Shown: positions 1 to 64,000 of the stretch, in pieces
Layout of the letters: every line of letters starts with the position of its first letter
Position numbering within the stretch: the stretch's first letter is position 1
Notes under the pieces: generated by a model
The model's database searches: none
The model's input: only the letters and a program-made list of their open reading frames with translations
What the model was told of the DNA's origin: nothing
NCBI GenBank assembly: GCA_045644945.1
Contig: JAZRHU010000074.1
Location: forward strand, 97 to 64,096
Direction of reading: 5' to 3'
Origin: Candidatus Fimimonas sp.
Lineage (GTDB): Bacteria; Bacillota; Clostridia; Christensenellales; CAG-314
DNA: 64,000 nucleotides
Made by a program: the position numbers and the translations under genes

Positions 1-1
1 T

Positions 2-2320
2 CACGAATTTGAAGAAGTTGTTAACGAAGAACTCAAAGTTTCCGACGCAACTTGCACACAACCTGCTACTTACAAATTGTCCTGCGAATGTGGCGCTATT
101 AGCGACGAAACATTTGCTCACGGCGAAGCTCTTGGCCACACAGAAGTAATCGACGCAGCAGTTGAAGCAACTTGCACAGAAGCAGGTCTTACTGCTGGTA
201 AGCACTGCTCCGTTTGTGAAGCTGTTATTGTTGCTCAAGAAGTAGTTCCAGCTACTGGTCACAAATTCATTGACGGCAAGTGTGTTTGCGATCTCGAATA
301 CGCTCCACAACTTCCATGGCTCCTCACAACTGAACTCAAAGATGGCGACCACGTTCTTATTGGTGCACCTGCTTACGGCAAACTTCTTTCCGCTGAAAAA
401 GTTAATGCAACTTCCTACTACAACAAGGGTGTTAACTACTCCGCAACAGATTTTGCTAACGTAACAGATGCAGAAATCTTTGTTGTTAAAGTTAACGACG
501 ATGGTACTTACACATTTACATCCCTCACAGGTAAAGTGATTGCTCTTGCAAGCTCCTACTCCTCTCTTAACGAAACTGGCGAACACAAGTCCTGGGCTCT
601 TACATCTAGAGGCGACGGCACATTCCTCATGAAGAACACAGGCCGTAACACATACCTCGAGTGGTACAGCTCCAAGGGTAACTGGAGCACATACACCGCT
701 GGTAACACAAAGGAATACTACCTCTCCTTCTACGTTAAGAACGCAGACTACTCCGAAGAACACGTTCACAACCACATCAGCGCTGTAACAGCTCCAACTT
801 GTACAGAAGCTGGCTACACAACTTACACTTGCGCATGTGAAGACACATACACAGTTACTGGTGCAGACGCAACAGGTCACACATTCGTTAGAGGCATTTG
901 TGCTTGTGGCGAACAAGATCCTACATACGTTGACTACTACCTCATTGGTTACATCAACGGTGCCGACTACGGTAACGCTGGCGACTGGGAAAACCTTGGC
1001 GAATACAAGTTCGTTGATGGCACTCTTGTAGTAACATTTACTGCTGATAGCTACGTTGGTATCAAGTCCGCTAACCTCAAGGGCGAAATCGTTGGTTGGT
1101 TCTGGAGCAAGAACTACGAAACAAGCAACGTAGGTACATTCGAACACGGCAAAAACTACGGCGAAAAGATGTTCATTTCCGGCAACGTTCAAACAACATT
1201 TACACTTGTTGTAAACGAAGATGGTTCTCTTACTCTTTCCGTTGAATACCACAAACATAGTTACGAAACAAACGTAACTCCAGCTACTTGCACAACAGCT
1301 GGCTACACAACACACACTTGCGCTTGTGGTGATAGCTATACTGATACCCCAGTTGAAAAGCTCGGCCACATCGACGAAAACCTTGACGTAGACTGCGACA
1401 GAGAAGGTTGCACAAGCAAAATTGCTCCAAAGGCAGACAGCACACTTAGTCTTGCAACAGCAAATGCTCTTGGCGCTAAACTTAGCACATCCAACCAATA
1501 CTACGTTGAAGGTAAAATCGTTAGATACTACTCCGAAGGCGACGTTAAAAATGGTATCTTTTGGATTGCTGACGAAAACGGAACTGAACTCCTCATCAGA
1601 ATGCCTATTAACGATGCTGGTTCCACACACTCCGCTTGGGACTTTAGACTTGTAATTGGCGACACAGTAAGATTCTACGGCAAGTTGGGCAAGTTCTCCG
1701 CACAATCTGCACCTGGCGGATACTACCCTGTTATGCAAGGTGGTTTGTTTGTAGAATACATCTCCAAGCACACTTGTGACTTTACAACTACACCTGCAAC
1801 ATGCTTTAAACCTGCTTACTGCGACTGTCTTGCAAGCCAAGGCGCACCAGCTGACCACGTTGACGCTAACGCAGATAACGCTTGTGATAACTGTGGTTTG
1901 AATCCAAACTACAAACTTTCCAGCATTTCCACATGCCTAAAGGACATCAAAACAACTGATGCATACGATGCAACAGCAGGCACAGCAACATTTGTAGGGG
2001 CAGACTTTACAGCTGTTTTTGCAAAGGGCACAGCTTCTCTCAACTCAAACGGCACCGACCACATGAGATTGCAAAAAGGTAACACTTTGACAATTTCCGC
2101 TAACAACGGCAAAAAGATTTCTGCTATCACATTTACGGCATCATCTGCTTCCTATGTTGACGAAATGGAAGCAATCCTTACAGGCGCTGGCATTGCATAC
2201 GAAGTAAATGGTCTCAACATTACAATCACAGTAAACAATCTTGATTCTTTCACACTTACCAACTCCGTATCAAAGATTGCTCGTATTGCTGCGATCCACA
2301 TCGGCTACACCGAAGCTTAG
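2..2320 (+). CDS. Cys-repeat secreted/surface protein; 5' end lies upstream of the window
   Basis: Frame is open from nt 2 (HEFEEVVNEELKVSDATCTQPATYKLSCECG...), so the TTG at 77 in the ORF track is not the start. At least 5 copies of a C-T-x-x-G-x-T-x-x-x-C-x-x-C motif (TCTEAGYTTYTCACED, TCTTAGYTTHTCACGD). TAG stop is followed by a terminator. Confidence 0.7.
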   Translation, partial: HEFEEVVNEELKVSDATCTQPATYKLSCECGAISDETFAHGEALGHTEVIDAAVEATCTEAGLTAGKHCSVCEAVIVAQEVVPATGHKFIDGKCVCDLEYAPQLPWLLTTELKDGDHVLIGAPAYGKLLSAEKVNATSYYNKGVNYSATDFANVTDAEIFVVKVNDDGTYTFTSLTGKVIALASSYSSLNETGEHKSWALTSRGDGTFLMKNTGRNTYLEWYSSKGNWSTYTAGNTKEYYLSFYVKNADYSEEHVHNHISAVTAPTCTEAGYTTYTCACEDTYTVTGADATGHTFVRGICACGEQDPTYVDYYLIGYINGADYGNAGDWENLGEYKFVDGTLVVTFTADSYVGIKSANLKGEIVGWFWSKNYETSNVGTFEHGKNYGEKMFISGNVQTTFTLVVNEDGSLTLSVEYHKHSYETNVTPATCTTAGYTTHTCACGDSYTDTPVEKLGHIDENLDVDCDREGCTSKIAPKADSTLSLATANALGAKLSTSNQYYVEGKIVRYYSEGDVKNGIFWIADENGTELLIRMPINDAGSTHSAWDFRLVIGDTVRFYGKLGKFSAQSAPGGYYPVMQGGLFVEYISKHTCDFTTTPATCFKPAYCDCLASQGAPADHVDANADNACDNCGLNPNYKLSSISTCLKDIKTTDAYDATAGTATFVGADFTAVFAKGTASLNSNGTDHMRLQKGNTLTISANNGKKISAITFTASSASYVDEMEAILTGAGIAYEVNGLNITITVNNLDSFTLTNSVSKIARIAAIHIGYTEA

Positions 2321-2391
2321 TTCAACCTAGCCACAGTTGCACCACTTGATTTATCACAACATCACTTGGTTGCAAACAACTAAACAATTTT

Positions 2392-2421
2392 GGCCTAACA
2401 CAATTGTGTTGGGCCTTTTTT
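2392..2421 (+). terminator. Rho-independent terminator
   Basis: GGCCTAACAC-aatt-GTGTTGGGCC followed by TTTTTT. Confidence 0.8.
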
Positions 2422-2461
2422 GTTGGCACTGCCACATTTTTCCAAAATTTGTGCAGTTGTG

Positions 2462-2490
2462 TTGAAAATTGCACTCCGTTGTGGTATAAT
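2462..2490 (+). promoter_or_regulatory. sigma-A type promoter
   Basis: TTGAAA, 17-nt spacer, TATAAT. Confidence 0.6.
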
Positions 2491-2559
2491 GGGGCATATC
2501 GCAAGTTTGGTTTGTAGTTGATGACATCAAACGTTGCAAATGAAACAAAGGAGAACAGG

Positions 2560-3462
2560 ATGGCTTTTATCGAAACAAATCATACCGAAGTTGTTTTGCG
2601 CAAGCTAAAAAGCGACATAGACGGCTTTATGAAGTTTGTGCGCATTGCCACCATGGTGGGATTTTCCGCTTGGTATGTGTACCTGATTGCAACAAACTTT
2701 GCATCCATCCCACACTTGATTGCCTACATAGTGTTGTTTGCACTGGTACTTGTTACCTTTTTTGCCGAAAGGAGCTTCAAGCCAAAACAAAACGACAGTC
2801 GCAAAAACAAGCGCAAAAAGGTGGAAAAGCACCGCAACTTTAGCCTGACAACCAAAGTCATCAAGTACAGCGCAAAGTGCGTTACCATCGGCTTGGCATT
2901 GCACGCATCCATCACCAACCCAACATCCGAGTGGGATTTGATACTGGACATTGTGTCCGCCGTGATGCTACTTGTATCCGTTTTGAGCGAAATTGTTACC
3001 GGGTTTATCAACAGATACATCGACTACTTTAAGATTAGTGTTGCAATGGACATTGGCAACAGCGGAGTTGTAAACACCGTCAAGGACGTCATGCGGGCGT
3101 TTGGCAACAAACAAATGCAATTGGACGACATCAACAGCGAACTTGGTGGGGACGAAAGTTTGTACACCGAGCAGGAAACAAAAATCCGTCAAATGCTTGC
3201 CGACGAAGCGAAAACGCTAAAAGCACAAAAGGCGGAGCGCAAAAAGGAAAAATCCAAGTTGATTGATGAGCAACTTGCCGAAAAAAAGGCACAAAAGAGG
3301 CAAATCAAGGCGGACCAAGTTGCCGCTGCCAAGGCGGAAAAGAAACGTATCGCCGAGGAAAAACGTCAAGCCAAGCGCGCCAAGGCAGAAGCAAAACGTG
3401 CCGAGAAAAAACGCCTTGCCGAAGAAAAGCGTCAAGCAAAGAAAAACAAAAAACCACAATAA
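2560..3462 (+). CDS. Hypothetical multi-TM protein with Lys/Ala/Glu-rich repetitive C-terminal tail
   Basis: ATG at 2560 is preceded by AAAGGAG; the ORF-track start at 2518 has no SD. Hydrophobic helices, then a tail KAEKKRIAEEKRQAKRAKAEAKRAEKKRLAEEKRQAKK. Confidence 0.6.
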   Translation: MAFIETNHTEVVLRKLKSDIDGFMKFVRIATMVGFSAWYVYLIATNFASIPHLIAYIVLFALVLVTFFAERSFKPKQNDSRKNKRKKVEKHRNFSLTTKVIKYSAKCVTIGLALHASITNPTSEWDLILDIVSAVMLLVSVLSEIVTGFINRYIDYFKISVAMDIGNSGVVNTVKDVMRAFGNKQMQLDDINSELGGDESLYTEQETKIRQMLADEAKTLKAQKAERKKEKSKLIDEQLAEKKAQKRQIKADQVAAAKAEKKRIAEEKRQAKRAKAEAKRAEKKRLAEEKRQAKKNKKPQ

Positions 3463-3471
3463 GCAGTTTCG

Positions 3472-3505
3472 CCCCAGTATATTTGAGATACTGGGGTGCT
3501 TTTTT
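3472..3505 (+). terminator. Rho-independent terminator
   Basis: CCCCAGTAT-atttgag-ATACTGGGG then TGCTTTTTT. Confidence 0.8.
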
Positions 3506-3516
3506 GTTTACAATCG

Positions 3517-3545
3517 TTGAAATAATCTAAAATATGTAGTATAAT
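3517..3545 (+). promoter_or_regulatory. sigma-A type promoter
   Basis: TTGAAA, 17-nt spacer, TATAAT. Confidence 0.6.
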
Positions 3546-3662
3546 GTTGGCAAATGTGATATTTGTGAGAGTTTTTGCGCTGATGGTTGGCCTTTTAAAT
3601 TGGGAGAACTTGCATCGCACGCAAAACTTGCATCACAATGCACACTACCAAGGAGGTTTACC

Positions 3663-4841
3663 ATGGCAACAAAGAACGAACTTTTGGCGCAACTTTACGC
3701 AATCAAGGCGGGCTTGTCCATCATCTCACAAGAAAAGGACAAAATTGCTGGCGCAGAAAAAAAGTTGAATATTCTACAACAAGAAATTGATTCCCGCAAA
3801 AGCCAGATAGCAAAATGCGACCAAGAGATTGCAAGCGCTAAAAAGTCTATTGACGATGCACAAAAGCAGCCCTTGACAATGTTCGTCCAAAAACGCACTG
3901 TGGACATCAAAAAAAGCGGGTATATCATTCCATTAATGCTCATTTTCTTTTTTGGATTTATGATTTTTGTGGGTGCTCCCATCAGTATGCTTTTGGTGCC
4001 AAACGAAAACTCCACAGGTCAAGCATTGGCAGTATTTGGGATTGCATTTCTTGGAGCCTTGATTGGTGCATTGCTTGCAGGACCAATACACAAAAAGGAT
4101 GTTGCTAAAGCGCAAGCCAAAGCCGAGCAAGAGTGGCAAGATGAAGTTGCCAAAGCTCGCGCACAACACAAACAACGTAATCAAACGTTGATTGACAATG
4201 CAAACAAAATTATTGCATTCCAAACTACAACACGCACATCCTTGCAACAACAACTTGACTCTCTTACCGACAAATTCAACACACAATATGAAATCTACAC
4301 CGAACAAAAGGACCTATCCCTTGGATTGGCAAAAACTGTGTACGATGCTTTGATTGCCGAGTACGCAACTGTGCTGGACCCACGCGATTGGAAAAACATC
4401 GACTTTATCATTTTCTACTACGAAACTGGCCGTGTGGATACCCTCAAGGAAGCATTGATCCACGTGGACAAACAACGTCAAACAGACACAATTGCAAAGG
4501 CCATCAAGCAAGCCAGCGCGGAAATCAGCAGTACCATCAACACAAGCATGACAATGCTTCGTGGCGACTTGAACAGTTGCTTTGGTGCGCTTTCCACTCA
4601 GTTGGACAAATCCATGCAAATTCAATTGCAAGCACTTGAGCAAAGCAACGTTGCACTTGGAGCACTTTCCGGTAGTGTTAGTCAGCTTGGTAGCAAATTG
4701 CAAACGTCTTTGAATGCTCTTGGCAACGAGCAAGCGCTTACAAATGCGCTACTTGACAAAGTTGCCACAAGTAGTGATGCACTCGTCAACGACCTCAACT
4801 ACGTGATGGGTTACAAGGCGCCCTACTATCTCAAAAAGTAA
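3663..4841 (+). CDS. Hypothetical coiled-coil membrane protein
   Basis: ATG at 3663 is preceded by AAGGAGG. N-terminal coiled-coil, two central hydrophobic helices, long Q/L/S-rich helical C-terminus. I recognise no family. Confidence 0.6.
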   Translation: MATKNELLAQLYAIKAGLSIISQEKDKIAGAEKKLNILQQEIDSRKSQIAKCDQEIASAKKSIDDAQKQPLTMFVQKRTVDIKKSGYIIPLMLIFFFGFMIFVGAPISMLLVPNENSTGQALAVFGIAFLGALIGALLAGPIHKKDVAKAQAKAEQEWQDEVAKARAQHKQRNQTLIDNANKIIAFQTTTRTSLQQQLDSLTDKFNTQYEIYTEQKDLSLGLAKTVYDALIAEYATVLDPRDWKNIDFIIFYYETGRVDTLKEALIHVDKQRQTDTIAKAIKQASAEISSTINTSMTMLRGDLNSCFGALSTQLDKSMQIQLQALEQSNVALGALSGSVSQLGSKLQTSLNALGNEQALTNALLDKVATSSDALVNDLNYVMGYKAPYYLKK

Positions 4842-4856
4842 CACCATTGGAGAAAC

Positions 4857-5606
4857 ATGAACAAACTTGGCAAATGGCTAAAAACTGAATATATGGAAAC
4901 AAAGTTGCTTCTACGTTGCGTGCCTGCAAGCGTGGTGACGTTGTTTGTTGTAAGTGTCATTTGCATGAACATCTTGGCAAACAAAACGCTTGTGCAACTG
5001 CCTTGGATTGCGCTGGATGGTGGCATTTTGATATCTTGGCTGTCCTTTATGTGCATGGACATACTCACCAAGCACTTTGGGCCAAAGGCATCCAACCGCA
5101 TTTCCATCTTGGCGGTGATTGTAAATTTGCTCACTTGCTTGATATTCTACATTGTTAGCATCATCCCATCCAACGCCAACGACTACACCGCTTTGAACAC
5201 ACTTTTGGGCGGTACGTGGTTCATTTTGGTGGGTAGCACCATTGCTTTTGTGTGCTCCTCATTCATCAACAACGGGCTCAACTTTGTTGTGGGCAAGTGC
5301 TTCAAAAACAATCCCGATGGCAAGCTTGCATTTGCGTGCCGAAGTTACGTATCCACCTTTGTGGGACAATTTTTGGACAATTTGATTTTCTCCGTGATTG
5401 TATTCATGGGGTTTGCGCCCATCTTTTGGGACGGATTTTGTTGGACCTTTGTTCAATGCGCGATGTGCGCGTTGACAGGGGCCGTTGCGGAACTAATTTT
5501 GGAAATTGTGTTTTCGCCCATCGCATACAAAATCTCCCAAAAATGGAAAAATGACGGCGTTGGCAAGGAATACTTGGACTACATCGCCAAAGGACATCAA
5601 CAATGA
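4857..5606 (+). CDS. yhhQ: Queuosine-precursor transporter, VUT/YhhQ family
   Basis: About 6 TM helices; N-terminal pattern VPASVVTLFVVSVICMNILANK...LDGGILISWLSFMCMDILTKHFG matches my recollection of YhhQ/DUF165. SD GGAG upstream. Confidence 0.65.
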   Translation: MNKLGKWLKTEYMETKLLLRCVPASVVTLFVVSVICMNILANKTLVQLPWIALDGGILISWLSFMCMDILTKHFGPKASNRISILAVIVNLLTCLIFYIVSIIPSNANDYTALNTLLGGTWFILVGSTIAFVCSSFINNGLNFVVGKCFKNNPDGKLAFACRSYVSTFVGQFLDNLIFSVIVFMGFAPIFWDGFCWTFVQCAMCALTGAVAELILEIVFSPIAYKISQKWKNDGVGKEYLDYIAKGHQQ

Positions 5607-6256
5607 AAGTTTTAGTAACAGGTACATCTCAAGGAATTGGCAAGGCCATTGCCGAGTTATTTTTGGCAAAGGGCCACAACGTTGTGGGAATTGATAGGCA
5701 ACGTGGCACTATCGCACACGCAAACTACATCCACCACCAAGTGGACGTGCGCGACTACCAAAACTTGCCACAAGTTGACGGAGTGGAAATTCTCATCAAC
5801 AATGCCGGCACCCAAAACGAAGCGGATATCGACATCAACTTGAAAGCACTTGTGCACATCACGGAAAAATACGGTGTGCAACCAAACATCAAGTCCATAT
5901 TGAACATTGGCTCAGCAAGCGCACACACTGGTTCGGAGTTCCCCGAGTACGTTGCAAGTAAGGGTGGCGTGATGGCCTACACCAAAAACGTTGCGCAACG
6001 TGTTGCAAAATTTGGCGCAACATGCAACAGTTTGGACCCCGGTGGAGTGCTTACACCGCTGAACGATTGCGTGGTTAACGATACCGAACTTTGGGCGCAA
6101 ATCATGGACCAAACTCCATTGAAGCGCTGGGCCACCGCGGACGAAATTGCCGAGTGGGCATACTTTTTGACGGTCACAAACAAGTTTTGCACCGGCCAAA
6201 GCATTTTGGTAGACGGTGGCGAAAGCATCAACTACCACTTTGTGTGGAAGGAGTAG
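5603..6256 (+). CDS. Short-chain dehydrogenase/reductase (SDR) family oxidoreductase
   Basis: TGTSQGIGKAIA Rossmann motif, NNAG, YVASK (YxxxK). ATGA overlap with the yhhQ stop. Confidence 0.8.
   Translation: MKVLVTGTSQGIGKAIAELFLAKGHNVVGIDRQRGTIAHANYIHHQVDVRDYQNLPQVDGVEILINNAGTQNEADIDINLKALVHITEKYGVQPNIKSILNIGSASAHTGSEFPEYVASKGGVMAYTKNVAQRVAKFGATCNSLDPGGVLTPLNDCVVNDTELWAQIMDQTPLKRWATADEIAEWAYFLTVTNKFCTGQSILVDGGESINYHFVWKE
6222..6246. repeat. Direct repeat A1 (25 nt), 3' end of the SDR gene
   Basis: aaagcatcaactaccactttgtgtg, identical to 6764-6788. Confidence 0.95.
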
Positions 6257-6259
6257 ACT

Positions 6260-6730
6260 ATGGATGAAAATAACAAAGGTACTGTTGTTGCGGTAAAATA
6301 CTTAGCGCCTGAGCTGTACATTAGTTTGTTTTTTTCCCTTTTAGTAACATTTATGTCTAGTGTGGCGTTCTACCTAGAACCCGAGCGAATTTTATTACTC
6401 GTGTTAGGATTAGCATTCTCTCTTGGAGTCATTATTACATTGCTCAAAATGATAGAGTATTGGATACGACCAACTGCCGTAATAAAGGACTTTGGCGATA
6501 GATTTACTGTTTACTACGCATTGGGAAAAACAAGAACTTTTAGATATGACGAAGTTCAGGAGTTTGTTGCTATAAAATTTACTAGAGACAATGAAGCAGG
6601 TGTAAAGCATGGTGCTTTAGTTTTCAAATCATATGGTAGGACATACAGAACCGGAGTGATTAAATATGTGGACACTGTCCGAATGATACTAAACGGCAAA
6701 CGCCCCTACTACCCAAAACAACAATTATAG
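6260..6730 (+). CDS. Orphan 2-TM protein with small soluble C-terminal domain (cassette X)
   Basis: SD GAAGGAG is created at the repeat junction. AT-rich, with many TTA/ATA/CTA codons that are rarer in neighbouring genes. Two hydrophobic helices, then a beta-rich domain (possibly bacterial PH-like, weak). Confidence 0.55.
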   Translation: MDENNKGTVVAVKYLAPELYISLFFSLLVTFMSSVAFYLEPERILLLVLGLAFSLGVIITLLKMIEYWIRPTAVIKDFGDRFTVYYALGKTRTFRYDEVQEFVAIKFTRDNEAGVKHGALVFKSYGRTYRTGVIKYVDTVRMILNGKRPYYPKQQL

Positions 6731-6735
6731 TTTAT

Positions 6736-6755
6736 AATAAGAAATGCGTGACGAA
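6736..6755. repeat. Direct repeat B1 (20 nt), left half of a terminator hairpin
   Basis: aataagaaatgcgtgacgaa, identical to 7700-7719. Confidence 0.95.
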
Positions 6756-6763
6756 ATGTCACA

Positions 6764-6788
6764 AAAGCATCAACTACCACTTTGTGTG
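6764..6788. repeat. Direct repeat A2 (25 nt), orphaned copy of the SDR 3' end
   Basis: Identical to 6222-6246; here it reads ...agc atc aac tac cac ttt gtg TGA. Confidence 0.95.
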
Positions 6789-6828
6789 AAAAAGCAGGCA
6801 ATTGGGCATAATTTTAGTTTGAGAAAGT

Positions 6829-7686
6829 ATGAAAAACTGGAAATTTAGAACAATTTTTATATTGGTAATTATACTTGGCGTTGTACTACAATTTTTGCGT
6901 TTGTGGTTGAGCGATGCTAAGTGGCTATCATACATTGGCTCGCCCCTAATGTGCGTGGGTATTGTTTTGTTGGTAAGTTCCTTTAGTTACGGAAAGGGCA
7001 CAAAAATTGTCAACGCTAACAAAGTACCACCAATAGCACCAAGAACTGACGAGGAAGTATTTATAGACAATCACAAGTACTGCGATTTGCAAGATTTTGA
7101 AAAGTGCTTGAAACTTTTTTACTCTCCTGATAGCAAAAGTAGGTTGGTTATCTATCAACCAAGTGATGGTCGTGTACTGGCAAGATTGCAAGTGCTTGAA
7201 ACATACGATTGTGACATCACAGCTAATATTATTCACTGTGCACATTGGCGAACCATTGCTGGCAAAGATAGTCACTACGCTGATGTTGACACCGCTTTGA
7301 AAGACTACGAAAACGAGTTGAACAAAGGGTACGAAGCGGAAAGAGTGGATGAGCTTGCGCCCTATGTTTGGGACGGCCATCAAGAGTATATTGCAGAAAT
7401 AACTTGGCTAACAGAGGCACAAGGGGGACGGAAAAACATTCCATCTGGAAGCAGGTACTGGCCACAAGTGATAGTGATTGGATCGAATAGTGATATACCA
7501 CAATACAGCATCATATTGAGAAACATTGCGGGTATCTCAAAGTACAAAACTAATGCATTTGTAAAATACGCCTTTCCTGGTGCACCTAACGATTTGCGCG
7601 AAAACGTAAAATTTTACGTATGCGAAGGAAATCGAAAAGTGGCTAAAGGTATCATCAAATGCAAAAGAGAAAATATTGATGTTTAG
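6829..7686 (+). CDS. Orphan 2-TM protein with EF-Tu domain-III-like C-terminus (cassette Y)
   Basis: N-terminal hydrophobic helices. C-terminal AEITWLTEAQGGRKNIPSGSRYWPQV...FYVCEGNRKVAKGIIKCK parallels EF-Tu domain III [26 protein letters not shown]...[18 protein letters not shown] as I recall it. AT-rich codon usage. Confidence 0.55.
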   Translation: MKNWKFRTIFILVIILGVVLQFLRLWLSDAKWLSYIGSPLMCVGIVLLVSSFSYGKGTKIVNANKVPPIAPRTDEEVFIDNHKYCDLQDFEKCLKLFYSPDSKSRLVIYQPSDGRVLARLQVLETYDCDITANIIHCAHWRTIAGKDSHYADVDTALKDYENELNKGYEAERVDELAPYVWDGHQEYIAEITWLTEAQGGRKNIPSGSRYWPQVIVIGSNSDIPQYSIILRNIAGISKYKTNAFVKYAFPGAPNDLRENVKFYVCEGNRKVAKGIIKCKRENIDV

Positions 7687-7699
7687 TAAAGATTACATA

Positions 7700-7719
7700 A
7701 ATAAGAAATGCGTGACGAA
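7700..7719. repeat. Direct repeat B2 (20 nt)
   Basis: Identical to 6736-6755; here it is part of the complete terminator hairpin. Confidence 0.95.
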
Positions 7720-7740
7720 TTTCGTCACGCATTTTGTTTT
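7706..7740. terminator. Bidirectional terminator between convergent genes
   Basis: AAATGCGTGACGaatttCGTCACGCATTT, flanked by an A-run and TTTTGTTTT. Confidence 0.8.
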
Positions 7741-7769
7741 TGCCTACATGTTAGGTGGCAAATGTTGCA

Positions 7770-8420
7770 CTACTTTTGTTGTGTTTTGTCTGCTTGCTCG
7801 GCGGTGAAGCTTTGCATGGTTTTGTCCAAGATGTCTAGGCAGGAGCCAATGCTTTGGTCATCGATGATGCCATTTAGCAAGTTGGCAAGCTTGCAACGTT
7901 TTTCAACATCGGGGATATCCTGCGAGTAGATACTTTGGGCGTTTTGGCAAACAAGTTTTACCGAAGCAACAAAGTCGGTCAAGGTCATTTCCTTGTTCAA
8001 CAGTTTTTGACGCGCACTGCCAAAGTACAAAATTTGGGTGTAGAACGCGCCAAACAAGTCGTCCTTCAAAATGCTTTTCATGCTTTTGCCGGAAAGGGAG
8101 GAAACAAACTTGAAAATTACCGTTGCAAGTGCGCCGATGGTTGCAGTATCAACTGCGCCGGCCATCAAAACGGCAAAGGTAAACTGGGTAACACGCTTTA
8201 CAAAGATTGCATCCACCACTGCGCAGACTGCACCAAACACAAAGGGAAGTAGTACGGCAAAGTCGAACTTGTGGAGGATGTCCACATCCACCTTGTTTAC
8301 AAACAGTTTTTTGCACAGTTGGGTGGCAAGGCAAGTTACCACGGCGTACATCAAAAAGTAGGCGTTTTCGCTGTTTTTGATAAAGTTAAACAGCGACTGA
8401 ATGAAAGTTTCAAAATCCAT
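7770..8420 (-). CDS. Hypothetical membrane protein (about 3 TM plus helical C-terminal domain)
   Basis: ATG is preceded by AAAGGAG. I recognise no family. Confidence 0.55.
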   Translation of the reverse strand: MDFETFIQSLFNFIKNSENAYFLMYAVVTCLATQLCKKLFVNKVDVDILHKFDFAVLLPFVFGAVCAVVDAIFVKRVTQFTFAVLMAGAVDTATIGALATVIFKFVSSLSGKSMKSILKDDLFGAFYTQILYFGSARQKLLNKEMTLTDFVASVKLVCQNAQSIYSQDIPDVEKRCKLANLLNGIIDDQSIGSCLDILDKTMQSFTAEQADKTQQK

Positions 8421-8493
8421 TTTTGTGATTCTCCTTTGGAAAGGACAATCCCAAACCTTTCATGTATTTTTGTCACAAAGTGGCTTTGAGGCA

Positions 8494-8521
8494 ACAAAAA
8501 AGCGTCAACCTTTGTGACGCT
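8494..8521 (-). terminator. Rho-independent terminator
   Basis: Minus strand AGCGTCAcaaaggtTGACGCT followed by TTTTTT. Confidence 0.7.
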
Positions 8522-8562
8522 TTGATTGTACTATACGATTTTTTGTTTTGCAACATTATGTG

Positions 8563-9243
8563 TCAAAAATTTGTTTTTGTTAAGGTGAGTGTTTTTACAA
8601 AGTAGTTTGTGGAAATGTACTTGTCATCCGCTATCACTTTGTGCTCCAAGGTGGATTGGTCCGCCAGTAAAAAGGTGTGGTCAAACTTGTTGACACCAAT
8701 TGCAACGTCATTTTCCACAATCACGTCAAACGCCATGAGCAAATGCGTGTAGTGGTAGGTTTCTATCAATTTGTCCGGCTTGGTGCCATTGCCCTTTTTG
8801 TACTGCAATGAGGTTTGTGTGATGACGTAGTCTTTGGCAATGTCCAAGGCACACTCGGGCAGGTCGTACTTGAGCAAAAAGTAGTCCTTGGATGTGCTTG
8901 AGTAGTCACTACCATCGTACCAATGGGCTTTTGGGGTATCAAGTGTGCAAATGACGTAGCTGTGTTCGTACTTGCCTGTGCCTTGCACTACTGCACCAAC
9001 AAAGTTGCCGTTTGCAACAAGGATGTTTTGCAAAGTGATTGGGTAGTAGTTTGTCCAACTGTCGGAGTAGTTATCGTTAAAGTCGGTACTTTCGCTTTCG
9101 CCATGCAGTTTGACGTAGTAATACTTGGCTTGATCCATCAACCTTTGGCAATCGGCTTGGGTGTACTCCGCCAATTTGAGATATTGTTTGTGATAGGTGA
9201 CAATTTCGCAATCTTGTTGCGTTGCAATTGTGTAGAGTTTCAT
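8563..9243 (-). CDS. Hypothetical soluble protein
   Basis: First ATG is at 9243 (MKLYTIATQQ...); alternative TTG start at 9261. No recognisable motif. Confidence 0.5.
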   Translation of the reverse strand: MKLYTIATQQDCEIVTYHKQYLKLAEYTQADCQRLMDQAKYYYVKLHGESESTDFNDNYSDSWTNYYPITLQNILVANGNFVGAVVQGTGKYEHSYVICTLDTPKAHWYDGSDYSSTSKDYFLLKYDLPECALDIAKDYVITQTSLQYKKGNGTKPDKLIETYHYTHLLMAFDVIVENDVAIGVNKFDHTFLLADQSTLEHKVIADDKYISTNYFVKTLTLTKTNF

Positions 9244-9330
9244 AGATAGCTTTTGAGTCAATCATCCAAGTTTCTGTGATTGAGGTTTAACTGCAGTTTG
9301 CAAATTTACATGCAATTTGCAAGCATATTT

Positions 9331-9356
9331 TGCAAAAATCGGGGGTACGTGTTCTA
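9331..9356. repeat. ACGTG-core intergenic motif, degenerate copy
   Basis: tgcaaaaatcgggggTACGTGttcta; overlaps the rsmI stop. Confidence 0.5.
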
Positions 9357-10151
9357 TTTCTTGTCGGCAATGGTAAGTTTGTAGATGTCGTTTTTGGGAA
9401 CGTTGCGGTCCTTTGCTACTGCCTTGATGGCATCTTTTTGCGACATGCCACCCTTGATGTAGTAATCGAGGTGCTCTTGCACGGATAGCTCGCACAAGGC
9501 GTTTGTTTGGTTTTCCGCACGGTTTACAACAAGCACAAACTCGCCCTTGGTGTCGTCGATGACGTCGCTAAGATGGCAAAAACGCACACGTTCGTGGGAC
9601 TTGGAAAGTTCCTTTACAAGACAGCACTCGCGGTCGCCAAGGCGCTCGCAAAGGTAGGCCATGTTTTCTTGGATGTCGTGCACGGCCAAGTAGAAAATGG
9701 CAACGCCAACGGAGCCATCCAAAAGTTTTTCGCGGTCCTTCTTTTTTTCCGGCAAAAAGCCGTAGTAGGTAAAGGGTGGTTGGTAGCCGGAAAGCACAAA
9801 GGCGTTTACAAATGCGCTTGGGCCGGAAATAACTGTGTAAGGCAGGTTACGCTCCTTGAGTGCATTTACCAAAATGTTACCGGGGTCGTTGATACCTGGC
9901 ATGCCTGCATCGGAAATTAGCGCAATATCATCGCCACGCTCGGCAAAGGACAACACAAAATCCAAACTCATTTTTTCGTTGAATTTGTGGTAACTATACA
10001 GCGGTTTGCCTGTGATGCCGTAGTGGGAAAGTAGCACTTGCGAGTGGCGTGTGTCTTCGCAAAAGATTGCGGAAACGTTTTTTAGTGTTTCCACCGCGCG
10101 GTGTGTGATTTCCGCAAGATTTCCAATGGGTGTTGCAACAAGATATACCAT
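9354..10151 (-). CDS. rsmI: 16S rRNA (cytidine1402-2'-O)-methyltransferase
   Basis: MVYLVATPIGNLAEITHRAVETLKNVSAIFCEDTRHSQVLL is the tetrapyrrole-methylase-fold RsmI N-terminus. Confidence 0.9.
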   Translation of the reverse strand: MVYLVATPIGNLAEITHRAVETLKNVSAIFCEDTRHSQVLLSHYGITGKPLYSYHKFNEKMSLDFVLSFAERGDDIALISDAGMPGINDPGNILVNALKERNLPYTVISGPSAFVNAFVLSGYQPPFTYYGFLPEKKKDREKLLDGSVGVAIFYLAVHDIQENMAYLCERLGDRECCLVKELSKSHERVRFCHLSDVIDDTKGEFVLVVNRAENQTNALCELSVQEHLDYYIKGGMSQKDAIKAVAKDRNVPKNDIYKLTIADKK

Positions 10152-10171
10152 AATAGCTGTTCCTTTTGTTG

Positions 10172-10199
10172 ATTTTTTGGGGATACGTGGTTGATTTTG
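10172..10199. repeat. ACGTG-core intergenic motif copy
   Basis: attttttggggaTACGTGgttgattttg; fills the 52-nt gap between two minus-strand genes. Confidence 0.6.
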
Positions 10200-10203
10200 A
10201 GCA

Positions 10204-10941
10204 CTACTCTGTCAAGCCGTAGTAAGCTTTGGCTTGTGGGGTGTAGTTGCCGTGTTCGTCACAGATGTACATTGGCGCGTGCAAAATGCAGTCACTTTCT
10301 CCACCCTTCACACCACGCACAAGCACCAAATTGGGTTGACGATTGGGCGCAGGGCAAACGGGCAAAATCTCCTTGACGGCAATTTTGTTTTGGGCGCACA
10401 GTGCAACAATTTCCGCAGTTCTGCTTGCTTGGTGCACCAGGTACAAGTTGCCACGATTGTTCAAACACTTGGATGCCGATTGGATGATATCCGCCAATGT
10501 GGCGCAAATTTCGTGACGGCAAATGGCAAGGTTTTTGTCCAGTTGTTGCTCGCCACTGCCCACCTTGCGATATGGTGGATTGCACACAACAACGTCCGCT
10601 TTGCCACCTACCAATGTGTTGGCAAATTTCAAGTCGCAGTTGACAACTTCAATCACGTCCTGCAAATTGTTCAAAGCAACGCTTCTTGTTGCCATGTCGG
10701 CAAGCTGACTTTGTATTTCCAATGCCAACACCTTTTTGGGGTGCTTTTTGTGGGCAATCAAGATGGAAATAACGCCACTGCCCGTGCCAAACTCCACGCA
10801 AAACTTGCCGGACATATCCTTGCAAAAGTTGGCAAGAAGTACGGCATCGGTGGTAAAGCGATACTCGGTGGCGGACTGGATGAGTTGGAGCCCGTCGCAT
10901 TGCAAATCTTCAATTTTTTCGTTGGGAAGTAAGTTTGTCAT
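10204..10941 (-). CDS. Class I SAM-dependent N6-adenine methyltransferase (YabB/TrmN6-like)
   Basis: NPPY motif (VVCNPPYRKVGSG), SAM-binding VEFGTGSGVISI. Sits upstream of rsmI, as yabB does in Bacillus. Confidence 0.7.
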   Translation of the reverse strand: MTNLLPNEKIEDLQCDGLQLIQSATEYRFTTDAVLLANFCKDMSGKFCVEFGTGSGVISILIAHKKHPKKVLALEIQSQLADMATRSVALNNLQDVIEVVNCDLKFANTLVGGKADVVVCNPPYRKVGSGEQQLDKNLAICRHEICATLADIIQSASKCLNNRGNLYLVHQASRTAEIVALCAQNKIAVKEILPVCPAPNRQPNLVLVRGVKGGESDCILHAPMYICDEHGNYTPQAKAYYGLTE

Positions 10942-10944
10942 ATT

Positions 10945-11256
10945 TTAGAACCATCCACCTGTCAAAGAATAAGTCCAATAGAAAAAGATAAAATCTATTG
11001 CTAACAAAATAATGTTTGTCAGCAAGCAAACAAGCACGTTTTTAGTTTTTTTGTAGCCAACTATCCACGAAACAACTGTGAGATATATGGGCGAGATCCA
11101 TAACGAAGAACGACCAATAACCAAAGCGAAAAGAAATACCATCATCATCGATTCGTCAGCTAGCGACATAAAAGTGAAAAATGTTAATAAAACTGACCAC
11201 AATGGCAAAGCAAAAAATACTAAGGTTTTGATAAGTCCTTTTATTTTTGTCTTCAT
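10945..11256 (-). CDS. Small hypothetical membrane protein (3 TM)
   Basis: AT-rich with ATA/TTA codons; stop lies 3 nt before the next ATG. Confidence 0.5.
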   Translation of the reverse strand: MKTKIKGLIKTLVFFALPLWSVLLTFFTFMSLADESMMMVFLFALVIGRSSLWISPIYLTVVSWIVGYKKTKNVLVCLLTNIILLAIDFIFFYWTYSLTGGWF

Positions 11257-11289
11257 AGTTGGAGATTCCTTTTGTAAGTAGATATTTAA

Positions 11290-11775
11290 CTAGTCCACCA
11301 CAATAACCTTTTTGCCGATGGAAGTGAGGTATTTTTTGAAGTCGTCCAAGGTTAGCACTACTGTTGCGGTGTTATCGCAAGGGTGAAACTTGACGCGGTT
11401 GGCATTCCAAACACTTTCGTCAATGAGCAAAGGCGCCGAGTAGGTTGCCGTATCCTCGTTGAGATAGGCAAAGGGGGAAACGCTACCGCGGTGCACACCA
11501 AGGTCATTGAGTAGTTTTTCCTCGGTGGCGAACTCGAATTTGGCACATCCCACAAAGCTTGCAAGGTGGCGCATTTCCGCACGTTTGTCGAAAGGCAACA
11601 CCACAAGGTAAAAGTTGTCGCTCTTTTTGTCCTTGACGTACAAGCTTTTGCAAGACATGCAGTTGTCTACGTGTATCACTTGGCGAGATTCCTCGGTGGT
11701 TACCACCGCTTGATGGCGCAGTAGCTCGTAGGCCACGCCTATTGAGTTGAGATAGTTGGTTACTTTGGTTATCAT
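11290..11775 (-). CDS. YbaK/ProX-type aminoacyl-tRNA editing domain protein
   Basis: Size about 160 aa; motifs CKSLYVKDKK...LVVLP...GSVSPF...FHPCDNTATV are typical of the YbaK/EbsC family. Confidence 0.65.
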   Translation of the reverse strand: MITKVTNYLNSIGVAYELLRHQAVVTTEESRQVIHVDNCMSCKSLYVKDKKSDNFYLVVLPFDKRAEMRHLASFVGCAKFEFATEEKLLNDLGVHRGSVSPFAYLNEDTATYSAPLLIDESVWNANRVKFHPCDNTATVVLTLDDFKKYLTSIGKKVIVVD

Positions 11776-11886
11776 GATATTAAATAATTTGCAAATTGTA
11801 GTTTAATAGAATCATTATATCACATTTAACAAAAATGTTCTACACATTTGCAACAAAAAGAAAAAGTTCCGCATTTGGCGGAACTT

Positions 11887-11915
11887 CCACGGGACGTCGA
11901 GGACGTCGTCCCCCA
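11887..11915 (-). repeat. REP-like hairpin, variant head
   Basis: Minus strand ATGGGGGACGacgtcctcgaCGTCCCGTGG. Confidence 0.45.
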
Positions 11916-11933
11916 TAATATTGTTACAAAAAT

Positions 11934-11958
11934 GGCGGGAGGGCAACCCCTCCCCTAC
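11934..11958 (-). repeat. REP-like GTAG-headed hairpin
   Basis: Minus strand GTAGGGGAGGGgttgCCCTCCCGCC. Confidence 0.65.
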
Positions 11959-12027
11959 GGTTGTTCCCCGCCACAATCTCATAGACATAGCGATCAAATG
12001 GGTCTTGACAGAGCTTGTAAGCAAGAC

Positions 12028-12729
12028 CTAACTGCACAAATAATTCATCACACCGCTAAAAATAAGGTTGCAAAGGGTTTCGCGGTAGGTGTCCGTTTTG
12101 AGCTGTGCAAGGTCGTTTGCGTTGGAGAAAAATCCGCACTCCACAATGACGCTTGGGCAGGGCATTTCGCGACACATGTAGTAGTCGCCTGCGATTGCCT
12201 CGTGCTTGTTGCCTGTGTGGTTGTTGAAGGTTTGTTGCAAAGCTTTGGCAAGCTTTTCCCCTTCGGTTGCGCCCTTTTGGTAAAACACTTGTGGGCCACT
12301 GCGCGAAAGTTGTCCTGCAAATTGGTTCATGTGGATGCTAATCACGATGTTGGCATTGCAACCTTCCACCACCTTTTTGCGCGCTTGCATATCGCGGAGC
12401 TTGAAACCCTTGGTGGCAAGTCCGTAGAGCCCATCCTTGTTGGTGCGAGTGTACACCACGTTGAAACCACTGTCTGTTAGCATTTTGCCTAGCGTTTTGG
12501 CGTACTTCAAGTTAAGGTCGCTCTCCTTGGTGCCATCTGGCGCCACCTTGCCACCATCCATACCGCCATGGCCTGCATCAATAACAATTGTGTAGTCCAC
12601 CAGCGAAACGTCTTTTGAAAGTTGTCGCATACACAAAAAGAACACAAGCCCCGCTTGCAATGCCAAAATTAGCAACAAAACCGCCACAATACGGCTAGAT
12701 TTTACCGAAAACACCATAGTTTGCTCCAT
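12028..12729 (-). CDS. cwlD: Germination-specific N-acetylmuramoyl-L-alanine amidase
   Basis: N-terminal TM, IDAGHGGMDGG, ISIHMN, VIVECGFFSN: Amidase_3/CwlD pattern. Confidence 0.8.
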   Translation of the reverse strand: MEQTMVFSVKSSRIVAVLLLILALQAGLVFFLCMRQLSKDVSLVDYTIVIDAGHGGMDGGKVAPDGTKESDLNLKYAKTLGKMLTDSGFNVVYTRTNKDGLYGLATKGFKLRDMQARKKVVEGCNANIVISIHMNQFAGQLSRSGPQVFYQKGATEGEKLAKALQQTFNNHTGNKHEAIAGDYYMCREMPCPSVIVECGFFSNANDLAQLKTDTYRETLCNLIFSGVMNYLCS

Positions 12730-12819
12730 CTAAACTCCAAATGCAAAAGGGGCCTTTTGTAGCACCTTTATGACATGTTGGTGCGATTTTCGACACTTTT
12801 CGTGCAAAAATGCGCAAAG

Positions 12820-12883
12820 TTATACACTTATCCACAAAGTTATCCACAGTTATCCACAATTTAGGTGGACAACCTGTTCCACA
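12820..12883 (+). promoter_or_regulatory. DnaA-box cluster
   Basis: Three perfect TTATCCACA boxes at 12828-12836, 12840-12848 and 12850-12858. Three 2-mismatch boxes at 12820-12828, 12865-12873 (inverted) and 12875-12883. Confidence 0.75.
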
Positions 12884-13141
12884 AAGGTGTGAAACTGCAA
12901 CATTTGTTCTACATTGATAATGTATGCTTGTCTTTTTTGCAAAAGCACAAAGTTTTGCCAATGGTTTGTCGCAAAAAACGTAAAAATATGTCGCTATTTG
13001 TGTAATAGTAAAAAATACTTTTGAACGCTCCTATGTGTAAAATAGGTGCAAAAATGTTTGAGTTTTGGTGTCAAAACAAGGTGTAAAAAATCCATCAATT
13101 GGCAAAACTCATCTCAAAACCAAAAACAAGGAGCAAAAAAT

Positions 13142-14383
13142 ATGAGTTTTAATCCATTTAAGGAGCAACCACTAAAAAGCGCCAACGATTTTTACAGTTG
13201 GAAACAACTAGCATTGAAGCCCTACAACAAGTTTGACGTCGATCCCTACACACGCGTTCGCATCATTTTGGCAGCGGGTGCCGAGTTCGAGGCAGTTTGG
13301 TTTGGACATCAGTTCCACCGCCATTGCGACAACAACGACCTAAGGCGCGAGCTTGCCATAACCAGACGTCACGAACAGCAACAACAAAAGCGCATTGCCA
13401 GCTTGAAACCCATTGGCGAAGGCATCTTGGAGCACACCATTGGCTACGAGCAACTTGCCGTTGACCTTACCGCCATCTTTGCCCAACGCGAAAGCGACAA
13501 GTACGTGAAAATGGCAATGGACTTTGCGCTTTTGGAGGACTTCGACCATCTGTACAGATATGCCGACCTTTTGGAAATGGACAAGGGCATTGTTGCGGAA
13601 AAGCTTGTTGGTGGCTACACCGAGCTTATGCCTGGTCGCCCAACCATTGCCGAGCACCGCTTCCCAACTGACGACATCAAGCGGTACGTCAACTTTAAAA
13701 AGGCAAACAGCCTCACCAAGTTGGACATCAACATTTTGACGGCTGCCGAGCAACAAACAATGAACTACTACATGAACCAAGCCAACTTTTACCAAAACAA
13801 GATGGGCCGTCAACTTTACACAGAAATTGCCATGATCGAGGAGCAACACGTTTCCCTTTACGGCGGACTTAAAGACCCAAATTGCACCTGGCTAGAGGAA
13901 AACTTGATGCACGAGTACACCGAGTGCTACTTGTACTACAGTTTGTGGCAAGACGAAACCGACCCACTTGTAAAAAAGGTGTGGGAGCAACACTTCAATG
14001 ACGAACTATCCCACTTGCACAAGGCGGTGGAACTGCTCAACAAGTACGAAAACAAAGTGTGGGAGCAAGTCATTCCCAAGGGCGAGTTCCCCGAGCTACT
14101 CAAGTTCCGTTCCAACATCGACTACGTTCGCGAAGTGCTCAAAAACACAGTCAACCTTACCGGCGCTAGGGAAGACTACACGCCAGTTAGCGAAGTGGCA
14201 AACGACAGCAAATTTTTTGAATATCAAAGCCAAGTTAACGTCAAAGACTCAGACGTTGCTAGCCATTGCGTAATCACAAAGTACATTGCCGACAACAACC
14301 GCGACTACCGCTTTGAAACTGCCGAGCACCCCGTTGTGGAACTGCGCGACCGCAAGGTAGACAACACAACTGTGGGTAGATAG
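13142..14383 (+). CDS. Ferritin-like (di-iron four-helix-bundle) superfamily protein, function unknown
   Basis: ATG at 13142 after AAGGAG. Several ExxH/E...H motifs (EFEAVWFGHQFH, EEQH, DELSHLH). Confidence 0.45.
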   Translation: MSFNPFKEQPLKSANDFYSWKQLALKPYNKFDVDPYTRVRIILAAGAEFEAVWFGHQFHRHCDNNDLRRELAITRRHEQQQQKRIASLKPIGEGILEHTIGYEQLAVDLTAIFAQRESDKYVKMAMDFALLEDFDHLYRYADLLEMDKGIVAEKLVGGYTELMPGRPTIAEHRFPTDDIKRYVNFKKANSLTKLDINILTAAEQQTMNYYMNQANFYQNKMGRQLYTEIAMIEEQHVSLYGGLKDPNCTWLEENLMHEYTECYLYYSLWQDETDPLVKKVWEQHFNDELSHLHKAVELLNKYENKVWEQVIPKGEFPELLKFRSNIDYVREVLKNTVNLTGAREDYTPVSEVANDSKFFEYQSQVNVKDSDVASHCVITKYIADNNRDYRFETAEHPVVELRDRKVDNTTVGR

Positions 14384-14548
14384 TTTGGTGATATCGCACT
14401 AAAAAATTTGACACAGACGATATAAATCCACCTTGATAAATTCGAATACTTTTGCAAGCCAAATTTTCGTCAAATGAAATTTGAGTTATGCTATTGTTTT
14501 TTGTTGTTTTTGATGGAATTTAGCAGTGTTTTCCATAGTAAAACTACT

Positions 14549-14580
14549 GCAAAAACACACCACGTGGTGGCAAAAAATGC
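14549..14580. repeat. CACGTG-core intergenic motif copy
   Basis: gcaaaaacacacCACGTGgtggcaaaaaatgc. Confidence 0.7.
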
Positions 14581-14589
14581 AAAAATAAA

Positions 14590-14619
14590 GACACAGGAAC
14601 GCTCCTGTGTCTTTTGTTG
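14590..14619. terminator. Terminator between convergent genes
   Basis: GACACAGGAacgcTCCTGTGTC, then TTTTGTTG, preceded by an A-run. Confidence 0.75.
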
Positions 14620-14698
14620 TTTTGCTCAATTGTTAAATCTTATTTGTGACCTGATTGCTTGCATAGTTGCGTTACAAACAGGACACTTCGGGGTGTGA

Positions 14699-15145
14699 TT
14701 ATTTGTGAATATACAATCTCGATGGGCCGTCGGCACTATCTACCATACAGAAAAAATCCCAACCATATCTTTCGTAAAAGCCAACGTGGTCGGTCACAAG
14801 GTAAACTGGGCTAATGCCCTTGGATTGCAAATCCTCTACCGCCATGTTCAAGAGATTGCCGGCAATTCCGTTGCCACGATGTGCGTTTTCGGTGTAGACA
14901 GCGCAAATGTTGGGAGTCAAATCCTTTCGATTGTGGAAGTCGTTTTGGATAACGCCAAGGCAACCAACAATTTGATCGCAACACAAGCAAAGATACCAAC
15001 CAAGTTCCGTTTGGCCGTTTAGGTATGCTTGCATGCACTCGACGTACGCTTCCGTTGGCACTCCCCACTTGGAGGAAAACCACTTGGCCGATTGCTCCAT
15101 CAACTGTGGCTGTTCGCGCAGGGTTATGTAGGTGTAGTTATTCAT
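14699..15145 (-). CDS. GNAT family N-acetyltransferase
   Basis: Start moved to ATG 15145 (MNNYTYITL), 1 nt after the pepT stop. HRGNGIAGNLL acetyl-CoA loop. Confidence 0.75.
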   Translation of the reverse strand: MNNYTYITLREQPQLMEQSAKWFSSKWGVPTEAYVECMQAYLNGQTELGWYLCLCCDQIVGCLGVIQNDFHNRKDLTPNICAVYTENAHRGNGIAGNLLNMAVEDLQSKGISPVYLVTDHVGFYERYGWDFFCMVDSADGPSRLYIHK

Positions 15146-15146
15146 A

Positions 15147-16364
15147 CTATCTATCCTTGTAGATATCCACAAGGTTAAGTGCAACTTCGTAGGCTTTGTA
15201 CATGTCTTCCAAAGGAATGTACTCGTAACGTCCGTGGAAGTTGTAGCCACCGGTAAAGATGTTGGGGCAAGGAAGACCTTCGTAGCTCAAGCGTGCGCCA
15301 TCGGTGCCACCACGGATTGGGCAAACGTGAGGTGTTACGCCTGCGCGTTCCATTGCAAGTTTGGCATTGTCCACCAAGTGGATGTGTGGAGCAACCTTTT
15401 CCTTCATGTTGTAGTAGCTATCCACAATTTTCACGTCAACTGTGCCAGCGCCATGTTTTGTGTTGAGAAAATCCACAATTTGTTGGAAAAGCACCTTTTT
15501 AGCCTCGAACTTGGCTCTGTCGTGGTCGCGAATGATGTATTGAACAACAGCTTGTTCGCAATCGCCATTGATATCTGTAAGATGGAAGAAGCCTTCGTAG
15601 CCTTCGGTGTACATTGGGTTGTCGAAAGCGGGGAGCAAGCTTTGTAGTTCCATTGCAATCAAAACCGCGTTTACCATCAAGCCTTTTGCTGAGCCTGGGT
15701 GAACGGACTTGCCGTGGATAACCACCTTTACGCCAGCAGCATTAAAGTTTTCGTATTCCAATTCGCCAAGGCCACCACCATCGATTGTGTAGGCGCCATT
15801 TGCACCAAAGCGTGCAACATCAAAGAAATCGGTACCACGTCCCACTTCTTCGTCGGGAGTGAAGGCAATTTTGATTTCGCCGTGTGGGATTTGTGGGTTA
15901 GCAACAAGTGTTTCCGCAAGGCGCATGATAACTGCCACGCCAGCTTTGTCGTCAGCACCCAAAAGTGTTGTGCCGTCGGAACTGATGATGGTTTTGCCAA
16001 CGTGAGCGGAAAGACTTGCAAACTCGCTTGGGGAAAGCACACGACCTTCGGCAAGGGGGATATCTTTGCCATTGTAGTTGGATGTGATGATGGGTTTTAC
16101 ATTTGCGCCACTAACTGCGCTGGACGTATCCACGTGCGCGATAAAACCAAGTTTGTAGGTGCTAGTTGTGTTGGCAGGGATTGTTGCATAAACGTAGCCG
16201 TTTTGTTCGTCCATTTCCGTTTGGATGCCAAGGGCTTTGAGTTCGTCACGCAAAAGTGTGAGCAGATCAAATTGCTTGCGACTGCTTGGATATTGTTCCA
16301 CATCGGGAACGGATTCGGTATCGATTGCTACATATCTAAGAAAGTTTTGAAGTAGTTTGTTCAT
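15147..16364 (-). CDS. pepT: Peptidase T (tripeptide aminopeptidase, M20B)
   Basis: Start at ATG 16364 after AAAAGGAA. MNKLLQNFLRYVAIDTES, HVDT, GADDKAGVA motifs. Confidence 0.85.
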   Translation of the reverse strand: MNKLLQNFLRYVAIDTESVPDVEQYPSSRKQFDLLTLLRDELKALGIQTEMDEQNGYVYATIPANTTSTYKLGFIAHVDTSSAVSGANVKPIITSNYNGKDIPLAEGRVLSPSEFASLSAHVGKTIISSDGTTLLGADDKAGVAVIMRLAETLVANPQIPHGEIKIAFTPDEEVGRGTDFFDVARFGANGAYTIDGGGLGELEYENFNAAGVKVVIHGKSVHPGSAKGLMVNAVLIAMELQSLLPAFDNPMYTEGYEGFFHLTDINGDCEQAVVQYIIRDHDRAKFEAKKVLFQQIVDFLNTKHGAGTVDVKIVDSYYNMKEKVAPHIHLVDNAKLAMERAGVTPHVCPIRGGTDGARLSYEGLPCPNIFTGGYNFHGRYEYIPLEDMYKAYEVALNLVDIYKDR

Positions 16365-16415
16365 GGTTATTTCCTTTTTTGGGGATTGAAGTTGTGCAAT
16401 ATAGTTTTGTGTTTT

Positions 16416-16440
16416 GCGGACGACCAAAGGTCGCCCCTAC
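16416..16440 (-). repeat. REP-like GTAG-headed hairpin
   Basis: Minus strand GTAGGGGCGACCtttGGTCGTCCGC. Confidence 0.6.
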
Positions 16441-16454
16441 GAATTTAAATCCAC

Positions 16455-16485
16455 TTTGCCGTCAAAAAACGCAGGGATTGTGAGA
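16455..16485. repeat. 31-nt direct repeat, copy 1
   Basis: tttgccgtcaaaaaacgcagggattgtgaga. Confidence 0.9.
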
Positions 16486-16626
16486 AAGTCATAAAGTCGC
16501 TCGAACAATAAATGGGTGTTTAGCGTAGCGATTTGACGAATAAAACGCAAACAAGAACCACATTGTTGCGAAGGAGCATACCTGGAAGGTCTGTGACTGA
16601 ACAAAATGTGGGAGATTGTGCAGTGT

Positions 16627-16659
16627 TTTGCCGTCAAAAAACACGCAGGGATTGTGAGA
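16627..16659. repeat. 31-nt direct repeat, copy 2 (2-nt insertion)
   Basis: tttgccgtcaaaaaacacgcagggattgtgaga; abuts the stop of the HD gene. Confidence 0.9.
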
Positions 16660-16664
16660 GCGAC

Positions 16665-17252
16665 TTAACCTCGGTCTTCGTCGATGTAGGTGGCAAGGAT
16701 GTCCGCAGTGTGGAGGTAAAGTGCAAGTTTGTACTTGGCGTAGGCATCGCTCAACGCGTAGCTTCCACCCTTGACGCGCTCGTCAAAACCGCCCATGTGC
16801 CAGTTGATTGCCATTGCTTCTTCCGCTGTCAACTTGATAAATTGGCTGGCAATAAACACAGATTTTTCGCCATGGCCGTAGGGGAAACGCTCGGCAACCT
16901 TGTAGAAAGGTTGTTGCACCCAAGTGCCGTTTTCCTTGACGTTGCGCATTTCAATTGCGTAGTAGTTGACCTTGCAAAGGTCGTGGAGTAGGCCACAAAT
17001 GGCAATTGTTTCGTCCGAGAAGGTCTTGTTGTACTCTTCGCCCAAATCGGCCTTGATTAGCTTTACAAGGCGGTTGTAGACGTTGATGGAGTGGTAGCAA
17101 AGGCCACCCTCCTCCGCCGCATGAAATCTTGCTGATGCAGGCGCTGTAAAAAAGTCGTTGGAAACAAGGTAGTCCAACAATTTGTCGGCACCATCGCGCT
17201 TGATGTGCGTTGTGTACAATGCGATAAATTCGTTTTTGAAAGTTTCAATCAT
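16665..17252 (-). CDS. HD-domain metal-dependent phosphohydrolase
   Basis: H...HD signature (RFHAAEEGG...GLLHDLCK), about 195 aa. Confidence 0.7.
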   Translation of the reverse strand: MIETFKNEFIALYTTHIKRDGADKLLDYLVSNDFFTAPASARFHAAEEGGLCYHSINVYNRLVKLIKADLGEEYNKTFSDETIAICGLLHDLCKVNYYAIEMRNVKENGTWVQQPFYKVAERFPYGHGEKSVFIASQFIKLTAEEAMAINWHMGGFDERVKGGSYALSDAYAKYKLALYLHTADILATYIDEDRG

Positions 17253-17567
17253 GTGTTACTCCTTTGGCAAAACATTGCAAAAATTTAGCAAAATTTTGTG
17301 GCCTGCCTGATACATACAAGCATTTGATAGCACTATTATATACCATTAGCTACAAATTTTCAATAAATATACGGATATTTCCGTAAAATTGATAACAATG
17401 CCTGTTTGCATGCAAAGCAAAGCGCCAAACAAAACCCTGTTGAATGGCACTTCGACATGTAACAAAAAACTTTTGCGCAAGTTGCAAACTGCGTTGTAAC
17501 ACTTTTTTGAGAAAAACCATATTGTGAATTAGACTGTGAAAGTCAAAACTAATTGGAGGTATAAAAA

Positions 17568-17795
17568 ATGTTCAATGGATTGTTCAATGATGGCCCAGGC
17601 CCAGACTGTGGTCACAACCAAACACCTTGTGGCGGTTGCAACTGCACGTGGATTTTGCTCATTTTGTTGTTTGTTTGTTGCTGTGGTGGCAAGATGAGAA
17701 ACTTTAACCTTTGCATCAACCCAACTTGCCTAATTTTGATGGGCGCATTGCTTTTCTGCTGTGGTGGCGTAAAAATTGGCGACGGTTGCAAATAA
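17568..17795 (+). CDS. Small Cys/Gly-rich membrane peptide with internal duplication
   Basis: SD GGAGG lies 8 nt upstream of the ATG, and a terminator follows. Two halves each hold a hydrophobic helix ending in CCCGG or CCGG. Confidence 0.6.
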   Translation: MFNGLFNDGPGPDCGHNQTPCGGCNCTWILLILLFVCCCGGKMRNFNLCINPTCLILMGALLFCCGGVKIGDGCK

Positions 17796-17817
17796 CACGC
17801 TTACATAGGAGACCAAA

Positions 17818-17843
17818 GGGGGAACGAAAGTTCCTCCTTTTTT
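17818..17843 (+). terminator. Rho-independent terminator
   Basis: GGGGGAACgaaaGTTCCTCC followed by TTTTTT. Confidence 0.8.
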
Positions 17844-17900
17844 GCAACAAAAAAGCGGAAGAAACGTTGTCTTCCGCCGTTATTTTGTAGTTAGATTTGC

Positions 17901-17930
17901 GCAAAAACACACCACGTGTGCGCAATTTTT
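17901..17930. repeat. CACGTG-core intergenic motif copy
   Basis: gcaaaaacacacCACGTGtgcgcaattttt. Confidence 0.7.
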
Positions 17931-18899
17931 CTATTTTTTGTTGTGGTGCTTTGCGATGTCGTACTCGCGGTTGGCAAAGCCCTTGCCGATAACTTCGCGA
18001 ACGTTTTCTACGTAGGCAAATGCATTTGGATCCACCTCGTTGATAACTCTGCGCGCCAAAGTGAGTTGGTTTTTGGCAATTACGCAAAGGATCATTGTCT
18101 TTTCTTGACGGGAAAATCCGCCTGTAACCTTGACGGATGTTGTGCCGTGCTTTAGTTGTGTTTGAAGTGCATCAACCATTTGTTCCGGCTTGTCGGTGGT
18201 GATTTCCAACTCGATTGCGGAGGAAAAACCGCGATAGATACGTTCTTGAACAATTTCGCTAACAAACACCGCTGTTACCGAGTAGACAAGCATGTTGAAT
18301 GCATCACTACCATGACTTGTGTAGCTCCACATTGCTGCAGCACCAAAAGCGATAACGGCAATGTCCACAGCCAAAATGGCACGCATTGCACCGCTACTGC
18401 CCTTGGTTGCGTTGCGACCAACAATAAGACCAACAACGTCGCTACCACCAGTGGAAGCGTTACGGGTGAGCACCAATGGCAAACAAATTCCGCGCAATGC
18501 ACCGCCTACCAAAACGTACACAACCTTGTCCAAATCTTGGCCTTGGTTGATAAACTTGTTGAAGATGTTTGCTACACCCAACAAACGCAACACAATCATG
18601 ATTGTTGCCAAGCTAGAGATGTAGAAAAATGTGCGTTTTGCAAAGGATTTGTTTACTGCAAAAAACAAGTAGATACAAATAGGCAAGTTGATAGCAAACG
18701 TCCACACACCTGCGGAAAGATACCATTTGGAGCTATCCAGCCCTGTAAAAATCATATCCAACACTCCAGAGATACCTGTGGAACTACCTGCAATGCAACC
18801 ACTTGGGAACAAAAATACCTCCAAGGAAATTGCAGATACAAGCGCAGCTACAAATATTACGATAAAATCCAATAGATCACTTTTTCTTTGATTGTTCAT
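17931..18899 (-). CDS. YitT family (DUF161/DUF2179) membrane protein
   Basis: Start moved to ATG 18899 (MNNQRKSDLLDF...). GGSDVVGLIV motif and a C-terminal DUF2179-like domain. Overlaps the upstream paralog by 23 nt. Confidence 0.7.
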   Translation of the reverse strand: MNNQRKSDLLDFIVIFVAALVSAISLEVFLFPSGCIAGSSTGISGVLDMIFTGLDSSKWYLSAGVWTFAINLPICIYLFFAVNKSFAKRTFFYISSLATIMIVLRLLGVANIFNKFINQGQDLDKVVYVLVGGALRGICLPLVLTRNASTGGSDVVGLIVGRNATKGSSGAMRAILAVDIAVIAFGAAAMWSYTSHGSDAFNMLVYSVTAVFVSEIVQERIYRGFSSAIELEITTDKPEQMVDALQTQLKHGTTSVKVTGGFSRQEKTMILCVIAKNQLTLARRVINEVDPNAFAYVENVREVIGKGFANREYDIAKHHNKK

Positions 18900-19839
18900 T
18901 TGTTTTGTAACTCCAGTTGAAAGTTGGACGAGAAAATACGTCGTAGACATCCTTGACGATGGTAAATGCATCGGGGTCGATGTCGGCAATGATTTGTTTG
19001 AGTATTGGCGCTTGCTTGGATTGCACCACAACCACAAGCATCTTGCGAGGGGTGCCATCGTAGCAGTTGTTTGTGTCGGAAATGTTAAGACCGCGCTTGA
19101 ACTTGGCTACAATTGCATCGGTAAGCTGTTGGCTTTTGCCTGTGACGATAAGGAACTTTTGTGGGTTGTTGAATCCACGTTGAAGCATACCCATAAATTC
19201 GCCAGCGATAAGCACAAACAAAAGTGAGTAGGCAATGATCCAAAAACTTTCCCCTTCCACAACCATGATTACCACACCACCAATAATCGTCAAAGCAAAG
19301 TTAAGTATGGTTATCACTTTGGATAAATCCACTTCGGGACGCTTTACGCTGATAACTCTACCAATGATTTCCGTTCCGCCGTTAGATGCATTGTTGACAT
19401 AGGCAACGTACATGCCACTACCTAGTAGCACGCCACCAATGATGGTGGAAATGATGCGCGACTCGGAAAATTGGAAGGTGGGGAACCACTCGGGCAAAAT
19501 AGACATGGCCACAGTGGATACCACAATGGAAAAGATGGTTTTTGCAGTAAAATCGCCACGCAAAAATACCAATGCCAGTATCATGATGGGCACGTTGAAT
19601 GCCATGTACAAAATGGGCATCAGTTGCTCTACTGTGACTGTGTCCACAAAGGAACAAACCACAAAGGAAACCGCACTTGCCACACCTGTGATACCACCAG
19701 CAAAAAGCTTTGTTGGTGTAACAAAGGTGTACATGGAAATTGCAATCAACATCGATGCCACAAACACAGCAAAATATTCAGTTATCCATTTCCAAATACT
19801 CTTTTTGTTTTGCAAAGTTTGCACTCCTAAAACTCGCAA
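18877..19839 (-). CDS. YitT family (DUF161/DUF2179) membrane protein
   Basis: FVTPTKLFAGGITGVASAV, GGTEIIGRVIS. Start uncertain: TTG 19839, or TTG 19815 which sits 7 nt after AGGAG. Confidence 0.7.
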   Translation of the reverse strand: MRVLGVQTLQNKKSIWKWITEYFAVFVASMLIAISMYTFVTPTKLFAGGITGVASAVSFVVCSFVDTVTVEQLMPILYMAFNVPIMILALVFLRGDFTAKTIFSIVVSTVAMSILPEWFPTFQFSESRIISTIIGGVLLGSGMYVAYVNNASNGGTEIIGRVISVKRPEVDLSKVITILNFALTIIGGVVIMVVEGESFWIIAYSLLFVLIAGEFMGMLQRGFNNPQKFLIVTGKSQQLTDAIVAKFKRGLNISDTNNCYDGTPRKMLVVVVQSKQAPILKQIIADIDPDAFTIVKDVYDVFSRPTFNWSYKTNEQSKKK

Positions 19840-20140
19840 TTTTTAGCGAGAAGTTTTACAAGATAAATATTATATTTTATTGCAAAATATGTCAATTAGT
19901 TTGTATGAAATGTTTTTGGAAAAATGAGTTTTTGCAAGAAATCTGCAGTCGAAAATAGAATCCGCACCTACAGTACAACCATTTCGCTTGACAAAGTTAG
20001 TGGCAGTAGACAAACGACCACAAATTGCCCCTGCTATGCAAAGGAATTTTGCTTTGCAACTAGATATGGTTTGTGATGATATCTAGCTTGCCATTTACTC
20101 GCAACGCAAATAAAACTCTACCAAAGCAATGCCATTTGTA

Positions 20141-20182
20141 AAAAACAAAAAACTGCCCAACTTCTTTTGTCGAAGCTGGGCA
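20141..20182 (-). terminator. Rho-independent terminator of the GH2 gene
   Basis: Minus strand TGCCCAGCTTCgacaaaaGAAGTTGGGCA followed by GTTTTTTGTTTTT. Confidence 0.75.
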
Positions 20183-20215
20183 ATATTATTTTTTATCCAA
20201 ATGATTTTGATTTGA

Positions 20216-22486
20216 TTATCTCAAAGATTTTGGTTTGCGGATGCGGTTGAGCTTTTTGTTCATCTTTAAAAGTTCTTCCTTAGTGAAGGTAATGTTTGCC
20301 ATACCAATCATGGAAGCAAGACGAAGCACAGTAAAGCCACCCATCATCTTCATAAGGCTACCGCCAGCGCTCTTGAGGTCAACGCTAAAGCCACCGCCCT
20401 TTTTGCCGTCCTTTTTCTTGCCGGCGTCCATCTTCTTTTTGAGCTTCAAGCCAAGGCCAACAAACCAAAGCTTACCGCGCAAGGACTTCATGATGTCGCT
20501 AATTTTGTCGTTCAAGCTGTAACGTCCTGCAGGAGCATCGATATCGAACCAGTTCAAGATTGCGCCTTGTTCTTTAAGAACGTAGTCTTGGTTCATTTCC
20601 TCTACCTTGCGGATTGTGCCACAGTCTTCCAAATCGCCAGCTTTTGCAACAAGTGTTGTTTCGCCAACGTTAGCTACTTCCCAACGGAAGAAGTGGTCTT
20701 CGGCTTGAACTTTACCAAGGGATACGCCGTTTGCAAACAACTCAACTTCCGGTTGGTTGGAGTAAACTGTAACCTTTGTTACGTCTTCCACGCGGTCGAT
20801 GTAGCGTTTGGAGCAAAGGTGTACAAATGGTTCGTCAGAAAGCCATGCTTTGTAAGCAAAGAAGGAGTCCTTTTTGTACTTGCGGTCCATTGTTACAAGA
20901 CCCTTGTGGTTTTGACCGTTTTCGCCACCTTCGGCACGAGCGTCAGCACCAAAGTCGAACATGTTCCAAACGTGAGTTGCCCACATGTACTTGCGTGTGA
21001 ACAATTGTTTGATAAGTTCTTCGTGGTAGAAGGATTGGTATTCCTCGGTGTAGTCACCTTGGAATGGAGTGGAGCTGTGCCAGTTCAAAGCTTCGCAACC
21101 ATACTCGGAGCAACCAATAGGAATGTTTGGATGCTTAGCATGGAATTTGTCAAACCAAGGGCCGTTCATTGTTGTGTCGCCACCGTACCAACCAAAGTAG
21201 TGGTTGTAGCTTACAACGTCAGGGATTTGAACGTATGGGTCGTCCATACTGCACATAGATACGCAAGCGATTGTTGTAAGACGAGTTTTGTCCATTTCGT
21301 GGCAAAGGTCGTTCAAAATGCGATGGTTTTCCAAAAGGTCTTCGCTAGAACCAGCAATGCTAATTTCGTTGGAAAGTCCCCAAACAACAATACTTGGGTG
21401 GTTGTAGTTTTGTGTTACAAGTTCCTTCATTTGGGAAATTGTGTTTTCGCGACCAGTTGGCATGTGACGGGAAATGTAAGGAATTTCCGCCCAAAGTACA
21501 AGACCCTTTTGGTCACAAAGATCGTAGAAGTATTGATCGTGTTGGTAGTGAGCAAGACGGATTGTTGTTGCACCTACTTCCATGATGAGGTCGATATCTT
21601 CTTCGTGGTGGCAAGGAAGGAGCGCATTACCAACACCAAATCTATCTTGGTGACGGGATACACCGCGAAGTGGGTACTCTTGACCATTCAAAATGAAGCC
21701 GTTTTCTGGATGAATTTCGAATGTACGGCAACCAAATGCAACGTCCAAGTTATCAATCACAGCACCATCACGCAAAATTGCAAGTTTAGCTGTGTAGAGG
21801 TATGGGTCTTTGCGACCATTCCAAAGGTGAACGTTTTCGATATCCAAAGTTTGTGTTGTTTCGCCACTTGTTGCACAAACAACTTCGGCACCTGTTGCAT
21901 CAACAATTTGGTAGGAGATTTGGTCGCCATCTTGGAGGTTTGTTACAAATGTACGAATTTCTACGTGAGCGTTGTCTCCATCAACTGTTGGTGTTACCAT
22001 AACGCCTGGGCCACCGTAGTAGTCGAGGTCGAAGTGAGTGTTGTTTACTGCAACCAAGTTTACGTTACGATACAAACCACCGTAGAAAGTAAAGTCGGCC
22101 ATTTGTGGGTAAACTGTTTCGTTAGGGGAGTTATCCACTACGATTGCAATTTCGCAATTTTCGCCAATGCTGTCCGTCATATCAACACGCCATGTGGAGT
22201 AACCACCATCGTGATGAGCTTTGTGTTCGCCATTGAGGTACACGTCCGCACTAGAGTTTGCGCCACGGATTTCCAAGTAGTAGCGATCTGCTGTTGGCAA
22301 ATCCGCCTTTGCAATTGTCTTTTTGTACAAGCAACTACCACGGAAGTAGTCGTTGCCACCATCGTGACCGTCAACTGCATTCCAAGTGTGTGGAAGAGTT
22401 ACCACTTGCACGTTGTCGTGACCTTCGTGAGTTGCGCAATCTTTGTAAAATTGCCAGTTTTCGTTGAGGGAAAGAATCTTTCTCAT
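20216..22486 (-). CDS. Glycoside hydrolase family 2 (beta-galactosidase/beta-glucuronidase-like)
   Basis: Start at ATG 22486 after GGAGG. LNENWQF, NHPSIVVWGLSNE, GH2 TIM-barrel and sugar-binding signatures. Confidence 0.85.
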   Translation of the reverse strand: MRKILSLNENWQFYKDCATHEGHDNVQVVTLPHTWNAVDGHDGGNDYFRGSCLYKKTIAKADLPTADRYYLEIRGANSSADVYLNGEHKAHHDGGYSTWRVDMTDSIGENCEIAIVVDNSPNETVYPQMADFTFYGGLYRNVNLVAVNNTHFDLDYYGGPGVMVTPTVDGDNAHVEIRTFVTNLQDGDQISYQIVDATGAEVVCATSGETTQTLDIENVHLWNGRKDPYLYTAKLAILRDGAVIDNLDVAFGCRTFEIHPENGFILNGQEYPLRGVSRHQDRFGVGNALLPCHHEEDIDLIMEVGATTIRLAHYQHDQYFYDLCDQKGLVLWAEIPYISRHMPTGRENTISQMKELVTQNYNHPSIVVWGLSNEISIAGSSEDLLENHRILNDLCHEMDKTRLTTIACVSMCSMDDPYVQIPDVVSYNHYFGWYGGDTTMNGPWFDKFHAKHPNIPIGCSEYGCEALNWHSSTPFQGDYTEEYQSFYHEELIKQLFTRKYMWATHVWNMFDFGADARAEGGENGQNHKGLVTMDRKYKKDSFFAYKAWLSDEPFVHLCSKRYIDRVEDVTKVTVYSNQPEVELFANGVSLGKVQAEDHFFRWEVANVGETTLVAKAGDLEDCGTIRKVEEMNQDYVLKEQGAILNWFDIDAPAGRYSLNDKISDIMKSLRGKLWFVGLGLKLKKKMDAGKKKDGKKGGGFSVDLKSAGGSLMKMMGGFTVLRLASMIGMANITFTKEELLKMNKKLNRIRKPKSLR

Positions 22487-22790
22487 TGTTGCCTCCAAGT
22501 AAGTTTTATGGTAAATTTTGTTTTAAAGCCGTTTGTTATTATAACTTATATCAAAAACATTGTCAACACCCGTAAAAACTGTTTTTTGCAAAAAAAGGCA
22601 CAATAGCGCTTTTTGTAGGGCAAATTGCAAGCTTTGCAATACCTTTTTTGCCACTATTGCTTTGGTGCAAAATTGTATCCATCAAAGCGATTGTCCCAAC
22701 AAAGTTATACATTTGTGGTGCAAATGGCATCTTAGAGGGCAAAAAACTTAAAATTGATTGAAAATTCGCTGACATTTTGTTTTATTGCTA

Positions 22791-22819
22791 TTGACTAAAT
22801 TTCTATAAAATGATACACT
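22791..22819 (+). promoter_or_regulatory. sigma-A type promoter of the symporter gene
   Basis: TTGACT, 17-nt spacer, TACACT. Confidence 0.5.
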
Positions 22820-22861
22820 AGTTGATGGCTGTAAAAAATACAAATAACTTAGGAGGAAATT

Positions 22862-24532
22862 ATGGCTAAGAAAGAAATCGCGCTCGACGCAAACGGAAAG
22901 CGCAAATTTGGTATCCGCGATAAGCTTGCTTACGCAGCAGGCGATGCCGCATGTGGCCTCAGCTTTGGTCTCAAGGGTACTGTACAAACATTTTGGCTTG
23001 TTTTCATGATGATGGAAACTGGCTTGTTCTCAATCCTTTTGTTGATTGTTCAAGCATGGGATGCTATCAACGACACTCTCATTGGTACAATGATTGACAG
23101 CGACCAAAAGAAATACAAACTTGGTAAGTACAAAACATACATACTTATCGGTGCAATCGGCCTTGTTGTAGGCGGTGCTGCAGTATTCCTTCCATTCCCT
23201 GATGCGGACGTTGTTGTAAAAGCAGTTTTGTTTGTTGTGGGCTACATCATTTGGGATGCTGCTTACACATTTGCAAACGTTCCTTACGGCACAATGCTCA
23301 ACCTTGTAACAAACGACGACCAAGAAAGGGCTTCTCTTTCCGTATTCCGTTCTATCGGTGGCGCGGTTGGTAACATGCTTCCTGGTATGATCCTTCCAAT
23401 GCTCATTTGGGAAAAGATCACTTGGACAAAAGATGGCGTAAATGCTTTTTGGGATAAGATTGCTCCAACATTGCCAACTGACCAAAATGGTAACCTCACT
23501 CTTACACCAGACGACTTTACACACGTTCCAAACAACAGCGTTATCTTCCCAGGAACAAACGGTGGCCCAGTTGCCGGTGCTCCATACAATCCTGGTGACA
23601 AAGTTTTCAGTCCTTTGACTGGTGCTCAACTTGAAATTCTCCAAGGTAACAAAGTATTTTGGGCAGCTTTGATCATGGGTGTTTTGGCATTGGGTTTCTT
23701 CTTGTTCATGCTCAAGTTCATCACAATTCGTGGTAACGAATACCAAAAGCTCAACGAAAGCGAAGGCGGAAAAGTTAACATCTTCAAGTCCTTTGGCACA
23801 TTCATGAAAAACCGTCCTGCAGTTGGTTGCACAATCTCCGCTATGGGTATGTTCATTGGTATGCAATCCGCTACAACAGCTAACACAATCATGTTTGCTA
23901 CACACTTTGGTAACGCAAGCATGTCTGGTCTTGTACAAATGGTAGGTTTCTTGCCAATGTTCATCTTTATGCCTATGGCTACAAAGCTTGTAAAGAAGTA
24001 CGGCAAAAAAGAAGTTGCTTCCATCGGCTCCATTGCTGGTCTTGTTGGTGGCGCGATTCTCATGTTGTTCCCACTTATGCCAAAGAACGCACAACTCATC
24101 GTTTACATGATTGGTCTTGTATTCTTCGGTCTTGGTATGGGCTTCTACAACTGCGTATCTTGGGCTATGATGGGTGACGCAATCGACTACCAAGAATGGA
24201 AAACAGGCAAGCGCGAAGAAAGCGTTGTATATGCTCTTCACTCCTTCTTCCGTAAGCTCGCTCAAGGCGTAGGCCCTGCTGCTGTTATCGCAATCATGGG
24301 TACAAAGTTGATTGGTTACGAAGAAACTCTTGGTACAATCGGTCAATCCGCACAAACAGCTCAAAACTTGTGCTGGCTTGTTGCTATCCTCTACACAATC
24401 AGTGCAGTTTCTCAATTTGTGGGCGTTGCTCTCATTTACAACCTCGACAAGAAAACTCTTGCAACAATGAAGAGCGACCTTGCTGCTCGTCACACAGGCG
24501 AACAACCAAGCGAAACTCCTGTTGAAGCGTAA
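22862..24532 (+). CDS. Glycoside-pentoside-hexuronide (GPH):cation symporter family transporter
   Basis: SD AGGAGG. N-terminal RDKLAYAAGDAACGLSF is typical of MelB/UidB-type GPH. 12 TM with a large central loop. Confidence 0.75.
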   Translation: MAKKEIALDANGKRKFGIRDKLAYAAGDAACGLSFGLKGTVQTFWLVFMMMETGLFSILLLIVQAWDAINDTLIGTMIDSDQKKYKLGKYKTYILIGAIGLVVGGAAVFLPFPDADVVVKAVLFVVGYIIWDAAYTFANVPYGTMLNLVTNDDQERASLSVFRSIGGAVGNMLPGMILPMLIWEKITWTKDGVNAFWDKIAPTLPTDQNGNLTLTPDDFTHVPNNSVIFPGTNGGPVAGAPYNPGDKVFSPLTGAQLEILQGNKVFWAALIMGVLALGFFLFMLKFITIRGNEYQKLNESEGGKVNIFKSFGTFMKNRPAVGCTISAMGMFIGMQSATTANTIMFATHFGNASMSGLVQMVGFLPMFIFMPMATKLVKKYGKKEVASIGSIAGLVGGAILMLFPLMPKNAQLIVYMIGLVFFGLGMGFYNCVSWAMMGDAIDYQEWKTGKREESVVYALHSFFRKLAQGVGPAAVIAIMGTKLIGYEETLGTIGQSAQTAQNLCWLVAILYTISAVSQFVGVALIYNLDKKTLATMKSDLAARHTGEQPSETPVEA

Positions 24533-24566
24533 TTAGCTGATAATTTCTAACTACAAGTCAAACAAA

Positions 24567-24593
24567 GGGATGCAAAATTGCATCCCTTTTTTT
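24567..24593 (+). terminator. Rho-independent terminator
   Basis: GGGATGCAaaatTGCATCCC followed by TTTTTTT. Confidence 0.85.
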
Positions 24594-24616
24594 GTTGCCT
24601 TTTTACAAAATAGCTG

Positions 24617-24645
24617 TTGCAAAATGCGTTGGGGTATTGTATAAT
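24617..24645 (+). promoter_or_regulatory. sigma-A type promoter
   Basis: TTGCAA, 17-nt spacer, TATAAT. Confidence 0.6.
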
Positions 24646-24691
24646 TACAGTACAAACATCTTTACCCAAGCTTTGTTTTGTGAGGTTTTTT

Positions 24692-25417
24692 ATGAAAGGT
24701 TGCAAGGCATTACAAATAGTTTTTGGCACCCTGTGTGCTATTTTGACAGTTGCAGTTGGCTTGACGGCTGTGATGTTGTTTTTGCCCTACTTGGAGGTTG
24801 AACTAAACATCGACCTGTTTGCCACCATGTCCGAGGGTGTGGACACCATTGCTAAAACTCTTGACTTGGCCGACCAAAGTTGGGTTGTGATTTGCATCAT
24901 GTTTGTTTTGCCAACGTTGTTGCTTGTTTTGGCAACTTGCTTGCTACTTCGTGGCAAAAAGGAAGGTAGCCTTGTTGCGGGTAGTGTTTTAGCAACATTT
25001 TCCACAGTGTTTGTTTGCATTGTGTTAGCGATGTTTTCCAAACAACTGTTTGCCAACATGCAAACAACCTTTGTTTTGATTGCAGTTGGTATTGCCGTGG
25101 TTTGCACGCTTTTGTACTGCTTGACAATTTACGCAGTAAGACGCGCCAGCCAACCTACCTCCACACCCGTTGTTGAGCCCACAGAGCCCAACACCGACCA
25201 AGACAACGACACCACAAGCCAAGATGAAGATACAACGTACATACCAAGCGACTCTGTTACTGTTAGCCAAGTGGCCGATCAAACGTACGAACAAAGCGAT
25301 GTTTTGCCACCAAACGTGCTTGCCAAATTGAAGCTGGTGCGCGATCTTTACGAAAAAGGCGCATTGACGGAGGAAGAGTACCTCGCACTTGTAAACAAGT
25401 ACATAAATCAAAAGTAG
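24692..25417 (+). CDS. Membrane protein with C-terminal SHOCT domain
   Basis: Start at ATG 24692 (MKGCKALQ). About 5 TM, an acidic T/D/P linker, then LKLVRDLYEKGALTEEEYLALVNKYI (SHOCT-like). Confidence 0.6.
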   Translation: MKGCKALQIVFGTLCAILTVAVGLTAVMLFLPYLEVELNIDLFATMSEGVDTIAKTLDLADQSWVVICIMFVLPTLLLVLATCLLLRGKKEGSLVAGSVLATFSTVFVCIVLAMFSKQLFANMQTTFVLIAVGIAVVCTLLYCLTIYAVRRASQPTSTPVVEPTEPNTDQDNDTTSQDEDTTYIPSDSVTVSQVADQTYEQSDVLPPNVLAKLKLVRDLYEKGALTEEEYLALVNKYINQK

Positions 25418-25433
25418 CTTATATCACGAAAAC

Positions 25434-25468
25434 AAAAAAAGCTCAACCGAGATGGTTGAGCATTTTTT
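25434..25468. terminator. Bidirectional terminator
   Basis: AAAAAAA-GCTCAACCgagatGGTTGAGC-ATTTTTT. Confidence 0.85.
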
Positions 25469-25979
25469 ATTTTTTGCCGTAGGGCTTTTTGAATCGAGGA
25501 TTGTTCAAAATTTCTCCAAGGACAAGGCTCTTGCGAATTACATCCATGTTGTACGCTTGGCCATCGTCCTCCGTTTCGTACATCAAATCGGTGGCAATCA
25601 AGCGCACACCGTTGAGTTCGTCGCAACCTTCGTCACTTACAGCACCAAGGGAGCCAACAATTGGATCGTAGGTTTCCGCACTGCCACCATGACCATGATC
25701 ATCAAAGGTGATTGTGGATGTTGTTGCCGTTGTACCATTGCGTTGTGCCGCCTTGCGCTTGTTGTTTTCCAAATAGCGACTTTGCGTGGGCGTTAGTTGA
25801 CCTTTGGCATTGGGATGGAGAAATTCCTCATCGCGCTGTTGTGGCGGATTTTTGTAGGCGTTTTCCTTGGCTTTTGCAATAACCGTACCGATGATTATCA
25901 GCATGACAATCAAGAAGAAAACAATACCAACAAAAGCTTCCAATTCTTCTTCAGCCACGGCACAGAGGAAGTTTAGCAT
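25467..25979 (-). CDS. Hypothetical single-TM protein downstream of floA
   Basis: Occupies the position that yqfB holds in Bacillus (nfeD-floA-yqfB). No motif recognised. Confidence 0.5.
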   Translation of the reverse strand: MLNFLCAVAEEELEAFVGIVFFLIVMLIIIGTVIAKAKENAYKNPPQQRDEEFLHPNAKGQLTPTQSRYLENNKRKAAQRNGTTATTSTITFDDHGHGGSAETYDPIVGSLGAVSDEGCDELNGVRLIATDLMYETEDDGQAYNMDVIRKSLVLGEILNNPRFKKPYGKK

Positions 25980-25991
25980 AGACGTGGTCTC

Positions 25992-27026
25992 CTATTTTTT
26001 GCCTTTGTCGCCAGTGCCTGCACCTGCACCACCTGCTGGAGCATCGCCTGTGCCGGAGATTGCTTGGCGCATAGCTGTGTCAGCTTGGATATTTTGAAGT
26101 TGGTAGTAGTCCATAATGCCAAGACGACCAGAGCGAAGTGCCTCTGCCATGGCGCGTGGGATTTCCGCTTCCGCTTCGATAACCTTTGCACGCATTTCTT
26201 GAGTCATAGCGCGCATTTCTTGTTCGGTAGCAACGGCCATTGCACGACGTTCTTCCGCTGCAGCTTGAGCAATGCGCTTGTCTGCTTCCGCTTGGTCCAT
26301 TTGAAGTTGTGCACCGATGTTACGGCCAACGTCTACGTCAGCAATGTCGATGGACAAAATTTCGTATGCTGTACCAGCATCGAGGCCCTTTTTCAATACT
26401 GTCTTGGAGATAAGGTCGGGGTTTTCCAAAACTTCTTTGTGAGTTTCCGCAGAACCAACAGTTGTTACGATACCTTCGCCAACGCGGGCAATGATTGTTT
26501 CTTCGCCTGCACCACCAATAAGGCGAGCAATGTTAGCACGAACTGTTACACGAGCTTTAACGCGGAGCTCGATACCATTTTTAGCAATTGCGGAAATGAT
26601 TGGTGTTTCGATAACCTTTGGGTTAACGGACACTTTAACGGCGTTAAGTACGTCACGACCAGCAAGGTCGATTGCCTTTGCACTTGGCAAGGAAAGGTCG
26701 ATGTTGGCGCTGTGTGCGGAAATGAGGGCGTTTACAACGTTGGAAACGTTACCGCCTGCCATAACGTGGCTTTCCAATTCGCCGATATCAATGTTAAGAC
26801 CAGCTTTGCGCGCACGAATGTACACGTCAACAAGCATCTTGTACTTGATACGGCGCATCTTCATACCAACAAGACGGCCCATGGATACGCGCGCACCGCT
26901 GATTGCTGCGATAAACCAAGTACCAATTGGGAAAAATGCCAACAAAATGATGACAATAACTGCTACAACACCAGCAATGATAAGTGGAGTTGTGGGATCA
27001 TCAAAAGCTAAAAACAAATTGAGCAT
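25992..27026 (-). CDS. floA: Flotillin-like protein FloA (UPF0365/YqfA)
   Basis: [23 protein letters not shown]...[20 protein letters not shown] is the characteristic FloA N-terminus. Confidence 0.9.
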
Positions 27027-27031
27027 AATAG

Positions 27032-27589
27032 TTAGTCCTCCTGTATTTCAATTACTTCAATTTTTTGTCCTTCTACTGCAATTACTTGCACTTGTTTGCC
27101 CTTTTCGATAAAACCATCGCGGGCCACGATATCTAGCACTTTGCCATCAAACATTGCCTTGCCGATGGGGCGCAAAACTGTTTGAGTTGTGCCCACCGCA
27201 TGCAGGAATGTGGAAAAATCCTTGGTGCCTTCCGTTTTGTCTTCCGATACGGCAATATCGCTGTGGAAGATGGAGTTTTTGACGGTGGACCCTTTTTTGA
27301 TAACCTTTGAGGCTATCACAAAAAGTATAATTAGCAACACCGCAAAAATAAGCACCATGTAAAGTAGCATCCAAGCATCTCCGCCGGTAGCCAAGCGAAT
27401 GATCATGCCTATTACAATCATCGCCGTGCCGGAAATGCCAAAGAATCCAAATCCTGGCATGAACACTTCGATTATGAGAAAGATGATACCAAGCACAAAC
27501 AAACCAATGCACCATGGGTTCATGTCGGTAAACAACTTGGCAAAGCTAGAATCGGCAAAACTGTTTGCCAATAACATTAGTTGATTCAT
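27032..27589 (-). CDS. nfeD: NfeD family membrane protein
   Basis: Three or four TM helices plus a C-terminal OB-like domain ([33 protein letters not shown]); precedes floA. Confidence 0.75.
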
Positions 27590-27723
27590 TTTTACTTCCT
27601 TTTTTAATTTTGTGTGTATATCTCAATGGATATACCATTTTTTTATCTTGTTGCAAAATATACCCTTTGATAGTATATTTTTGTTTTGCAACAATATTAG
27701 CCATTGTTTGTTGCAGTTGTTAA

Positions 27724-27760
27724 CAAAAATGCTTGCAGAAGCATACTACCCCTGCAAGCA
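27724..27760 (-). terminator. Rho-independent terminator of hpf
   Basis: Minus strand TGCTTGCAGgggtagtatgcttCTGCAAGCA followed by TTTTTG. Confidence 0.65.
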
Positions 27761-27811
27761 ATGTTAGCTTTTATTTGATTACAACCATCAACCTAGGGGT
27801 AAAGCTGTGTT

Positions 27812-28342
27812 TTAGATTAGTGGTTGAAGTAGACCAATTGTTCCGTCCTTACGGCGGTAGACAATTTCCACATTGTCGTTTGCATCATTAACAAACACGT
27901 AGAAGTCGTGATCCAACATTTCCAAATTTTCCACAGCTTCCTCGGGGGTCATGCGTGTAACTTCGAAGGACTTAACCTTGGTGATTTCCAACTGACCTCT
28001 TGGTTCCACATCGGAAACAAATTCGAATTCGTTGGGAACTTCGGGCATCTTGTGGGATTTGGACAATTTGTCGCGATGCTTGATGATTTGACGTTCGATC
28101 TTTGGCAAACATGTATCAATGTTGTAGTACATTGTGTCGCCGGACACTTCCGCACGAATGTAGTTGCCGTGGTAGTTGATGGCAATTTCCATTTTGCAAC
28201 TGCGTCCTTGGTCTGTCAAAACAATCTTGCAGGGGGTGTTGCTATCTGGGAAATACTTGTCCAAACGTCTGGTCTTGGAAACCAAAATTTGCTCAAGTCT
28301 GTCCGTAACATGATAGTTTTTGGTTACAATTTCGAGTTTCAT
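27812..28342 (-). CDS. hpf: Ribosome hibernation-promoting factor, long form
   Basis: Start at ATG 28342 after GGAGG. MKLEIVTKNYHVTDRLEQ...LDKYF, C-terminal dimerisation domain DHDFYVFVN...VYRRKDG. Confidence 0.85.
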   Translation of the reverse strand: MKLEIVTKNYHVTDRLEQILVSKTRRLDKYFPDSNTPCKIVLTDQGRSCKMEIAINYHGNYIRAEVSGDTMYYNIDTCLPKIERQIIKHRDKLSKSHKMPEVPNEFEFVSDVEPRGQLEITKVKSFEVTRMTPEEAVENLEMLDHDFYVFVNDANDNVEIVYRRKDGTIGLLQPLI

Positions 28343-28673
28343 AGTAATACCTCCAAACTCTAGACTAGAAAGAAATTGCTCTCTTCCCATCTACATTATA
28401 GCATATTTCCAAGTGATATTCAATACCCAATGTAAAAAAATTGCAATTTTTTGTGTGGTACGATGATGGCAAATTGTCACAACTTGATAGAGTGAACTTT
28501 ACAACAACAATTTACCATAAGTTTTTACAATAACAAATTTGCAAAAATTGTCAAAAATTTGCTAAAAATGCCATCAAAATAGCAATTTTGGGCAATTTTT
28601 ATTTACAATCGCATTGATTTGTGCTAAAATTGTAAAAGTGTCTTAAAAAAATTAATACTATGAGGAGAAAACT

Positions 28674-29978
28674 ATGGTTCCTGCAATTATCATCTTTGCA
28701 GTGATGTACATTGCCATGTTGGTGTTTGGCAAATACCGCCCCTACATCGCTCTTGGTACAGCACTCATCTTTATTGTTAGTGGCATGCTTCCACTAAACA
28801 AAATTTTTGGCGAAATCGACTTTAACGTGCTACTTATGATTGGTGGTACAATGGGTTTGGTAGAGTTGTTCATTCAAAGCAAAATGCCCAACCGCCTTGC
28901 CGACATCATCATGAAAAAAGTTCCCAACATCCAATGGGCGGCTGTTTGCCTTTCCTTGTTTGCTGGTATCATTTCCGCATTTGTAGACAACGTTGCAACT
29001 GTACTTATGATTGCTCCGGTTGCCCTTGCAATTTGCAAAAAGTTGGAAACTAACCCTGTTCCAGTTTTGATCAGCATTGCTGTATCCAGTAACCTTCAAG
29101 GTGCTGCAACATTGGTTGGCGACACAACTGCTATCATGCTTGGCTCTGCGTTGGACATGTCCTTTATGGATTTCATTTGGTTCCAAGGCAAACCATCCAT
29201 CTTTTTTGCAGTAGAACTTGGTGCACTTCTTAGTGCTGTTATCGTTTACTTTGTATTCCGCAAGGAAAAGGACCCAATTCCCAAGATTGACGAGTTGACC
29301 GAAGTTAAAGATATGGTTCCAACAATCTTGTTGCTTGCAGCAATTGGTACACTAATTTTGGCATCCTTTGCACCAGAAGCTTGGAATTTGCCAGCAGAAA
29401 TCAACGGTATCATTTGTTGTAGTTACCTTGTGATTGGTCTTGTTTACAACGTTATCCGCAACAAAAAGTGGGAAGCTATCACAAGTCCTTTGAAGGCAAT
29501 CGACTTCGAAACACTTGGACTTTTGCTTGGTTTGTTCCTTGTTATTGGCGGTATCAAACACAAGGGTGTTATTGATGCTCTTGCAGGACTCCTTGCAAAG
29601 ATGGGCGGTGGCGACGTGTTCCTTCTTTACACAGTTATCGTTTGGGCATCTGTTCTTATTTCCGCATTTATCGACAACATCCCATATGTTGCAACAATGA
29701 TCCCTGTTATTGCATCTCTTGCAACAGGACTTGCTACAGAAATGGGTATCGATGCAACACTTGTTGCAATCCCACTTTACTTTGGTTTGCTCAGTGGCGC
29801 AACACTTGGCGGTAACATCACACCAATTGGTGCATCCGCAAACATCGCCGCAATTGGTATTTTGCGCAAAAATGGTTACGAAGTTAAGTCCAGCGACTTC
29901 TTCAAGATTGGTATTCCATTTACCCTTGCCGCAATCGTTCCTGCGTACATCTACATTTGGCTTGTATTTGGTGTGTAA
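28674..29978 (+). CDS. ArsB/NhaD (IT superfamily) anion/citrate-type permease
   Basis: About 12 TM, SD GAGGAG, repeated SNLQGAATLVGD/GGNITPIGASAN hairpin-like motifs. Confidence 0.55.
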   Translation: MVPAIIIFAVMYIAMLVFGKYRPYIALGTALIFIVSGMLPLNKIFGEIDFNVLLMIGGTMGLVELFIQSKMPNRLADIIMKKVPNIQWAAVCLSLFAGIISAFVDNVATVLMIAPVALAICKKLETNPVPVLISIAVSSNLQGAATLVGDTTAIMLGSALDMSFMDFIWFQGKPSIFFAVELGALLSAVIVYFVFRKEKDPIPKIDELTEVKDMVPTILLLAAIGTLILASFAPEAWNLPAEINGIICCSYLVIGLVYNVIRNKKWEAITSPLKAIDFETLGLLLGLFLVIGGIKHKGVIDALAGLLAKMGGGDVFLLYTVIVWASVLISAFIDNIPYVATMIPVIASLATGLATEMGIDATLVAIPLYFGLLSGATLGGNITPIGASANIAAIGILRKNGYEVKSSDFFKIGIPFTLAAIVPAYIYIWLVFGV

Positions 29979-29991
29979 AACACTAAAACTT

Positions 29992-30013
29992 GCACCACGT
30001 GGTGCCAAAAAAC
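29992..30013. repeat. CACGTG-core intergenic motif copy
   Basis: gcacCACGTGgtgccaaaaaac. Confidence 0.6.
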
Positions 30014-30027
30014 ATCTACAAACACAA

Positions 30028-30059
30028 AGAACGACCTATCTTTTAGGTCGTTCTTTTTT
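30028..30059 (+). terminator. Rho-independent terminator
   Basis: AGAACGACCTAtctttTAGGTCGTTCT followed by TTTTT. Confidence 0.85.
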
Positions 30060-30120
30060 ATGGAACAAGTTGCGCCCAACCACAGGTCGACACACATTAT
30101 TTAGGTTGTTTGTTGTTTTC

Positions 30121-30146
30121 GGCGGGAGGATAGTATCCTCCCCTAC
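30121..30146 (-). repeat. REP-like GTAG-headed hairpin
   Basis: Minus strand GTAGGGGAGGAtactaTCCTCCCGCC. Confidence 0.65.
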
Positions 30147-30242
30147 ACTATGGTTGATTTCGTAGTGGCAAACTAAATTTGTGGAGAAAATTCGCAACTA
30201 TACCAAAGTGTATTTAGATTTCCGCTAGTCAAATTTGCCAAT

Positions 30243-30270
30243 AAAAAAAGAGCAAGCTAAATGCTTGCTC
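30243..30270 (-). terminator. Rho-independent terminator of degV
   Basis: Minus strand GAGCAAGCatttaGCTTGCTC followed by TTTTTTT. Confidence 0.8.
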
Positions 30271-30349
30271 TTTTAGTTTACCAATAAAATGTGTTGTGAT
30301 TAGACCGACAACTAAATTTCCGCCAATAAAACTTGCGAGGAAGTGCTAA

Positions 30350-31243
30350 TTAGTATGGACGTTGTTCCTTTGCGATAAAGGCAAATGCAACGGCGCCAGC
30401 GCCAACGTGACAGCCGATTGTTGGGCCCATGATACGAACTTCGGGCTTGATGCCAAAGCGTTGTTCAATTTTGCCTGCAACCTTCAAAGCAAACTCTTCG
30501 CTACCGGTGTGAACAACGATTGGATAACAATCGTTATCGAATGTGAAGCCTTCCACATCCTTTAGGATTGTTTCCAAGCACTTGAGCTTGCCACCAGGAA
30601 CCTTTTTCAAAACCTTGAGCTTGCCTTCCTTGTCGAAAGTGATAACAACCTTGATTTGCAACATTGTGCCGATGGCTGCTGCTGCACCGCTAACGCGACC
30701 ACCCTTTTTGAGGTGGAAAAGGTCATCTACCATGATGAAGTGTTGGATACGGTGTTTGATTTCTTGTACGTAGTTGTAGGCTTCGTCCAAAGTTTTGCCT
30801 TCGTCACGAAGTTTTGCTGCGATGCGAACAAGCATACCTTGACCAACAGTTGTTGTGCAACTTTCCACAACCTTCAAGTTGAAATCGGGGTATTGTTCGC
30901 GCACCATTTCGGCAGCTTGTTCGGCGTTGTCCAAAGTGTTGGCAAGGCCGTAGCTGATTGTAAAGTGTAAAACATCCATGTGGCCTGCTTTTGCAAGGGA
31001 CTCGAAGTATTCGCGGTGAATTTCGGTGTTATTTTTGGAAGTGGAAACGTTGTTGTTCTTGTCCTTGAGCATTTCGAAAAAGTCGATGTACTCTTGTTGT
31101 GTTTGGAAGTTGTCTGGCAAGAACTTTGTTTCGCCACCACGTTCGATAGCTATTGTAAGGGGCAAAAATCCGCAACCAAGGGAATTGATTTCCTCTTGGT
31201 AAAGGTCTGCAGTAGAATCTGTAGAAAGGAAAAATTTGCTCAT
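30350..31243 (-). CDS. degV: DegV family fatty-acid-binding protein
   Basis: MSKFFLSTDSTADL N-terminus and overall DegV/EDD-domain pattern. Confidence 0.8.
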   Translation of the reverse strand: MSKFFLSTDSTADLYQEEINSLGCGFLPLTIAIERGGETKFLPDNFQTQQEYIDFFEMLKDKNNNVSTSKNNTEIHREYFESLAKAGHMDVLHFTISYGLANTLDNAEQAAEMVREQYPDFNLKVVESCTTTVGQGMLVRIAAKLRDEGKTLDEAYNYVQEIKHRIQHFIMVDDLFHLKKGGRVSGAAAAIGTMLQIKVVITFDKEGKLKVLKKVPGGKLKCLETILKDVEGFTFDNDCYPIVVHTGSEEFALKVAGKIEQRFGIKPEVRIMGPTIGCHVGAGAVAFAFIAKEQRPY

Positions 31244-31360
31244 TTGTTAACTCCTCTTAAAAAATTATTTACCAATGTATTTTACCATTATTTGTCAAAA
31301 TATGCAAACGATTTGTATCAAAAAAGTTACCAGGCACACCCTAGCACAACAACAGGCAAC

Positions 31361-31393
31361 AAAAAAAGAGCAAACAAAACAGATGCTTGCTCT
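31361..31393 (-). terminator. Rho-independent terminator of the ABC exporter operon
   Basis: Minus strand AGAGCAAgcatctgttttgtTTGCTCT followed by TTTTTTT. Confidence 0.65.
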
Positions 31394-31400
31394 TTATTTT

Positions 31401-33308
31401 TTAGTTTTGTTCCACAAGTTGGCCCTTTTTGAGTTGTTCCTTTGTGAACTGCAAAGTGTACAAATCGTAGTACTTGCCTTTTTGCTTCAAAAGTTGGTCG
31501 TGGTTGCCTTGCTCGATGATTTCCCCATGGGAAAGAACAATAATGTTGTCAGCGTGTTGAATGGTGGAAAGTCGGTGTGCAACAATAAGCATTGTGCCAA
31601 TGTTCATCATCTTGTTCAAACTGTCTTGGATCAAAACTTCCGTTTCCGTATCGATGTTTGCGGTTGCTTCATCCAAAATCATTACCTCTGGGCGGTGGAT
31701 GATTGTGCGCGCAAAGGACAAGAGTTGGCGTTGACCAGCGGAGAAGTTGTTACCGCGTTCGCGAACTTCCTCATCAAGGCCGTTTGTCAATTTGTTGATA
31801 AAGTGGTCGGCATTTACGTACTTGCACGCTTCCATGATTTGTTCGTCAGTAAAGTCGTCGTGCAATGCAATGTTGCTACGGATTGTGCCGGCAAACAAGA
31901 ACACGTCTTGGAGCATTTGACCAAAGTGCTTTCTTAGAGAGGCAATCTTGATGTTTTTGATATCGATACCATCAAGCAAGATTTGGCCCTTTTGGATGTC
32001 GTAGTTACGGCACAAGAGGGACAAAATTGTTGTTTTGCCACTGCCTGTTGCACCAACAAATGCAACTGTGTCGTTGGCGTTGATGTGGAAGGAAACGTCC
32101 TTTAGTACCCACTCGCCTTCGTTGTAGGCAAACCAAACGTTTTTAAACTCGATTTCCCCCTTGACAGAATCCAACTCGATTGCATCGGGTGCATCCACCA
32201 CTTCTGGTTGGATATCCATGATGGTGAAGATCTTTTCCGCAGAGGCAAAAGCTGATTGCAAACGGTGGAATTGTTCCGCCAACGATTGCAATGGGTTGAA
32301 CAACTTGGAAATGTACATGTAGAATGCAACAATTGTTTCGCTTGTGATAACTTGGCCCATAAACTCGGTATCTTTGATGACACCACGGCTACCCATAAAG
32401 AACAAGCAAAGTACTGCGCAAATGTAGAGCATGTACATCAACGGACGGAAGATACCAAACACCATGATTTGACCATGGATTGCTTTGTACAACTTGTTGT
32501 TCTTTTCAACAAATTGGTTCATCTTGGCATCTTGGCGGTTGAAGATTTGGGTAATCTTCATGCCGGACAAGTTTTCCGAAAGGTAGGTGTTGATATCGGT
32601 GTAGCCATCTTTTACCTTGCGGTAAGCTCTGCGGGAGAACTTGCGGAAGAGAACGGTAAACAACACGATAAATGGCACAAAGCACAAAATCATGAGTGTA
32701 AGTAGGTAGTTGATGGAAAGCATCATAACAACCACACCCACAATAACAAAGCAGTTTTGTACCAAGTTTACAAGCATACTTGTAAACATTTGGGAAATTG
32801 CGTTTGTATCGTTGGTTACACGTGTTACCAATTTACCAACGGGGATTTTGGACAGTTGCGCGTGAGACAAACTTTCGATGTGCACAAATGCGTCTTCGCG
32901 AAGTTTGGACACAATCTTTTGTCCAACTGATTGCAAAATGAGAGATTGGAAGTAGGTGCAAGCAAGGGATACAAGCAAGATTGCAACGTACAGCACCACT
33001 CGGATGATCAAGTCGCGCATTTCAAATCCAGCGGGATCTTTGATAAGACCTTGGATGTTGGAAACAAACAAAGGAGATACCAAGCTGAACACAATGGACA
33101 TAAGCATGATGAAGAACACCAACAAGAACTTTTTGCCATATGGTTTGGCGTACTTCAACAATCTTTTGAACAATTCGCTATCCTTCATTTGGCGGTCGAA
33201 GCCCATGCTTTCCTTTTTGTCCTTGACCAAAGAAAAGACAATGATAAGTATAGCGGAGATTGTGCCGATGATGGCACCTACAATAAGAAGTGGAAGATAT
33301 TCTGGCAT
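31401..33308 (-). CDS. ABC transporter ATP-binding/permease (exporter half-transporter B)
   Basis: Start at ATG 33308. Six-TM domain, Walker A GATGSGKTT, LSAGQRQ signature, ILDEATA Walker B. Confidence 0.85.
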   Translation of the reverse strand: MPEYLPLLIVGAIIGTISAILIIVFSLVKDKKESMGFDRQMKDSELFKRLLKYAKPYGKKFLLVFFIMLMSIVFSLVSPLFVSNIQGLIKDPAGFEMRDLIIRVVLYVAILLVSLACTYFQSLILQSVGQKIVSKLREDAFVHIESLSHAQLSKIPVGKLVTRVTNDTNAISQMFTSMLVNLVQNCFVIVGVVVMMLSINYLLTLMILCFVPFIVLFTVLFRKFSRRAYRKVKDGYTDINTYLSENLSGMKITQIFNRQDAKMNQFVEKNNKLYKAIHGQIMVFGIFRPLMYMLYICAVLCLFFMGSRGVIKDTEFMGQVITSETIVAFYMYISKLFNPLQSLAEQFHRLQSAFASAEKIFTIMDIQPEVVDAPDAIELDSVKGEIEFKNVWFAYNEGEWVLKDVSFHINANDTVAFVGATGSGKTTILSLLCRNYDIQKGQILLDGIDIKNIKIASLRKHFGQMLQDVFLFAGTIRSNIALHDDFTDEQIMEACKYVNADHFINKLTNGLDEEVRERGNNFSAGQRQLLSFARTIIHRPEVMILDEATANIDTETEVLIQDSLNKMMNIGTMLIVAHRLSTIQHADNIIVLSHGEIIEQGNHDQLLKQKGKYYDLYTLQFTKEQLKKGQLVEQN

Positions 33309-33309
33309 G

Positions 33310-35088
33310 TTAGTTATCCCCCTTCTTTTCGTCATCAAGTTTTTGCAACTCTACCATCACTTTGTACTCGTGACAACGAGAAAGAAGTTCTTGGTGAGTG
33401 CCTACGTCCACCACTTTGCCATCGTCAAGCAAAATGATTTTGTCCAAATCTTGAACGGTGGAAATACGGTGAGCAATGAGCAATGTTGTTTTACCTTGGC
33501 GAGTGTTACGCAAGTTTTCCAAAATGATTTTTTCCGTGTTGGTATCAACTGCGGAAACGGAGTCGTCCAAAATGAGGATGGGCGCATCCTTGATGAGTGC
33601 ACGAGCAATGGAAACACGTTGTTTTTGTCCGCCGGACAAGGTTACACCGCGTTCGCCAAGAATTGTTTCGTAGCCGTTTGTGAACTCTACAATGTTACCA
33701 TGAACGTCAGCAAGATCGGCGTACTTTTCGATGTCCGCTTGACTGATGTTGTCTGTTGCAAAGGCAATGTTAGCAGAGATTGTGTCACTAAAGAGGAAGT
33801 TGTCTTGTGGGACATAAGCGCAAAAGTCGCGCAAACTGTCAATTTGGATGTCGTTTACATCCTTGCCATCCACAAACACAGTGCCATCGGGCACGTTGTA
33901 GCAACGAAGGATGATGTCGGCTACCGTTGTTTTACCACTACCAGTTTTACCAACAACACCAACAAGTTCGCCAGCGTTAATGTTGAAGGAAACGTCAGTT
34001 AGCGCGTTGTAGTCGGCATCGGGGTAGACAAATGTCAAATTCTTAAACTCAATTTGACCTTGAATAGCATCGATTGGCTCAGCTGTGGGTTTGTCGCAAA
34101 CGTCTTGCTTGGTATCCAAAAGCTCCGATACGCGGTTGAGAGATGCCTTACCACGAGAGGACATGTCGATCATTTCGGTAATTGCCATCATTGGCCAAAT
34201 GATACTATTGAAGTAGCCAATGAACTCCATCAACATACCGGCATCGAACACATCTTCGTGAACAAGGTATCCGCCGTAGCCAAGGATGATTGCAATGGTT
34301 GACTCGATAAACAAGCTAACGCAAACGTGAAGTGTTACGGAAAGCTTGGTGTAGGCAATGTTTGCATTTTCGTTTTTGCGGTTGAGCTTTTGGAAGGCCC
34401 AAAGTTCTTTGAATTCCTTTACGAATGCCTTGATAACTGCCACGCCGGAAAAACTTTCTTGCGCAAAGTCGGACAAATCGGAAAATGCCGCTTGACGTGC
34501 ATCCCACTTCAATGTGAGATACTTGCCCACAATAATACCAATTGTTACCAAAAATGCCATTGGAATTAAGGAAAGCAATGCCAAAACCCAGTTCATCATA
34601 AACATTTTTGCAATGGCCATACCACCAAGGAACACGATGTCGCAAGCCTGCAAAATGCCCCAGCTAAAACACTCTTGAACCGTTTCGATGTCGTTTGTGA
34701 ACAAACTCATCAAGTTACCAACCTTGTTGCGGTGGTAGTATTGCAAGCTCAAATCTTTGCAATGGTCAAACATGCGTTGACGAAGGTCACGTTCCACCTT
34801 GATACCGCTACCCAAAAAGCACATACGCCACATAAAGCGACCAATTACCATGATAACGATAATCACAAACATGGGTTTGCAAATTTGCTCCCACACAAAG
34901 TCCATATCAAATTGTACAAGTGTACCGCCTACATCCACAACACCTTCGTTTGCACCATTGATAACCATACGGTACAACTCGGGAATTTTAAGTTGGAAGT
35001 AGTCCACGGCTACAAGGGATACCAAACCAAGCAACAATGCAAACAAGTGCTTGATGTAGTACCTATTGATGTGTTTTCCAAAAATCAT
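33310..35088 (-). CDS. ABC transporter ATP-binding/permease (exporter half-transporter A)
   Basis: Start at ATG 35088 after [31 protein letters not shown]. Confidence 0.85.
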   Translation of the reverse strand: MIFGKHINRYYIKHLFALLLGLVSLVAVDYFQLKIPELYRMVINGANEGVVDVGGTLVQFDMDFVWEQICKPMFVIIVIMVIGRFMWRMCFLGSGIKVERDLRQRMFDHCKDLSLQYYHRNKVGNLMSLFTNDIETVQECFSWGILQACDIVFLGGMAIAKMFMMNWVLALLSLIPMAFLVTIGIIVGKYLTLKWDARQAAFSDLSDFAQESFSGVAVIKAFVKEFKELWAFQKLNRKNENANIAYTKLSVTLHVCVSLFIESTIAIILGYGGYLVHEDVFDAGMLMEFIGYFNSIIWPMMAITEMIDMSSRGKASLNRVSELLDTKQDVCDKPTAEPIDAIQGQIEFKNLTFVYPDADYNALTDVSFNINAGELVGVVGKTGSGKTTVADIILRCYNVPDGTVFVDGKDVNDIQIDSLRDFCAYVPQDNFLFSDTISANIAFATDNISQADIEKYADLADVHGNIVEFTNGYETILGERGVTLSGGQKQRVSIARALIKDAPILILDDSVSAVDTNTEKIILENLRNTRQGKTTLLIAHRISTVQDLDKIILLDDGKVVDVGTHQELLSRCHEYKVMVELQKLDDEKKGDN

Positions 35089-35165
35089 AAAAAACCTCAA
35101 CGTAACAAGTAAGTTTGCAACAAAAAACAGCATCTGCCTTGCGCAACTTACCCAATTTTGTGTAT

Positions 35166-35183
35166 TCAACCATAGATGGTTGA
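35166..35183. promoter_or_regulatory. Perfect 7-4-7 palindrome, candidate operator of the ABC exporter operon
   Basis: TCAACCAtagaTGGTTGA, located just downstream of the predicted promoter. Confidence 0.4.
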
Positions 35184-35197
35184 GTAGTAATGAATAT

Positions 35198-35226
35198 ATT
35201 TTAGCACTATTAAAAAATAATAGCAA
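35198..35226 (-). promoter_or_regulatory. sigma-A type promoter of the ABC exporter operon
   Basis: Minus strand TTGCTA, 17-nt spacer, TAAAAT. Confidence 0.5.
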
Positions 35227-35260
35227 ACAAATATGCCTTGTTTCGACACAAAAATATAAC

Positions 35261-35287
35261 AAAAAAGCAGTAGAAACTTTCTACTGC
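35261..35287 (-). terminator. Rho-independent terminator of recO
   Basis: Minus strand GCAGTAGAAAgTTTCTACTGC followed by TTTTTT. Confidence 0.8.
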
Positions 35288-35417
35288 GATGTTATACAAA
35301 TGATATTTAGATTGCACAAACTGTTTGTTGCAAAATATGCTTGCATCAAAATTGCACTATTGCCTGTTTGTTAGCACAACGACATTTGGCCAAATTTGCT
35401 CAAAAATACTTTTTTGC

Positions 35418-36143
35418 TTAGGCCAGGTGCAACAACTCCGCTAAGCTTTTGTTTGTGGAAAAACTGTGTGCTATGTATTGTGCAACATCCCCAAGCGCAT
35501 CTTTCAATAATTCGTTTGAGAATGTGACAGTTTTGAGCTTTTCGAAGGGCATGTCCTCCAAAAGGTTACATGCGGAAATTACTCGTGGAGTTACAGCGAT
35601 GCTTTCCAACGTGCGATGATCGTCGCACAAAATACCGCCTTTGGAAAAATCCAAAAACATCTTTTTGCGAGTTTCGCCACACTCGGCGCAATGTTTGAAA
35701 TCCAACGCAAAGCCCTGACTTTTTACAAAGCCAAGCAAGTATCTGAGCACCACCGTCAATGGATTTGTGCCAAGAACAAGTTGCTCCAATGCGCGCAATG
35801 TTTCCACAAACACAACGGGGTCACTTTGGCCCTCCTCGGTGTAGTTGGCAATGCACTCGGCAATGGCGCAAGCAGAGTAGTAGCAAACGATGTCCTCGCG
35901 AAGGGTGTAGAAACTTTCCAACTGCTCGCAAGTTTTGAGCATGTATCTATCCCCCGTTTGAGCAAGCTCGTAGTTGCCAAAGCAAAAGGTGTCGCCGGCA
36001 AATTTCAACTTTGCCTTGGCCTTGCGAATACCCTTGGCATGTACGGAAATTTTGCCGAGCTCCAACGAGTAGAGCAATATGAATTTGTCACTTTCGCCGT
36101 AGTCAGTTGTTTTTAGGGCGATGGCTTTTGTGATTAGATCCAT
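35418..36143 (-). CDS. recO: DNA repair protein RecO
   Basis: N-terminal OB-fold pattern (ALKTTDYGESDKFILLYSLELGKISVHAKGIRK), Cys-rich zinc motif CAECG...CDDH, synteny after era. Confidence 0.85.
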   Translation of the reverse strand: MDLITKAIALKTTDYGESDKFILLYSLELGKISVHAKGIRKAKAKLKFAGDTFCFGNYELAQTGDRYMLKTCEQLESFYTLREDIVCYYSACAIAECIANYTEEGQSDPVVFVETLRALEQLVLGTNPLTVVLRYLLGFVKSQGFALDFKHCAECGETRKKMFLDFSKGGILCDDHRTLESIAVTPRVISACNLLEDMPFEKLKTVTFSNELLKDALGDVAQYIAHSFSTNKSLAELLHLA

Positions 36144-36222
36144 CCTTTGTCAGTTCCTTGTAGAGTAGGTAGTAGGCGGTGTTGCCTGTCTTTTCGAATA
36201 GTTTCCAAACTGTATCTTTCAT
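36103..36222 (-). CDS. yqzL: YqzL family small protein (39 aa), absent from the ORF track
   Basis: MKDTVWKLFEKTGNTAYYLLYKELTKDGSNHKSHRPKNN. SD GGGGG lies 5 nt upstream of the ATG. The W..F..TG...YL.YK pattern and the era-yqzL-recO position match Bacillus. Overlaps the recO start by 41 nt. Confidence 0.6.
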   Translation of the reverse strand: MKDTVWKLFEKTGNTAYYLLYKELTKDGSNHKSHRPKNN

Positions 36223-36252
36223 ACGTACCCCCAAAATATCCGCAAAATTGTT

Positions 36253-36281
36253 GCAAAAAACGCACACGTGGTGGCAAAAAA
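36253..36281. repeat. CACGTG-core intergenic motif copy
   Basis: gcaaaaaacgcaCACGTGgtggcaaaaaa. Confidence 0.7.
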
Positions 36282-36325
36282 CAAGTTTTGGTATGTCCTT
36301 TGCGCGGTAAAGCTAACTTGCCTAT

Positions 36326-36356
36326 CCACAGGACGTCAATAAAGCCGTCCCCCTAC
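36326..36356 (-). repeat. REP-like GTAG-headed hairpin
   Basis: Minus strand GTAGGGGGACGgctttattgaCGTCCTGTGG; nested inside a larger inverted repeat at 36312-36376. Confidence 0.55.
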
Positions 36357-36510
36357 GCAAAGCAAGTTGAGTTAGCAAAGATTTTTGCAACAAACGCCCC
36401 TTGATATTTGCAAGTGAAAGGGGCCTGTTTGCACACCAACATCGATATGCACGTTGTTTTGCATTGTATTTAGTTTGGGAAATTTGGGGTGGGTTTATGC
36501 TGAAAATATA

Positions 36511-37404
36511 CTAATCTTTTTTGCGATTGGAGTAGCCAAGTTCGTTCAAAACGCTTGGGTTGTTGCGCCAATCCTCCTTGACCTTTACCCAAAGTGTCAA
36601 GAACACTGGGCTTTGCATAAGCTTTTGGATGCTTTCGCGCGCGTGGATACCAATGGACTTGATCATTGCACCGTGCTTGCCCAAAACGATAGGTTTGTGG
36701 GATGCCTTTTCCACCAAAATTGTGGCGTCGATGTTCCAACTGCCGTTTTCGTAGGCAAACTTGTTGAGAGCAATACCAATGCCGTGGGGGATTTCCGCCT
36801 CGCAGGACAAGAGCACCTTTTCGCGAATGATTTCGCACACAAGGTATCTTTCGCTCTTGTCGGTGATGTCGTCCTCCTCGAAGTACATTTGATCGCCAGT
36901 AAGGTACTTTTTGAGTGCATTTTTCAATTCGTCTACACCATTGTTGCGCTTTGCAGAAACGCAGAACACTTGGTCGATGCCCTTGATTTCGTTGAGTTTG
37001 GCAAGCTCGGGCAAAAGTTTTTCCTTTTGAGAGATATCGATTTTTGTGATAACAACAACCACAGGGGCATTTTGCTTGGTGTACTTGGTGATTTGGCTAA
37101 TTTCGCGGTCGGAAATACCATCGTGGCCATCCACAACTACCATCACGCAATCCACGTCATCAACGGCGTTGTCGATACTTTTTAGCATGTAGTCGCCAAG
37201 GGCATTTTTACTTTGCAAAAAGCCTGGGGTATCTACAAATACAATTTGACTATCGTCATCCGTCCACACGCCCATGATGGAATCGCGAGTGGTTTGTGGC
37301 TTGGGGGAAACAATGCTTACCTTTTGTTGAATAAGTGCATTTAGTAGTGTGGATTTGCCCGCATTGGCAAGACCTACAATTGCAATAAAACCTGTTTTTC
37401 TCAT
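36511..37404 (-). CDS. era: GTPase Era
   Basis: GLANAGKSTLLN (G1), DTPG (G3), C-terminal KH domain. Confidence 0.9.
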   Translation of the reverse strand: MRKTGFIAIVGLANAGKSTLLNALIQQKVSIVSPKPQTTRDSIMGVWTDDDSQIVFVDTPGFLQSKNALGDYMLKSIDNAVDDVDCVMVVVDGHDGISDREISQITKYTKQNAPVVVVITKIDISQKEKLLPELAKLNEIKGIDQVFCVSAKRNNGVDELKNALKKYLTGDQMYFEEDDITDKSERYLVCEIIREKVLLSCEAEIPHGIGIALNKFAYENGSWNIDATILVEKASHKPIVLGKHGAMIKSIGIHARESIQKLMQSPVFLTLWVKVKEDWRNNPSVLNELGYSNRKKD

Positions 37405-37560
37405 CTAATTTTTCCTTTATGTATAGCCAAAATCAAAGTTAAATTGGCCAAAGTTTTTGTGTGTTTTCCGCCAAATTTTGCAACTTCAAACGCGCAAAAA
37501 CAGGCGCAATATCCATGGAAAATCACCCGTAAAATTGCTGTGATTTTGCAAAGAAATTAG

Positions 37561-37592
37561 CAAAAATTTGGGGATACGTGTGTGTTTTTTGA
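37561..37592. repeat. ACGTG-core intergenic motif copy
   Basis: caaaaatttggggaTACGTGtgtgtgtttttt; immediately after the ybeY stop. Confidence 0.6.
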
Positions 37593-37596
37593 TGTG

Positions 37597-38070
37597 TTAT
37601 CTTGTGATGCCAGCTTGGTTCAAAATTTCCTTTTGGAGTGCAACCATTTGCTTTTCGTCATCTTCTTCGATGTGGTCGTAGCCAAGCAAATGCAGTAGTC
37701 CGTGCAAGGACAAAAATGCAAGTTCGCGCTTTAGGCTGTGGCCGTACTCCTTGGCTTGTTCCTTGGCGCGTTCCATGCAAATTACAATGTCGCCAATGTT
37801 AACAAGGTCTGTTTCGGGGTTGACATCCTCGCACACCACTGTGATTGCACCACGTGTTGGATTGTCGCAAGTGGGGAAAGAAAGTACGTCAGTAACCTTG
37901 TCCACCTCGCGGAAAGACTTGTTTAGCTCTTGGATTTGTTCGGGGCTAACGATGGAAAGGGACATCTCCAACAATTCGCTTGGTTGGTTGAGGTGTTTGA
38001 GCGCGCGCTCCAACACTCTTTTGATAAATGGCTTGGTAAAAAGTCCTACATTGTCGAAGTAAATTTTCAT
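37597..38070 (-). CDS. ybeY: rRNA maturation RNase YbeY
   Basis: HGLLHLLGYDH zinc-binding motif. Confidence 0.9.
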   Translation of the reverse strand: MKIYFDNVGLFTKPFIKRVLERALKHLNQPSELLEMSLSIVSPEQIQELNKSFREVDKVTDVLSFPTCDNPTRGAITVVCEDVNPETDLVNIGDIVICMERAKEQAKEYGHSLKRELAFLSLHGLLHLLGYDHIEEDDEKQMVALQKEILNQAGITR

Positions 38071-39509
38071 TTGTCACTCTCCATTTTTACGTCTGGGTAT
38101 TTTACACGTTTGTGCTTGATTCCCAAGTAGGTTGTCAAGATTGTTGTTTTGATGATATCAATTTCCTTCATTGTGATGTCGCACTCGGAAAACTGATCGA
38201 ATTCCAAACGTTCCTTTACAATGTTATCCACGATTTTTTCCGCCATGGAAACGTCGTTGGATGCACGCAATGCCGATTCGCACGCGTCACAAATCATCAA
38301 AATTGCGGAAATTTTGTTTTGTGGTTTGGGGCCTTCGTAGCAGTAGCCGTCATATGGCAAAACACCATCGGTGTACTTTTGTGCTTTGAGGTAGAAATAC
38401 TTTAGTGGCAATGTGCCGTGATGCTCGATGATGGCCGATTGCACTTCTGGTGGAAGGTTGTGTTCCTTTGCCAATGCAAGGCCGTAGGTTGCGTGCATCT
38501 TGATCATGGTAACGCTGGCTTCTGGAGTCATTGCATCGTGGGGGTTGGTACCACTAAATTGGTTTTCCGAAAAGTAGGCGGGGTTCTTCATCTTGCCGAT
38601 ATCGTGGTAGTAGGCCGCAGCTCTTGCTTCGACAGCACTTTGACCAATGGCAACGGCGCACGCCTCGGCGTAGTTAGCAACCGTCAAACTGTGGTTGTAG
38701 GTGCCGGGGGCCTTTTGGAAAAGTTGGCGCATAAGCTCGGTATCACTTGTGGCAATTTCGGCATATCTAAAGATGGAAACGATGTTGAACACGCGTTCCA
38801 AAATTGGAACAAGCATAAACATCAACAATACGGAAATTACACCACTACCAAATGACCAAAGCAATTTGTTTACAAGTTCCATCAAATCCCACATGGCACG
38901 CTCAACAAACATCACGTAGCTCATTGCGGCACAAATTGCCGAAACAAGACCAATTGCAAAGCCCATGCCGATGTACTTGATACGGCGGTATTGTCCACCC
39001 AAAATGAACGCTGTAAATACCGCTTCGATAAGTCCACTAAACAAAATGTAGAAGAAGTTTTCCGTAGCCAAACTTGCGTTTGTTTGCCAGTTGATTGCCT
39101 GCATGAAGTACAACATGATAACAACGAAGTTGGCAAAGAAACCAGTACGAGTGGATACAATCAACGACAATGCCAAACTGCACAAAGCAAATGGCACAGC
39201 ATTGTAGCCGTAGTCCCAATTGGATCCCAACCAAATTGCGCAGTAGGAAATTATCATTGTTACGATGGTTGCAAACATTTTGCGGGTTTGCTCCAAAACG
39301 GTTTTGTCCGCAAAGAACACGTAACCACACAATGCAAACAACAAAAACATTGTTGCAACAATTTGAATGAGAATCTTGATGTAGTTAACATTTTCGATAT
39401 CTTGCAATGCGTAAGGCAAAATGGTCAGCAATGAAAATGCAACAAATGCAAGTACGTACAACCAAACTACCCTAGTCCAATTGATGGATTTTTTAATCTT
39501 TTTTGCCAT
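38067..39509 (-). CDS. pgpH: 7TM-HD (HDIG) membrane phosphohydrolase, PgpH/YqfF-like, short form
   Basis: Start at ATG 39509 (MAKKIKKS). Seven TM, then an HD domain with YYHDIGK and IIEHHGT. About 480 aa, so it lacks the long extracellular N-domain of Bacillus/Listeria PgpH. Confidence 0.75.
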   Translation of the reverse strand: MAKKIKKSINWTRVVWLYVLAFVAFSLLTILPYALQDIENVNYIKILIQIVATMFLLFALCGYVFFADKTVLEQTRKMFATIVTMIISYCAIWLGSNWDYGYNAVPFALCSLALSLIVSTRTGFFANFVVIMLYFMQAINWQTNASLATENFFYILFSGLIEAVFTAFILGGQYRRIKYIGMGFAIGLVSAICAAMSYVMFVERAMWDLMELVNKLLWSFGSGVISVLLMFMLVPILERVFNIVSIFRYAEIATSDTELMRQLFQKAPGTYNHSLTVANYAEACAVAIGQSAVEARAAAYYHDIGKMKNPAYFSENQFSGTNPHDAMTPEASVTMIKMHATYGLALAKEHNLPPEVQSAIIEHHGTLPLKYFYLKAQKYTDGVLPYDGYCYEGPKPQNKISAILMICDACESALRASNDVSMAEKIVDNIVKERLEFDQFSECDITMKEIDIIKTTILTTYLGIKHKRVKYPDVKMESDK

Positions 39510-40455
39510 GTTGAACCTCTGTTTCGTAGGCTTTGACAATTTGTTGCACCAATGGATGACGAACAACGTCCTTTTCCGAGAAGTGCATTATGCCAATGTC
39601 CTCGATGTTCTTTAGTATTTTTACCGCGTGCTTAAGTCCGCTTGTGTGACCGCTTGGCAGGTCGATTTGCGTTAGGTCACCTGTGATAACCATCTTGGAG
39701 TTTTCGCCAAGACGAGTTAGAAACATTTTGATTTGCTCCTTGGTGGTGTTTTGCGCCTCGTCCAAAATGATGTAAGCATTGGACAAAGTGCGACCACGCA
39801 TGTAAGCCAAGGGGGCAATTTCGATTGTGCCACGTTCCATCATTTTGCCGTAGGTGTCGATACCCAACATTTCTTGCAATGCATCGTACAATGGCCTGAG
39901 GTAGGGGTTTACCTTTTCTTGAAGGTCGCCAGGCAAAAAGCCCAACTTTTCGCCAGCCTCTACCGCGGGACGAGTCAAAATGATTTTTTCCACCTGCTTT
40001 GCCTTGTAGGCATTTACCGCCATGGCAACTGCAAGGTAGGTTTTGCCTGTACCTGCTGGGCCAATGCCAAAAGTGATGATTTTCTTTTTCATCAAGTCGA
40101 CATACTTCTTTTGGCCGACAGTTTTGCTTTTGATGGGTTTGCCCTTGTGCGTGATGGCAACAACGTTATCCAACAGTTGGTCAACTTCCTCCAGACTGCC
40201 CGCCTTGGCGCAATCGCAAAGGTAGTTAACACGACCGATATCCACCGAGTCGCCCTTGTAGATAAAACTGCGCAGTTTTTGGAGCACTTCGCAAGCCATG
40301 TTGACGTTGTTATCGTCGCCAAGCAAATTGCTTTGGCCATCCGCCATTACAACTTTTACATCAAACGCATTGCAAATTGCTTTGATGTTTTCGTCAAATG
40401 GGCCAAACAACTTGATTAGTTCATCCATTGATTCCACTTCGATTCTTTTGACCAA
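39493..40455 (-). CDS. phoH: PhoH family ATPase
   Basis: GPAGTGKTYLAVAMAV Walker A, ILDEAQN, PhoH C-terminal pattern. Confidence 0.9.
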   Translation of the reverse strand: MVKRIEVESMDELIKLFGPFDENIKAICNAFDVKVVMADGQSNLLGDDNNVNMACEVLQKLRSFIYKGDSVDIGRVNYLCDCAKAGSLEEVDQLLDNVVAITHKGKPIKSKTVGQKKYVDLMKKKIITFGIGPAGTGKTYLAVAMAVNAYKAKQVEKIILTRPAVEAGEKLGFLPGDLQEKVNPYLRPLYDALQEMLGIDTYGKMMERGTIEIAPLAYMRGRTLSNAYIILDEAQNTTKEQIKMFLTRLGENSKMVITGDLTQIDLPSGHTSGLKHAVKILKNIEDIGIMHFSEKDVVRHPLVQQIVKAYETEVQHGKKD

Positions 40456-40467
40456 TGTTTGTTCTCC

Positions 40468-41547
40468 TTAGGTTAGTTCCCTTTGTCCTTGCAAAATGGC
40501 GGTAACGCCACCATTGCTTGTGACAAATTGTGTATTTGTTACTACAAAGTTGCATTTTGAAAGTGCCAATTGTAGTGATTGCTGTGTTAGATCGGCTATG
40601 CACTCGTCAAAGGTGGCTTGCACTGTAACAAGTGCCATTTCGTGATAGGTTACACGTTGCACGCACAAATTGAGTGGGTGCAAGTAGGTGGTTTTGGTTT
40701 CCACTTGATAGTTTGTGTAGCTACACACTCTTCCATAGGTTTTGCCAAACAATACCACTTGAGTGAAAGTTTGGCTGTTGCCCGTTGGTTGCAGTTGCGT
40801 TTTGATGCCGGTGTAGGGAGCAAAAGCGGAAACGCTTTGTACCACTACCACTTTGCCAAGTGCGTACACATCTTCCTGCGTGTCGTCGTTGAATTGTCGC
40901 ACACCTGCAATAAGTACGTCCCCGGTTTTTACGATGTCACCCGCCTTAACAAGGGGTGTGCCTTGCTCGCACAAAATGCTTTTGATAACACCGTTGCATG
41001 TTGCAACAATGTCCCTGCGCTTGTGCATGTCGATGGGCTTGTTAATTTGCTTTTTTGCAATGGTATCCACGTACAAAATGCTACCTTTGCGGGTTACAAC
41101 GGCGTACATCACATCCAAGCGTGTGGCAAGGGCATTTTCCAGATGGTCGATGTTGATACCCTTCAAATTGGTGCCAACGTTAACACCAAGGGCGTCCATT
41201 TGCGCCACTACCACATCCGTTGCGACATCGCCAGTTACCACAATTTTGCAACAAACATTGGACAACACAGCACATCCAACCACCATCAAAATGATGGCCA
41301 AAATCAGCACAAAATGTCCTTTTGCAAAGGCAAGCCAAGTTGTGCTACCAAAATTTTGAACCTGTGTGACGGCATAGTTGCGGTCGCTGAGAATACCAAG
41401 CAAAGCTTTTGCATCCTTGTGTTGTACTGTGATGGTGCAGGTTTGTCCGCATTTGGTAACGGACAGTAATTTTAGACCGCTTTTGCAAAGATAGTTTAGT
41501 AGTCTTACAATATTCAATCCGCAAAAGGTAACTTTGGTGTAACTCAT
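40468..41547 (-). CDS. yqfD: Sporulation protein YqfD
   Basis: Synteny yqfC-yqfD-phoH; N-terminal VTFCGLNIVRLLNYLCKSGLKL plus a single central TM. Confidence 0.75.
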   Translation of the reverse strand: MSYTKVTFCGLNIVRLLNYLCKSGLKLLSVTKCGQTCTITVQHKDAKALLGILSDRNYAVTQVQNFGSTTWLAFAKGHFVLILAIILMVVGCAVLSNVCCKIVVTGDVATDVVVAQMDALGVNVGTNLKGINIDHLENALATRLDVMYAVVTRKGSILYVDTIAKKQINKPIDMHKRRDIVATCNGVIKSILCEQGTPLVKAGDIVKTGDVLIAGVRQFNDDTQEDVYALGKVVVVQSVSAFAPYTGIKTQLQPTGNSQTFTQVVLFGKTYGRVCSYTNYQVETKTTYLHPLNLCVQRVTYHEMALVTVQATFDECIADLTQQSLQLALSKCNFVVTNTQFVTSNGGVTAILQGQRELT

Positions 41548-41837
41548 TGTGTTACCTCAACAGCGTGAATTGTGCCCACAACCACCGCAAAGCGGTTATC
41601 TAGGCATTTGATTTGCAAGTTGCTCCCAACAACAATCAAACTGCCTTTGCCCACCTTGAAAGATACTTTGCAAGTTGAGTAGTCCAAGATACCCTTGTGC
41701 CCTTCCAAAACGATAGTGTTGCCACCAAAGACGGAGTATTTGTAGGTGACAAGGGAAGTTAGTTCCTCGCCACAAATTTTGTTGATACAGCTTGTAAAAG
41801 AATTATTCATACCCTTAGTATATGATGGGGTATGCAA
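41544..41837 (-). CDS. yqfC: Sporulation protein YqfC (YabP/YqfC family)
   Basis: About 95 aa with the pattern VLEGHKGILDYSTCKVSF...LIVVGSNLQIKCL; 4-nt overlap with yqfD. TTG start at 41837, or alternative ATG at 41810. Confidence 0.7.
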   Translation of the reverse strand: MHTPSYTKGMNNSFTSCINKICGEELTSLVTYKYSVFGGNTIVLEGHKGILDYSTCKVSFKVGKGSLIVVGSNLQIKCLDNRFAVVVGTIHAVEVTQ

Positions 41838-41847
41838 TTTTTTACCT

Positions 41848-44325
41848 TTACAGTTGAGTGATTTCCAAAACAGGGTAGCCTTGCGCTTCTACGGCGGACT
41901 TCAAGGTATCAGCCATTTCGCAAGTGGTTGTAACTTGGGCGTACTTGCCTTCCAAACTTACAACAACTTCGGTAACGTTTGGCAATGCCTTCAAGGTGTT
42001 TTCCACACGACCTGTGCAATGTGGGCACATCATGCCTTGTATCGTTAGTTGATATTTCATAGTTATCTCCTTTGGTGGAAGTTGTTGCTCCACCAATTTG
42101 TGTTTTGCTTTGAAAAGGTTAAGTCGCAATGCATTGGTTACCACAAACAAGCTTGAGCAAGCCATTGCAAGTGCGCCAAACATTGGCACAAGCTTGATAC
42201 CAAACGCGGGATACAACACGCCCGCTGCAAGTGGGATACCAAGTGCGTTGTAGAAAAATGCCCAAAACAGATTTTGTTTGATGTTTTTGACAGTTGCCTT
42301 GGAAAGTTTTATGGCGGTTGCAACGCTTTGAATGTCGTTGTTTACCAAAATTACATCGGCACTATCAATGGCAATGTCGGTACCATTTGCAACGGCAAAG
42401 CCAACATCGGCAGTTGCAAGTGCTGGGGCATCGTTGATACCATCGCCCACCATTGCAGTGACGGAAGTTTTCTTCAAGTCGGCAACAACTTGCGCCTTTT
42501 GGTCGGGTGTTACATCGGCAACGTAGTCGTCAATGCCCACAATGCTACACACTTCTTGTGCGGTGTGGGAGTTGTCACCAGTAAGCAGTACTGTTTTGAT
42601 ACCAAGCGCATTTAGCGCATCGATGGCAAACTTGGATGTTTCCTTGATTTGGTCACCCACAGTAACAAGTCCGTAAAACTCGTTGTCGCGTGCAACAATA
42701 AGCAAGGTTTTGCCCTTGTGTTGGGATAGGTCGGTTGAAATAGTTACACCGCACTTGTCCATCAGCTTTTGGTTACCGATTGCGTAGTTGTGACCATCTA
42801 CAACGGCAGTTACGCCGTGGCCTGCAATGGTTGCAAACTCTGTTGGAGTAGCCAAAGTGATGTTTTTACTTGTCGCATAGTCCACGACTGCTTTGCCAAG
42901 TGGATGCTCGCTTTGTTTTTCGATTCCGGCAACGATGGACAAAAATTCCGCTTGGTTGGCATTTGTCACAACACTTGCAACTGTTGGTTTACCCAAAGTT
43001 ACTGTGCCGGTTTTGTCTAGCACCACAGTTTGCACTGTGGAAAGTTTTTGCAAAATTTCGCCATTTTTGATGAGTATGCCGTTTTGTGCGCCTTTGCCTG
43101 TTGCAACCATCAATGCTACCGGTGTTGCAAGTCCAAGTGCACATGGACAGCTGATAACAAGCACAGATATTGCAAAGTCCAACGAATTGAACAACGATTT
43201 GCTTGCAACAAGCCACACCACCAGTGTCACAAGTGAGATTGCCATAACCACCGGTACAAACACCGATGCAACCTTGTCGGCAAGCTTTTGAATGGGTGCT
43301 TTGGATGTGCTTGCGCTTTCCACAAGGGAGATAATTTTGGATAGCGTACTTTGCTCGCCAACGGATGTCACTTGGATTTGCACATATCCGCTAACGGCAA
43401 TGGCACCGCCAACAATCGTTTCGCCCACTTGTTTTTCCACAGGAATGGGTTCGCCTGTTAGCGCACTTTGGTCAACAAAGCAACTGCCTTTGACAATGCG
43501 TCCATCGCAAGGGATTGTCATACCCGCCTTGACTACTACAACGTCGCCCACCTTGATAGTTTGGCTGTCTACTGTTGTTTCCACACCATCAACAAGCAAA
43601 ATTGCGCTTTTGGGTGCAAGGTTCTTTAACTTTGCAAGCGCATCGCCAGTTTTGCGTTTGGAGTTGTTTTCCAAGTGCTTGCCAAGGTTGACAAGTGCCA
43701 AAATCATGGCGGAGGACTCGAAGTAAAGTTGATGATGGTACATTTCTACTGTTGCCATATCCCCTTTGCCAATGGCGCTACCCACCATAAACATGATGAT
43801 CACGCCATAGATTGCACCAGCGGCGGAGCCAACGGCAATAAGGCTATCCATGTTGGGGGAACGACTAAAAAGTCGTTTGAATCCAACAATAAAGTAGCTA
43901 CGGTTGATGTACCACACAGGCAAACACAACAGCAGTTGCACGAGCGCAAAGTTGGTTGCATTTTGTGCGCCATCCAAAAAGCTTGGCAATGGCAGACCTA
44001 CCATGTGGCCCATTGCAACGTACATAAGCACCAAACACAACACAAGTGACGAAATAACTCGTCCAAGTGTGATTGTGCCATCATTTTGTTTTTTGTTGGT
44101 ATTTTGGGTGGAAGGTGCGTCATTTCCAAACACCGATGCACCATATCCAGCGTGAGTTACGGCATTGACGATGTTTTGTGCATCACAACTGTGCTCGCAA
44201 ACCATGGAGTTGGTAAGCAAGCTCACATTGACGGATGTGACACCCTCTATTTTTGCAACGGCCTTTTCCACGTGGGCGGAGCAAGCCGAGCAAGTCATGC
44301 CGGTAACGTTAAACTTTGTGGTCAT
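41848..44325 (-). CDS. copA: Copper-translocating P1B-type ATPase with HMA domains at both termini
   Basis: N-terminal GMTCSACSAHVEKAV, CPC motif (SCPCALGLATP), DKTGT, GDGINDAP, C-terminal second HMA GMMCPHCTGRVENTL. Start at ATG 44325 (after AGAGGA), or alternative ATG at 44340. Confidence 0.9.
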   Translation of the reverse strand: MTTKFNVTGMTCSACSAHVEKAVAKIEGVTSVNVSLLTNSMVCEHSCDAQNIVNAVTHAGYGASVFGNDAPSTQNTNKKQNDGTITLGRVISSLVLCLVLMYVAMGHMVGLPLPSFLDGAQNATNFALVQLLLCLPVWYINRSYFIVGFKRLFSRSPNMDSLIAVGSAAGAIYGVIIMFMVGSAIGKGDMATVEMYHHQLYFESSAMILALVNLGKHLENNSKRKTGDALAKLKNLAPKSAILLVDGVETTVDSQTIKVGDVVVVKAGMTIPCDGRIVKGSCFVDQSALTGEPIPVEKQVGETIVGGAIAVSGYVQIQVTSVGEQSTLSKIISLVESASTSKAPIQKLADKVASVFVPVVMAISLVTLVVWLVASKSLFNSLDFAISVLVISCPCALGLATPVALMVATGKGAQNGILIKNGEILQKLSTVQTVVLDKTGTVTLGKPTVASVVTNANQAEFLSIVAGIEKQSEHPLGKAVVDYATSKNITLATPTEFATIAGHGVTAVVDGHNYAIGNQKLMDKCGVTISTDLSQHKGKTLLIVARDNEFYGLVTVGDQIKETSKFAIDALNALGIKTVLLTGDNSHTAQEVCSIVGIDDYVADVTPDQKAQVVADLKKTSVTAMVGDGINDAPALATADVGFAVANGTDIAIDSADVILVNNDIQSVATAIKLSKATVKNIKQNLFWAFFYNALGIPLAAGVLYPAFGIKLVPMFGALAMACSSLFVVTNALRLNLFKAKHKLVEQQLPPKEITMKYQLTIQGMMCPHCTGRVENTLKALPNVTEVVVSLEGKYAQVTTTCEMADTLKSAVEAQGYPVLEITQL

Positions 44326-44439
44326 TTTTCCTCTTGGCATAGTAGCCGAGTATATCTTGATATATTATTATAGCACTAAATTATATACAAAATCAACCAT
44401 TTGGAAAAATTTACCTGTGCTGTTAGGCAAAATTTGTAC

Positions 44440-44482
44440 AAAAAAAGAGCAATCACAGGGAAAAATCCTCATTGATTGCTCT
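44440..44482 (-). terminator. Rho-independent terminator
   Basis: Minus strand AGAGCAATCAatgaggatttttccctgTGATTGCTCT followed by TTTTTT. Confidence 0.75.
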
Positions 44483-44673
44483 GATAGTTGCAGTTGATTG
44501 CTTTGATGGTTGCAAAATTTGATACTAAAGTATCAAAAATACCTTTGCTATGCAAAAGCGTGTTGATGTACGTTGTTTGAAAATCGTTGACCGCAAACAT
44601 TTGCGTTGCCAATTGCCATACTCATACAGTTTGCAACAAATGCTTACGGACGTTGTTGGTAAAACTGGTCACT

Positions 44674-45615
44674 CTAGATGATGTTGAGCACTTCGTTGAA
44701 CAGGTAGAAAAATCCGTACATAAACAGTTGTGTGCCAAAGTACACCCAAATGGAGTACTTACCACAAAATGTGATTGGGCTAACCCACTTGGAGTTGAAC
44801 TTGGGGAACAGGGTTGTACGTTCCTTGTAGAGGTACTTGCCAAGGAAACCACCCACCAAAAACCAAGCAAAATCGGGGAAAAATGCAAGGTAGTCGCCAC
44901 CCCAAAACTCGCTAAATCCGGGAACGGAACTGCTGTGTTGTGCAAGGAAAAACCAAATGCGGTTTTCGTCCGTCCAAGGTTTTACCTTTGCTTGGTAGCC
45001 AACGATAAGCACTGTGATGATGATGGCAAACATAATCCAGCCGTAAAGGTTGTGTTGCCAATCTTTTTTGAACTTGCTTGTTAGCCACTCCAACCCTGCC
45101 CAAATAAGCACCGACAAGGCAATCACGTGGATAACGTTAAAGTTTACTGTTACGTCCGCACCCAAAATGGAACTTGCAGCAAAAGTTGCAGCGGAAAGTA
45201 GCAAAGCAAAACAAATCATCTTGATGGCGCGTTTGCCGTTGGAGTTGGAAAATGCACAGGATACACCCGACGTGAACACGAACATGGATACAAAAGTATC
45301 GTGTGTTAGTGAGCGAAGTCCGTATGCACTATAGTAGGAGCGAGCAACCTTTTCCAACCATTGGAACAATCCCGTTTGGAAAGGATTGGAACTGCCAAAG
45401 TAGACATCCCACATAAAGTGATCCCACACCACAAACAAAATCATGAATCCGCGCAAAAAGTCCACTTCCCAAATGCGCTTGCGTGGCGCAAGTGAGGTAT
45501 CCTTTTCGAGAGCGGTAACTTCTGCTTCGATTTCCGCTTGGGTTGGTTGAGTTGTTTGTTCCACCACATTTTCTGGTGGAAGGTCTTGTTTTCTTGGTTT
45601 GCGAATTTTTGTCAT
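44674..45615 (-). CDS. DUF1624/acyltransferase-like polytopic membrane protein
   Basis: RIWEVDFLRGFMILFVVWDHFMWD is the motif I associate with heparan-alpha-glucosaminide N-acetyltransferase-like DUF1624 proteins. Acidic, Pro-rich N-terminal tail. Confidence 0.5.
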   Translation of the reverse strand: MTKIRKPRKQDLPPENVVEQTTQPTQAEIEAEVTALEKDTSLAPRKRIWEVDFLRGFMILFVVWDHFMWDVYFGSSNPFQTGLFQWLEKVARSYYSAYGLRSLTHDTFVSMFVFTSGVSCAFSNSNGKRAIKMICFALLLSAATFAASSILGADVTVNFNVIHVIALSVLIWAGLEWLTSKFKKDWQHNLYGWIMFAIIITVLIVGYQAKVKPWTDENRIWFFLAQHSSSVPGFSEFWGGDYLAFFPDFAWFLVGGFLGKYLYKERTTLFPKFNSKWVSPITFCGKYSIWVYFGTQLFMYGFFYLFNEVLNII

Positions 45616-45653
45616 AGTTAGTTACTCTTTTAGGTTAGTTTGTGTAGCATTTT

Positions 45654-45690
45654 GCGCAAAAAAACGCCGACACGTGATTGATTTTTGCAA
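45654..45690. repeat. CACGTG-core intergenic motif copy
   Basis: gcgcaaaaaaacgccgaCACGTGattgatttttgcaa. Confidence 0.65.
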
Positions 45691-45696
45691 GTCAAA

Positions 45697-48179
<2,483 letters not shown>

Positions 48180-48515
48180 GGGGTTTCTCCATAAAATGTA
48201 TTGTAGGCAATGTGCCAAAAAAAGCTAAATTGAGTGCAAAAAAATGCCAAAAGGCAGACTCTCCCCTTTTGCGGAAAGGCCTAGATTGTTGGATATTTCA
48301 CTAAAAAACTATGGGATAACTAGCAAAAACGCCTAGTAAAAATTACAAAATAAAAACAAAACTACTAAATGTACCAACATTATACAACACATTTGCACAT
48401 TTGTCAAATGCAAAAATGTGTAAAAAAGTTGCCTGCTCGTTAAAAAATGCCCATCTTGTGCAAAAACACAAGCAGTTGTGATAAATTTGTTATCACAATT
48501 AGTGTGTTATTTCCG

Positions 48516-48544
48516 TTGACAAAATCCCTCAATATTGTTACAAT
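48516..48544 (+). promoter_or_regulatory. sigma-A type promoter of the riboswitch-controlled operon
   Basis: TTGACA, 17-nt spacer, TACAAT. Confidence 0.65.
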
Positions 48545-48559
48545 AGGTGTACAACTTAA

Positions 48560-48720
48560 TTGATAGAGGTTGCGATTTTTATGACAAGCTCAAGCAGTCA
48601 GGAATTTGTTTGAGTGGTAAAGGAAAAGTCGCCGAAGGTTGTTGCTTGAACCTGAAAGAGCAACTGCCTGGGACTACGTAGAACATGCGTAGGACTGTCG
48701 CTAAACGCGGAGAGCTATCG
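48560..48720 (+). promoter_or_regulatory. Lysine riboswitch (L-box)
   Basis: gATAGAGGttGCGA ... GGTAAAGGaaaaGTCGCCGAAGG ... CTGGG ... gGACTGTCgc ... GGAGAGCTATCg; P1 pairs GATAG with CTATC. Matches my recollection of the L-box core. Confidence 0.8.
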
Positions 48721-48738
48721 CACTTGTTTTGGTTACAA

Positions 48739-48776
48739 ACCGCAATATGCGCTCTCGCTTGTTGCGGTCTTTTTAT
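48739..48776 (+). terminator. Riboswitch expression-platform terminator
   Basis: ACCGCAAtatgcgctctcgcttgTTGCGGT followed by CTTTTTATT. The loop GCGCTCTC can alternatively pair with GAGAGC of the aptamer 3' end. Confidence 0.7.
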
Positions 48777-48875
48777 TGCAAAAAAACGTCAGTTTTTTGG
48801 GAATAAACCTTTTTGTTCCAACAAAAAAACGTCAGTTTTTGGGGAATAAGACTTTTTTATTGCAAAAAGACAAAA
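48769..48875. repeat. Imperfect tandem repeat, about 2.5 units of 40-44 bp
   Basis: ctttttattgcaaaaaaacgtcagttttttgggaataaac / ctttttgttccaacaaaaaaacgtcagtttttggggaataagac / ttttttattgcaaaaagac. Confidence 0.8.
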
Positions 48876-48928
48876 CTCCACGATATGATTATCGATTAGG
48901 TAAGTAATACACAAAGAGGTACAACCAA

Positions 48929-49774
48929 ATGAAACCCATCACAAAAATTGTTACAATCTTGCTAATTGCAACATTGTTTGCATTGACATTGTCCACCTTG
49001 ACAGCTTGTCAACAAACAAAAGACCCCAACAAACTTTACGTTGGTATGGAGTGTGGCTACGCACCATTTAACTACACTCAAAAGGACGACAAAAATGGCG
49101 CAGTAAAAATCAGCAACGCCAATGGTTACGCAAACGGCTACGACGTTATGATTGCAAAGAAAATTGCCCAAGCACTTGGCAAGGAACTTGTAATTGTAAA
49201 GTACGAGTGGGATGCTCTTGTTAACGGCGTTACAACTGGCGCGTTGGACTTTATCATTGCGGGTATGAGCCCAACCGCCGACAGACTTGAGTCCATCGAC
49301 TTTTCCACCGCTTACTACGAAAGTCAACTTGTAATTGTTGTGCGCAAGGATGGCAAATTTGCCAATGCCACAAAGCTTGCTGACTTTGGCGGAGCAAAGA
49401 TTGTTGCCCAACTTGGCACATTCCACGACAAGGCCTTGCAAGAACAATGCCAAGCACACAACATCCTCCGTCAAACTCCAATGGAAACATTCCCAGCCAT
49501 GATCAATGCTTTGAATACAAAGGCAATCGATGGCTACATTGCCGAGGAACCAGGCGCAATTGCCGATTGTGCAGCAAACAGCGCATTTACCTACATTCAC
49601 CTTGTAAACAACTCCACCGGCTTTATTGCCTCTGCCGAGGACGTGCAAATTGCAATTGGTATCCAAAAGAACAGTCCTGTTACAGCGCAAGTAAATGCTG
49701 CTCTTGCAACAATTACCCAAGCGGAACGCGAACAAATGATGCAACTTGCAATCGAGCTTTCCGTTGCTGACTAA
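48929..49774 (+). CDS. Amino-acid ABC transporter substrate-binding lipoprotein
   Basis: Lipobox LSTLTAC; family-3 SBP motifs (DGYDVMIAKKIA, DFIIAGMSPT). Confidence 0.8.
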   Translation: MKPITKIVTILLIATLFALTLSTLTACQQTKDPNKLYVGMECGYAPFNYTQKDDKNGAVKISNANGYANGYDVMIAKKIAQALGKELVIVKYEWDALVNGVTTGALDFIIAGMSPTADRLESIDFSTAYYESQLVIVVRKDGKFANATKLADFGGAKIVAQLGTFHDKALQEQCQAHNILRQTPMETFPAMINALNTKAIDGYIAEEPGAIADCAANSAFTYIHLVNNSTGFIASAEDVQIAIGIQKNSPVTAQVNAALATITQAEREQMMQLAIELSVAD

Positions 49775-49791
49775 TCTTTGAGGACTCTACA

Positions 49792-50574
49792 ATGAATTTT
49801 TTGAAAGAAATGGGAGAGATCTTTGTGGAATACTCCGATTGGTTGTGGCAAGGTGTTGGCTACACAATGCTTGTTGCACTTGTTGGCACCATTGTGGGCT
49901 TGCTACTTGGTATTTTGATTGGTACCTACCGCACCATTCCCAATCCACAAAACAAGTTTTTGCGTGCACTCAAAAAAATTGGCGATTGGATTTTGACCGC
50001 CTACGTGGAAGTTTTCCGTGGTACACCAATGATGGTACAAGCAATGGTTATCTTTTGGGGATATGCCTTGGCAAACAACGGCAACACAATGAACGTTATT
50101 GTTGCAGGTTTGATCATCGTGTCCATCAACACAGGTGCCTACATGGCGGAGATTGTTCGTGGTGGTATCATTTCCATCGACAAGGGCCAATTCGAAGGGG
50201 CCTACGCCATTGGTATGACACACGGCCAAACAATGTGGAAGATAGTAATTCCACAATCCTTGCGCAACATTTTGCCAAGCGTATCCAACGAGTTTGTTAT
50301 CAACATCAAGGATACTTCCGTTCTTAATGTTATTGGCTTTACGGAATTGTATTTCCAAGCAAAAACAATTGTTACAATGACGGCAGACACCTTTGGAACA
50401 TACCTTGCCGTTGCACTAATTTACTTTGTGCTGACATTTACAATCACTCGCATTTTGCGCTTTGTGGAAAAGAAGATGGACGGCAAAAAGAACTACACTA
50501 TGCAAGGCGCTGGCAATCTTGATGCCGATGCCTTTGCAAAAACTCAAAGTTTGGGAGGTGGCGAAAATGTGTAA
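49792..50574 (+). CDS. Amino-acid ABC transporter permease (His/Glu/Gln/Arg/opine family)
   Basis: [11 protein letters not shown] and EAA-loop-like [26 protein letters not shown]. Confidence 0.85.
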
Positions 50575-51304
50575 ACAAATTTTGCAATTTTGCCATCTTG
50601 GCAAAACATTTGGCGACCACCAAGTGCTAAAAGATATCAACTTTACCGTAAACAAAGGGGACGTGACTTGTATCATTGGTTCATCTGGCAGTGGTAAGTC
50701 CACATTGCTTAGATGTGCTAACCTTTTGGAAACTCCAACCAGTGGCGAGATCATCTTCAACGGCAAAAACATCCTTTTGGAAAAAAGCCATGCCAAGTAC
50801 CGCCAAAAGGTGGGAATGGTGTTCCAATCCTTTAACCTGTTCAACAACTTGAACGTTTTGCAAAACTGTACAGTGGGCCTTACAAGCGTTTTGAAAATCA
50901 AAAAGACGGAAGCGGAAAAAATTGCCCTGCGCCACTTGGAAAGCGTTGGCATGAGTGCTTACGTCAATGCACGACCACATCAACTTTCCGGTGGACAAAA
51001 GCAACGCGTGGCTATTGCTCGTGCGCTTGCAATGCAACCGGAAGTGCTTTTGTTTGACGAACCAACAAGTGCGCTAGACCCCGAAATGGTGGGCGAAGTG
51101 CTCAACGTTATGAAAGACCTTGCCCAAAGCGGTTTGACAATGCTTGTTGTTACCCACGAAATGGCATTTGCACGTGACGTTGCAAGCAAAGTTGTCTTCA
51201 TGGACGAAGGTGTCATTGTGGAGGAAGGCACCCCAGAGGAAATCTTCCAAAATCCCAAAGAACCACGCACACGTGAGTTTTTATCCCGTACAATCAACGG
51301 CTAA
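50567..51304 (+). CDS. Amino-acid ABC transporter ATP-binding protein
   Basis: Start at ATG 50567 after [34 protein letters not shown]. Confidence 0.9.
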
Positions 51305-51486
51305 CAGCGCGCTCGCAAATATCCAAAGAGCAATTTGCTCGCAAACTAACACTACAACAAAAAATCACTTGTTTGCCTCTGCGAACATATTTTGTATGAT
51401 ATGCACCAAGTAATTTGCAAACGGCAAACAATGCACTACAACATCAAACACTTTGCAATGTCACAACACAAAACGCTGCAATCAAA

Positions 51487-51517
51487 AAGACTGTTCCAAT
51501 TGGAGCAGTCTTTTTTT
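51487..51517 (+). terminator. Rho-independent terminator
   Basis: AAGACTGTTCCAatTGGAGCAGTCTT followed by TTTTT. Confidence 0.8.
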
Positions 51518-52007
51518 GCACTTTGAGCAAAACTTTTATATTGTAAAATTTCCATTGCTACAAATTTTGTTGATGCGGTTTTGCTTTTTAAAAACGGCAC
51601 ACAATCCCTACAAAGCCACACAAGCAACTTGTGGTACAAGTTGGATTTCGACGCAAACCTTGCCACAGAAAACAAACATCACTTTGCAAAATCAATTGTG
51701 AGTAGACAAAATTACAAACATATTATACCTATCTTTCAGTATAAAAAAATCCTTTAGATACATAAATTTTTAGTATAGGAAATTTTTATAATGTGTTATA
51801 AAATGAATATTTTTTTTATGGTAAATGTGGTATTATAGTAGCGCAATAGGTTGGCTTGACACATGCGTGAAGCAAGTTTTGCAAAACACGTTTAAAGAGT
51901 GACTTAGATGCAAATTTTAAGCAGTAAACCATTATGAAGGGATACAACATACCGACGAGGGGTAAATATTGTGTCCAAATAAAAATATATACAGGAGGTA
52001 CTTCATT

Positions 52008-53027
52008 ATGGAAAAAATTAGAGTAGTTCAATATGGTTGCGGTAAGATGGCTAAATATCTCATCAGATACCTTTACAACCACGGCGCAGAAGTTGTTGGC
52101 GCAATCGACATCGACCCAGCAGTAGTTGGTATGGACATTGGTGACTTTGCTGAACTTGGTTACAAGACAGGCGTTATCATCTCCAACGAAACAGACAAAG
52201 TTTTGGACGAAAGCAAAGCAGACGTTGCAATCGTTACACTTTTCAGTTTCATCAGCGACATCTACACACACGTAGAAAAGTGCGTATCTCGTGGTATCAA
52301 CGTTATCACAACTTGCGAAGAAGCTATCTACCCATGCACAACAGCTAAAGCTCAAATCGAACGTTTGGACGCTATTGCAAAGGCAAACAACTGCACTATC
52401 ACAGGTTCTGGTATGCAAGATATCTTCTGGATCAACATGGTTGCTTTGGCAGCTGCTGGTTGCGACAGCCTCACAAAGATCAAGGGCGCATACAGCTACA
52501 ACGTAGACGAATACGGTCTTGCACTTGCAAAGGCTCACGGTTGTGACCTTTCCGCTGACGAATTCGAACAACAAATCGCTCATCCAGAAGTGTTTGAACC
52601 ATCCTACGCTTGGAACGCAAGCGAAGCTATCTGCAACAAACTTGGTCTCACAATCAAGTCCATCGACCAAAAGCACGTTCCTTGCATTGTTGACCACGAC
52701 GTTTACAGCAGCACACTTGGTTACACAATCAAGGCTGGCCGTTGCATTGGTATGTCCGCTGTTGTTACAATCGAAACTGAAGAAGGCATCACAGTAGAAG
52801 AAGAAACTATCGGTAAGGTTTACGAACCAGAAGATGGCGATATGTGCGACTGGTGGCTTACAGGCGAACCAAATGTGGAATACCACGTTGTTAAGCCAGC
52901 TACAGTAGAACACACATGTGCAACAGTTGTTAACCGTCTTCCATCTCTTGTAAAGGCTCCAGCAGGCTACGTTACTTGCGATCAACTCGAACCAGTTAAC
53001 TTCCTTGCTCACCCAATGCACAAATAA
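52008..53027 (+). CDS. NAD(P)-dependent oxidoreductase, DapB-N-like fold (2,4-diaminopentanoate/amine dehydrogenase-like)
   Basis: Start at ATG 52008 after AGGAGG. N-terminal [19 protein letters not shown] dinucleotide-binding motif. The resemblance to the Ord-type family is from memory only. Confidence 0.45.
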
Positions 53028-53044
53028 GAACAAAACAACAAACA

Positions 53045-53075
53045 CAAAAGACCGCTCGATTGAGCGGTCTTTTTT
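53045..53075. terminator. Bidirectional terminator (dehydrogenase gene / dnaJ)
   Basis: AAAAGACCGCTCgattGAGCGGTCTTTTTTT. Confidence 0.85.
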
Positions 53076-53095
53076 TGCACTTTAGGAGGATGTGC

Positions 53096-53209
53096 TATGT
53101 CGTTTGCAATATGTATTGCGTGTTTTACAATATTTGTAATTTTTTACAACATCAGTTGCACGTATTGCAACATTGACTGTAATTTTACAACGTTATTTGT
53201 ACTAATTTA
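53096..53209 (+). CDS. Possible 37-aa hydrophobic Cys-rich peptide (below ORF-track cutoff)
   Basis: AGGAGG lies 8 nt upstream of the ATG. MSFAICIACFTIFVIFYNISCTYCNIDCNFTTLFVLI. No own promoter is visible, since it starts 20 nt after a terminator, and the codons are AT-rich. Confidence 0.3.
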
Positions 53210-53211
53210 GT

Positions 53212-53247
53212 GATTTTTTGAGGATACGTGGTGTGTTTTTGCAAAAG
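53212..53247. repeat. ACGTG-core intergenic motif copy
   Basis: gattttttgaggaTACGTGgtgtgtttttgcaaaag. Confidence 0.7.
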
Positions 53248-53269
53248 GAGATGCAAAAAACTTTGCCAA

Positions 53270-54412
53270 CTATTCTTCCTCTTTGTCCTTGAACAATTTG
53301 GAGACTTCCTCCAAAAATGCCTTGCGCTTGGAGTAGTTTTTCAAGGAGCTGTCGCGTTCGAATTCGTCCAAAGCACGACGTTGCGCGCGAGTAAGTCCCT
53401 TTGGCACTTCCACTTCGATAGTAACGTACAAGTCGCCAGACAAGCCACGAGCAGAACGTACACCCTTGCCACGGAAACGGAGAACATCGCCATTAGGGGT
53501 ACCTTCGGGAATTTTTGTGGTAAACATACCATCTGGGGAGGGGATTTCAATTTCGCCACCGCAAACTGCAGTTTTGAATGTTACAGGCACTGTCACAAAC
53601 AAATCGAGGTTTTCCCTTTCGAAAATATTGGATGGTTTTACGGATATTACAAGCAACAAGTTGCCGTTACGTCCACCACCGCGAGAGGCATTGCCTTCGC
53701 CGGAAAGTTGCAACACAGCGCCATTTTCCACACCGGCAGGAATGGTAACGTTCAAGATGCGGTTTTTGTTGATAGTTCCACGACCACCACAAGCTTTGCA
53801 AGTGTCCACAACAATCTTACCACGGCCACCACACTTGTCGCATGCGCCAATGGAAATTTGTTGGCCGAAAATGGTGTTTTGAACACGTCTAACTTGGCCT
53901 GTACCACCGCATTTATCACAGGTACGTAGTGAGTTTTCGTCCTTGGCACCGCTACCGCCACAGGTTGGGCACTTTTCCACACGGGTAAAGCTGATTTGCT
54001 TTTTGCAACCCAAAATGGACTCCATAAACGTGAGTTCGAGGGAGTCTTGAATGTCGCTACCTGCGCTTGTTTGACTGCGACGGCGAGATCCACCACCAAA
54101 GCCAAATGCGCTACCAAACATGTCGAAGATGTCGTCAAAGCCAGTTGCGCTAAAGCCACCGCCACCAAATGGATTGAAGCCACCTTGGCCGTCCATATCC
54201 ATTTCGCCACGATCGTATCTTTGGCGCTTGTCGGGGTCGCCAACAACGGAGTAGGCCTCGTTTACTTGCTTGAACTTTTCGGCAGCTTGCTCATCCCCTG
54301 GGTGCAAGTCGGGGTGATATTGCTTGGCAAGTTTGCGATATGCTGATTTGATTTCGTCCTGAGTGGCACTTGATGACACACCCAAGACTTCGTAATAGTC
54401 TTTTTTTGCCAT
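53270..54412 (-). CDS. dnaJ: Molecular chaperone DnaJ
   Basis: J domain with HPD (YHPDLHPGD), G/F region, four CxxCxGxG zinc-finger repeats. Confidence 0.95.
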
Positions 54413-54478
54413 AGTTTTCCTTGTGTAAAGGCAAAGTTGCCTTTTAGGTTAGTTGGGTTGAACTTGTGGGCAAAATTT

Positions 54479-54513
54479 GCAAAAATATGCACCACGTGTT
54501 CGATTTTTTGAGG
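54479..54513. repeat. CACGTG-core intergenic motif copy
   Basis: gcaaaaatatgcacCACGTGttcgattttttgagg. Confidence 0.7.
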
Positions 54514-54560
54514 CTAGATTGCTGGAAATAGTTAATTAGCCCTCTCCGTCAACTTCGTTG

Positions 54561-54586
54561 CCACCTCTCCCAAAGTGAGAGGCTAC
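54561..54586 (-). repeat. REP-like GTAG-headed hairpin
   Basis: Minus strand GTAGCCTCTCactttgGGAGAGGTGG. Confidence 0.55.
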
Positions 54587-54685
54587 AGTTGTGACAGAGC
54601 CGTTCAATATGCAGGAAAAGCCCGAAGCATTGTTCGTGCTTTTTCCGCAGTTATTTTGCTTTGATGATTGCAACTGGACAATTAA

Positions 54686-56509
54686 CTATTGATTGTCTGT
54701 AACGTCGTCGTAGCTTACGCCATCGCCTGCACCAGCACCACCATCTTGTGGTTGGCCGTTTTGTTGTGCTTGTTGGTAGAACTTTTGGAATACTGCAGCG
54801 CTTTCCTTTGCGATGCGGTCTGTTTCCGCCTTGAGTTCTTCTGTTGTAGCGTCTTGCTTGTCGAGAACCTTTTTGCCAAGTTCGATTTGTTCTTCCAAAA
54901 GCTTTTTGTCAGCTTCGGGGAGTTTGTCGCCACTTTCGCGAAGGAATTGTTCAAGGGACAAAATCATTTGGTCAAGGCCGTTGCGAGCTTCTACCGCTTG
55001 ACGGCGTTTTTTGTCTTCTTCGGCGTACTTTTCAGCATCTTTGATAGCTTTGTCGATATCAGCATCGGACAAGTTTGTGGAAGATGTGATAGTTACGGAT
55101 TGTTCCTTTTGAGTGCCAAGGTCTTTTGCTGTTACGTGAACGATACCGTTAGCATCGATGTCGAACTTAACTTCGATTTGTGGGATTCCGCGTGGAGCTG
55201 GAGCAATACCTGTCAAGGAGAAACGACCGAGAGTTTTGTTGTCGCCTGCCATTTCGCGTTCGCCTTGCAAAACGTGGATGTCTACGCTTGTTTGGTTATC
55301 TGCAGCTGTAGAGAACACTTGAGATTTGCTTGTTGGGATTGTTGTGTTGCGGTCGATGAGTTTAGCCATCACGCCACCCAAAACTTCGATACCCAAGGAA
55401 AGTGGAGTAACGTCCAACAAGAGTACGTCTTTAACTTCGCCACCAAGAACGCCACCTTGAATTGCTGCACCAATAGCAACACATTCGTCTGGGTTGATTC
55501 CCTTGTATGGTTCTTTACCACTAAACTTTTTAACTGCTTCTACTACTGCTGGGATACGAGTGGAGCCACCAACCAAGATTACGCGGTTGAGGTCGCTGTT
55601 TGTAACACCTGCATCTCTCATAGCGTTTTGCATAGGAACGATTGTGCGTTTGATGATACCGTCAATCAAACTTTCGAACTTAGCGCGAGTGATTTCCACT
55701 TCCAAGTGCTTTGGACCAGTTGCATCCGCTGTGATAAATGGGAGAGAAACTGTTGTCTTAAGTGTGGAAGAGAGTTCGATCTTTGCCTTTTCAGCAGCTT
55801 CCTTAAGACGTTGTGTAGCTTGCTTATCTTGAGAGAGGTCGATGCCGTTTGTGCGTTTGAACTCTGCAACAAGGTAGTCGATAACTACTTGGTCGATGTC
55901 GTCACCGCCAAGACGTGTGTCGCCGTTAGTTGCCAAAACTTCGAATACACCATCGCCAATTTCCAAGATGGATACGTCGAATGTACCACCACCAAGGTCG
56001 TAGATCAAAATCTTTTGGTTTTTGTTTTCGCCCTTGTCAAGACCATATGCAAGTGCTGCAGCTGTTGGTTCGTTGATGATACGCAATACTTCCAAACCGG
56101 CAATTTTACCTGCGTCTTTTGTTGCTTGACGTTGAGCATCGTTAAAGTATGCTGGAACTGTGATTACCGCTTGAGTAACCTTTTCGCCAAGGTAAGCTTC
56201 GGCATCTGCCTTGAGCTTGCCAAGAACGATTGCGGAAATTTCTTGTGGAGCGTATGCTTTGCCATCGATGTTTACGGAGTAGTTTGTACCCATGTGACGT
56301 TTGATGGACATAACTGTGCGGTCAGAGTTTACAATAGCTTGACGCTTTGCAACTTGGCCTACAAGACGTTCGCCGTCTTTAGAAAAGCCAACTACTGATG
56401 GAGTTGTTCTGTTACCTTCTGCATTGGTGATTACGACAGGTTCGCCACCTTCCAATACTGCAACGCAAGAGTTTGTTGTACCAAGGTCAATACCGATAAT
56501 TTTTCCCAT
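54686..56509 (-). CDS. dnaK: Molecular chaperone DnaK (Hsp70)
   Basis: [28 protein letters not shown], and other Hsp70 signatures. Confidence 0.97.
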
Positions 56510-56645
56510 AATATATCTCCTTTTTTTTGTCGGCCGTTGGCAACAAGGTTGCCATAGCCATCATTATTTTTTAGTTTATTTTTGTTTGTTTTTGTTTTGT
56601 TATTTTATATTCCACTTTCGAGATGAAAGTTGTTATAGAGTTTTG

Positions 56646-57212
56646 TTACGCACCAACAATTACTTGTGCATATCTAAGCACTTTGTCGCCCATCAGGTAG
56701 CCGTTTTTGTAAACTTGCACTACCTTGCCTTTGTTTTCCTCTCCGCAATCCATTTGAGAAAGTGCTTCCATTGTCATGCAGTCGAAGTCCTTTCCGCTAA
56801 CGTCCATTGGCAAAACACCAAAGTTTGCAAGTGTTTGCATAAATTGTTGTTGGATCATTTGGAATGCCTTCAAATTGTCGCCATCAAGGTGCTTGCTTGC
56901 AAGCTCAAAGTTGTCGCAGATGTCGATAAGCTTTGTTACAACGCTTGCAACACCCTCCGCCTTGGCTTGGTCGCCATTGAACTTCATACGGCGTTTGTAG
57001 CTTTCGAAATCGTTTTTCATTGCTACAAGTTGAGTGAGGTAGGTGTCAGATTTGTCTGCAGAAGATTGAAGTCTTGCAACTGTTTTTGCAAGTGCGTCTT
57101 TTTCGGCAGTCAACTCTTCCACCTGCTTGATGAGTTTTTCGTTTTCTGCTGTCAAAGCTTGTTCAAGCTCTGTCATTTCCACAGATTGTGGTGTTTGATT
57201 TGTTTGTTCCAT
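56646..57212 (-). CDS. grpE: Nucleotide exchange factor GrpE
   Basis: Coiled-coil N-terminus, NDFESYKRR, C-terminal beta domain; hrcA-grpE-dnaK synteny. Confidence 0.9.
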   Translation of the reverse strand: MEQTNQTPQSVEMTELEQALTAENEKLIKQVEELTAEKDALAKTVARLQSSADKSDTYLTQLVAMKNDFESYKRRMKFNGDQAKAEGVASVVTKLIDICDNFELASKHLDGDNLKAFQMIQQQFMQTLANFGVLPMDVSGKDFDCMTMEALSQMDCGEENKGKVVQVYKNGYLMGDKVLRYAQVIVGA

Positions 57213-57213
57213 A

Positions 57214-58233
57214 TTACTCCTTACCCATCATATCAATGATGATGTTACTAATTTTGTCCAAAACGGAAAGCACCTTTTTGTAGTTCATGCGAACGGGGCC
57301 AATCACGCCAATGGAGCCGGCAATATTTCGACCAAGTGCCACGCGAGTGGTTACTACCGAGCAACCTTCGGGGGCGTTTTCTGACGCGCCAATTTTGACC
57401 GTTACAAAACCCTCTTGACCACCGTCATCGGTAAACACTTGCGCCATTTTTGCCTTGGAGCCAACTTCGCTAAGAAACTTTTGCACGTTGGCAACATCGT
57501 TGTACTCACTGTGTTGAAAGATGTTGTGTTCGCCACAAACACAAACATCCATGCCGTTTGCCAAAGCTTGCTTTTTCAGTTCGTCAGTGATCTTTTTGAA
57601 CAGTTTGTTAAGTTTGAACTGGTCATTTACCAAGGTGTAGGGGTAGGTAAAGTTCAAAAATTGCGAGATGTGCTTGCCAACGAACAATTTGTTTAGCCAG
57701 GCTTGCGCTTGCATAAGCATCAGGTCGTCGAAGTCTTCGGGGATATCCACAATGCCGTCCTTCAAAACGCGTGTTTCGGTAACGATAACCATCAGCATTT
57801 GACCGTTGGACAAATCCAAAAGTTTGATTGCCGTGATGGTATCGGCCATATCCGCCTTGACTACCACCGATGTGTAGTTGGTAATTTCCGAAATGACGTT
57901 TGTGATTTGATGGATGACTTCGTCAAGACTGCCGTGGTTACGAAGAAGTCGGCTTTCGATAAGTGCGTTTTCCTCAGCGGTTAGGCAACTTTCGGTAGTG
58001 AGTTCATTCACGTAAAAACGAAATGCCTTTTCCGAAGGGATGCGACCGGCGGACACGTGCGGTTGCACAAGGTAGCCCATGCTCTCCAAAGCGGAAAGCT
58101 CGTTGCGAATGGTTGCCGACGAACAATCTTGCAGGCAAGTTTTTTGTATTTCTTTACTGCTTACTGGCGAGGCCTTTTGAATGTAGCCATCTACCACAGC
58201 AGAAAGTATCTTCTTTTTTCGCAATGAAAGCAT
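57214..58233 (-). CDS. hrcA: Heat-inducible transcription repressor HrcA
   Basis: Start at ATG 58233 after GGAG. LSLRKKKILSAVVDGYIQKASPVSSKEI winged-helix N-terminus. Confidence 0.9.
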   Translation of the reverse strand: MLSLRKKKILSAVVDGYIQKASPVSSKEIQKTCLQDCSSATIRNELSALESMGYLVQPHVSAGRIPSEKAFRFYVNELTTESCLTAEENALIESRLLRNHGSLDEVIHQITNVISEITNYTSVVVKADMADTITAIKLLDLSNGQMLMVIVTETRVLKDGIVDIPEDFDDLMLMQAQAWLNKLFVGKHISQFLNFTYPYTLVNDQFKLNKLFKKITDELKKQALANGMDVCVCGEHNIFQHSEYNDVANVQKFLSEVGSKAKMAQVFTDDGGQEGFVTVKIGASENAPEGCSVVTTRVALGRNIAGSIGVIGPVRMNYKKVLSVLDKISNIIIDMMGKE

Positions 58234-58302
58234 GTTTTTCTCCGTTTTGCAACTCATTTTTGAGTTATTTTGCAACTTTTTGTCAGTCTTAGGTGTTATT
58301 TG

Positions 58303-58329
58303 TTAGCACTCTCGTGTGTCGAGTGCTAA
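58303..58329. promoter_or_regulatory. CIRCE operator (HrcA binding site)
   Basis: TTAGCACTC-tcgtgtgtc-GAGTGCTAA, a perfect match to consensus TTAGCACTC-N9-GAGTGCTAA. Confidence 0.95.
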
Positions 58330-58340
58330 TTTACACTACC

Positions 58341-58369
58341 AATATACCATTATATTTGCCATTTGTCAA
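58341..58369 (-). promoter_or_regulatory. sigma-A promoter of the hrcA operon
   Basis: Minus strand TTGACA, 17-nt spacer, TATATT, directly upstream of CIRCE. Confidence 0.7.
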
Positions 58370-58571
58370 GATTATTATTCACTTTTTTTGCAAATTTTGT
58401 AAAGTTGAAAGATTGCTGAATGGGCTTTGTTGAAGAAATGATGCCAAACACACTCTCGCAATACCAACGCAAGCTTCCCTGCGACATAAATAATGATAGT
58501 ATCAAAGAATATATATAAATAAAAATATACAGGCGAGAAATGGCTCGCATCAGAAATGGCGATCTTACAAA

Positions 58572-58601
58572 TAAAAATGCACTCCCAAAAGGAAGTGCAT
58601 T
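58572..58601 (-). terminator. Rho-independent terminator
   Basis: Minus strand AATGCACTtccttttgggAGTGCATT followed by TTTATTT. Confidence 0.65.
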
Positions 58602-58632
58602 TAGAGTTAGATATCAAGTTTTGTTGACAATA

Positions 58633-59226
58633 TCAGGTATTCCAAGAGAGATCGCTATCGTCCTTGCCGGTAAAGTGGCGGACAAGGCGAATTACCACGT
58701 AGGCGCCAACAACAATCCAAACGTTAAAGATCAAGCACAAAATTGCAATGCCGATTGCCACAAACAAGGAAAGACGAGCTGCGATGCTTGCGCCAGACTC
58801 TCTCCAATCGTGCCACTCTTCCACGTACCAATCTACGTCTGGTGAAAAGATGTGATGCTCGGTGTGGCTGTAACGTGTTTGGTAGCCACCGCCGTAGTAG
58901 TTGCGCTTGAACATTGGTGTGTAGCTAAAGTAGTTGATGGAGAAAAACGCAATGCTCATCATTACCGCCATCATGCCGTAGGTGCTAAAGTCTGTTTGCT
59001 CTTGATTGAACATTGTGGACATACCAATAGCAATAAACAATGCAATCAAGCAGTAGATAACATAGATAATGATGCCAATAACCCTAATTTTGGATAGCCA
59101 AGTGAAGATTGTGCGAGTCAACAACAAATTGACAAAGTACAAAATTGTAAACAATAGTGGCAAAATGAAAATTGCATTGCCAAGGCCATCGACGTTTCGG
59201 CCCAAAAGTTCGAAAAGTACAAACAT
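58633..59226 (-). CDS. Hypothetical polytopic membrane protein
   Basis: Start moved to ATG 59226 after AAGGAG (MFVLFELLGRN); the ORF-track start at 59457 runs through an intergenic motif. No family recognised. Confidence 0.55.
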   Translation of the reverse strand: MFVLFELLGRNVDGLGNAIFILPLLFTILYFVNLLLTRTIFTWLSKIRVIGIIIYVIYCLIALFIAIGMSTMFNQEQTDFSTYGMMAVMMSIAFFSINYFSYTPMFKRNYYGGGYQTRYSHTEHHIFSPDVDWYVEEWHDWRESGASIAARLSLFVAIGIAILCLIFNVWIVVGAYVVIRLVRHFTGKDDSDLSWNT

Positions 59227-59262
59227 TGTTTTCTCCTTTTTCGTGTGGTATTTGTGTGTTTT

Positions 59263-59300
59263 GCACAAAAATGTGGGACACGTGGTTGTTTTTTGATACG
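59263..59300. repeat. CACGTG-core intergenic motif copy
   Basis: gcacaaaaatgtgggaCACGTGgttgttttttgatacg. Confidence 0.65.
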
Positions 59301-59489
59301 CCCACCGCTTTGTATCCTTTTGCAAAATGTCTGTTATTTTTGCAACATCGACAGTTGCAAACATCACAAAATAACAAAAATACTCTACATACATTGTATG
59401 CCTAACTGCGAAATTTGTCAATGGGTTAGGGGAGTTTTGCAAAGATAAAAATGGCAAGCAGAGCTAACTCCACTTGCCAACGAATACTT

Positions 59490-59897
59490 TTATCTATCTA
59501 ACTTTGATAGGCATTTTTTGATATCGTCCACACAATACACTTGTTGATATTTTTCCAATAGATATCTTCTTATTTCAACAGCGTCAAGTGATTGCAGTTT
59601 TTCCTCAACAATATAATTCTCCAAGTCGCTAAAGTATTTTCTTTTAGCTTTGATAGAAAAGAATACGTTTATCAAAGTATACAAAATACAACCTGCAAAA
59701 AGGATAAAAATCATTACATGTTTGTCTACAAACGCCATCACTATGTTTGCAACAATGCCAATCGATTGAAATATGGTTTCAAACAAAATATAGTTTTTGA
59801 ATATCTTTTCATCGTACAGCAAAAAGCCTTGCCCGTTATTAAAAAAGATAGTCATTAACAAAAATATCACTTGAAACAACAAAATACCAAATATCAT
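59490..59897 (-). CDS. Hypothetical 3-TM protein, very AT-rich
   Basis: MIFGILLFQVIFLLMTIFF...; ATA/TTA/AAA-rich codon usage unlike the flanking clpX and hrcA genes. Confidence 0.5.
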   Translation of the reverse strand: MIFGILLFQVIFLLMTIFFNNGQGFLLYDEKIFKNYILFETIFQSIGIVANIVMAFVDKHVMIFILFAGCILYTLINVFFSIKAKRKYFSDLENYIVEEKLQSLDAVEIRRYLLEKYQQVYCVDDIKKCLSKLDR

Positions 59898-59967
59898 AAC
59901 TTTACCTCAAACACATTATATATCATTTCAAAGGGTATTGTCAATGGGCAATATTTGGTGCCAAAAC

Positions 59968-59999
59968 ACAAAAAAGGAACTGCAATTTTGCAATTCCTT
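59968..59999 (-). terminator. Rho-independent terminator of clpX
   Basis: Minus strand AAGGAATTGCAaaatTGCAGTTCCTT followed by TTTTGTG. Confidence 0.7.
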
Positions 60000-60035
60000 T
60001 ATCTTGCAATTTTTGATAGCCACAATACACCCAAA

Positions 60036-61256
60036 CTAGCTTGCTTGTTTTAGTTGCAATGTTAGTTGTTCTTTGCCTTCCACAACGGCACGAGTTAGGT
60101 GCGCAATTTGTGGCTCCTTGGTGTTGGGTGCAAGGTACATGCAATCCAACATCAAGTTTTCCATAACACTACGCAAACCACGTGCGCCAGTTTTCAAAGC
60201 GATGGATTTTTCCGCAATGGCAACAAGGGCATCGTCATCTACAACCAAGTCCACCTTGTCCAAAGAAAGCAAGTGTTGGTATTGCTTTACAAGGGCGTTT
60301 TTGGGGGCTGTGAGAATCTTTACAAGGGCGTTTTGATCAAGTGGGGCAAGTCCAACTGTGATAGGCAAACGGCCAACAAACTCGGGAATGAGGCCAAATT
60401 TGATGAAGTCTTGTGGTTGAATTTGCTTTACCAATTGCGAGTAGTCCACTTCCATTGCGCTCTTGATTTGGTTGCCAAAACCAAGTCCGCCACCAATTTG
60501 GCGTTTTTCGATGATTTTGTCCAAACCAACAAATGCACCACCGCAAATAAACAAAATGTTTGTTGTGTTGATGGGGATTGTTTCCTGTTGTGGGTGCTTA
60601 CGTCCGCCTTGTGGTGGAACGTTGGCAACTGTGCTTTCGATAATCTTGAGCAATGCTTGTTGCACGCCCTCGCCAGAAACGTCGCGTGTGATGGACACGT
60701 TTTCGCTTTTTTTGGCAATTTTATCTATTTCGTCAATGTAGATGATGCCCATTTCCGCACGTTTTACATCGTAGTCGGCAGCTTGGATGAGCTTGAGTAA
60801 AATGTTTTCCACGTCCTCGCCAACATAGCCCGCCTCCGTCAAAGTGGTAGCATCCGCCACCGCAAATGGCACGTCCAAAATTTTTGCCAAAGTTTTGGCA
60901 AGCAAAGTCTTTCCGCAGCCCGTTGGGCCAAGCATCAAGATGTTGCTCTTTTCCAGTTCGATATCCCCCGACTTATCCTTGTTCAAGATACGTTTGTAGT
61001 GGTTGTACACCGCAACGGAAAGTGTGCGCTTGGCATCGTCTTGGCCAACAACGTGCTTGTTTAGCTCCGCGTGAATTTGACTTGGGCTAAGCAACTTGAA
61101 CTTGGGAGATTTTTTCTTGGATTGCTTTTGTTCTTCCGCAAGAAAATCCGCACATACCTTTACGCATTCGTCACAAATGCATACGCCTGTGGCAGAAGAA
61201 AGCATCTTGCCAACTTCCTCTTCGCTTCGGCCACAAAATGCACAATATTGAATCAT
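60036..61256 (-). CDS. clpX: ATP-dependent Clp protease ATP-binding subunit ClpX
   Basis: N-terminal zinc finger CAFCGRS...[23 protein letters not shown]. Confidence 0.95.
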
Positions 61257-61265
61257 GTTTACTCC

Positions 61266-61850
61266 TTACTTACGTTTTGTAAATACTTGGTCAATCAAGC
61301 CGTATTCCATGGCTTCCTCGGCGGTGAGGTAGTTGTCGCGTTCGGTGTCGTGCTCGATGATGGCAACATCCTTGCCGGTGTTTTCCGCCAAAATGCGGTT
61401 GAGCTTGTTTTTGGTTTTTAGCAATTGTTGTGTTTGGATAGCAACGTCGGTTGCTTGTCCGCGTGCACCACCAAGCACTTGATGGATCATGATTTCCGCA
61501 TTGGGGAGCGCAAAACGCTTGCCCTTTGTTCCGCTACTGAGCAAAAATGCGCCCATGCTTGCGGCCATGCCAACGCAAATGGTTGCAACGTCACAACGGA
61601 TGTAGTTCATTGTGTCGTAGATGGCCATACCAGCAGTTACCGAGCCACCCGGGGAATTGATGTAGATGGAAATATCTTTGGTGGGATCCTTGGACTCCAA
61701 GTAAATTAGTTGCGCAACAACCAAGTTTGCAACTTCGTCTGTGATTTCGCCACTAAGAAAGATGATGCGGTCCTCCAAAATGCGAGAAAAAATATCGTAG
61801 CTACGTTCGCCTTTGTCGGTGGAATCTACCACCATTGGGATAAGTGCCAT
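61266..61850 (-). CDS. clpP: ATP-dependent Clp protease proteolytic subunit ClpP
   Basis: [18 protein letters not shown], catalytic [11 protein letters not shown]. Confidence 0.95.
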
Positions 61851-61864
61851 TGTGTGCCTCCTGT

Positions 61865-61898
61865 AAAAAACACGTCGGACAAAGTGTTTTGCCCGACG
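61865..61898 (-). terminator. Rho-independent terminator of tig
   Basis: Minus strand CGTCGGGCaaaacactttGTCCGACG followed by TGTTTTTT. Confidence 0.7.
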
Positions 61899-61914
61899 TT
61901 ATTTGTTAGTTTTG

Positions 61915-63207
61915 TTATGCGATTGTGTTTTCACTCTTCAAGAATGCCAAGAGTTTTTCTGTGATAACTTGGTTTTCGAAGTAAGCAATTTCGCCTTGAC
62001 CAAGTGTTGCTTTGAATTCGTCAACTGGCTTGCCGATGCGTTCAGCGTACTCAGCAACTTTCTTATCAACGTCCTTCTTTGGAGCCTTGATCTTTTCCGC
62101 CTTTACGATTTCTTCGAATACAAGTCTTGTGTGAACGGCCTTTGTAGCGCGATCTCTGTAGTTGTTTCTCAAATCAAGTTCGGTGGAGTTTGTGTACTTG
62201 TAGTAAGAATCAATATCCAAACCTTGGTACATGAGTTGGTACTTGAAGTCTTCGATGTATTGGTCGATTTGTTCTTCGATCATTTCAACTGGAATGTCGA
62301 TTGTTGTGTTTTCTACAATTGTTTGGATAAGTGTGTCTTCGTCCTTGTCGCTTGCTGCCTTTTCAGCTTGAGCTACCAAGTTCTTTTGGATGTCTGCTTT
62401 GTACTCGTCCAAAGTATCAAACTCGCTTACGTCCTTTGCAAAATCATCATCAAGAGCGGGCAACTCTTTTACGGAGATACCGTTGATTGTGCAAGTGAAC
62501 ACTGCAGGTTTACCAGCAAGGTTTTCTGCGTGGTATTCAGCAGGGAAAGTAACGTTGATATCTTTTGTTTCGCCAATGTTCATACCGATGAGTTGTTCTT
62601 CGAAACCTTCGATAAATGTGTGGGAACCAATTACAAGTGTTTGACCTTGAGCTGTGCCACCTTCGAAAGCTACGCCATCAACAGAACCAGCATAGTCAAG
62701 GTTAACTTGGTCGCCGTCAGCAACTGCACGATCGGTAACTTCTACAAAACGAGCGTTGCGTTCGCGAACCTTTGCAAGTTCTGCATCAACTTGTTCTGCT
62801 GTAACTTCCGCTGGAGTTGTCTTTGCGATTGTAAGACCTTTGTATTCGCCAAGAGCAATTTCTGGACGAACTGTCACAACGATTGCGAAGGATACGCCGT
62901 TGTCGTCAACTTTGATGGATTTGTCGTCGATGGATGGACGAGCAACTGGTTGTGCCTTTTTATTTTTATCCAAAAATTGACCGTAATATTCGTTTGCAGC
63001 AAGGTAAAGTGCATCTTCGAAGAAAAGACCTTTGCCGTATCTGTTTTCCAAAACGGACTTTGGAACGTGGCCCTTTCTAAATCCAGGAACGCTGTACTTA
63101 CCCTTGTTTTGTTCGTAAGCTTTTTTGTCAAATGTAGCCCACTCAGTCATATCCATTTTGAATGTGATTGTGAGTGTGTTGTTATTTCTTTTAGATGTGT
63201 ATTTCAT
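61915..63207 (-). CDS. tig: Trigger factor
   Basis: Start at ATG 63207 after GGAGG. PGFRKGHVP ribosome-binding motif, central FKBP PPIase domain. Confidence 0.9.
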   Translation of the reverse strand: MKYTSKRNNNTLTITFKMDMTEWATFDKKAYEQNKGKYSVPGFRKGHVPKSVLENRYGKGLFFEDALYLAANEYYGQFLDKNKKAQPVARPSIDDKSIKVDDNGVSFAIVVTVRPEIALGEYKGLTIAKTTPAEVTAEQVDAELAKVRERNARFVEVTDRAVADGDQVNLDYAGSVDGVAFEGGTAQGQTLVIGSHTFIEGFEEQLIGMNIGETKDINVTFPAEYHAENLAGKPAVFTCTINGISVKELPALDDDFAKDVSEFDTLDEYKADIQKNLVAQAEKAASDKDEDTLIQTIVENTTIDIPVEMIEEQIDQYIEDFKYQLMYQGLDIDSYYKYTNSTELDLRNNYRDRATKAVHTRLVFEEIVKAEKIKAPKKDVDKKVAEYAERIGKPVDEFKATLGQGEIAYFENQVITEKLLAFLKSENTIA

Positions 63208-63333
63208 TGTTGTCCTCCGACATAATTTTACTGTGCCTTGACGGCATATTTCTACAGTATAGTATTTTAGCACAGTTGTACAAAAAAATCAAGACTTTTT
63301 GTCAATATGTTCATTTTTGTAAAAAGAAATAAT

Positions 63334-63400
63334 AAAAAACACCCAATGACGGCCCCTTACGGCTCTGCCCATTGAGTGAAAACTTAAGTTTTTTTATCCT
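63334..63400 (-). ncRNA. Candidate small RNA unit R1
   Basis: Minus strand TTGCAA-17-TATACT (63435-63407). A-rich 5' part, then hairpin CACUCAAUG...CAUUGGGUG (63378-63340), followed directly by U6. Confidence 0.45.
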
Positions 63401-63452
63401 AGTGTTAGTATATACTATTGTTTCCAAAATTGCAACAGTTTTGGATAAAAAG

Positions 63453-63563
63453 AAAAAAAGCCCACAAACATTGTTTGTGGGGTGCCTTTTCTGTGCACAG
63501 ATGGCGTCATTATTTGCGATTACGGAAGTGCACTCCTAGTACATAAATGTACACGCTCTATGT
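63453..63563 (-). ncRNA. Candidate small RNA unit S3 (about 110 nt)
   Basis: Minus strand TTGCAA-17-TATAAT (63598-63570). Internal GUACAU/AUGUAC and GUGCAC/GUGCAC pairings. Terminator CCCACAAACaatGTTTGTGGG plus U7 (63482-63453). Confidence 0.45.
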
Positions 63564-63619
63564 GTATGTATTATACTCAACTTTAATAAAATTTGCAATA
63601 GTTTTGGATAAAATTGCAC

Positions 63620-63704
63620 AAAAAAAGAAATGACGGGCTTCGAGCCTACCTTTAATCACTTACCACTCAACCGCTTGTAGCAGGAGCGAACGGAATCATT
63701 TCTT
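63620..63704 (-). ncRNA. Candidate small RNA unit S2 (about 85 nt)
   Basis: Minus strand TTGACA-17-TACAAT (63739-63711). The 5' AAGAAAUGA pairs with the 3' UCAUUUCUU to close the whole molecule, followed by U7. Confidence 0.5.
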
Positions 63705-63780
63705 GTTTAGATTGTATCAAATTGTGGATAGGTTGTCAATTATATAAATCAAATAACTGCCCATTTCCAACGTTTGACAT

Positions 63781-63838
63781 AAAAAAGAGCCCACCCCGAC
63801 GGCACAAATTGTCCACAGGGTCCACATCGGCTCTTGTA
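63781..63838 (-). ncRNA. Candidate small RNA unit S1 (about 58 nt)
   Basis: Long hairpin AGAGCCGAUG...CGUCGGggtGGGCUCU followed by U6. Only a weak promoter (TTAATA-17-TAATAT). Confidence 0.3.
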
Positions 63839-63922
63839 AGAATTATATTAGCAAATGTTTGCAATTTTATTAATGGTTTTCATAAAAATAACCTACTACT
63901 GCGACAAGGTACCTAGTAAAAT

Positions 63923-63990
63923 AAAAAAAACACTCAATGACGGCCCCTTACGGCTCTGCCCATTGAGTGAAAACTTAATTTTTTTTGCTT
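63923..63990 (-). ncRNA. Candidate small RNA unit R2 (second copy of R1; promoter truncated by window edge)
   Basis: Near-identical to R1. Hairpin 63969-63931 followed by U8. The sequence equivalent to the R1 -10 region starts at about 63997. Confidence 0.4.
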
Positions 63991-64000
63991 GATGTTAGTA

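Follow-up and report, generated by a model that had tools for sequence, protein, structure and literature searches.

Several described families of short sequence elements invite comparison with the motif analyzed here. The REP/BIME sequences of Proteobacteria include extra-palindromic modules to which proteins bind, one of them the RIP/RIB motif of BIME-1, a site for IHF. Compared by eye, our motif does not match the IHF consensus, WATCAANNNNTTR, and IHF is generally lacking in Firmicutes. The ParB centromere site parS (TGTTNCACGTGNAACA) likewise has a CACGTG core, and in contigs of phages and plasmids it even has A5 and T5 on its two sides. The motif nonetheless differs from it: the GTTTCAC half-sites are absent, and no copy comes within 3 mismatches of parS. 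With 11 copies in 50 kb of the 64-kb window (the whole stretch of DNA that we analyzed), the motif is also far too dense, and parS sites usually lie within genes near the origin. Our best explanation, to which we would give a probability of roughly 0.45, is that the motif is a propagated, REP/BIME-like intergenic module that a putative protein recognizes as double-stranded DNA.

An intergenic family with a constrained core

The sequence-only reading had described 11 intergenic sites, and every one is present in the window and intergenic. Their YACGTG cores begin at 9346, 10184, 14561, 17913, 29996, 36265, 37575, 45671, 53225, 54493, and 59279; the positions 9331, 10172, 37561, 53212, and 29992 used in that reading are arm starts, not core starts. 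The family, made up of repeats some 30 bp long in a lineage of uncultured gut Clostridia, is real. The pattern GCAAAAA-N3–12-YACGTG has 8 matches in the window versus 0.31 expected from shuffles. YACGTG alone is not enriched in the same 64 kb (57 versus 67), so the signal lies in its context. Among 74 pairs of A/T runs spaced 12–24 nt apart, YACGTG is central in 8 (chance estimate, about 0.6), and CACGTG is the top hexamer in this run-flanked setting. GCAAAAA is frequent in the intergenic DNA of this genome, at 4.5 per kb, a density that by our estimate still implies fewer than 0.5 chance co-occurrences. An independent repeat search recovers the family as repeats D1, D3, and D6, its density is about one per 4–6 kb, and strict hits in five annotated relatives are also intergenic (18/18). 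The earlier description of the copies as lying just past a stop codon holds for seven of the 11, which are within 40 nt of one; the other four are 130–240 nt away. The copies are enriched in convergent spacers (7 of about 18 independent sites), and the four divergent intergenic regions hold none. The gene names are borne out by Pfam (methyltransferase/RsmI-like, YbeY, Era, RecO, DnaK, DnaJ, MnmA, YitT, and CitMHS/ArsB), that of YqzL through a precomputed Pfam tag on the 39-aa gene of relatives.

A symmetric palindrome of 30 bp had been proposed as the unit, but the conserved unit is asymmetric, and the idealized perfect palindrome, a composite of different copies, is carried by none in the window. 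The unit consists of an A-run, a C/A-rich left arm of 4–5 nt, CACGT(R), a G/C-rich right arm of 4–8 nt, and then an A-run or T-run. Its invariant part is CACGT; on a given side, the flanking run may consist of A or of T. Copies fall into an A...A class and an A...T class, about half of the independent sites having an A-run in the place of the T-run, and TCGGCG, as a right arm, precedes A5 at one locus but T6 at another. The tracts are 16.3 ± 1.2 nt apart, or 22.1 ± 1.0 bp from center to center, which is about two helical turns with the core midway. These tracts and the behavior of the TCGGCG arm would be the signature of recognition at the level of double-stranded DNA. Core variants are almost exclusively TACGTG/CACGTA. 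Of 10–12 asymmetric cores, about 7–8 are CACGTA when read along the sense strand or that of the majority of genes, and the sense-strand flanks are C-rich (92 C versus 54 G; background, 765 versus 709).

Among orthologs in close strains, variable columns make up 2/66 (3%) of the core, compared with 18% of the arms, 20% of the runs, and 17–22% of the flanks, figures that rest on few, closely related genomes. The arms evolve neutrally, with no compensatory change seen among these orthologs. Conservation is thus of primary sequence rather than structure, as had been suspected, and selection keeps the core only.

The copies along the window

The first copy (9332–9362, minus strand, ...AAGAAATAGAA-CACGTA-CCCCCGA-TTTTTGC) has its core 2 nt after the rsmI-like stop codon, which the left A-rich arm overlaps. 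Its ortholog in L182 is a full A6...T5 copy, and in its ortholog in L081 a real terminator hairpin separates the right arm from the T-run. The copy at 10173–10198 (minus strand, CAAAATCAAC-CACGTA-TCCCC-AAAAAA; orthologs, L081:1104 and L182:7229) has neither T-run nor hairpin and sits inside the 52-nt spacer between the methyltransferase and rsmI-like genes. A convergent intergenic region holds the copy at 14551–14577 (plus strand, AAAAACACAC-CACGTG-GTGGC-AAAAAA), with a canonical bidirectional terminator 22 nt downstream. The YitT stop codon comes 12 nt before the core of the copy at 17903–17930 (AAAAACACAC-CACGTG-TGCGCAA-TTTTT). Beyond this copy in the YitT direction are real terminators, at about 17850–17885, and its ortholog at L182:14855 is a perfect palindrome, AAAAAAACGCACCACGTGGTGCGTTTTTT, with a 6-bp stem. 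The copy at 29985–30012 (plus strand, AAAACTTGCAC-CACGTG-GTGCC-AAAAAA), 18 nt beyond the stop codon of the CitMHS/ArsB-like gene, is alone in the window in having a 5-bp stem. Its orthologs are conserved, with TACGTG in L162, and the separate strong terminator that had been noted some 30 nt beyond the site is indeed there, at 30026–30056.

Between era and yqzL, about 45 nt upstream of the yqzL start, the copy at 36255–36281 (plus strand, AAAAAACGCA-CACGTG-GTGGC-AAAAAA) is identical in 10/10 orthologous loci, and the sequence upstream of it varies. The remaining copies are all given on the minus strand. The one at 37562–37590 (AAAAAACACA-CACGTA-TCCCCAAA-TTTTTGC) follows the ybeY stop codon by 17 nt; relatives whose Era is 79% identical have no spacer here, ybeY directly abutting era. 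The one at 45658–45686 (AAAAATCAAT-CACGTG-TCGGCG-TTTTTTTGC) is 21 nt past the mnmA stop codon, a locus where some relatives have two copies 177 nt apart or upstream REP-like insertions. The copy at 53214–53240 (GCAAAAACACAC-CACGTA-TCCTC-AAAAAA), 40 nt past the dnaJ stop codon and about 150 nt short of a real terminator at 53046–53080, is missing from the 85%-identity relative L001. The copy between dnaK and dnaJ (54481–54509, AAAAAATCGAA-CACGTG-GTGCATA-TTTTTGC) is downstream of the dnaK terminator, and its A-run is adjoined by a 77-nt REP-like module in the window and L175 but not in L172, L179, L180, or L181. The last copy (59267–59294, AAAAAACAAC-CACGTG-TCCCACA-TTTTTGTGC) falls inside a mechanical ORF, yet the 197-aa gene that follows it has its real start about 53 nt further downstream. 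It is probably in a 5′ UTR because a TTGACA-N17-TACAAT sequence precedes it by about 100 nt in L172. A second mobile-looking module class, GTAG plus hairpin, co-occurs with the motif in expanded spacers.

Descent, recognition, and competing readings

The window has 8 hits to the strict pattern. Close relatives, with protein identities of 90% or more, have 59 in 311 kb, whereas more distant relatives have none in 2.36 Mb, of which 392 kb is at 65–85% protein identity. The family is therefore young and lineage-specific. At the corresponding places, distant relatives have compact spacers or none. Strings of 11–19 nt (AAAAACAACCACGTRTC, GCAAAAACACACCACGT, TTTTTTGSSACCACGTG, GGGGATACGTG, and CACGTRTCKGCG) are each common to 3–4 non-orthologous loci; a search of 3.0 Mb of other DNA gave no hits for the first four and 3 for the last, which is shorter. 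Thus, the copies are related by copying, not by convergence. Close strains have extra, duplicated, or missing copies. The earlier suggestion of a mobile or propagated element fits all of this.

In the scheme we favor, short interspersed repeats would have spread by copying in the ancestor of the species group, coincident with the expansion of its intergenic regions. Most likely, a sequence-specific and probably DNA-bending protein would then recognize the double-stranded motif. Candidates would be a host architectural or roadblock-type protein or an enzyme that maintains the repeat, positioned at gene 3′ ends and between cistrons, like enterobacterial BIME protein-binding modules. Both the binding and its effect are what we infer from sequence features: the palindromic core, its constraint, and the phased A/T tracts are compatible with a candidate dimeric-protein site. 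Three observations weigh against this scheme. First, the copies are anchored to upstream stop codons, not promoters, as would be expected just as well if the motif acted in RNA or if insertions were simply tolerated at 3′ ends. Second, the strand asymmetry, in both the CACGTA sense bias and the C-rich flanks, is not predicted by a purely symmetric DNA site. Third, a core of 5–6 bp is short for a typical helix-turn-helix dimer.

It is possible, if doubtful, that the motif is instead a small MITE- or REP-like mobile element that is purely selfish or neutral. Its CACGT core would then be conserved solely to suit the copying enzyme (a transposase, recombinase, or nuclease), with no gain to the host. 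The lineage-specific burst, the subfamilies with strings common across loci, the differences among close strains, and the GTAG-plus-hairpin modules alongside would all be expected of such an element, as would depletion from divergent (promoter) regions if insertions persist where they are tolerated. However, the insertion junctions showed no target-site duplication or terminal inverted repeats, and no associated transposase was found, the sole IS30-like gene seen (in a relative) being unrelated to the motif. Moreover, the core is kept at orthologous sites while the arms drift, which is unexpected of a dead copy unless gene conversion continues.

An element acting at the RNA level seems unlikely. 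On this reading, 3′ UTRs and intercistronic spacers would carry a CACGUR site, unstructured and with A/U on its flanks, that serves RNase processing, mRNA stability, or the loading of Rho or an RNA-binding protein. The copies lack structure, every one occurs where transcription is expected (past a stop codon, between co-transcribed genes, before a terminator, or in a 5′ UTR), most asymmetric cores would give CACGUA in the sense transcript, the sense-strand flanks are G-poor as well as C-rich, and Rho itself is encoded in the window (46770–48218; Rho_RNA_bind in the ortholog of relatives). But the same arm precedes an A-run or a U-run, which are not equivalent in RNA, and it is not obvious what such tight helical phasing would mean there. 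In addition, no fewer than two or three of the asymmetric copies have an antisense orientation to the neighboring gene: those at L182:2577 and L172:2341 and, with respect to its nearest stop codon, the one at the GalK/NFACT site.

We consider it quite improbable that the copies are weak or decayed bidirectional intrinsic terminators, descended from a 5–7-bp stem with an ACGU loop, A-tract, and U-tract, of which most have since lost one arm. In support, the motif's T-run with the GC after it matches the tail of this genome's genuine terminators, the copies favor gene 3′ ends and convergent spacers, and stems do occur in the 29996 copy, at L182:14855, and, as a true hairpin, in L081. However, 54-nt folds of the copies are near those of shuffled sequence, compared with −16 to −20 kcal/mol for the window's real terminators. 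For five of the 11, the fold on one strand is better by 2 sd or more, yet it reaches just −7.8 to −15.8 kcal/mol. Only the 29996 copy is called terminator-like; the other ten have no significant hairpin and no usable stem. The arms are neutral, without compensatory change, and the “loop” is the conserved part; an A-run stands in the U-tract's place at about half of the independent sites. One copy fills the 52-nt spacer inside an operon, many have a separate strong terminator before or after them (several are just upstream of a real one, some downstream), and more distant relatives have no structural equivalent. The sequence-only reading had entertained a weak bidirectional terminator, which fits at most 2–3 copies and not the remainder; its view that the copies are not simply terminators is upheld.

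Least probable is a mark of self or an epigenetic signal (a DNA-uptake-sequence-like element, or targets of an orphan CACGTG methyltransferase, kept in intergenic DNA): the lineage-specific core, helically phased tracts, and 3′ intergenic placement resemble Haemophilus uptake sequences in their architecture, and outer-position core changes are only C-to-T and G-to-A, as deamination of methylated C would give, but a 5–6-bp core is too short to discriminate self DNA, CACGTG overall is just modestly above expectation (36 versus 23.7, third-order Markov model), coding DNA has no copies, and no sequence-specific DNA uptake, nor evidence for it, is known in Firmicutes.

Relation to known elements

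Set against described systems, the motif resembles bidirectional intrinsic (Rho-independent) terminators in its A-tract and opposing T-tract, in its palindromic center, in lying just past stop codons, and in a TTTTTGC tail like that of the window's real terminators. It differs from them in having no stem in 10 of 11 copies, in folding energies about those of shuffled sequence, in the A-runs that replace T-runs, and in conserving the putative loop instead of the stem. Like Neisseria DUS and Pasteurellaceae USS, it has a lineage-specific short core and is often found in 3′ intergenic or terminator DNA, at times in inverted pairs, and as in USS, phased A/T tracts are near the core; unlike them, it has a core of 5–6 rather than 9–12 bp, is absent from coding DNA, and is about fivefold less dense.

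REP/BIME sequences (REP classification, PMC3733652) are likewise close in kind. The motif has no stable stem-loop and no GTAG or CGTC tag, is A/T-rich rather than G/C-rich with a central hexamer as its conserved part, and has no known RAYT transposase here. Like REP/BIME sequences, it is short (20–40 nt), high-copy, and species-specific; it is confined to intergenic DNA, where it occupies gene 3′ ends and convergent spacers; it occurs in mosaic spacers of several module types, beside separate GTAG-plus-hairpin modules; and it is present or absent between strains.

The motif family and its genomic context

All 11 sites that the sequence-only reading had assigned to a CACGTG motif were located in the window, and the pattern, with small corrections, is real. 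We regard the observation as confirmed because the pattern is enriched, is recovered in a repeat search, and adjoins genes whose proposed identities are upheld by Pfam. GCAAAAA-N3-12-YACGTG has 8 matches in the window (0.31 expected), and an unsupervised repeat search of the same DNA retrieves the family as repeats D1, D3, and D6. The bare hexamer YACGTG shows no enrichment in the window; it is central in 8 of the 74 pairs of A/T runs spaced 12–24 nt there, and CACGTG is the top hexamer in this run-flanked context. Another compositional feature is the 7-mer TTGCAAA, which occurs 156 times in the window versus 113 expected under a third-order Markov model, with very frequent extensions as well; its density is 6.6 per kb in intergenic and 1.8 per kb in coding DNA, and 0.2–3.2 per kb among relatives.

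The motif is intergenic in every window copy and in 18 of 18 matches to a strict pattern (A5, N3-7, CACGTR, N3-8, then T5 or A5) in five annotated relatives that are about 88% coding; no copy lies in coding DNA in either set. Placement just past a stop codon, which had been claimed for all copies, is borne out for 7 of the 11, at 40 nt or less from a stop, and not for the remaining 4. One copy fills a 52-nt intra-operon spacer. Motif density is about one per 4–6 kb, and extrapolation from this local density would give a few hundred copies per genome.

The unit itself is asymmetric, consisting of an A-run, a C/A-rich arm of 3–5 nt, CACGT(R), a G/C-rich arm of 4–8 nt, and then either an A-run (at 4–6 nt) or a T-run (at 5–8 nt). 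The T-run is found at about half of the sites and the A-run at the remainder, the left A-run is swapped for a T-run in a few copies, and one right arm, TCGGCG, precedes A5 at one locus and T6 at another. Tracts are separated by 16.3 ± 1.2 nt and their centers by 22.1 ± 1.0 bp, roughly two turns of the helix. Among orthologous copies, in estimates based on few, closely related metagenomic assemblies, 2 of 66 core columns vary (3%), versus 18% in the arms, 20% in the runs, and 17–22% in flanking intergenic DNA. The two changes in the core are transitions, each at an outer position, and one-mismatch cores in the run-flanked context are nearly all TACGTG or CACGTA, plus one CACGTC; the invariant part of the motif is therefore CACGT.

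Copying and turnover within one lineage

The window belongs to the metagenome-assembled genome (MAG) of an uncultured Clostridia bacterium of animal guts. Its DnaJ shares 85% identity with the DnaJ of a roe-deer caecum MAG and about 65–73% with DnaJ proteins from Clostridia/Christensenellales-like MAGs of rabbit, chicken, and human-gut origin. The strict pattern has 8 matches in the window (64 kb searched) and 59 in 21 loci of close relatives (protein identity of 90% or more; 311 kb), and 0 in 2.36 Mb from more distant relatives, including 392 kb at 65–85% protein identity; for the motif-bearing lineage, the analysis covered about 80 kb of non-redundant sequence. Both dnaJ flanks are without the motif in a relative at 85% DnaJ identity. 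Relatives whose Era is 79% identical have no spacer at all between ybeY and era, and their 112-nt era–yqzL spacer lacks the motif. The window has a ybeY–era spacer of 192 nt (37405–37596), the two genes abutting in the relatives' loci L082 and L083 (around 10000), and an era–yqzL spacer of about 295 nt (36216–36510) versus 112 nt in L082/L083 (10888–11000). The motif family arose recently, during an expansion of the lineage's intergenic regions and alongside a second family of GTAG-tagged hairpin modules.

The copies are, to judge from their sequences, related by descent. The string AAAAACAACCACGTRTC occurs at four independent loci and GCAAAAACACACCACGT, TTTTTTGSSACCACGTG, and GGGGATACGTG at three each, and all four have 0 matches in another 3.0 Mb of DNA; the 12-nt pattern CACGTRTCKGCG, found at four independent loci, has 3 matches there. 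A comparison of orthologous spacers, suggested earlier as a search for presence/absence polymorphism, shows that close strains do differ in the copies they carry. In L163–L165, mnmA is followed by a pair of copies spaced 177 nt apart; an extra copy follows clpX in L172–L174 and L178; one convergent spacer has three different alleles; and in L182 an operon is split by a 160-nt insertion composed of motif, terminator, and promoter, at a place occupied in the window and L081 by a spacer of 15 nt. Indels are concentrated at the arm/run junctions. The proposal of a mobile or propagated element fits this lineage confinement, the recurrence of strings at non-orthologous loci, and the turnover between strains.

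It is conceivable that the motif is a purely selfish element, but we consider this unlikely, although it is the alternative that survives best. The same features that argue for propagation are those it would predict; against it stand the low variability of the core and the results of searching for machinery. Comparison of the filled site in L182 with the empty site in the window and L081 reveals no target-site duplication, and no RAYT (IS200/IS605-like) transposase was found in the lineage's ~80 kb of non-redundant sequence. In L249 (13600–19600), an insertion of about 6 kb that follows a terminator, between a 120-aa gene and tig, contains small genes and an IS30-like integrase (HTH_38 plus rve); it has no relation to the motif. 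Nor do copies flank a shared mobile gene: the 216-aa gene that two copies enclose in L172 and the 216-aa gene of the window are unrelated. A phage origin also seems excluded; scanning viral contigs for A5-N5-CACGTG-N5-T5 gave 59 stretches, none resembling the family, and those with more than one match are true parS sites or real hairpins.

A terminator-plus-promoter module at about 3500–3545 of the window (TTTTTTGTT..ATCGTTGAAAT.ATCTAAAA..GTA.AGTATAATG) is found again at another locus in L182 (2650–2700), within the 160-nt operon-splitting insertion, which suggests that promoter and terminator cassettes are likewise copied from place to place. Upstream of the trigger-factor gene, the long inverted repeat CAATGACGGCCCCTTACGGCTCTGCCCATTG is part of each of two 69-nt direct copies (63327–63395 and 63918–63986), which lie 591 nt apart and share 93% identity. 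A small ORF rich in Cys and Gly (about 75 aa; 17569–17795, plus strand) lies in the large spacer adjoining the YitT genes, where a 74-aa gene is called in L182.

Mechanisms by which the motif may act

Several mechanisms can be considered. The interchangeability of A- and T-runs, the tight phasing of the tracts, and the palindromic, constrained core point to recognition of double-stranded DNA. We assign a probability of roughly 45% to the reading that the motif is bound in this form by a sequence-specific, probably DNA-bending protein, possibly one of the host with an architectural or roadblock role, possibly the enzyme that maintains the repeat.

An element acting at the RNA level, in 3'-UTRs or intercistronic spacers, seems improbable. 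Such a role would suit the spacers occupied by about 18 independent sites, some beyond the window (7 convergent, 11 co-directional, 0 divergent), and the strand biases. On the sense or majority-gene strand, most cores that are asymmetric take the form CACGTA, a mild asymmetry with weak statistics that is confounded between transcription and replication, and the sense-strand flanks are C-rich (92 C versus 54 G; intergenic background, 765 versus 709). The exchange of A- for T-runs speaks for DNA instead. When 54 nt around each of the 11 copies were folded on both strands with RNAfold, energies ranged from 0 to −15.8 kcal/mol, near those of shuffled sequence (shuffle means −1.1 to −10.1). The copies do not belong to a known RNA family, as the only Rfam match in the window is a lysine riboswitch (RF00168, 85 bits; 48556–48725, plus strand), upstream of an amino-acid ABC transporter operon; between the two, the 36-nt sequence CAAAAAAACGTCAGTTTTTKGGGAATAA... 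is present in two copies (48779–48814 and 48822–48857) that lie 43 nt apart.

That the copies are decayed bidirectional terminators is less probable still. Copies 14561, 17913, 29996, 59279, and 37575 (plus strand) fold 1–2.9 S.D. better than the shuffle mean, and five copies lie at least 2 S.D. below their own shuffle mean on one strand or more. Six genuine terminators of the window, however, reach −15.8 to −19.9 kcal/mol, and a terminator scan of 28000–47000, which includes five copies, called only 29996 terminator-like, with a 5-bp stem. The earlier argument that these are not simply terminators thus holds, and two-strand folding with the terminator scan rules out a hairpin/terminator reading for 10 of the 11. 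Read in the direction of transcription, copies 10184 and 53225 lack a T-run. For copies 14561, 17913, and 29996, the L172 clpX site, and the site at 2577 in L182, a stop codon lies on one side and a separate canonical terminator on the other, as had been noticed for 29996, and one copy lies 3' of the dnaK terminator.

An uptake signal or epigenetic mark is very improbable. A DNA uptake sequence has a near-exact core of 9–12 nt, about one per kb, in coding and non-coding DNA alike, whereas this motif is invariant only in CACGT, has no coding copies, and is several-fold sparser. Even as a self-recognition signal resembling an uptake sequence, the motif is less likely than as a docking site.

Known regulatory sites fare no better. 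At copies upstream of genes, comparison by eye gave no consistent fit to sigma-70 promoters (TTGCAA-type −35, −10 at 16–18 nt), sigma-54 promoters (GG-to-GC spacing 10–13, where 12 is required), or ECF promoters (AAC-N16-17-CGT); a promoter scan of 28000–47000 called none at the copies there, and canonical promoters are present elsewhere in the window. The consensus sequences of IHF, LexA, cre, and Rex likewise do not fit by eye. The 7 convergent and 0 divergent sites and the functionally unrelated neighbors do not suit a regulon operator, which would sit at a set distance from the promoters of genes sharing a function. A perfect CIRCE element (TTAGCACTC-N9-GAGTGCTAA; 58303–58329) lies upstream of the hrcA-grpE-dnaK-dnaJ operon. 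The 16-bp parS palindrome TGTTNCACGTGNAACA, allowing three mismatches or fewer, has 9 matches versus 7.5 expected, 0 of them at motif copies. Three DnaA boxes (TTATCCACA) lie within 31 bp (12828–12858) in the divergent spacer between amidase-like and 413-aa genes, with no dnaA gene nearby in the window.

To return to protein recognition, a more specific and quite doubtful version of it is that the copies form an array of gene-end docking sites for a lineage-specific DNA-bending protein, a termination-assisting insulator or roadblock, seeded by a self-propagating 30-bp element. If so, docking sites would separate transcription units, giving a bacterium a protein-based analog of hairpin terminators. 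Any such binding protein would represent a new chromosome-wide protein–DNA system in an abundant gut lineage.

Relation to known repeat classes

In Proteobacteria, short repeats interspersed in intergenic DNA have been well characterized (REP/BIME, ERIC, Correia, DUS/USS). To our knowledge, little is known of such repeats in Firmicutes, uncultured gut Clostridia have hardly been explored for them, and our literature search for CACGTG-centered bacterial repeats or operators found nothing relevant. The family offers a natural system for studying how a compact genome is colonized by new non-coding modules that then come under constraint, and its copies could be misread by terminator predictors and motif-based regulon tools.

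GTAG plus a G/C-rich hairpin makes up the second intergenic family (minus strand; 11934–11958, 16416–16440, 30121–30146, 36331–36356, and 54541–54586), for example GTAG-GGGAGGGGTTGCCCTCCC-GCC; four folded modules have energies of −8.9 to −16 kcal/mol. They vary between close strains, with a 77-nt dnaK–dnaJ insertion and other alleles in L081, L162, and L163. These modules, distinct from the CACGTG motif, share the architecture of GTAG-tagged REP elements; a survey of REPs tagged with GTAG or CGTC lists no Firmicutes (PMC3733652).

The CACGTG family behaves like REP/BIME-type interspersed repeats, being short, intergenic, 3'-end-associated, high-copy, species-specific, strain-variable, and in mosaic with other modules. 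Unlike REP, it lacks the defining hairpin and tag. A REP is an imperfect stem-loop palindrome of 20–40 nt with a terminal GTAG or CGTC tetranucleotide (PMC3733652), whereas the arms flanking the core here are non-complementary in most copies, and neither tag was found on the window copies. MITEs have terminal inverted repeats and a target-site duplication; the outer ends of the motif are merely homopolymer runs. Relative to the classic repeat types, then, this family is hairpin-less, and its sole constrained part is a hexamer set between helically phased A/T tracts.

What the first reader, a model, noticed from the sequence alone, without database searches (positions are those of the whole stretch)
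12820..12883. Three perfect tandem DnaA boxes, plus three imperfect ones, far from any dnaA gene
TTATCCACA occurs three times in the same orientation within 31 bp (12828-12836, 12840-12848, 12850-12858; spacings of 12 and 10 bp). These are flanked by three 2-mismatch boxes and followed by an AT-rich stretch (about 12960-13045). The cluster sits in the divergent region between cwlD and a ferritin-like gene. Clusters like this occur at oriC and at a handful of secondary DnaA-box clusters in Bacillus, where they titrate DnaA or regulate sporulation/replication checkpoint genes. The neighbourhood is sporulation-related (cwlD).
Basis: partly seen in the sequence, partly recalled or inferred. Interest (0 to 1): 0.55.

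Follow-up and report, generated by a model that had tools for sequence, protein, structure and literature searches.

The report
Conserved DnaA-box array upstream of amidase gene
A tight cluster of binding sites for the replication initiator DnaA sits, conserved across many related uncultured gut Clostridia, just upstream of a CwlD-like cell-wall amidase gene, so it most likely ties that gene's expression to replication status and is not a replication origin.

Summary
Three perfect TTATCCACA boxes lie at 12828, 12840 and 12850, and they are the only perfect boxes in the 64-kb window. Three 2-mismatch boxes flank them.

The cluster is the core of a roughly 80-bp module that is conserved while the rest of the intergenic DNA is randomised. 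Read towards the amidase gene, the module is: split palindrome GTTTCAY-N6-8-RTGAAACA, 2 nt, TTGTCCACA, 14-16 nt, TGTGGATAA, CTT, TGTGGATAA, GTGYAYAAC. I found 29 distinct full versions.

The module always lies upstream of, and in one orientation to, a CwlD-like amidase operon. Its other neighbour varies: a divergent ferritin-like gene, hsp20, recR, or an M20 peptidase gene.

There is no dnaA in the window. About 80% of the coding DNA to the right of the cluster is on the minus strand, and no DnaA-trio or conserved unwinding element is present. An origin is therefore unlikely.

The best reading is a secondary DnaA-box cluster acting as the upstream operator of the amidase operon and, in this lineage, also of the divergent ferritin-like gene. 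DnaA titration is a possible by-product.

DnaA binding and the direction of regulation are untested. This is a new member of a known kind and is moderately interesting. The split parS-like palindrome is the unexplained part.

The parts
12819..12828 (+). Amidase-proximal degenerate DnaA box. It reads GTTATACAC/TTATACACT on the + strand and GTGTATAAC towards the amidase. It overlaps box 1 by one base.
   Evidence: It has 2 mismatches to TTATCCACA, or 1 mismatch to TTATNCACA. It is conserved as GTGYAYAAC in all 29 distinct module versions, although those positions were fixed by the search pattern. The column is also conserved in the free alignment.
12828..12836 (+). Perfect DnaA box 1 (TTATCCACA).
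   Evidence: It is conserved in relatives as TTATCCACA or TTTTCCACA.
12840..12848 (+). Perfect DnaA box 2 (TTATCCACA), 3 nt from box 1.
   Evidence: It is essentially invariant in all relatives that carry the module.
12850..12858 (+). Perfect DnaA box 3. It is lineage-specific and fills what is a 14-16-nt spacer of variable sequence in most relatives.
   Evidence: It is present in the window, L001, L002, L003 and L100, in degenerate form in L011, and as TGTGGATAAT in L013 and L014. It is replaced by unrelated sequence elsewhere.
12864..12872 (-). Inverted DnaA box (TTGTCCACC on the minus strand; TTGTCCACA in most relatives). It faces the direct boxes.
   Evidence: In one search this 9-mer was left unconstrained by the search pattern, yet 7 of its 9 positions are invariant across 29 distinct versions. 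G at position 3 occurs in 26 of 29.
12875..12896 (.). Split palindrome TGTTCCAC-AAAGGT-GTGAAACT. Its two 8-nt arms equal the two halves of the parS consensus TGTTNCACGTGAAACA, but they are separated by 6 nt (7 nt in most relatives).
   Evidence: In 1.04 Mb of related DNA, every copy of the palindrome with a 6-8-nt spacer lies inside this module (23 of 23). The arms are conserved and the spacer sequence is free. There is no contiguous parS in the window.
12767..12795 (-). Putative amidase-operon promoter (inferred). The -35-like hexamer TGTCGA is at 12790-12795 (reverse complement), followed by a 17-nt spacer and an extended -10, TGt-CATAAA, at 12767-12775 (reverse complement). TGTCGAA is also a Spo0A-box-like heptamer.
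   Evidence: This comes from reading. A TTGTCA/TGTCGA/TTGGCA-type hexamer recurs 20-23 or 31-33 bp after the last box in most versions. Some relatives have strong sigma-A-type promoters there, for example L010 with TTGACC-18-TGcTATAAT. [quoted passage not shown]
12896..12923 (+). Putative promoter of the divergent ferritin-like gene (inferred). The -35 hexamer TGCAAC (GGACAA in relatives) abuts the palindrome arm, followed by a 16-nt spacer and the -10 hexamer TAATGT.
   Evidence: The pattern arm-GGACAA/TGCAAC-N16-TAnnnTA-TG is conserved only in loci where the ferritin-like gene is the divergent neighbour. It is absent where hsp20, recR or the M20 peptidase gene flanks the module.
12028..12717 (-). 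CwlD-like N-acetylmuramoyl-L-alanine amidase with an N-terminal membrane segment. It is the gene the module travels with.
   Evidence: Pfam Amidase_3, E = 1.8e-40. The best NCBIfam hit is TIGR02883 CwlD, at 159 bits against a cut-off of 221.55. It lies directly downstream of the module in the relatives, and in 24 of the 27 metagenome stretches that carry the 30-nt core.
10945..11775 (-). Genes downstream of the amidase on the same strand: a small membrane protein (10945-11256) and a YbaK/tRNA-editing-domain protein (11290-11775). They are probably the rest of the operon.
   Evidence: The order amidase, small ORF, tRNA_edit gene is kept in L081-L085 and L088 and in the metagenome loci.
13142..14383 (+). 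Divergent 413-aa ferritin-like protein of unknown function. It is a possible second target of the module in this lineage.
   Evidence: No Pfam family was found, and the EncFtn-like hits are weak. It is 59-97% identical across 80 species-level genomes.

Best explanation
The cluster is a secondary (non-origin) DnaA-box array that serves as the conserved upstream operator of a CwlD-like amidase operon.

Proposed mechanism: DnaA, most probably in its ATP form, binds the two or three consensus boxes as anchors. It then spreads cooperatively to the flanking weaker boxes. These are the proximal GTGYAYAAC, the facing TTGTCCACA, and possibly the two palindrome arms, each of which is a 2-3-mismatch box.

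In the window the array lies about 24 bp upstream of a weak -35-like element of the amidase promoter. That places it at roughly -59 to -135 from the predicted transcription start. In this lineage it also abuts the -35 of the divergent ferritin-like gene. Occupancy by DnaA would therefore make transcription of the operon depend on replication-initiation status.

The boxes sit upstream of a promoter with a poor -35, as at B. subtilis sda. I therefore lean towards activation, but repression is not excluded. As a by-product, the array would also sequester some DnaA.

Shown here: the sequence, its conservation, its fixed linkage and orientation to the amidase gene, and the absence of origin features.

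Inferred: DnaA binding, the promoter positions, and the sign of regulation.
For: 1. There are three perfect boxes within 31 bp, and they are the only perfect boxes in 64 kb.
2. All 15 species-level relatives whose ferritin-like protein is at least 75% identical keep at least 2 perfect boxes at the same place. In these relatives the amidase is only 54-91% identical, and the rest of the intergenic region does not align.
3. In 845 kb of related loci, 40 of the 48 perfect boxes fall in these clusters.
4. The whole module has 29 distinct versions with tightly constrained spacer lengths (7 nt and 14-16 nt) and free spacer sequence.
5. The module keeps the same orientation and sits directly upstream of the amidase in four different contexts:
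   - a divergent ferritin-like gene (window clade, L081-84);
   - the hsp20 3' end (L016, L024, L088, L098);
   - the recR 3' end (L085);
   - an M20 peptidase gene (L110).
   Of the 27 metagenome stretches with the 30-nt core, 24 have the amidase next to it.
6. A -35-like hexamer recurs 20-23 or 31-33 bp after the last box, which is one helical turn apart. Clear sigma-A-type promoters occur there in some relatives.
7. The same 30-nt three-box core recurs upstream of recG and leuS in unrelated contigs. This fits a generic DnaA-binding unit reused at promoters.
8. There is precedent. B. subtilis has six DnaA-box clusters outside oriC. DnaA activates sda and represses dnaA, ywlC and yydA, and such clusters lie upstream of different genes in different species (PMC3245932).
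Against: - No binding or expression data exist. These organisms are known only from metagenomes.
- The amidase promoter is weak and was predicted by eye and by a simple scan. The tool's own scan found none on that strand.
- The distance from the module to the start codon varies from about 60 to 200 nt.
- G at position 3 of the facing box is conserved (26 of 29), and so are the palindrome arms. A pure DnaA model explains neither well, so a second protein may be involved.
- In L028, L029, L048 and L049, DnaA-box clusters lie between parB/parS and the ferritin-like gene with no amidase nearby. Linkage to the amidase is therefore not universal.
- Two amidase relatives (L086, L087) lack the module.
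- It is not obvious why a spore-cortex-type amidase should respond to DnaA.
Confidence: 0.6

Rival explanations
1. The array is mainly a DnaA sink or modulator, comparable to the B. subtilis DnaA-box clusters or E. coli datA/DARS. Its selected function would be to titrate or remodel DnaA and so tune replication initiation. Any effect on the neighbouring genes would be secondary.
For: The array has high-affinity consensus boxes in a tight cluster with convergent orientation. In B. subtilis such clusters restrain initiation as well as regulating neighbouring genes, and they interact genetically with Spo0J/Soj (PMC3245932). The module carries parS half-sites, and in outgroups box clusters sit next to true parS sites and parB. 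In L085 the module follows dnaX-ybaB-recR, genes that are origin-proximal in B. subtilis (the B. subtilis gene positions are from my own knowledge).
Against: A pure sink would not need a fixed orientation and immediate adjacency to one particular gene through four different rearrangements. With 3-6 boxes it is a small sink. The distance to oriC is unknown. The window's gene set (dnaK operon, era-recO, tig-clpPX) is not an origin-proximal set in B. subtilis (the B. subtilis gene positions are from my own knowledge). This reading does not exclude the best explanation.
Confidence: 0.2
2. The module is bound by DnaA together with a second protein, or mainly by that second protein. Candidates are a ParB-like protein recognising the split parS half-sites, or Spo0A or a mother-cell regulator acting at the TGTCGAA and GGACAA-like motifs. 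In this reading the DnaA boxes are only part of a composite developmental switch.
For: Both palindrome arms are exact parS half-sites. They are conserved with a 6-8-nt spacer of free sequence, and this arrangement occurs only in the module. The facing box keeps a non-consensus G. TGTCGAA is the Spo0A-box consensus (from my own knowledge), and a TGTCGA-type hexamer is found at a fixed phase after the boxes. In B. subtilis, cwlD is sigma-E-dependent and repressed by SpoIIID (PMC517825).
Against: A ParB dimer is not expected to bridge half-sites moved 6-8 bp apart (established knowledge of ParB-parS; not tested here). The GGACAA motif distal to the palindrome behaves as the -35 of the ferritin-like gene promoter and is absent where that gene is not the neighbour. 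The perfect 9-of-9 DnaA consensus, repeated two or three times, is the strongest signal in the module.
Confidence: 0.12
3. The cluster is the chromosomal replication origin, or a second origin, that has become separated from dnaA.
For: There are several consensus boxes in convergent arrays, a moderately AT-rich stretch about 100 bp away, and divergent flanking genes. Some bacteria do have an oriC far from dnaA; in E. coli it is about 42 kb away (PMC3245932).
Against: - There is no dnaA or dnaN within -12.8 kb or +51 kb of the cluster, nor within 6-10 kb of it in any relative.
- About 80% of coding bases to the right of the cluster are on the minus strand, so those genes would run head-on to a fork leaving this site.
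- There is no repeated DnaA-trio next to the boxes, and the AT-rich stretch is not conserved (reading).
- The flanks of the module differ between lineages while its orientation to the amidase is fixed.
Confidence: 0.03

Closest known systems
Bacillus subtilis DnaA-box clusters outside oriC (yqeG-sda, ywlC-ywlB, yydA-yycS, ywcI-vpr, gcp-ydiF, thdF-jag; PMC3245932)
   Same: Both are tight clusters of consensus DnaA boxes in an intergenic or promoter region away from dnaA. In B. subtilis they lie upstream of different genes in different species. They are known to regulate the downstream gene (sda up; ywlC and yydA down) and to damp initiation.
   Different: The target gene, a CwlD-like amidase operon, is not among the known targets; a literature search for DnaA with cwlD found nothing relevant. 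The architecture here is fixed, with a facing box and a split parS-like palindrome. Binding, regulation and distance to oriC are all untested.
E. coli datA and DARS1/2 (DnaA-box clusters that inactivate or reactivate DnaA)
   Same: Both consist of a few high-affinity boxes in a defined arrangement outside oriC, some in opposed orientation.
   Different: datA and DARS act with IHF/Fis and are not tied to one promoter. No such cofactor sites were looked for here, and the firm linkage to one gene argues for a cis-regulatory role. This comparison rests on my own knowledge and the introduction of PMC3245932.
Firmicute oriC (box clusters flanking dnaA, with DnaA-trios and an AT-rich unwinding element)
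   Same: Both have tandem consensus boxes with short spacing, and AT-rich DNA lies nearby.
   Different: There is no adjacent dnaA or dnaN, no trio repeat, no conserved unwinding element and no switch in gene-strand bias.
parS (ParB/Spo0J centromere site, TGTTNCACGTGAAACA)
   Same: The two arms of the module's palindrome are exact parS halves. True contiguous parS pairs lie next to DnaA-box clusters upstream of the ferritin-like gene in outgroup genomes.
   Different: The halves are separated by 6-8 bp in every module copy. There is no contiguous parS in the window, and no parB lies next to the module.

Membership tests
Secondary DnaA-box cluster / DnaA-regulated promoter | At least three boxes matching TTATCCACA (0-1 mismatch) within about 100 bp, well above chance | tested here: met
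   There are three perfect boxes within 31 bp, plus three 2-mismatch boxes. They are the only perfect boxes in 64 kb.
Secondary DnaA-box cluster / DnaA-regulated promoter | Boxes under purifying selection in relatives | tested here: met
   At least 2 perfect boxes are kept in all 15 close species-level relatives. There are 29 distinct module versions with free spacer sequence.
Secondary DnaA-box cluster / DnaA-regulated promoter | Fixed position relative to a promoter or gene | tested here: met
   The module has the same orientation and lies directly upstream of the amidase in four genomic contexts, and in 24 of 27 metagenome stretches. A -35-like hexamer follows at a fixed helical phase.
Secondary DnaA-box cluster / DnaA-regulated promoter | DnaA occupancy in vivo or in vitro, and an effect on transcription or on initiation | not testable with these tools
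   This needs EMSA/footprinting, ChIP-seq, and reporter or deletion experiments.
Secondary DnaA-box cluster / DnaA-regulated promoter | Origin-proximal location (true of most, not all, B. subtilis clusters) | tested here: inconclusive
   dnaA is more than 12.8 kb to the left or more than 51 kb to the right. I could not locate dnaA in any relative's contig with the tools available.
Chromosomal origin oriC | Adjacent dnaA/dnaN (typical of Firmicutes) | tested here: not met
   tblastn, the signature-motif search and Pfam scans of the window ORFs found none, and none lies within 6-10 kb in 115 related loci.
Chromosomal origin oriC | Switch of gene-strand bias and of GC skew at the site | tested here: not met
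   31 of 41 called ORFs, about 80% of coding bases, to the right of the cluster are on the minus strand. An origin would predict plus. GC skew at fourfold sites shows no replication signal at all, so that part is uninformative.
Chromosomal origin oriC | Conserved AT-rich unwinding element and DnaA-trio repeats next to the boxes | tested here: not met
   No 3-nt repeat lies beside the boxes. The 71% A+T stretch at 12960-13045 is not conserved in the alignment. This was checked by inspection only.
parS centromere site | Contiguous 16-bp palindrome TGTTNCACGTGAAACA | tested here: not met
   No match with 3 or fewer mismatches exists in the window. The half-sites are present but split by 6-8 bp in all module copies.
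CwlD (spore-cortex amidase), for the linked gene | Score above the TIGR02883 equivalog cut-off | tested here: inconclusive
   CwlD is the best NCBIfam hit (1.3e-46, 159 bits) but falls below the 221.55-bit cut-off. The sporulation genes yqfC/yqfD are present in the window. Module-less relatives carry a sigma-K/E-like CATACAYTA just before the start codon.

The most novel reading that the evidence does not exclude
The module may be a composite landing pad for DnaA and a ParB-type protein. In this reading a parS site has been deliberately split by 6-8 bp and fused, 2 bp away, to convergent DnaA boxes. The module would then report replication-initiation or chromosome-segregation status directly to a spore-cortex/cell-wall amidase operon. 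It would be a clostridial counterpart of the Sda-type replication-to-sporulation checkpoint, in organisms that lack Sda.
Probability: 0.1. Interest if true: 0.7.

Novelty: new member of a known kind. Interest (0 to 1): 0.42.

Why it matters
DnaA's role as a transcription factor has been mapped in only a few model bacteria, and hardly at all in Clostridia. This locus is a clean, phylogenetically footprinted candidate DnaA target in an uncultured gut lineage.

It suggests that a cell-wall or spore-cortex amidase operon, and in this lineage a widespread ferritin-like protein of unknown function, is wired to replication status. It also supplies a compact, recurrent three-box unit (TGTGGATAA-CTT-TGTGGATAA-GTGYATAAC) that could be used to search for DnaA regulons in metagenomes.

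The split parS-like palindrome raises a concrete, testable question about cross-talk between DnaA and ParB-type recognition.

If DnaA turns out not to bind, the finding is simply a conserved promoter element. In either case it is not a new origin.

Tried and rejected
- **GC skew.** Both whole-sequence skew and fourfold-site skew are dominated by coding-strand composition. They show no replication signal.
- **dif site.** I looked for a dif site at the convergent point near 7.7 kb. There is none, only a bidirectional terminator.
- **Small ORFs and RNAs in the intergenic region.** Only short, non-conserved ORFs are present. There is no Rfam family or tRNA there.
- **Locating dnaA in relatives.** Exact look-up of the window's ferritin-like protein failed. 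Look-ups of relatives return at most ±10 kb of flank and show no dnaA.
- **SpoIIID site.** I first read the conserved GGACAAG distal to the palindrome as a SpoIIID site. I rejected this because the motif behaves as the -35 of the ferritin-like gene promoter and disappears where that gene is not the neighbour.
- **Homology with the parB-parS-box clusters of L028/L029.** The arrangement looks similar by eye, but the alignment is not convincing, so this is left open.
- **Sporulation-sigma promoters.** By inspection I found no consistent match to sigma-F, -G, -E or -K consensus sequences after the module.
- **Ferritin-like protein.** A profile search against PDB found nothing significant. The AlphaFold model is too poor (pLDDT 54.6) to justify a fold search.
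- **Literature.** A search for DnaA with cwlD returned nothing relevant. The 'dnaA' hits were matches to 'DNAase'.

Full report
**The observation.** TTATCCACA occurs exactly three times in the 64-kb window, at 12828, 12840 and 12850 on the + strand. A uniform model expects about 0.5 copies per window. Boxes with two mismatches lie at 12820-12828 (+), 12864-12872 (-) and 12875-12883 (+). The AT-rich stretch at 12960-13045 is real but modest: it is 70.9% A+T, in the top 3.3% of windows of that size.

The cluster sits in a 412-bp (12730-13141) divergent intergenic region.
- To the left is an Amidase_3 gene (12028-12717, minus strand). Its best NCBIfam match is CwlD, but at 159 bits it is below the 221.55-bit cut-off.
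- To the right is a 413-aa protein with no Pfam family and only faint encapsulated-ferritin-like matches.

**The organism and the wider window.** Homologues of both flanking proteins come from uncultured gut Clostridia. Some carry the misleading NCBI names 'Corallococcus sp.' or 'Candidatus Fimimonas'. The window encodes the following:
- rsmI and a TrmN-like methyltransferase;
- the run yqfC, yqfD, phoH, a 7TM-HD protein, ybeY, era and recO;
- hrcA-grpE-dnaK-dnaJ;
- rho;
- clpX, clpP and tig.

This is ordinary firmicute chromosome with sporulation genes. No ORF is DnaA.

**Conservation.** I anchored on the ferritin-like protein and fetched 80 species-level loci. All 15 loci with at least 75% protein identity keep at least two perfect boxes at the same place. 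Most loci at 59-66% identity have none. Across 845 kb of these loci, 40 of the 48 perfect boxes lie in such clusters.

Alignment of the intergenic regions shows an island of about 80 bp of near-invariant sequence inside otherwise unalignable DNA. Read towards the amidase, the island is:

GTTTCAY-N6-8-RTGAAACA, NN, TTGTCCACA, N14-16, TGTGGATAA, CTT, TGTGGATAA, GTGYAYAAC

There are 29 distinct full versions. The facing box TTGTCCACA was not constrained in that search, yet it is invariant at 7 of 9 positions. The window's third perfect box is a lineage-specific addition inside the N14-16 spacer.

**Which gene the module belongs to.** In the window's clade the amidase is always the divergent neighbour. 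Other lineages have a different upstream neighbour:

| Loci | Upstream neighbour of the module |
|---|---|
| L016, L024, L088, L098 | 3' end of hsp20 |
| L085 | recR (order dnaX-ybaB-recR-module-amidase-ybaK) |
| L110 group | M20 peptidase gene |

In all of these the same module lies in the same orientation directly upstream of the amidase.

A metagenome scan with the 30-nt core found 27 stretches. The amidase is immediately downstream in 24 of them. The other three (L096, L106 near leuS, L109 upstream of recG) are unrelated contexts that lack the palindrome. This suggests that the three-box core is a generic DnaA-binding unit that has been reused.

Two more distant amidase relatives (L086, L087) lack the module. 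Instead they have CATACAYTA, a sigma-K/E-like -10, just before the start codon.

**Promoters (inferred).** After the last box, a TTGTCA/TGTCGA/TTGGCA-type hexamer recurs at +20-23 or +31-33, one helical turn apart. Some relatives have clear sigma-A-type promoters there, for example TTGACC-18-TGcTATAAT in L010.

In the window the best candidate is TGTCGA, 17 nt, TGtCATAAA (12795-12767, minus strand). That would place the boxes at about -59 to -135.

On the other side, the arrangement arm-GGACAA/TGCAAC-N16-TAnnnTA is conserved only where the ferritin-like gene is the divergent neighbour. In this lineage the module is therefore flanked by two divergent promoters. The tool's own consensus scan did not call either promoter.

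**Not an origin.** Four lines of evidence argue against oriC:
- dnaA is absent from the window.
- Gene-strand bias does not switch at the cluster. About 80% of coding bases from 13 to 64 kb are on the minus strand, and so are the genes immediately to the left.
- There is no trio repeat beside the boxes, and the AT-rich stretch is not conserved.
- The module's flanks change between lineages while its orientation to the amidase does not.

GC skew cannot contribute, because fourfold-site skew is identical for genes on both strands.

**The palindrome.** Its arms are exact halves of the parS consensus but are always 6-8 bp apart. In 1.04 Mb of related DNA this split form occurs only inside the module (23 of 23).

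Contiguous parS pairs occur between parB and the ferritin-like gene in L028, L029 and L042, and near-consensus parS pairs (GTTTCACGTGACAC) lie there in L048. DnaA-box clusters accompany them in L028, L029, L048 and L049. The resemblance suggests shared ancestry, but the alignment does not establish it.

Each arm is also a 2-3-mismatch DnaA box, so DnaA alone could account for the palindrome. The conservation of the arms and of a non-consensus G in the facing box still leaves room for a second protein.

**Verdict.** This is a secondary DnaA-box cluster of the kind known from B. subtilis. There, DnaA activates sda and represses dnaA, ywlC and yydA, and the clusters also restrain initiation (PMC3245932). 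Here the cluster is attached to a target not previously described, a CwlD-like amidase operon, with a fixed composite architecture.

Binding, the sign of regulation and any titration effect remain to be tested. I rate it a new member of a known kind and of moderate interest.

Noticed in passing
window 63280-64000: The roughly 0.7-kb non-coding stretch to the right of tig holds a 69-nt repeat at 63327-63395 and 63918-63986 (93% identical). It is a hairpin flanked by an A-run and a T-run and looks like a bidirectional terminator. There is also a 25-nt repeat, AAAWTTGCAAYAGTTTTGGATAAAA, at 63426 and 63589. Several 1-mismatch DnaA boxes lie there too (63440, 63603, 63723, 63809). The stretch could hold small RNA genes or a second, weaker DnaA-box region.
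   Followed up: partly
window 13142-14383; L028, L029, L042, L048, L049: The 413-aa ferritin-like protein has no Pfam family yet is 59-97% identical across 80 species-level Clostridia genomes. In several outgroups it lies directly downstream of parB and two parS (or near-consensus parS) sites. The AlphaFold model is all-helical but of low confidence (pLDDT 54.6).
   Followed up: partly
L109 about 9450-9572; L106 5872-5901; L096 1782-1811: The exact 30-nt three-box core TGTGGATAACTNTGTGGATAAGTGYATAAC also occurs in unrelated metagenome contigs. It lies upstream of recG in L109, between leuS and a def-priA cluster in L106, and in an unannotated fragment in L096. A match of this length is far too long to be chance, so the unit may be a recurrent DnaA-binding arrangement.
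   Followed up: partly
L086 about 5975-6000; L087 about 2755-2780: Amidase relatives that lack the DnaA-box module carry AAAAGCATACAYTAAA a few bases before the start codon. This is a sigma-K/E-like -10 (CATAnnnTA). It hints that the ancestral gene was sporulation-controlled and that the module-bearing lineages rewired it.
   Followed up: no
window 48556-48725: There is a lysine riboswitch (Rfam RF00168, 85 bits) upstream of an amino-acid ABC transporter (SBP_bac_3 and a permease).
   Followed up: no
window 77-7686: A block of seven +-strand genes converges on the minus-strand genes at about 7.7 kb, where there is a bidirectional terminator. Five of the seven have no Pfam family (747, 314, 413, 156 and 285 aa). 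The block may be an accessory island. No dif site was found at the junction.
   Followed up: partly
relatives of the window (P0002, P0039, P0068): Public records name these organisms Corallococcus sp. or Candidatus Fimimonas, and NCBI taxonomy files them under Myxococcaceae. Their gene content (yqfCD, a CwlD-like amidase, the hrcA-grpE-dnaK-dnaJ order) and other record titles indicate Clostridia. This looks like an inherited misclassification.
   Followed up: partly

What the first reader, a model, noticed from the sequence alone, without database searches (positions are those of the whole stretch)
63334..64000. Tandem array of five promoter-plus-terminator mini transcription units (candidate sRNAs) upstream of tig
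On the minus strand, between the window edge and the tig promoter, there are five very short units. Each ends in a hairpin followed directly by a U-run, and three start with near-consensus sigma-A promoters: S2 has TTGACA-17-TACAAT, S3 has TTGCAA-17-TATAAT, and R1 has TTGCAA-17-TATACT. S2 is closed end to end by a 9-bp stem (AAGAAAUGA/UCAUUUCUU). R1 and R2 are near-identical ~75-nt copies 582 bp apart in direct orientation. The only stem difference (C at 63343 versus T at 63934) gives a G.U wobble versus an A-U pair if the RNA is read from the minus strand, but a C.A mismatch on the plus strand, which argues for a minus-strand RNA. No unit contains an SD-preceded ORF. I could not match any unit to tRNA, SRP, 6S, tmRNA or a riboswitch class I know. 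R2 is cut by the window edge, so the array may continue beyond it.
Basis: partly seen in the sequence, partly recalled or inferred. Interest (0 to 1): 0.72.

Follow-up and report, generated by a model that had tools for sequence, protein, structure and literature searches.

The report
Strain-variable array of small-RNA-like units
Just upstream of the trigger-factor gene of an uncultured ruminant-gut Clostridia bacterium lies a row of short promoter-to-terminator units (probable small non-coding RNAs) that are swapped, duplicated or lost as whole modules between near-identical strains, one of them copied from a mobile element; what they do is unknown.

Summary
On the minus strand of 63334-64000 there are five short units, each ending in a hairpin plus U-run. 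S2, S3 and R1 have sigma-A-type promoters, and R1/R2 are a 69-nt, 93%-identical direct repeat. No Rfam family, tRNA or conserved ORF matches. About 45 contigs from the same species group (Tig about 97-100% identical) show that these units are discrete modules. The spacer between a 120-aa membrane-protein gene and tig carries at least eight different unit combinations, with breakpoints at promoter boxes and terminator T-runs. S2 follows the membrane gene in nearly every strain. Its promoter and closing stem are invariant, and divergent interiors fold into the same three-way junction with a few compensatory changes. S3 is a near-identical copy of a unit found inside a ~6-kb integrative element (IS30-like integrase, Cro/C1-like repressor) that inserts at this same site. 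Relatives with Tig at or below 93% identity have no such array. The best reading is an accessory, recombination-shuffled cluster of candidate small RNA genes in an integration hotspot. Transcription and function are untested, and a "mobile-element debris" reading remains plausible for some units.

The parts
63923..64000 (-). R2: an R_W-type unit cut by the window edge. The last bases of its -10/start ('tactaaca') are at 64000-63993, followed by an A-rich leader with a weak AU hairpin, a long hairpin (63969-63931) and a T-run (63930-63923).
   Evidence: The complete homologous unit with its promoter is seen in L099 and L115.
63845..63873 (-). S1 promoter, TTAATA-17-TAATAT, with a degenerate -35 box in this strain.
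   Evidence: The same unit has TTGACA-17-TAATAT in L099/L100/L115.
63781..63838 (-). S1 transcript: one long imperfect hairpin (AAGAGCC...GGGCUCUU) followed by U6.
   Evidence: (-21.3 kcal/mol, z -2.0). It is 96% identical in L099/L100/L115.
63711..63739 (-). S2 promoter, TTGACA-17-TACAAT, with an extended -10 TG.
   Evidence: The -35 box, the extended -10 TG and the -10 (TACAAT or TATAAT) are kept in every S2 copy found, about 25 contigs.
63620..63704 (-). S2 RNA (~85 nt). It has a 10-bp closing stem P1 (AAGAAAUGAU/GUCAUUUCUU), a bulged hairpin P2, a hairpin P3 (GGCU-CGA-AGCC) and then U7, making a three-way junction.
63570..63613 (-). Shared 'R-box' (63613-63589) fused to the S3 promoter TTGCAA-17-TATAAT.
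   Evidence: (repeat D2).
63453..63562 (-). S3 RNA (~110 nt) with terminator CCCACAAAC-AAU-GUUUGUGGG plus U7. It is a copy of a unit carried inside an integrative element.
   Evidence: It differs at 3 of ~115 positions from L127 6298-6449.
63407..63450 (-). R1 promoter: the R-box with an inverted repeat (CTGTTG-N12-CAATAG) spanning the -35 TTGCAA and spacer, then -10 TATACT.
63334..63400 (-). R1 RNA (~65 nt): an A-rich leader with the weak hairpin AAAAC-UUAA-GUUUU, then a long hairpin (loop region contains CCGUAAGG) and U6.
63323..63339 (-). Boundary motif TTTTTTATTATTTCTTT that follows the terminators of R-type and U125 units in many strains. It is a likely recombination joint.
63264..63292 (-). 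tig promoter TTGATT-17-TAAAAT with an upstream TG. It is context only and lies downstream of all five units.
   Evidence: (conserved in L001-L004).
61915..63207 (-). tig (trigger factor, 430 aa), preceded by a GGAGG ribosome-binding site. Context only.

Best explanation
The interval is the tig-proximal part of a strain-variable cluster of autonomous non-coding transcription units. Each unit is a sigma-A-type promoter, a 60-115-nt structured RNA and an intrinsic terminator. The cluster sits in a recombination and integration hotspot between a 120-aa membrane-protein gene (weak DUF3792 similarity) and the tig promoter of an uncultured ruminant-gut Clostridia species. The following is shown. The units are discrete modules that are present, absent, duplicated or replaced independently in strains whose Tig is about 97-100% identical. 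The exchange joints fall in a shared promoter box (R-box) and in terminator T-run tails. S3 is a near-exact, promoter-to-terminator copy of a unit located inside a ~6-kb integrative element that inserts at this same site. S2 is nearly universal in the species, with an invariant promoter, an invariant closing stem and interiors that keep one three-way-junction fold. The following is inferred. The units are transcribed into stable small RNAs, with S2 the strongest case. They most likely act as accessory trans-acting riboregulators, and S3 and the R-box promoters belong to the regulatory repertoire of the mobile element. Unequal or short-homology recombination between R-boxes and T-run tails, together with element insertion and decay, generates the different arrays.
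For: - Promoters and terminators are in register on one strand. There is no Rfam, tRNA or Pfam signal on either strand, and the S2 mini-ORF is not conserved.
- At least eight architectures occur among contigs carrying identical or near-identical Tig: S2-R_L-T2; S2-R_L; S2-R_W-S1-S2-R_L-T2; the same with X instead of T2; S2-R_L-U125-T2; U125 alone; R_L-U125; and the window's R_W-S1-S2-S3-R_W.
- S2 directly follows the membrane-gene stop codon in 22 of 23 contigs where that junction is visible.
- There are 13 distinct S2 alleles in four classes, and each class folds as P1+P2+P3 (z down to -3.3). On the alignable alleles 98% of cells are paired, against 30-65% when partners are slid. One pair changes C-G to A-U, and several change between G-C or A-U and G.U. 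By my hand alignment, the b alleles add two more double-sided changes in inner P2 and a different sequence that still forms P3.
- All stem differences in R units keep pairing only on the minus strand.
- The window and element copies of S3 differ at 3 of ~115 positions, and homology runs only from the R-box to the T-run.
- The element carries an IS30-like HTH_38+rve integrase and a Cro/C1-type HTH protein and is flanked by 13-bp direct repeats next to the tig promoter.
- Relatives with Tig at or below 93% identity lack the units.
Against: - No expression data could be examined.
- Covariation rests on few independent events (12 of 500 shuffles reach the observed score), and P1 and P3 never vary within the alignable alleles.
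- The S2 'terminator' is atypical, because its stem encloses about 60 nt.
- The -10 box of R_L units is polymorphic (TATACC, TATGCT, TACACT, TATGTT, TAGGTT) while its hairpins are conserved. This fits selection on a terminator rather than on an expressed gene.
- The S1 -35 box is degraded in the window.
- No target complementarity beat shuffled controls consistently.
- The units were found nowhere else: not in the other 63 kb of the window, the relatives' loci, the viral collection or the JGI metagenomes. There is therefore no deep conservation.
Confidence: 0.55

Rival explanations
1. The units are mobile-element debris. They would be promoters, short leader fragments and terminators left behind by repeated insertion, recombination and deletion of integrative elements at the site upstream of tig. 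Any transcription would be incidental and the RNAs would have no function.
For: - The site is a demonstrated integration hotspot. A 6-kb element lies here in L092/L094/L117/L119/L121/L122/L127/L128, and a 376-nt insert X flanked by 15-bp direct repeats shares the element's 24-nt terminal sequence.
- S3 is demonstrably element-derived.
- R-type promoters share their box with the element's S3 promoter.
- R_L -10 boxes and the S1 -35 box are decaying in some strains.
- There is no conservation outside one species group.
Against: - S2 is present in 22 of 23 strains with an invariant consensus promoter. Its stems are maintained across alleles whose interiors differ by up to about half of positions.
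- S3 was retained precisely from promoter to terminator with only 3 changes.
- S2, S1, R_W, R_L and U125 have no match in the element sequences available.
Confidence: 0.28
2. The region is a terminator or insulator stack. What is selected would be the hairpin/U-run elements, which end transcription of the upstream membrane-protein gene and of outward-reading element promoters so that tig is expressed only from its own promoter. The promoters would be by-products.
For: - The membrane gene has no terminator of its own before S2, and its stop codon abuts the S2 -35 box.
- Hairpins of R_L are more conserved than its -10 box.
- An additional promoter-less terminator, T2, precedes the tig promoter in most strains and in the more distant L002-L004.
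- R hairpins are flanked by A- and T-runs, so they could terminate in both directions.
Against: - One terminator would suffice, yet arrays carry up to six or seven.
- The consensus S2 promoter (11/12 with extended -10) is invariant.
- The S2 three-way junction is far more elaborate than a terminator needs, and it is a poor canonical terminator.
Confidence: 0.12
3. The region is a cis-regulatory leader (attenuator or riboswitch) of tig, or it holds small protein or type I toxin-antitoxin genes.
For: The units lie close to tig and on the same strand. Short ORFs exist in the region.
Against: - The tig promoter lies downstream of all units and is conserved independently of them.
- The units are absent upstream of tig in relatives and vary between strains with identical Tig.
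- No ORF has a Shine-Dalgarno sequence, a Pfam match or conservation. The S2 mini-ORF gives unrelated peptides in the four allele classes.
Confidence: 0.03

Closest known systems
Tandemly encoded 'sibling' sRNA genes (PrrF1-PrrF2/PrrH, OmrA-OmrB, AbcR1-AbcR2; review PMC4211561)
   Same: Adjacent short genes on one strand, each with its own promoter and Rho-independent terminator. Copy number and arrangement vary between strains or species. Siblings have conserved ends and divergent middles, as OmrA/B do. Read-through of the first terminator can create a longer RNA (PrrH), which is conceivable for S2 followed by R.
   Different: Only R1/R2, and the S2 duplicates in other strains, are siblings. 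S1, S2, S3 and R are mutually unrelated. The array differs between strains of one species as whole cassettes. No transcript, Hfq dependence, seed or target is known here.
sRNA genes carried by prophages and integrative elements and left in chromosomal hotspots (my general knowledge, e.g. DicF and IpeX of cryptic E. coli prophages; not checked in the paper library)
   Same: S3 lies inside an integrative element between convergent gene blocks. It also occurs as an orphan copy in the chromosome at the element's insertion site.
   Different: Here the orphan copy is bounded exactly by promoter and terminator and is embedded among non-element units. The element is a small IS30-like-integrase element and not a prophage.
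TnGBS/ISLre2-type elements whose DDE transposase inserts 15-17 bp upstream of sigma-A promoters (PMC3942029)
   Same: An element with a DDE-type enzyme instead of a tyrosine integrase, found repeatedly immediately upstream of a housekeeping sigma-A promoter (tig).
   Different: The enzyme here is IS30-like (HTH_38+rve), not Mutator-like. The flanking direct repeats are 13-15 bp. The distance to the tig -35 box is about 21 bp (8 bp to an upstream TTGACA). Promoter targeting was seen at one site only, so specificity is not established.
3'-UTR-embedded sRNAs with their own promoter at the end of the upstream gene (e.g. MicL, DapZ; my own knowledge)
   Same: The S2 promoter starts 1-3 nt after the membrane-gene stop codon, and S2 supplies the only terminator for that gene. 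S2 could therefore be made both from its own promoter and from the mRNA 3' end.
   Different: The promoter here lies after the stop codon and not inside the coding sequence. A second S2 copy in the window, L099 and L115 sits away from any coding gene.

Membership tests
Any Rfam 15 family (tRNA, tmRNA, SRP, 6S, riboswitches, described sRNAs) | Covariance-model score at or above the family's gathering threshold | tested here: not met
   The best hits are chance matches to eukaryotic miRNA or snoRNA models, far below threshold. ARAGORN finds no tRNA or tmRNA.
Tandem sibling-sRNA gene cluster | Two or more adjacent genes, each with its own promoter and intrinsic terminator, on one strand | tested here: met
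   The units are confirmed as separable modules by presence/absence polymorphism.
Tandem sibling-sRNA gene cluster | Members are homologous to one another (siblings) | tested here: inconclusive
   R1/R2 are 93% identical, and S2 is duplicated in L099/L100/L115. S1, S2, S3 and R share only the R-box promoter (S3, R) and nothing else.
Tandem sibling-sRNA gene cluster | Discrete small transcripts are produced | not testable with these tools
   No RNA-seq or Term-seq data are accessible.
Tandem sibling-sRNA gene cluster | Base-pairing seed with identifiable mRNA targets | tested here: inconclusive
   RNAduplex against 15 translation-initiation regions of neighbouring and element genes gave no hit consistent across alleles and better than shuffles. 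Less than 3% of the genome was available.
Structured RNA under purifying selection on its fold (applied to S2) | Base pairs maintained through compensatory substitutions in homologues | tested here: inconclusive
   98% of cells are paired and one double-sided pair occurs in the alignable alleles, with 12 of 500 shuffles as high. Two more double-sided changes and a replaced but still pairing P3 are seen in the b alleles by hand alignment. Independent events are few.
Intrinsic (Rho-independent) terminator | G+C-containing hairpin followed directly by a U-run | tested here: met
   Met for R1, R2, S1 and S3. S2 is atypical: its U7 follows a 10-bp stem that closes a 60-nt interior.
Mobile-element-borne sRNA gene (applied to S3) | The same unit is located inside a delimited mobile element | tested here: met
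   L127 6298-6449 and L128 2452-2603 lie inside an element with an IS30-like integrase, flanked by 13-bp direct repeats.
cis-regulatory leader or riboswitch of tig | Lies between the tig promoter and start codon and is conserved together with tig | tested here: not met
   The tig promoter (63292-63264) is downstream of all units. The units are absent in L002-L004 and in 25 more distant relatives.
Small protein or type I toxin-antitoxin locus | ORF preceded by a Shine-Dalgarno sequence and conserved between alleles | tested here: not met

The most novel reading that the evidence does not exclude
The locus could be a cassette-exchange site for small RNA genes. In this reading an integrative element with an IS30-like integrase delivers promoter-to-terminator RNA cassettes next to the tig promoter, and recombination at a shared operator-bearing promoter box (CTATTG-N12-CAATAG) and at terminator tails shuffles them. 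The chromosomal R-type and S3 units would be wired to the element's Cro/C1-like repressor, giving cross-talk between host and element (for example immunity or exclusion specified by RNA). The hypervariable S2 interior would then reflect diversifying selection on a specificity determinant.
Probability: 0.12. Interest if true: 0.7.

Novelty: new member of a known kind. Interest (0 to 1): 0.42.

Why it matters
If the units are expressed, this lineage carries several previously undescribed small RNA families, and S2 would be a species-wide three-way-junction RNA. The locus would also illustrate how sRNA repertoires can turn over within a species: as whole promoter-to-terminator modules, partly imported from a mobile element, at a hotspot beside a housekeeping promoter. 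It gives a concrete, testable example for the open question of how bacterial sRNA genes are born and exchanged. If the units are only debris, the locus still documents a site-specific integration hotspot upstream of tig and a small, uncharacterised class of integrative element in ruminant-gut Clostridia.

Tried and rejected
- Rfam at E<=10 on the region, gathering mode on the whole window, and E-value mode on the alleles and the element gave nothing real.
- ARAGORN found no tRNA or tmRNA.
- Exact look-ups of the window's Tig and ClpP to extend the contig failed because neither is on record. What lies beyond 64000 is therefore inferred from L099/L115.
- blastn of the region against phage records gave no match.
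- Seven viral-collection scans with unit cores (S1, S2, S3, R_W, R_L, U125, X) gave 0 hits.
- Two JGI metagenome scans (tig promoter, R-box promoter) gave 0 hits, even though some JGI contigs of this species exist. The exact-match patterns were probably too strict.
- nhmmer, blastn and a covariance model of S2 against all held sequence found no copies outside this locus and species group.
- The idea that S2 is tRNA-like, a hammerhead or an SRP RNA was considered from its shape and rejected. It has no core motifs and no Rfam or ARAGORN hit.
- An alternative outer P2 pairing (UCGCU/AGUGA) was tested. It shows G.U, A-U and G-C states at one pair but fails in the c alleles, so it is left open.
- A target search by RNAduplex was uninformative (the first attempt timed out).
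- The operator idea for the R-box inverted repeat was checked. The repeat is not found elsewhere in the element, so the idea stays speculative.
- X as a deletion derivative of the 6-kb element was rejected in that form, because only the 24-nt terminus is shared.

Full report
**1. The observation**

Read on the minus strand, window 64000-63320 contains five short units upstream of tig (ATG at 63207, preceded by GGAGG).

- The consensus scan finds TTGACA-17-TACAAT with an upstream TG (63739-63711), TTGCAA-17-TATAAT (63598-63570) and TTGCAA-17-TATACT (63435-63407). All are on the minus strand and all lie upstream of the tig promoter TTGATT-17-TAAAAT (63292-63264).
- Only 30 sites scoring at least 10/12 exist on both strands of the whole 64-kb window.
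- Hairpin plus T-run ends follow each unit.
- S2 is closed by a 10-bp stem between its first and last bases, followed by U7.
- R1 and R2 are a 69-nt direct repeat, 93% identical, with 591 nt start-to-start spacing. The 31-nt hairpin core occurs twice against 0 expected.
- The single stem difference (63343 versus 63934) is G.U versus A-U only in a minus-strand RNA.
- No Rfam family reaches threshold in sensitive mode and no tRNA or tmRNA is found.
- The small ORFs on either strand have no Shine-Dalgarno sequence and no Pfam match.

**2. Organism and context**

The Tig protein retrieves MAG contigs of uncultured Clostridia from goat, sheep and roe-deer gut. L001 (RGIG2098, goat colon) is 99% identical. 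The conserved gene order is tgt - yajC - (variable) - 120-aa membrane protein - (variable spacer) - tig - clpP - clpX. The membrane protein has only a weak, sub-threshold DUF3792 match.

Through Tig cluster members I obtained about 45 further contigs of the same species group, with Tig differing from the window's by 4-13 residues.

**3. The units are independent modules**

Cataloguing the spacer between the membrane gene and tig gives at least eight architectures among these near-identical strains:

- S2-R_L-T2, about 395 nt, the commonest.
- S2-R_L.
- S2-R_W-S1-S2-R_L-T2 (L115).
- S2-R_W-S1-S2-R_L-X (L099/L100, 1172 nt).
- S2-R_L-U125-T2 (L118/L129).
- U125 alone (L105).
- R_L-U125 (L103/L107).
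- The window's ...R_W-S1-S2-S3-R_W.

The module names are as follows:

- R_W is the window's R hairpin type.
- R_L has the same promoter and the same post-terminator tail (TTTTTTATTATTTTTCT), but a different weak AU hairpin plus terminator hairpin.
- U125 is a TTGACA-17-TATACT unit with a ~125-nt RNA.
- T2 is a promoter-less terminator that is also present in the 89-93% relatives.

Presence/absence boundaries coincide with promoter starts and T-run ends. Repeated joints are the R-box (TGCAATTTTAYC-AAAACTRTTGCAA...) and the terminator tail.

Three further points follow from this comparison:

- R2's first bases match the -10/start of the R promoter, and L099/L115 show the complete unit preceded by an S2. 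The array therefore very probably continues beyond the window with an S2 and the membrane gene.
- S1 has TTGACA-17-TAATAT in L099/L115 but TTAATA in the window.
- Relatives with Tig at or below 93% identity have unrelated sequence here. The more distant ones have only the tig promoter and at most one or two terminators.

**4. S2**

S2 follows the membrane-gene stop codon by 1-3 nt in 22 of 23 contigs where the junction is visible. Its -35 box, extended -10 TG and -10 (TACAAT or TATAAT) are kept in all copies.

Thirteen distinct sequences fall into four classes (a, d, c, b). P1 and the U-run are invariant apart from one A-U to G.U change. The interiors differ by up to about half of their positions, yet each class folds as P1 + bulged P2 + P3, with z-scores from -1.3 to -3.3.

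On the ten alignable alleles my structure has 98% of cells paired, against 30-65% for slid partners. One pair switches C-G to A-U, and four vary between G-C or A-U and G.U. Twelve of 500 shuffles reach the observed score. Aligning the b alleles by hand adds G-C to C-G and C-G to A-U changes in inner P2, and a different sequence that again forms P3.

This is suggestive but not decisive, because the events are few. The short ATG-initiated frame inside S2 encodes unrelated peptides in the four classes. A covariance model finds S2 only in this species group. The S2 terminator is unusual, since its stem encloses about 60 nt. S2 is always followed by an R or S3 unit with a canonical terminator, so a read-through product, as for PrrF1-PrrF2/PrrH, is conceivable.

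**5. S3 and the mobile element**

S3 has no counterpart in other arrays. It has a 91% match in L117/L119 over its full length including the promoter, 3.5 kb upstream of tig.

The wider locus L127 shows a ~6-kb insertion immediately after T2, flanked by 13-bp direct repeats (CTTTTTCTTTTGC) and ending 8 bp from a TTGACA that precedes the tig promoter. It encodes:

- an IS30-like HTH_38+rve transposase/integrase;
- a Cro/C1-type HTH protein;
- several unknown proteins;
- a replication-type module that varies between strains (578 or 639 aa, or a Rep_OBD+helicase protein).

S3 sits inside this element between convergent gene blocks, with an R-box promoter of perfect TTGCAA-17-TATAAT. Its transcribed part differs from the window copy at only 3 positions, and homology starts in the R-box and stops at the T-run. 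The window's S3 is therefore an imported, precisely bounded copy.

The 376-nt insert X in L099 is flanked by 15-bp direct repeats and contains another promoter-terminator unit. It shares the element's 24-nt terminal sequence but nothing else.

The R-box carries an inverted repeat CTATTG-N12-CAATAG across the -35 box and spacer, in most R promoters and in the element's S3 promoter. It occurs nowhere else in the element, so an operator role is only a conjecture.

**6. Points against simple 'five sRNA genes'**

- The R_L -10 hexamer is polymorphic and often lacks the conserved final T, while its hairpins are almost invariant.
- The S1 -35 box has decayed in the window.
- No unit occurs outside this locus in any sequence I could search.
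- No target complementarity stood out.

Some units may therefore be terminators or decaying remnants.

**7. Interpretation**

The best-supported reading (confidence about 0.55) is an accessory, recombination-shuffled cluster of orphan promoter-to-terminator RNA units in an integration hotspot. S2 is the strongest candidate for a functional structured sRNA, and S3 is an element-derived sRNA gene.

The main rival (about 0.28) is non-functional mobile-element debris. A terminator or insulator role (about 0.12) may coexist with either. A tig leader or a small-protein locus is disfavoured, because the tig promoter lies downstream of all units, the units are absent from relatives and no ORF is conserved.

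**8. Comparison with known systems**

The closest known kind is tandem sibling sRNA genes (PrrF1/2, OmrA/B, AbcR1/2; PMC4211561). Here only R1/R2 and the S2 duplicates are siblings, and whole units assort between strains.

S3 resembles sRNAs carried by mobile elements. The element's position next to a sigma-A promoter recalls TnGBS/ISLre2 (PMC3942029), but its enzyme is IS30-like and its insertion specificity is unproven.

None of the RNAs belongs to a described family. I rate the finding as a new member of a known kind (candidate sRNA genes or cluster), of moderate interest.

Noticed in passing
L127 3908-9880 (also L128, L117, L119, L121; variants in L092, L094, L122): A ~6-kb integrative element lies between T2 and the tig promoter. 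It has an IS30-like HTH_38+rve integrase, a Cro/C1-type HTH protein, several unknown ORFs and interchangeable replication modules (578/639-aa unknown proteins, or a 384-aa Rep_OBD+helicase). It is flanked by 13-bp direct repeats CTTTTTCTTTTGC. Its class and mobility mechanism are uncharacterised.
   Followed up: partly
L099 2501-2905 (also L096, L100, L102): A 376-nt AT-rich insert 'X' is flanked by 15-bp direct repeats CAAAATCAACATCTT that overlap the TTGACA upstream of the tig promoter. It starts with the same 24 nt as the 6-kb element and holds its own TTGACT-17-TATAAT promoter plus a terminator. It may be a miniature non-autonomous relative of the element.
   Followed up: partly
between yajC and the 120-aa membrane gene: L001 1515-2954; L091 990-2006; L099 690-1397; L109/L127 (FtsK-like): A second variable slot lies one gene further upstream. 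It holds an LRR_5 surface-type protein (479 aa), a 338-aa unknown protein, a 235-aa FtsK/SpoIIIE-like ATPase with further unknown ORFs, or nothing, depending on the strain.
   Followed up: no
window 63415-63438 (-); L127 6302-6325: An inverted repeat CTRTTG-N12-CAATAG spans the -35 box and spacer of R-type promoters and of the element's S3 promoter. It looks like an operator, but no second site was found in the element.
   Followed up: partly
R_L promoters in L091, L093, L101, L104, L108 (about 200 nt upstream of tig): The -10 hexamer of the R_L unit is polymorphic (TATACC, TATACT, TATGCT, TACACT, TATGTT, TAGGTT) while the downstream hairpins are nearly invariant. This could mean promoter decay or variable expression between strains.
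   Followed up: partly
window 48556-48725 (+): A lysine riboswitch (RF00168, 85 bits) is the only Rfam family above threshold in the whole window.
   Followed up: no
window 16414-16440; L107 199-225; L085 4577-4602 and 4828-4853; L110, L114, L002: A ~26-nt G+C-rich palindromic sequence (GGGGCGACCTGCGGTCGTCC...) recurs at several unrelated intergenic places in this species group. It may be a small REP-like repeat or a common terminator.
   Followed up: no
L001 3727-3751; L002 5858-5882; L003 5738-5762; L004 1133-1157: The promoter-less terminator T2 (AAGTGGCAG..TTGCCACTTTTT) just upstream of the tig promoter is conserved down to relatives with Tig 89-93% identical. It is absent from the window, where R1's terminator takes its place.
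   Followed up: partly
L003 4640-4700; L004 1-30: In the 89-90% relatives, a different hairpin+T-run followed by the same tail motif (TTTTTTATTATTTG) lies between yajC and the membrane gene. Similar terminator-tail modules may therefore exist at other spacers.
   Followed up: no
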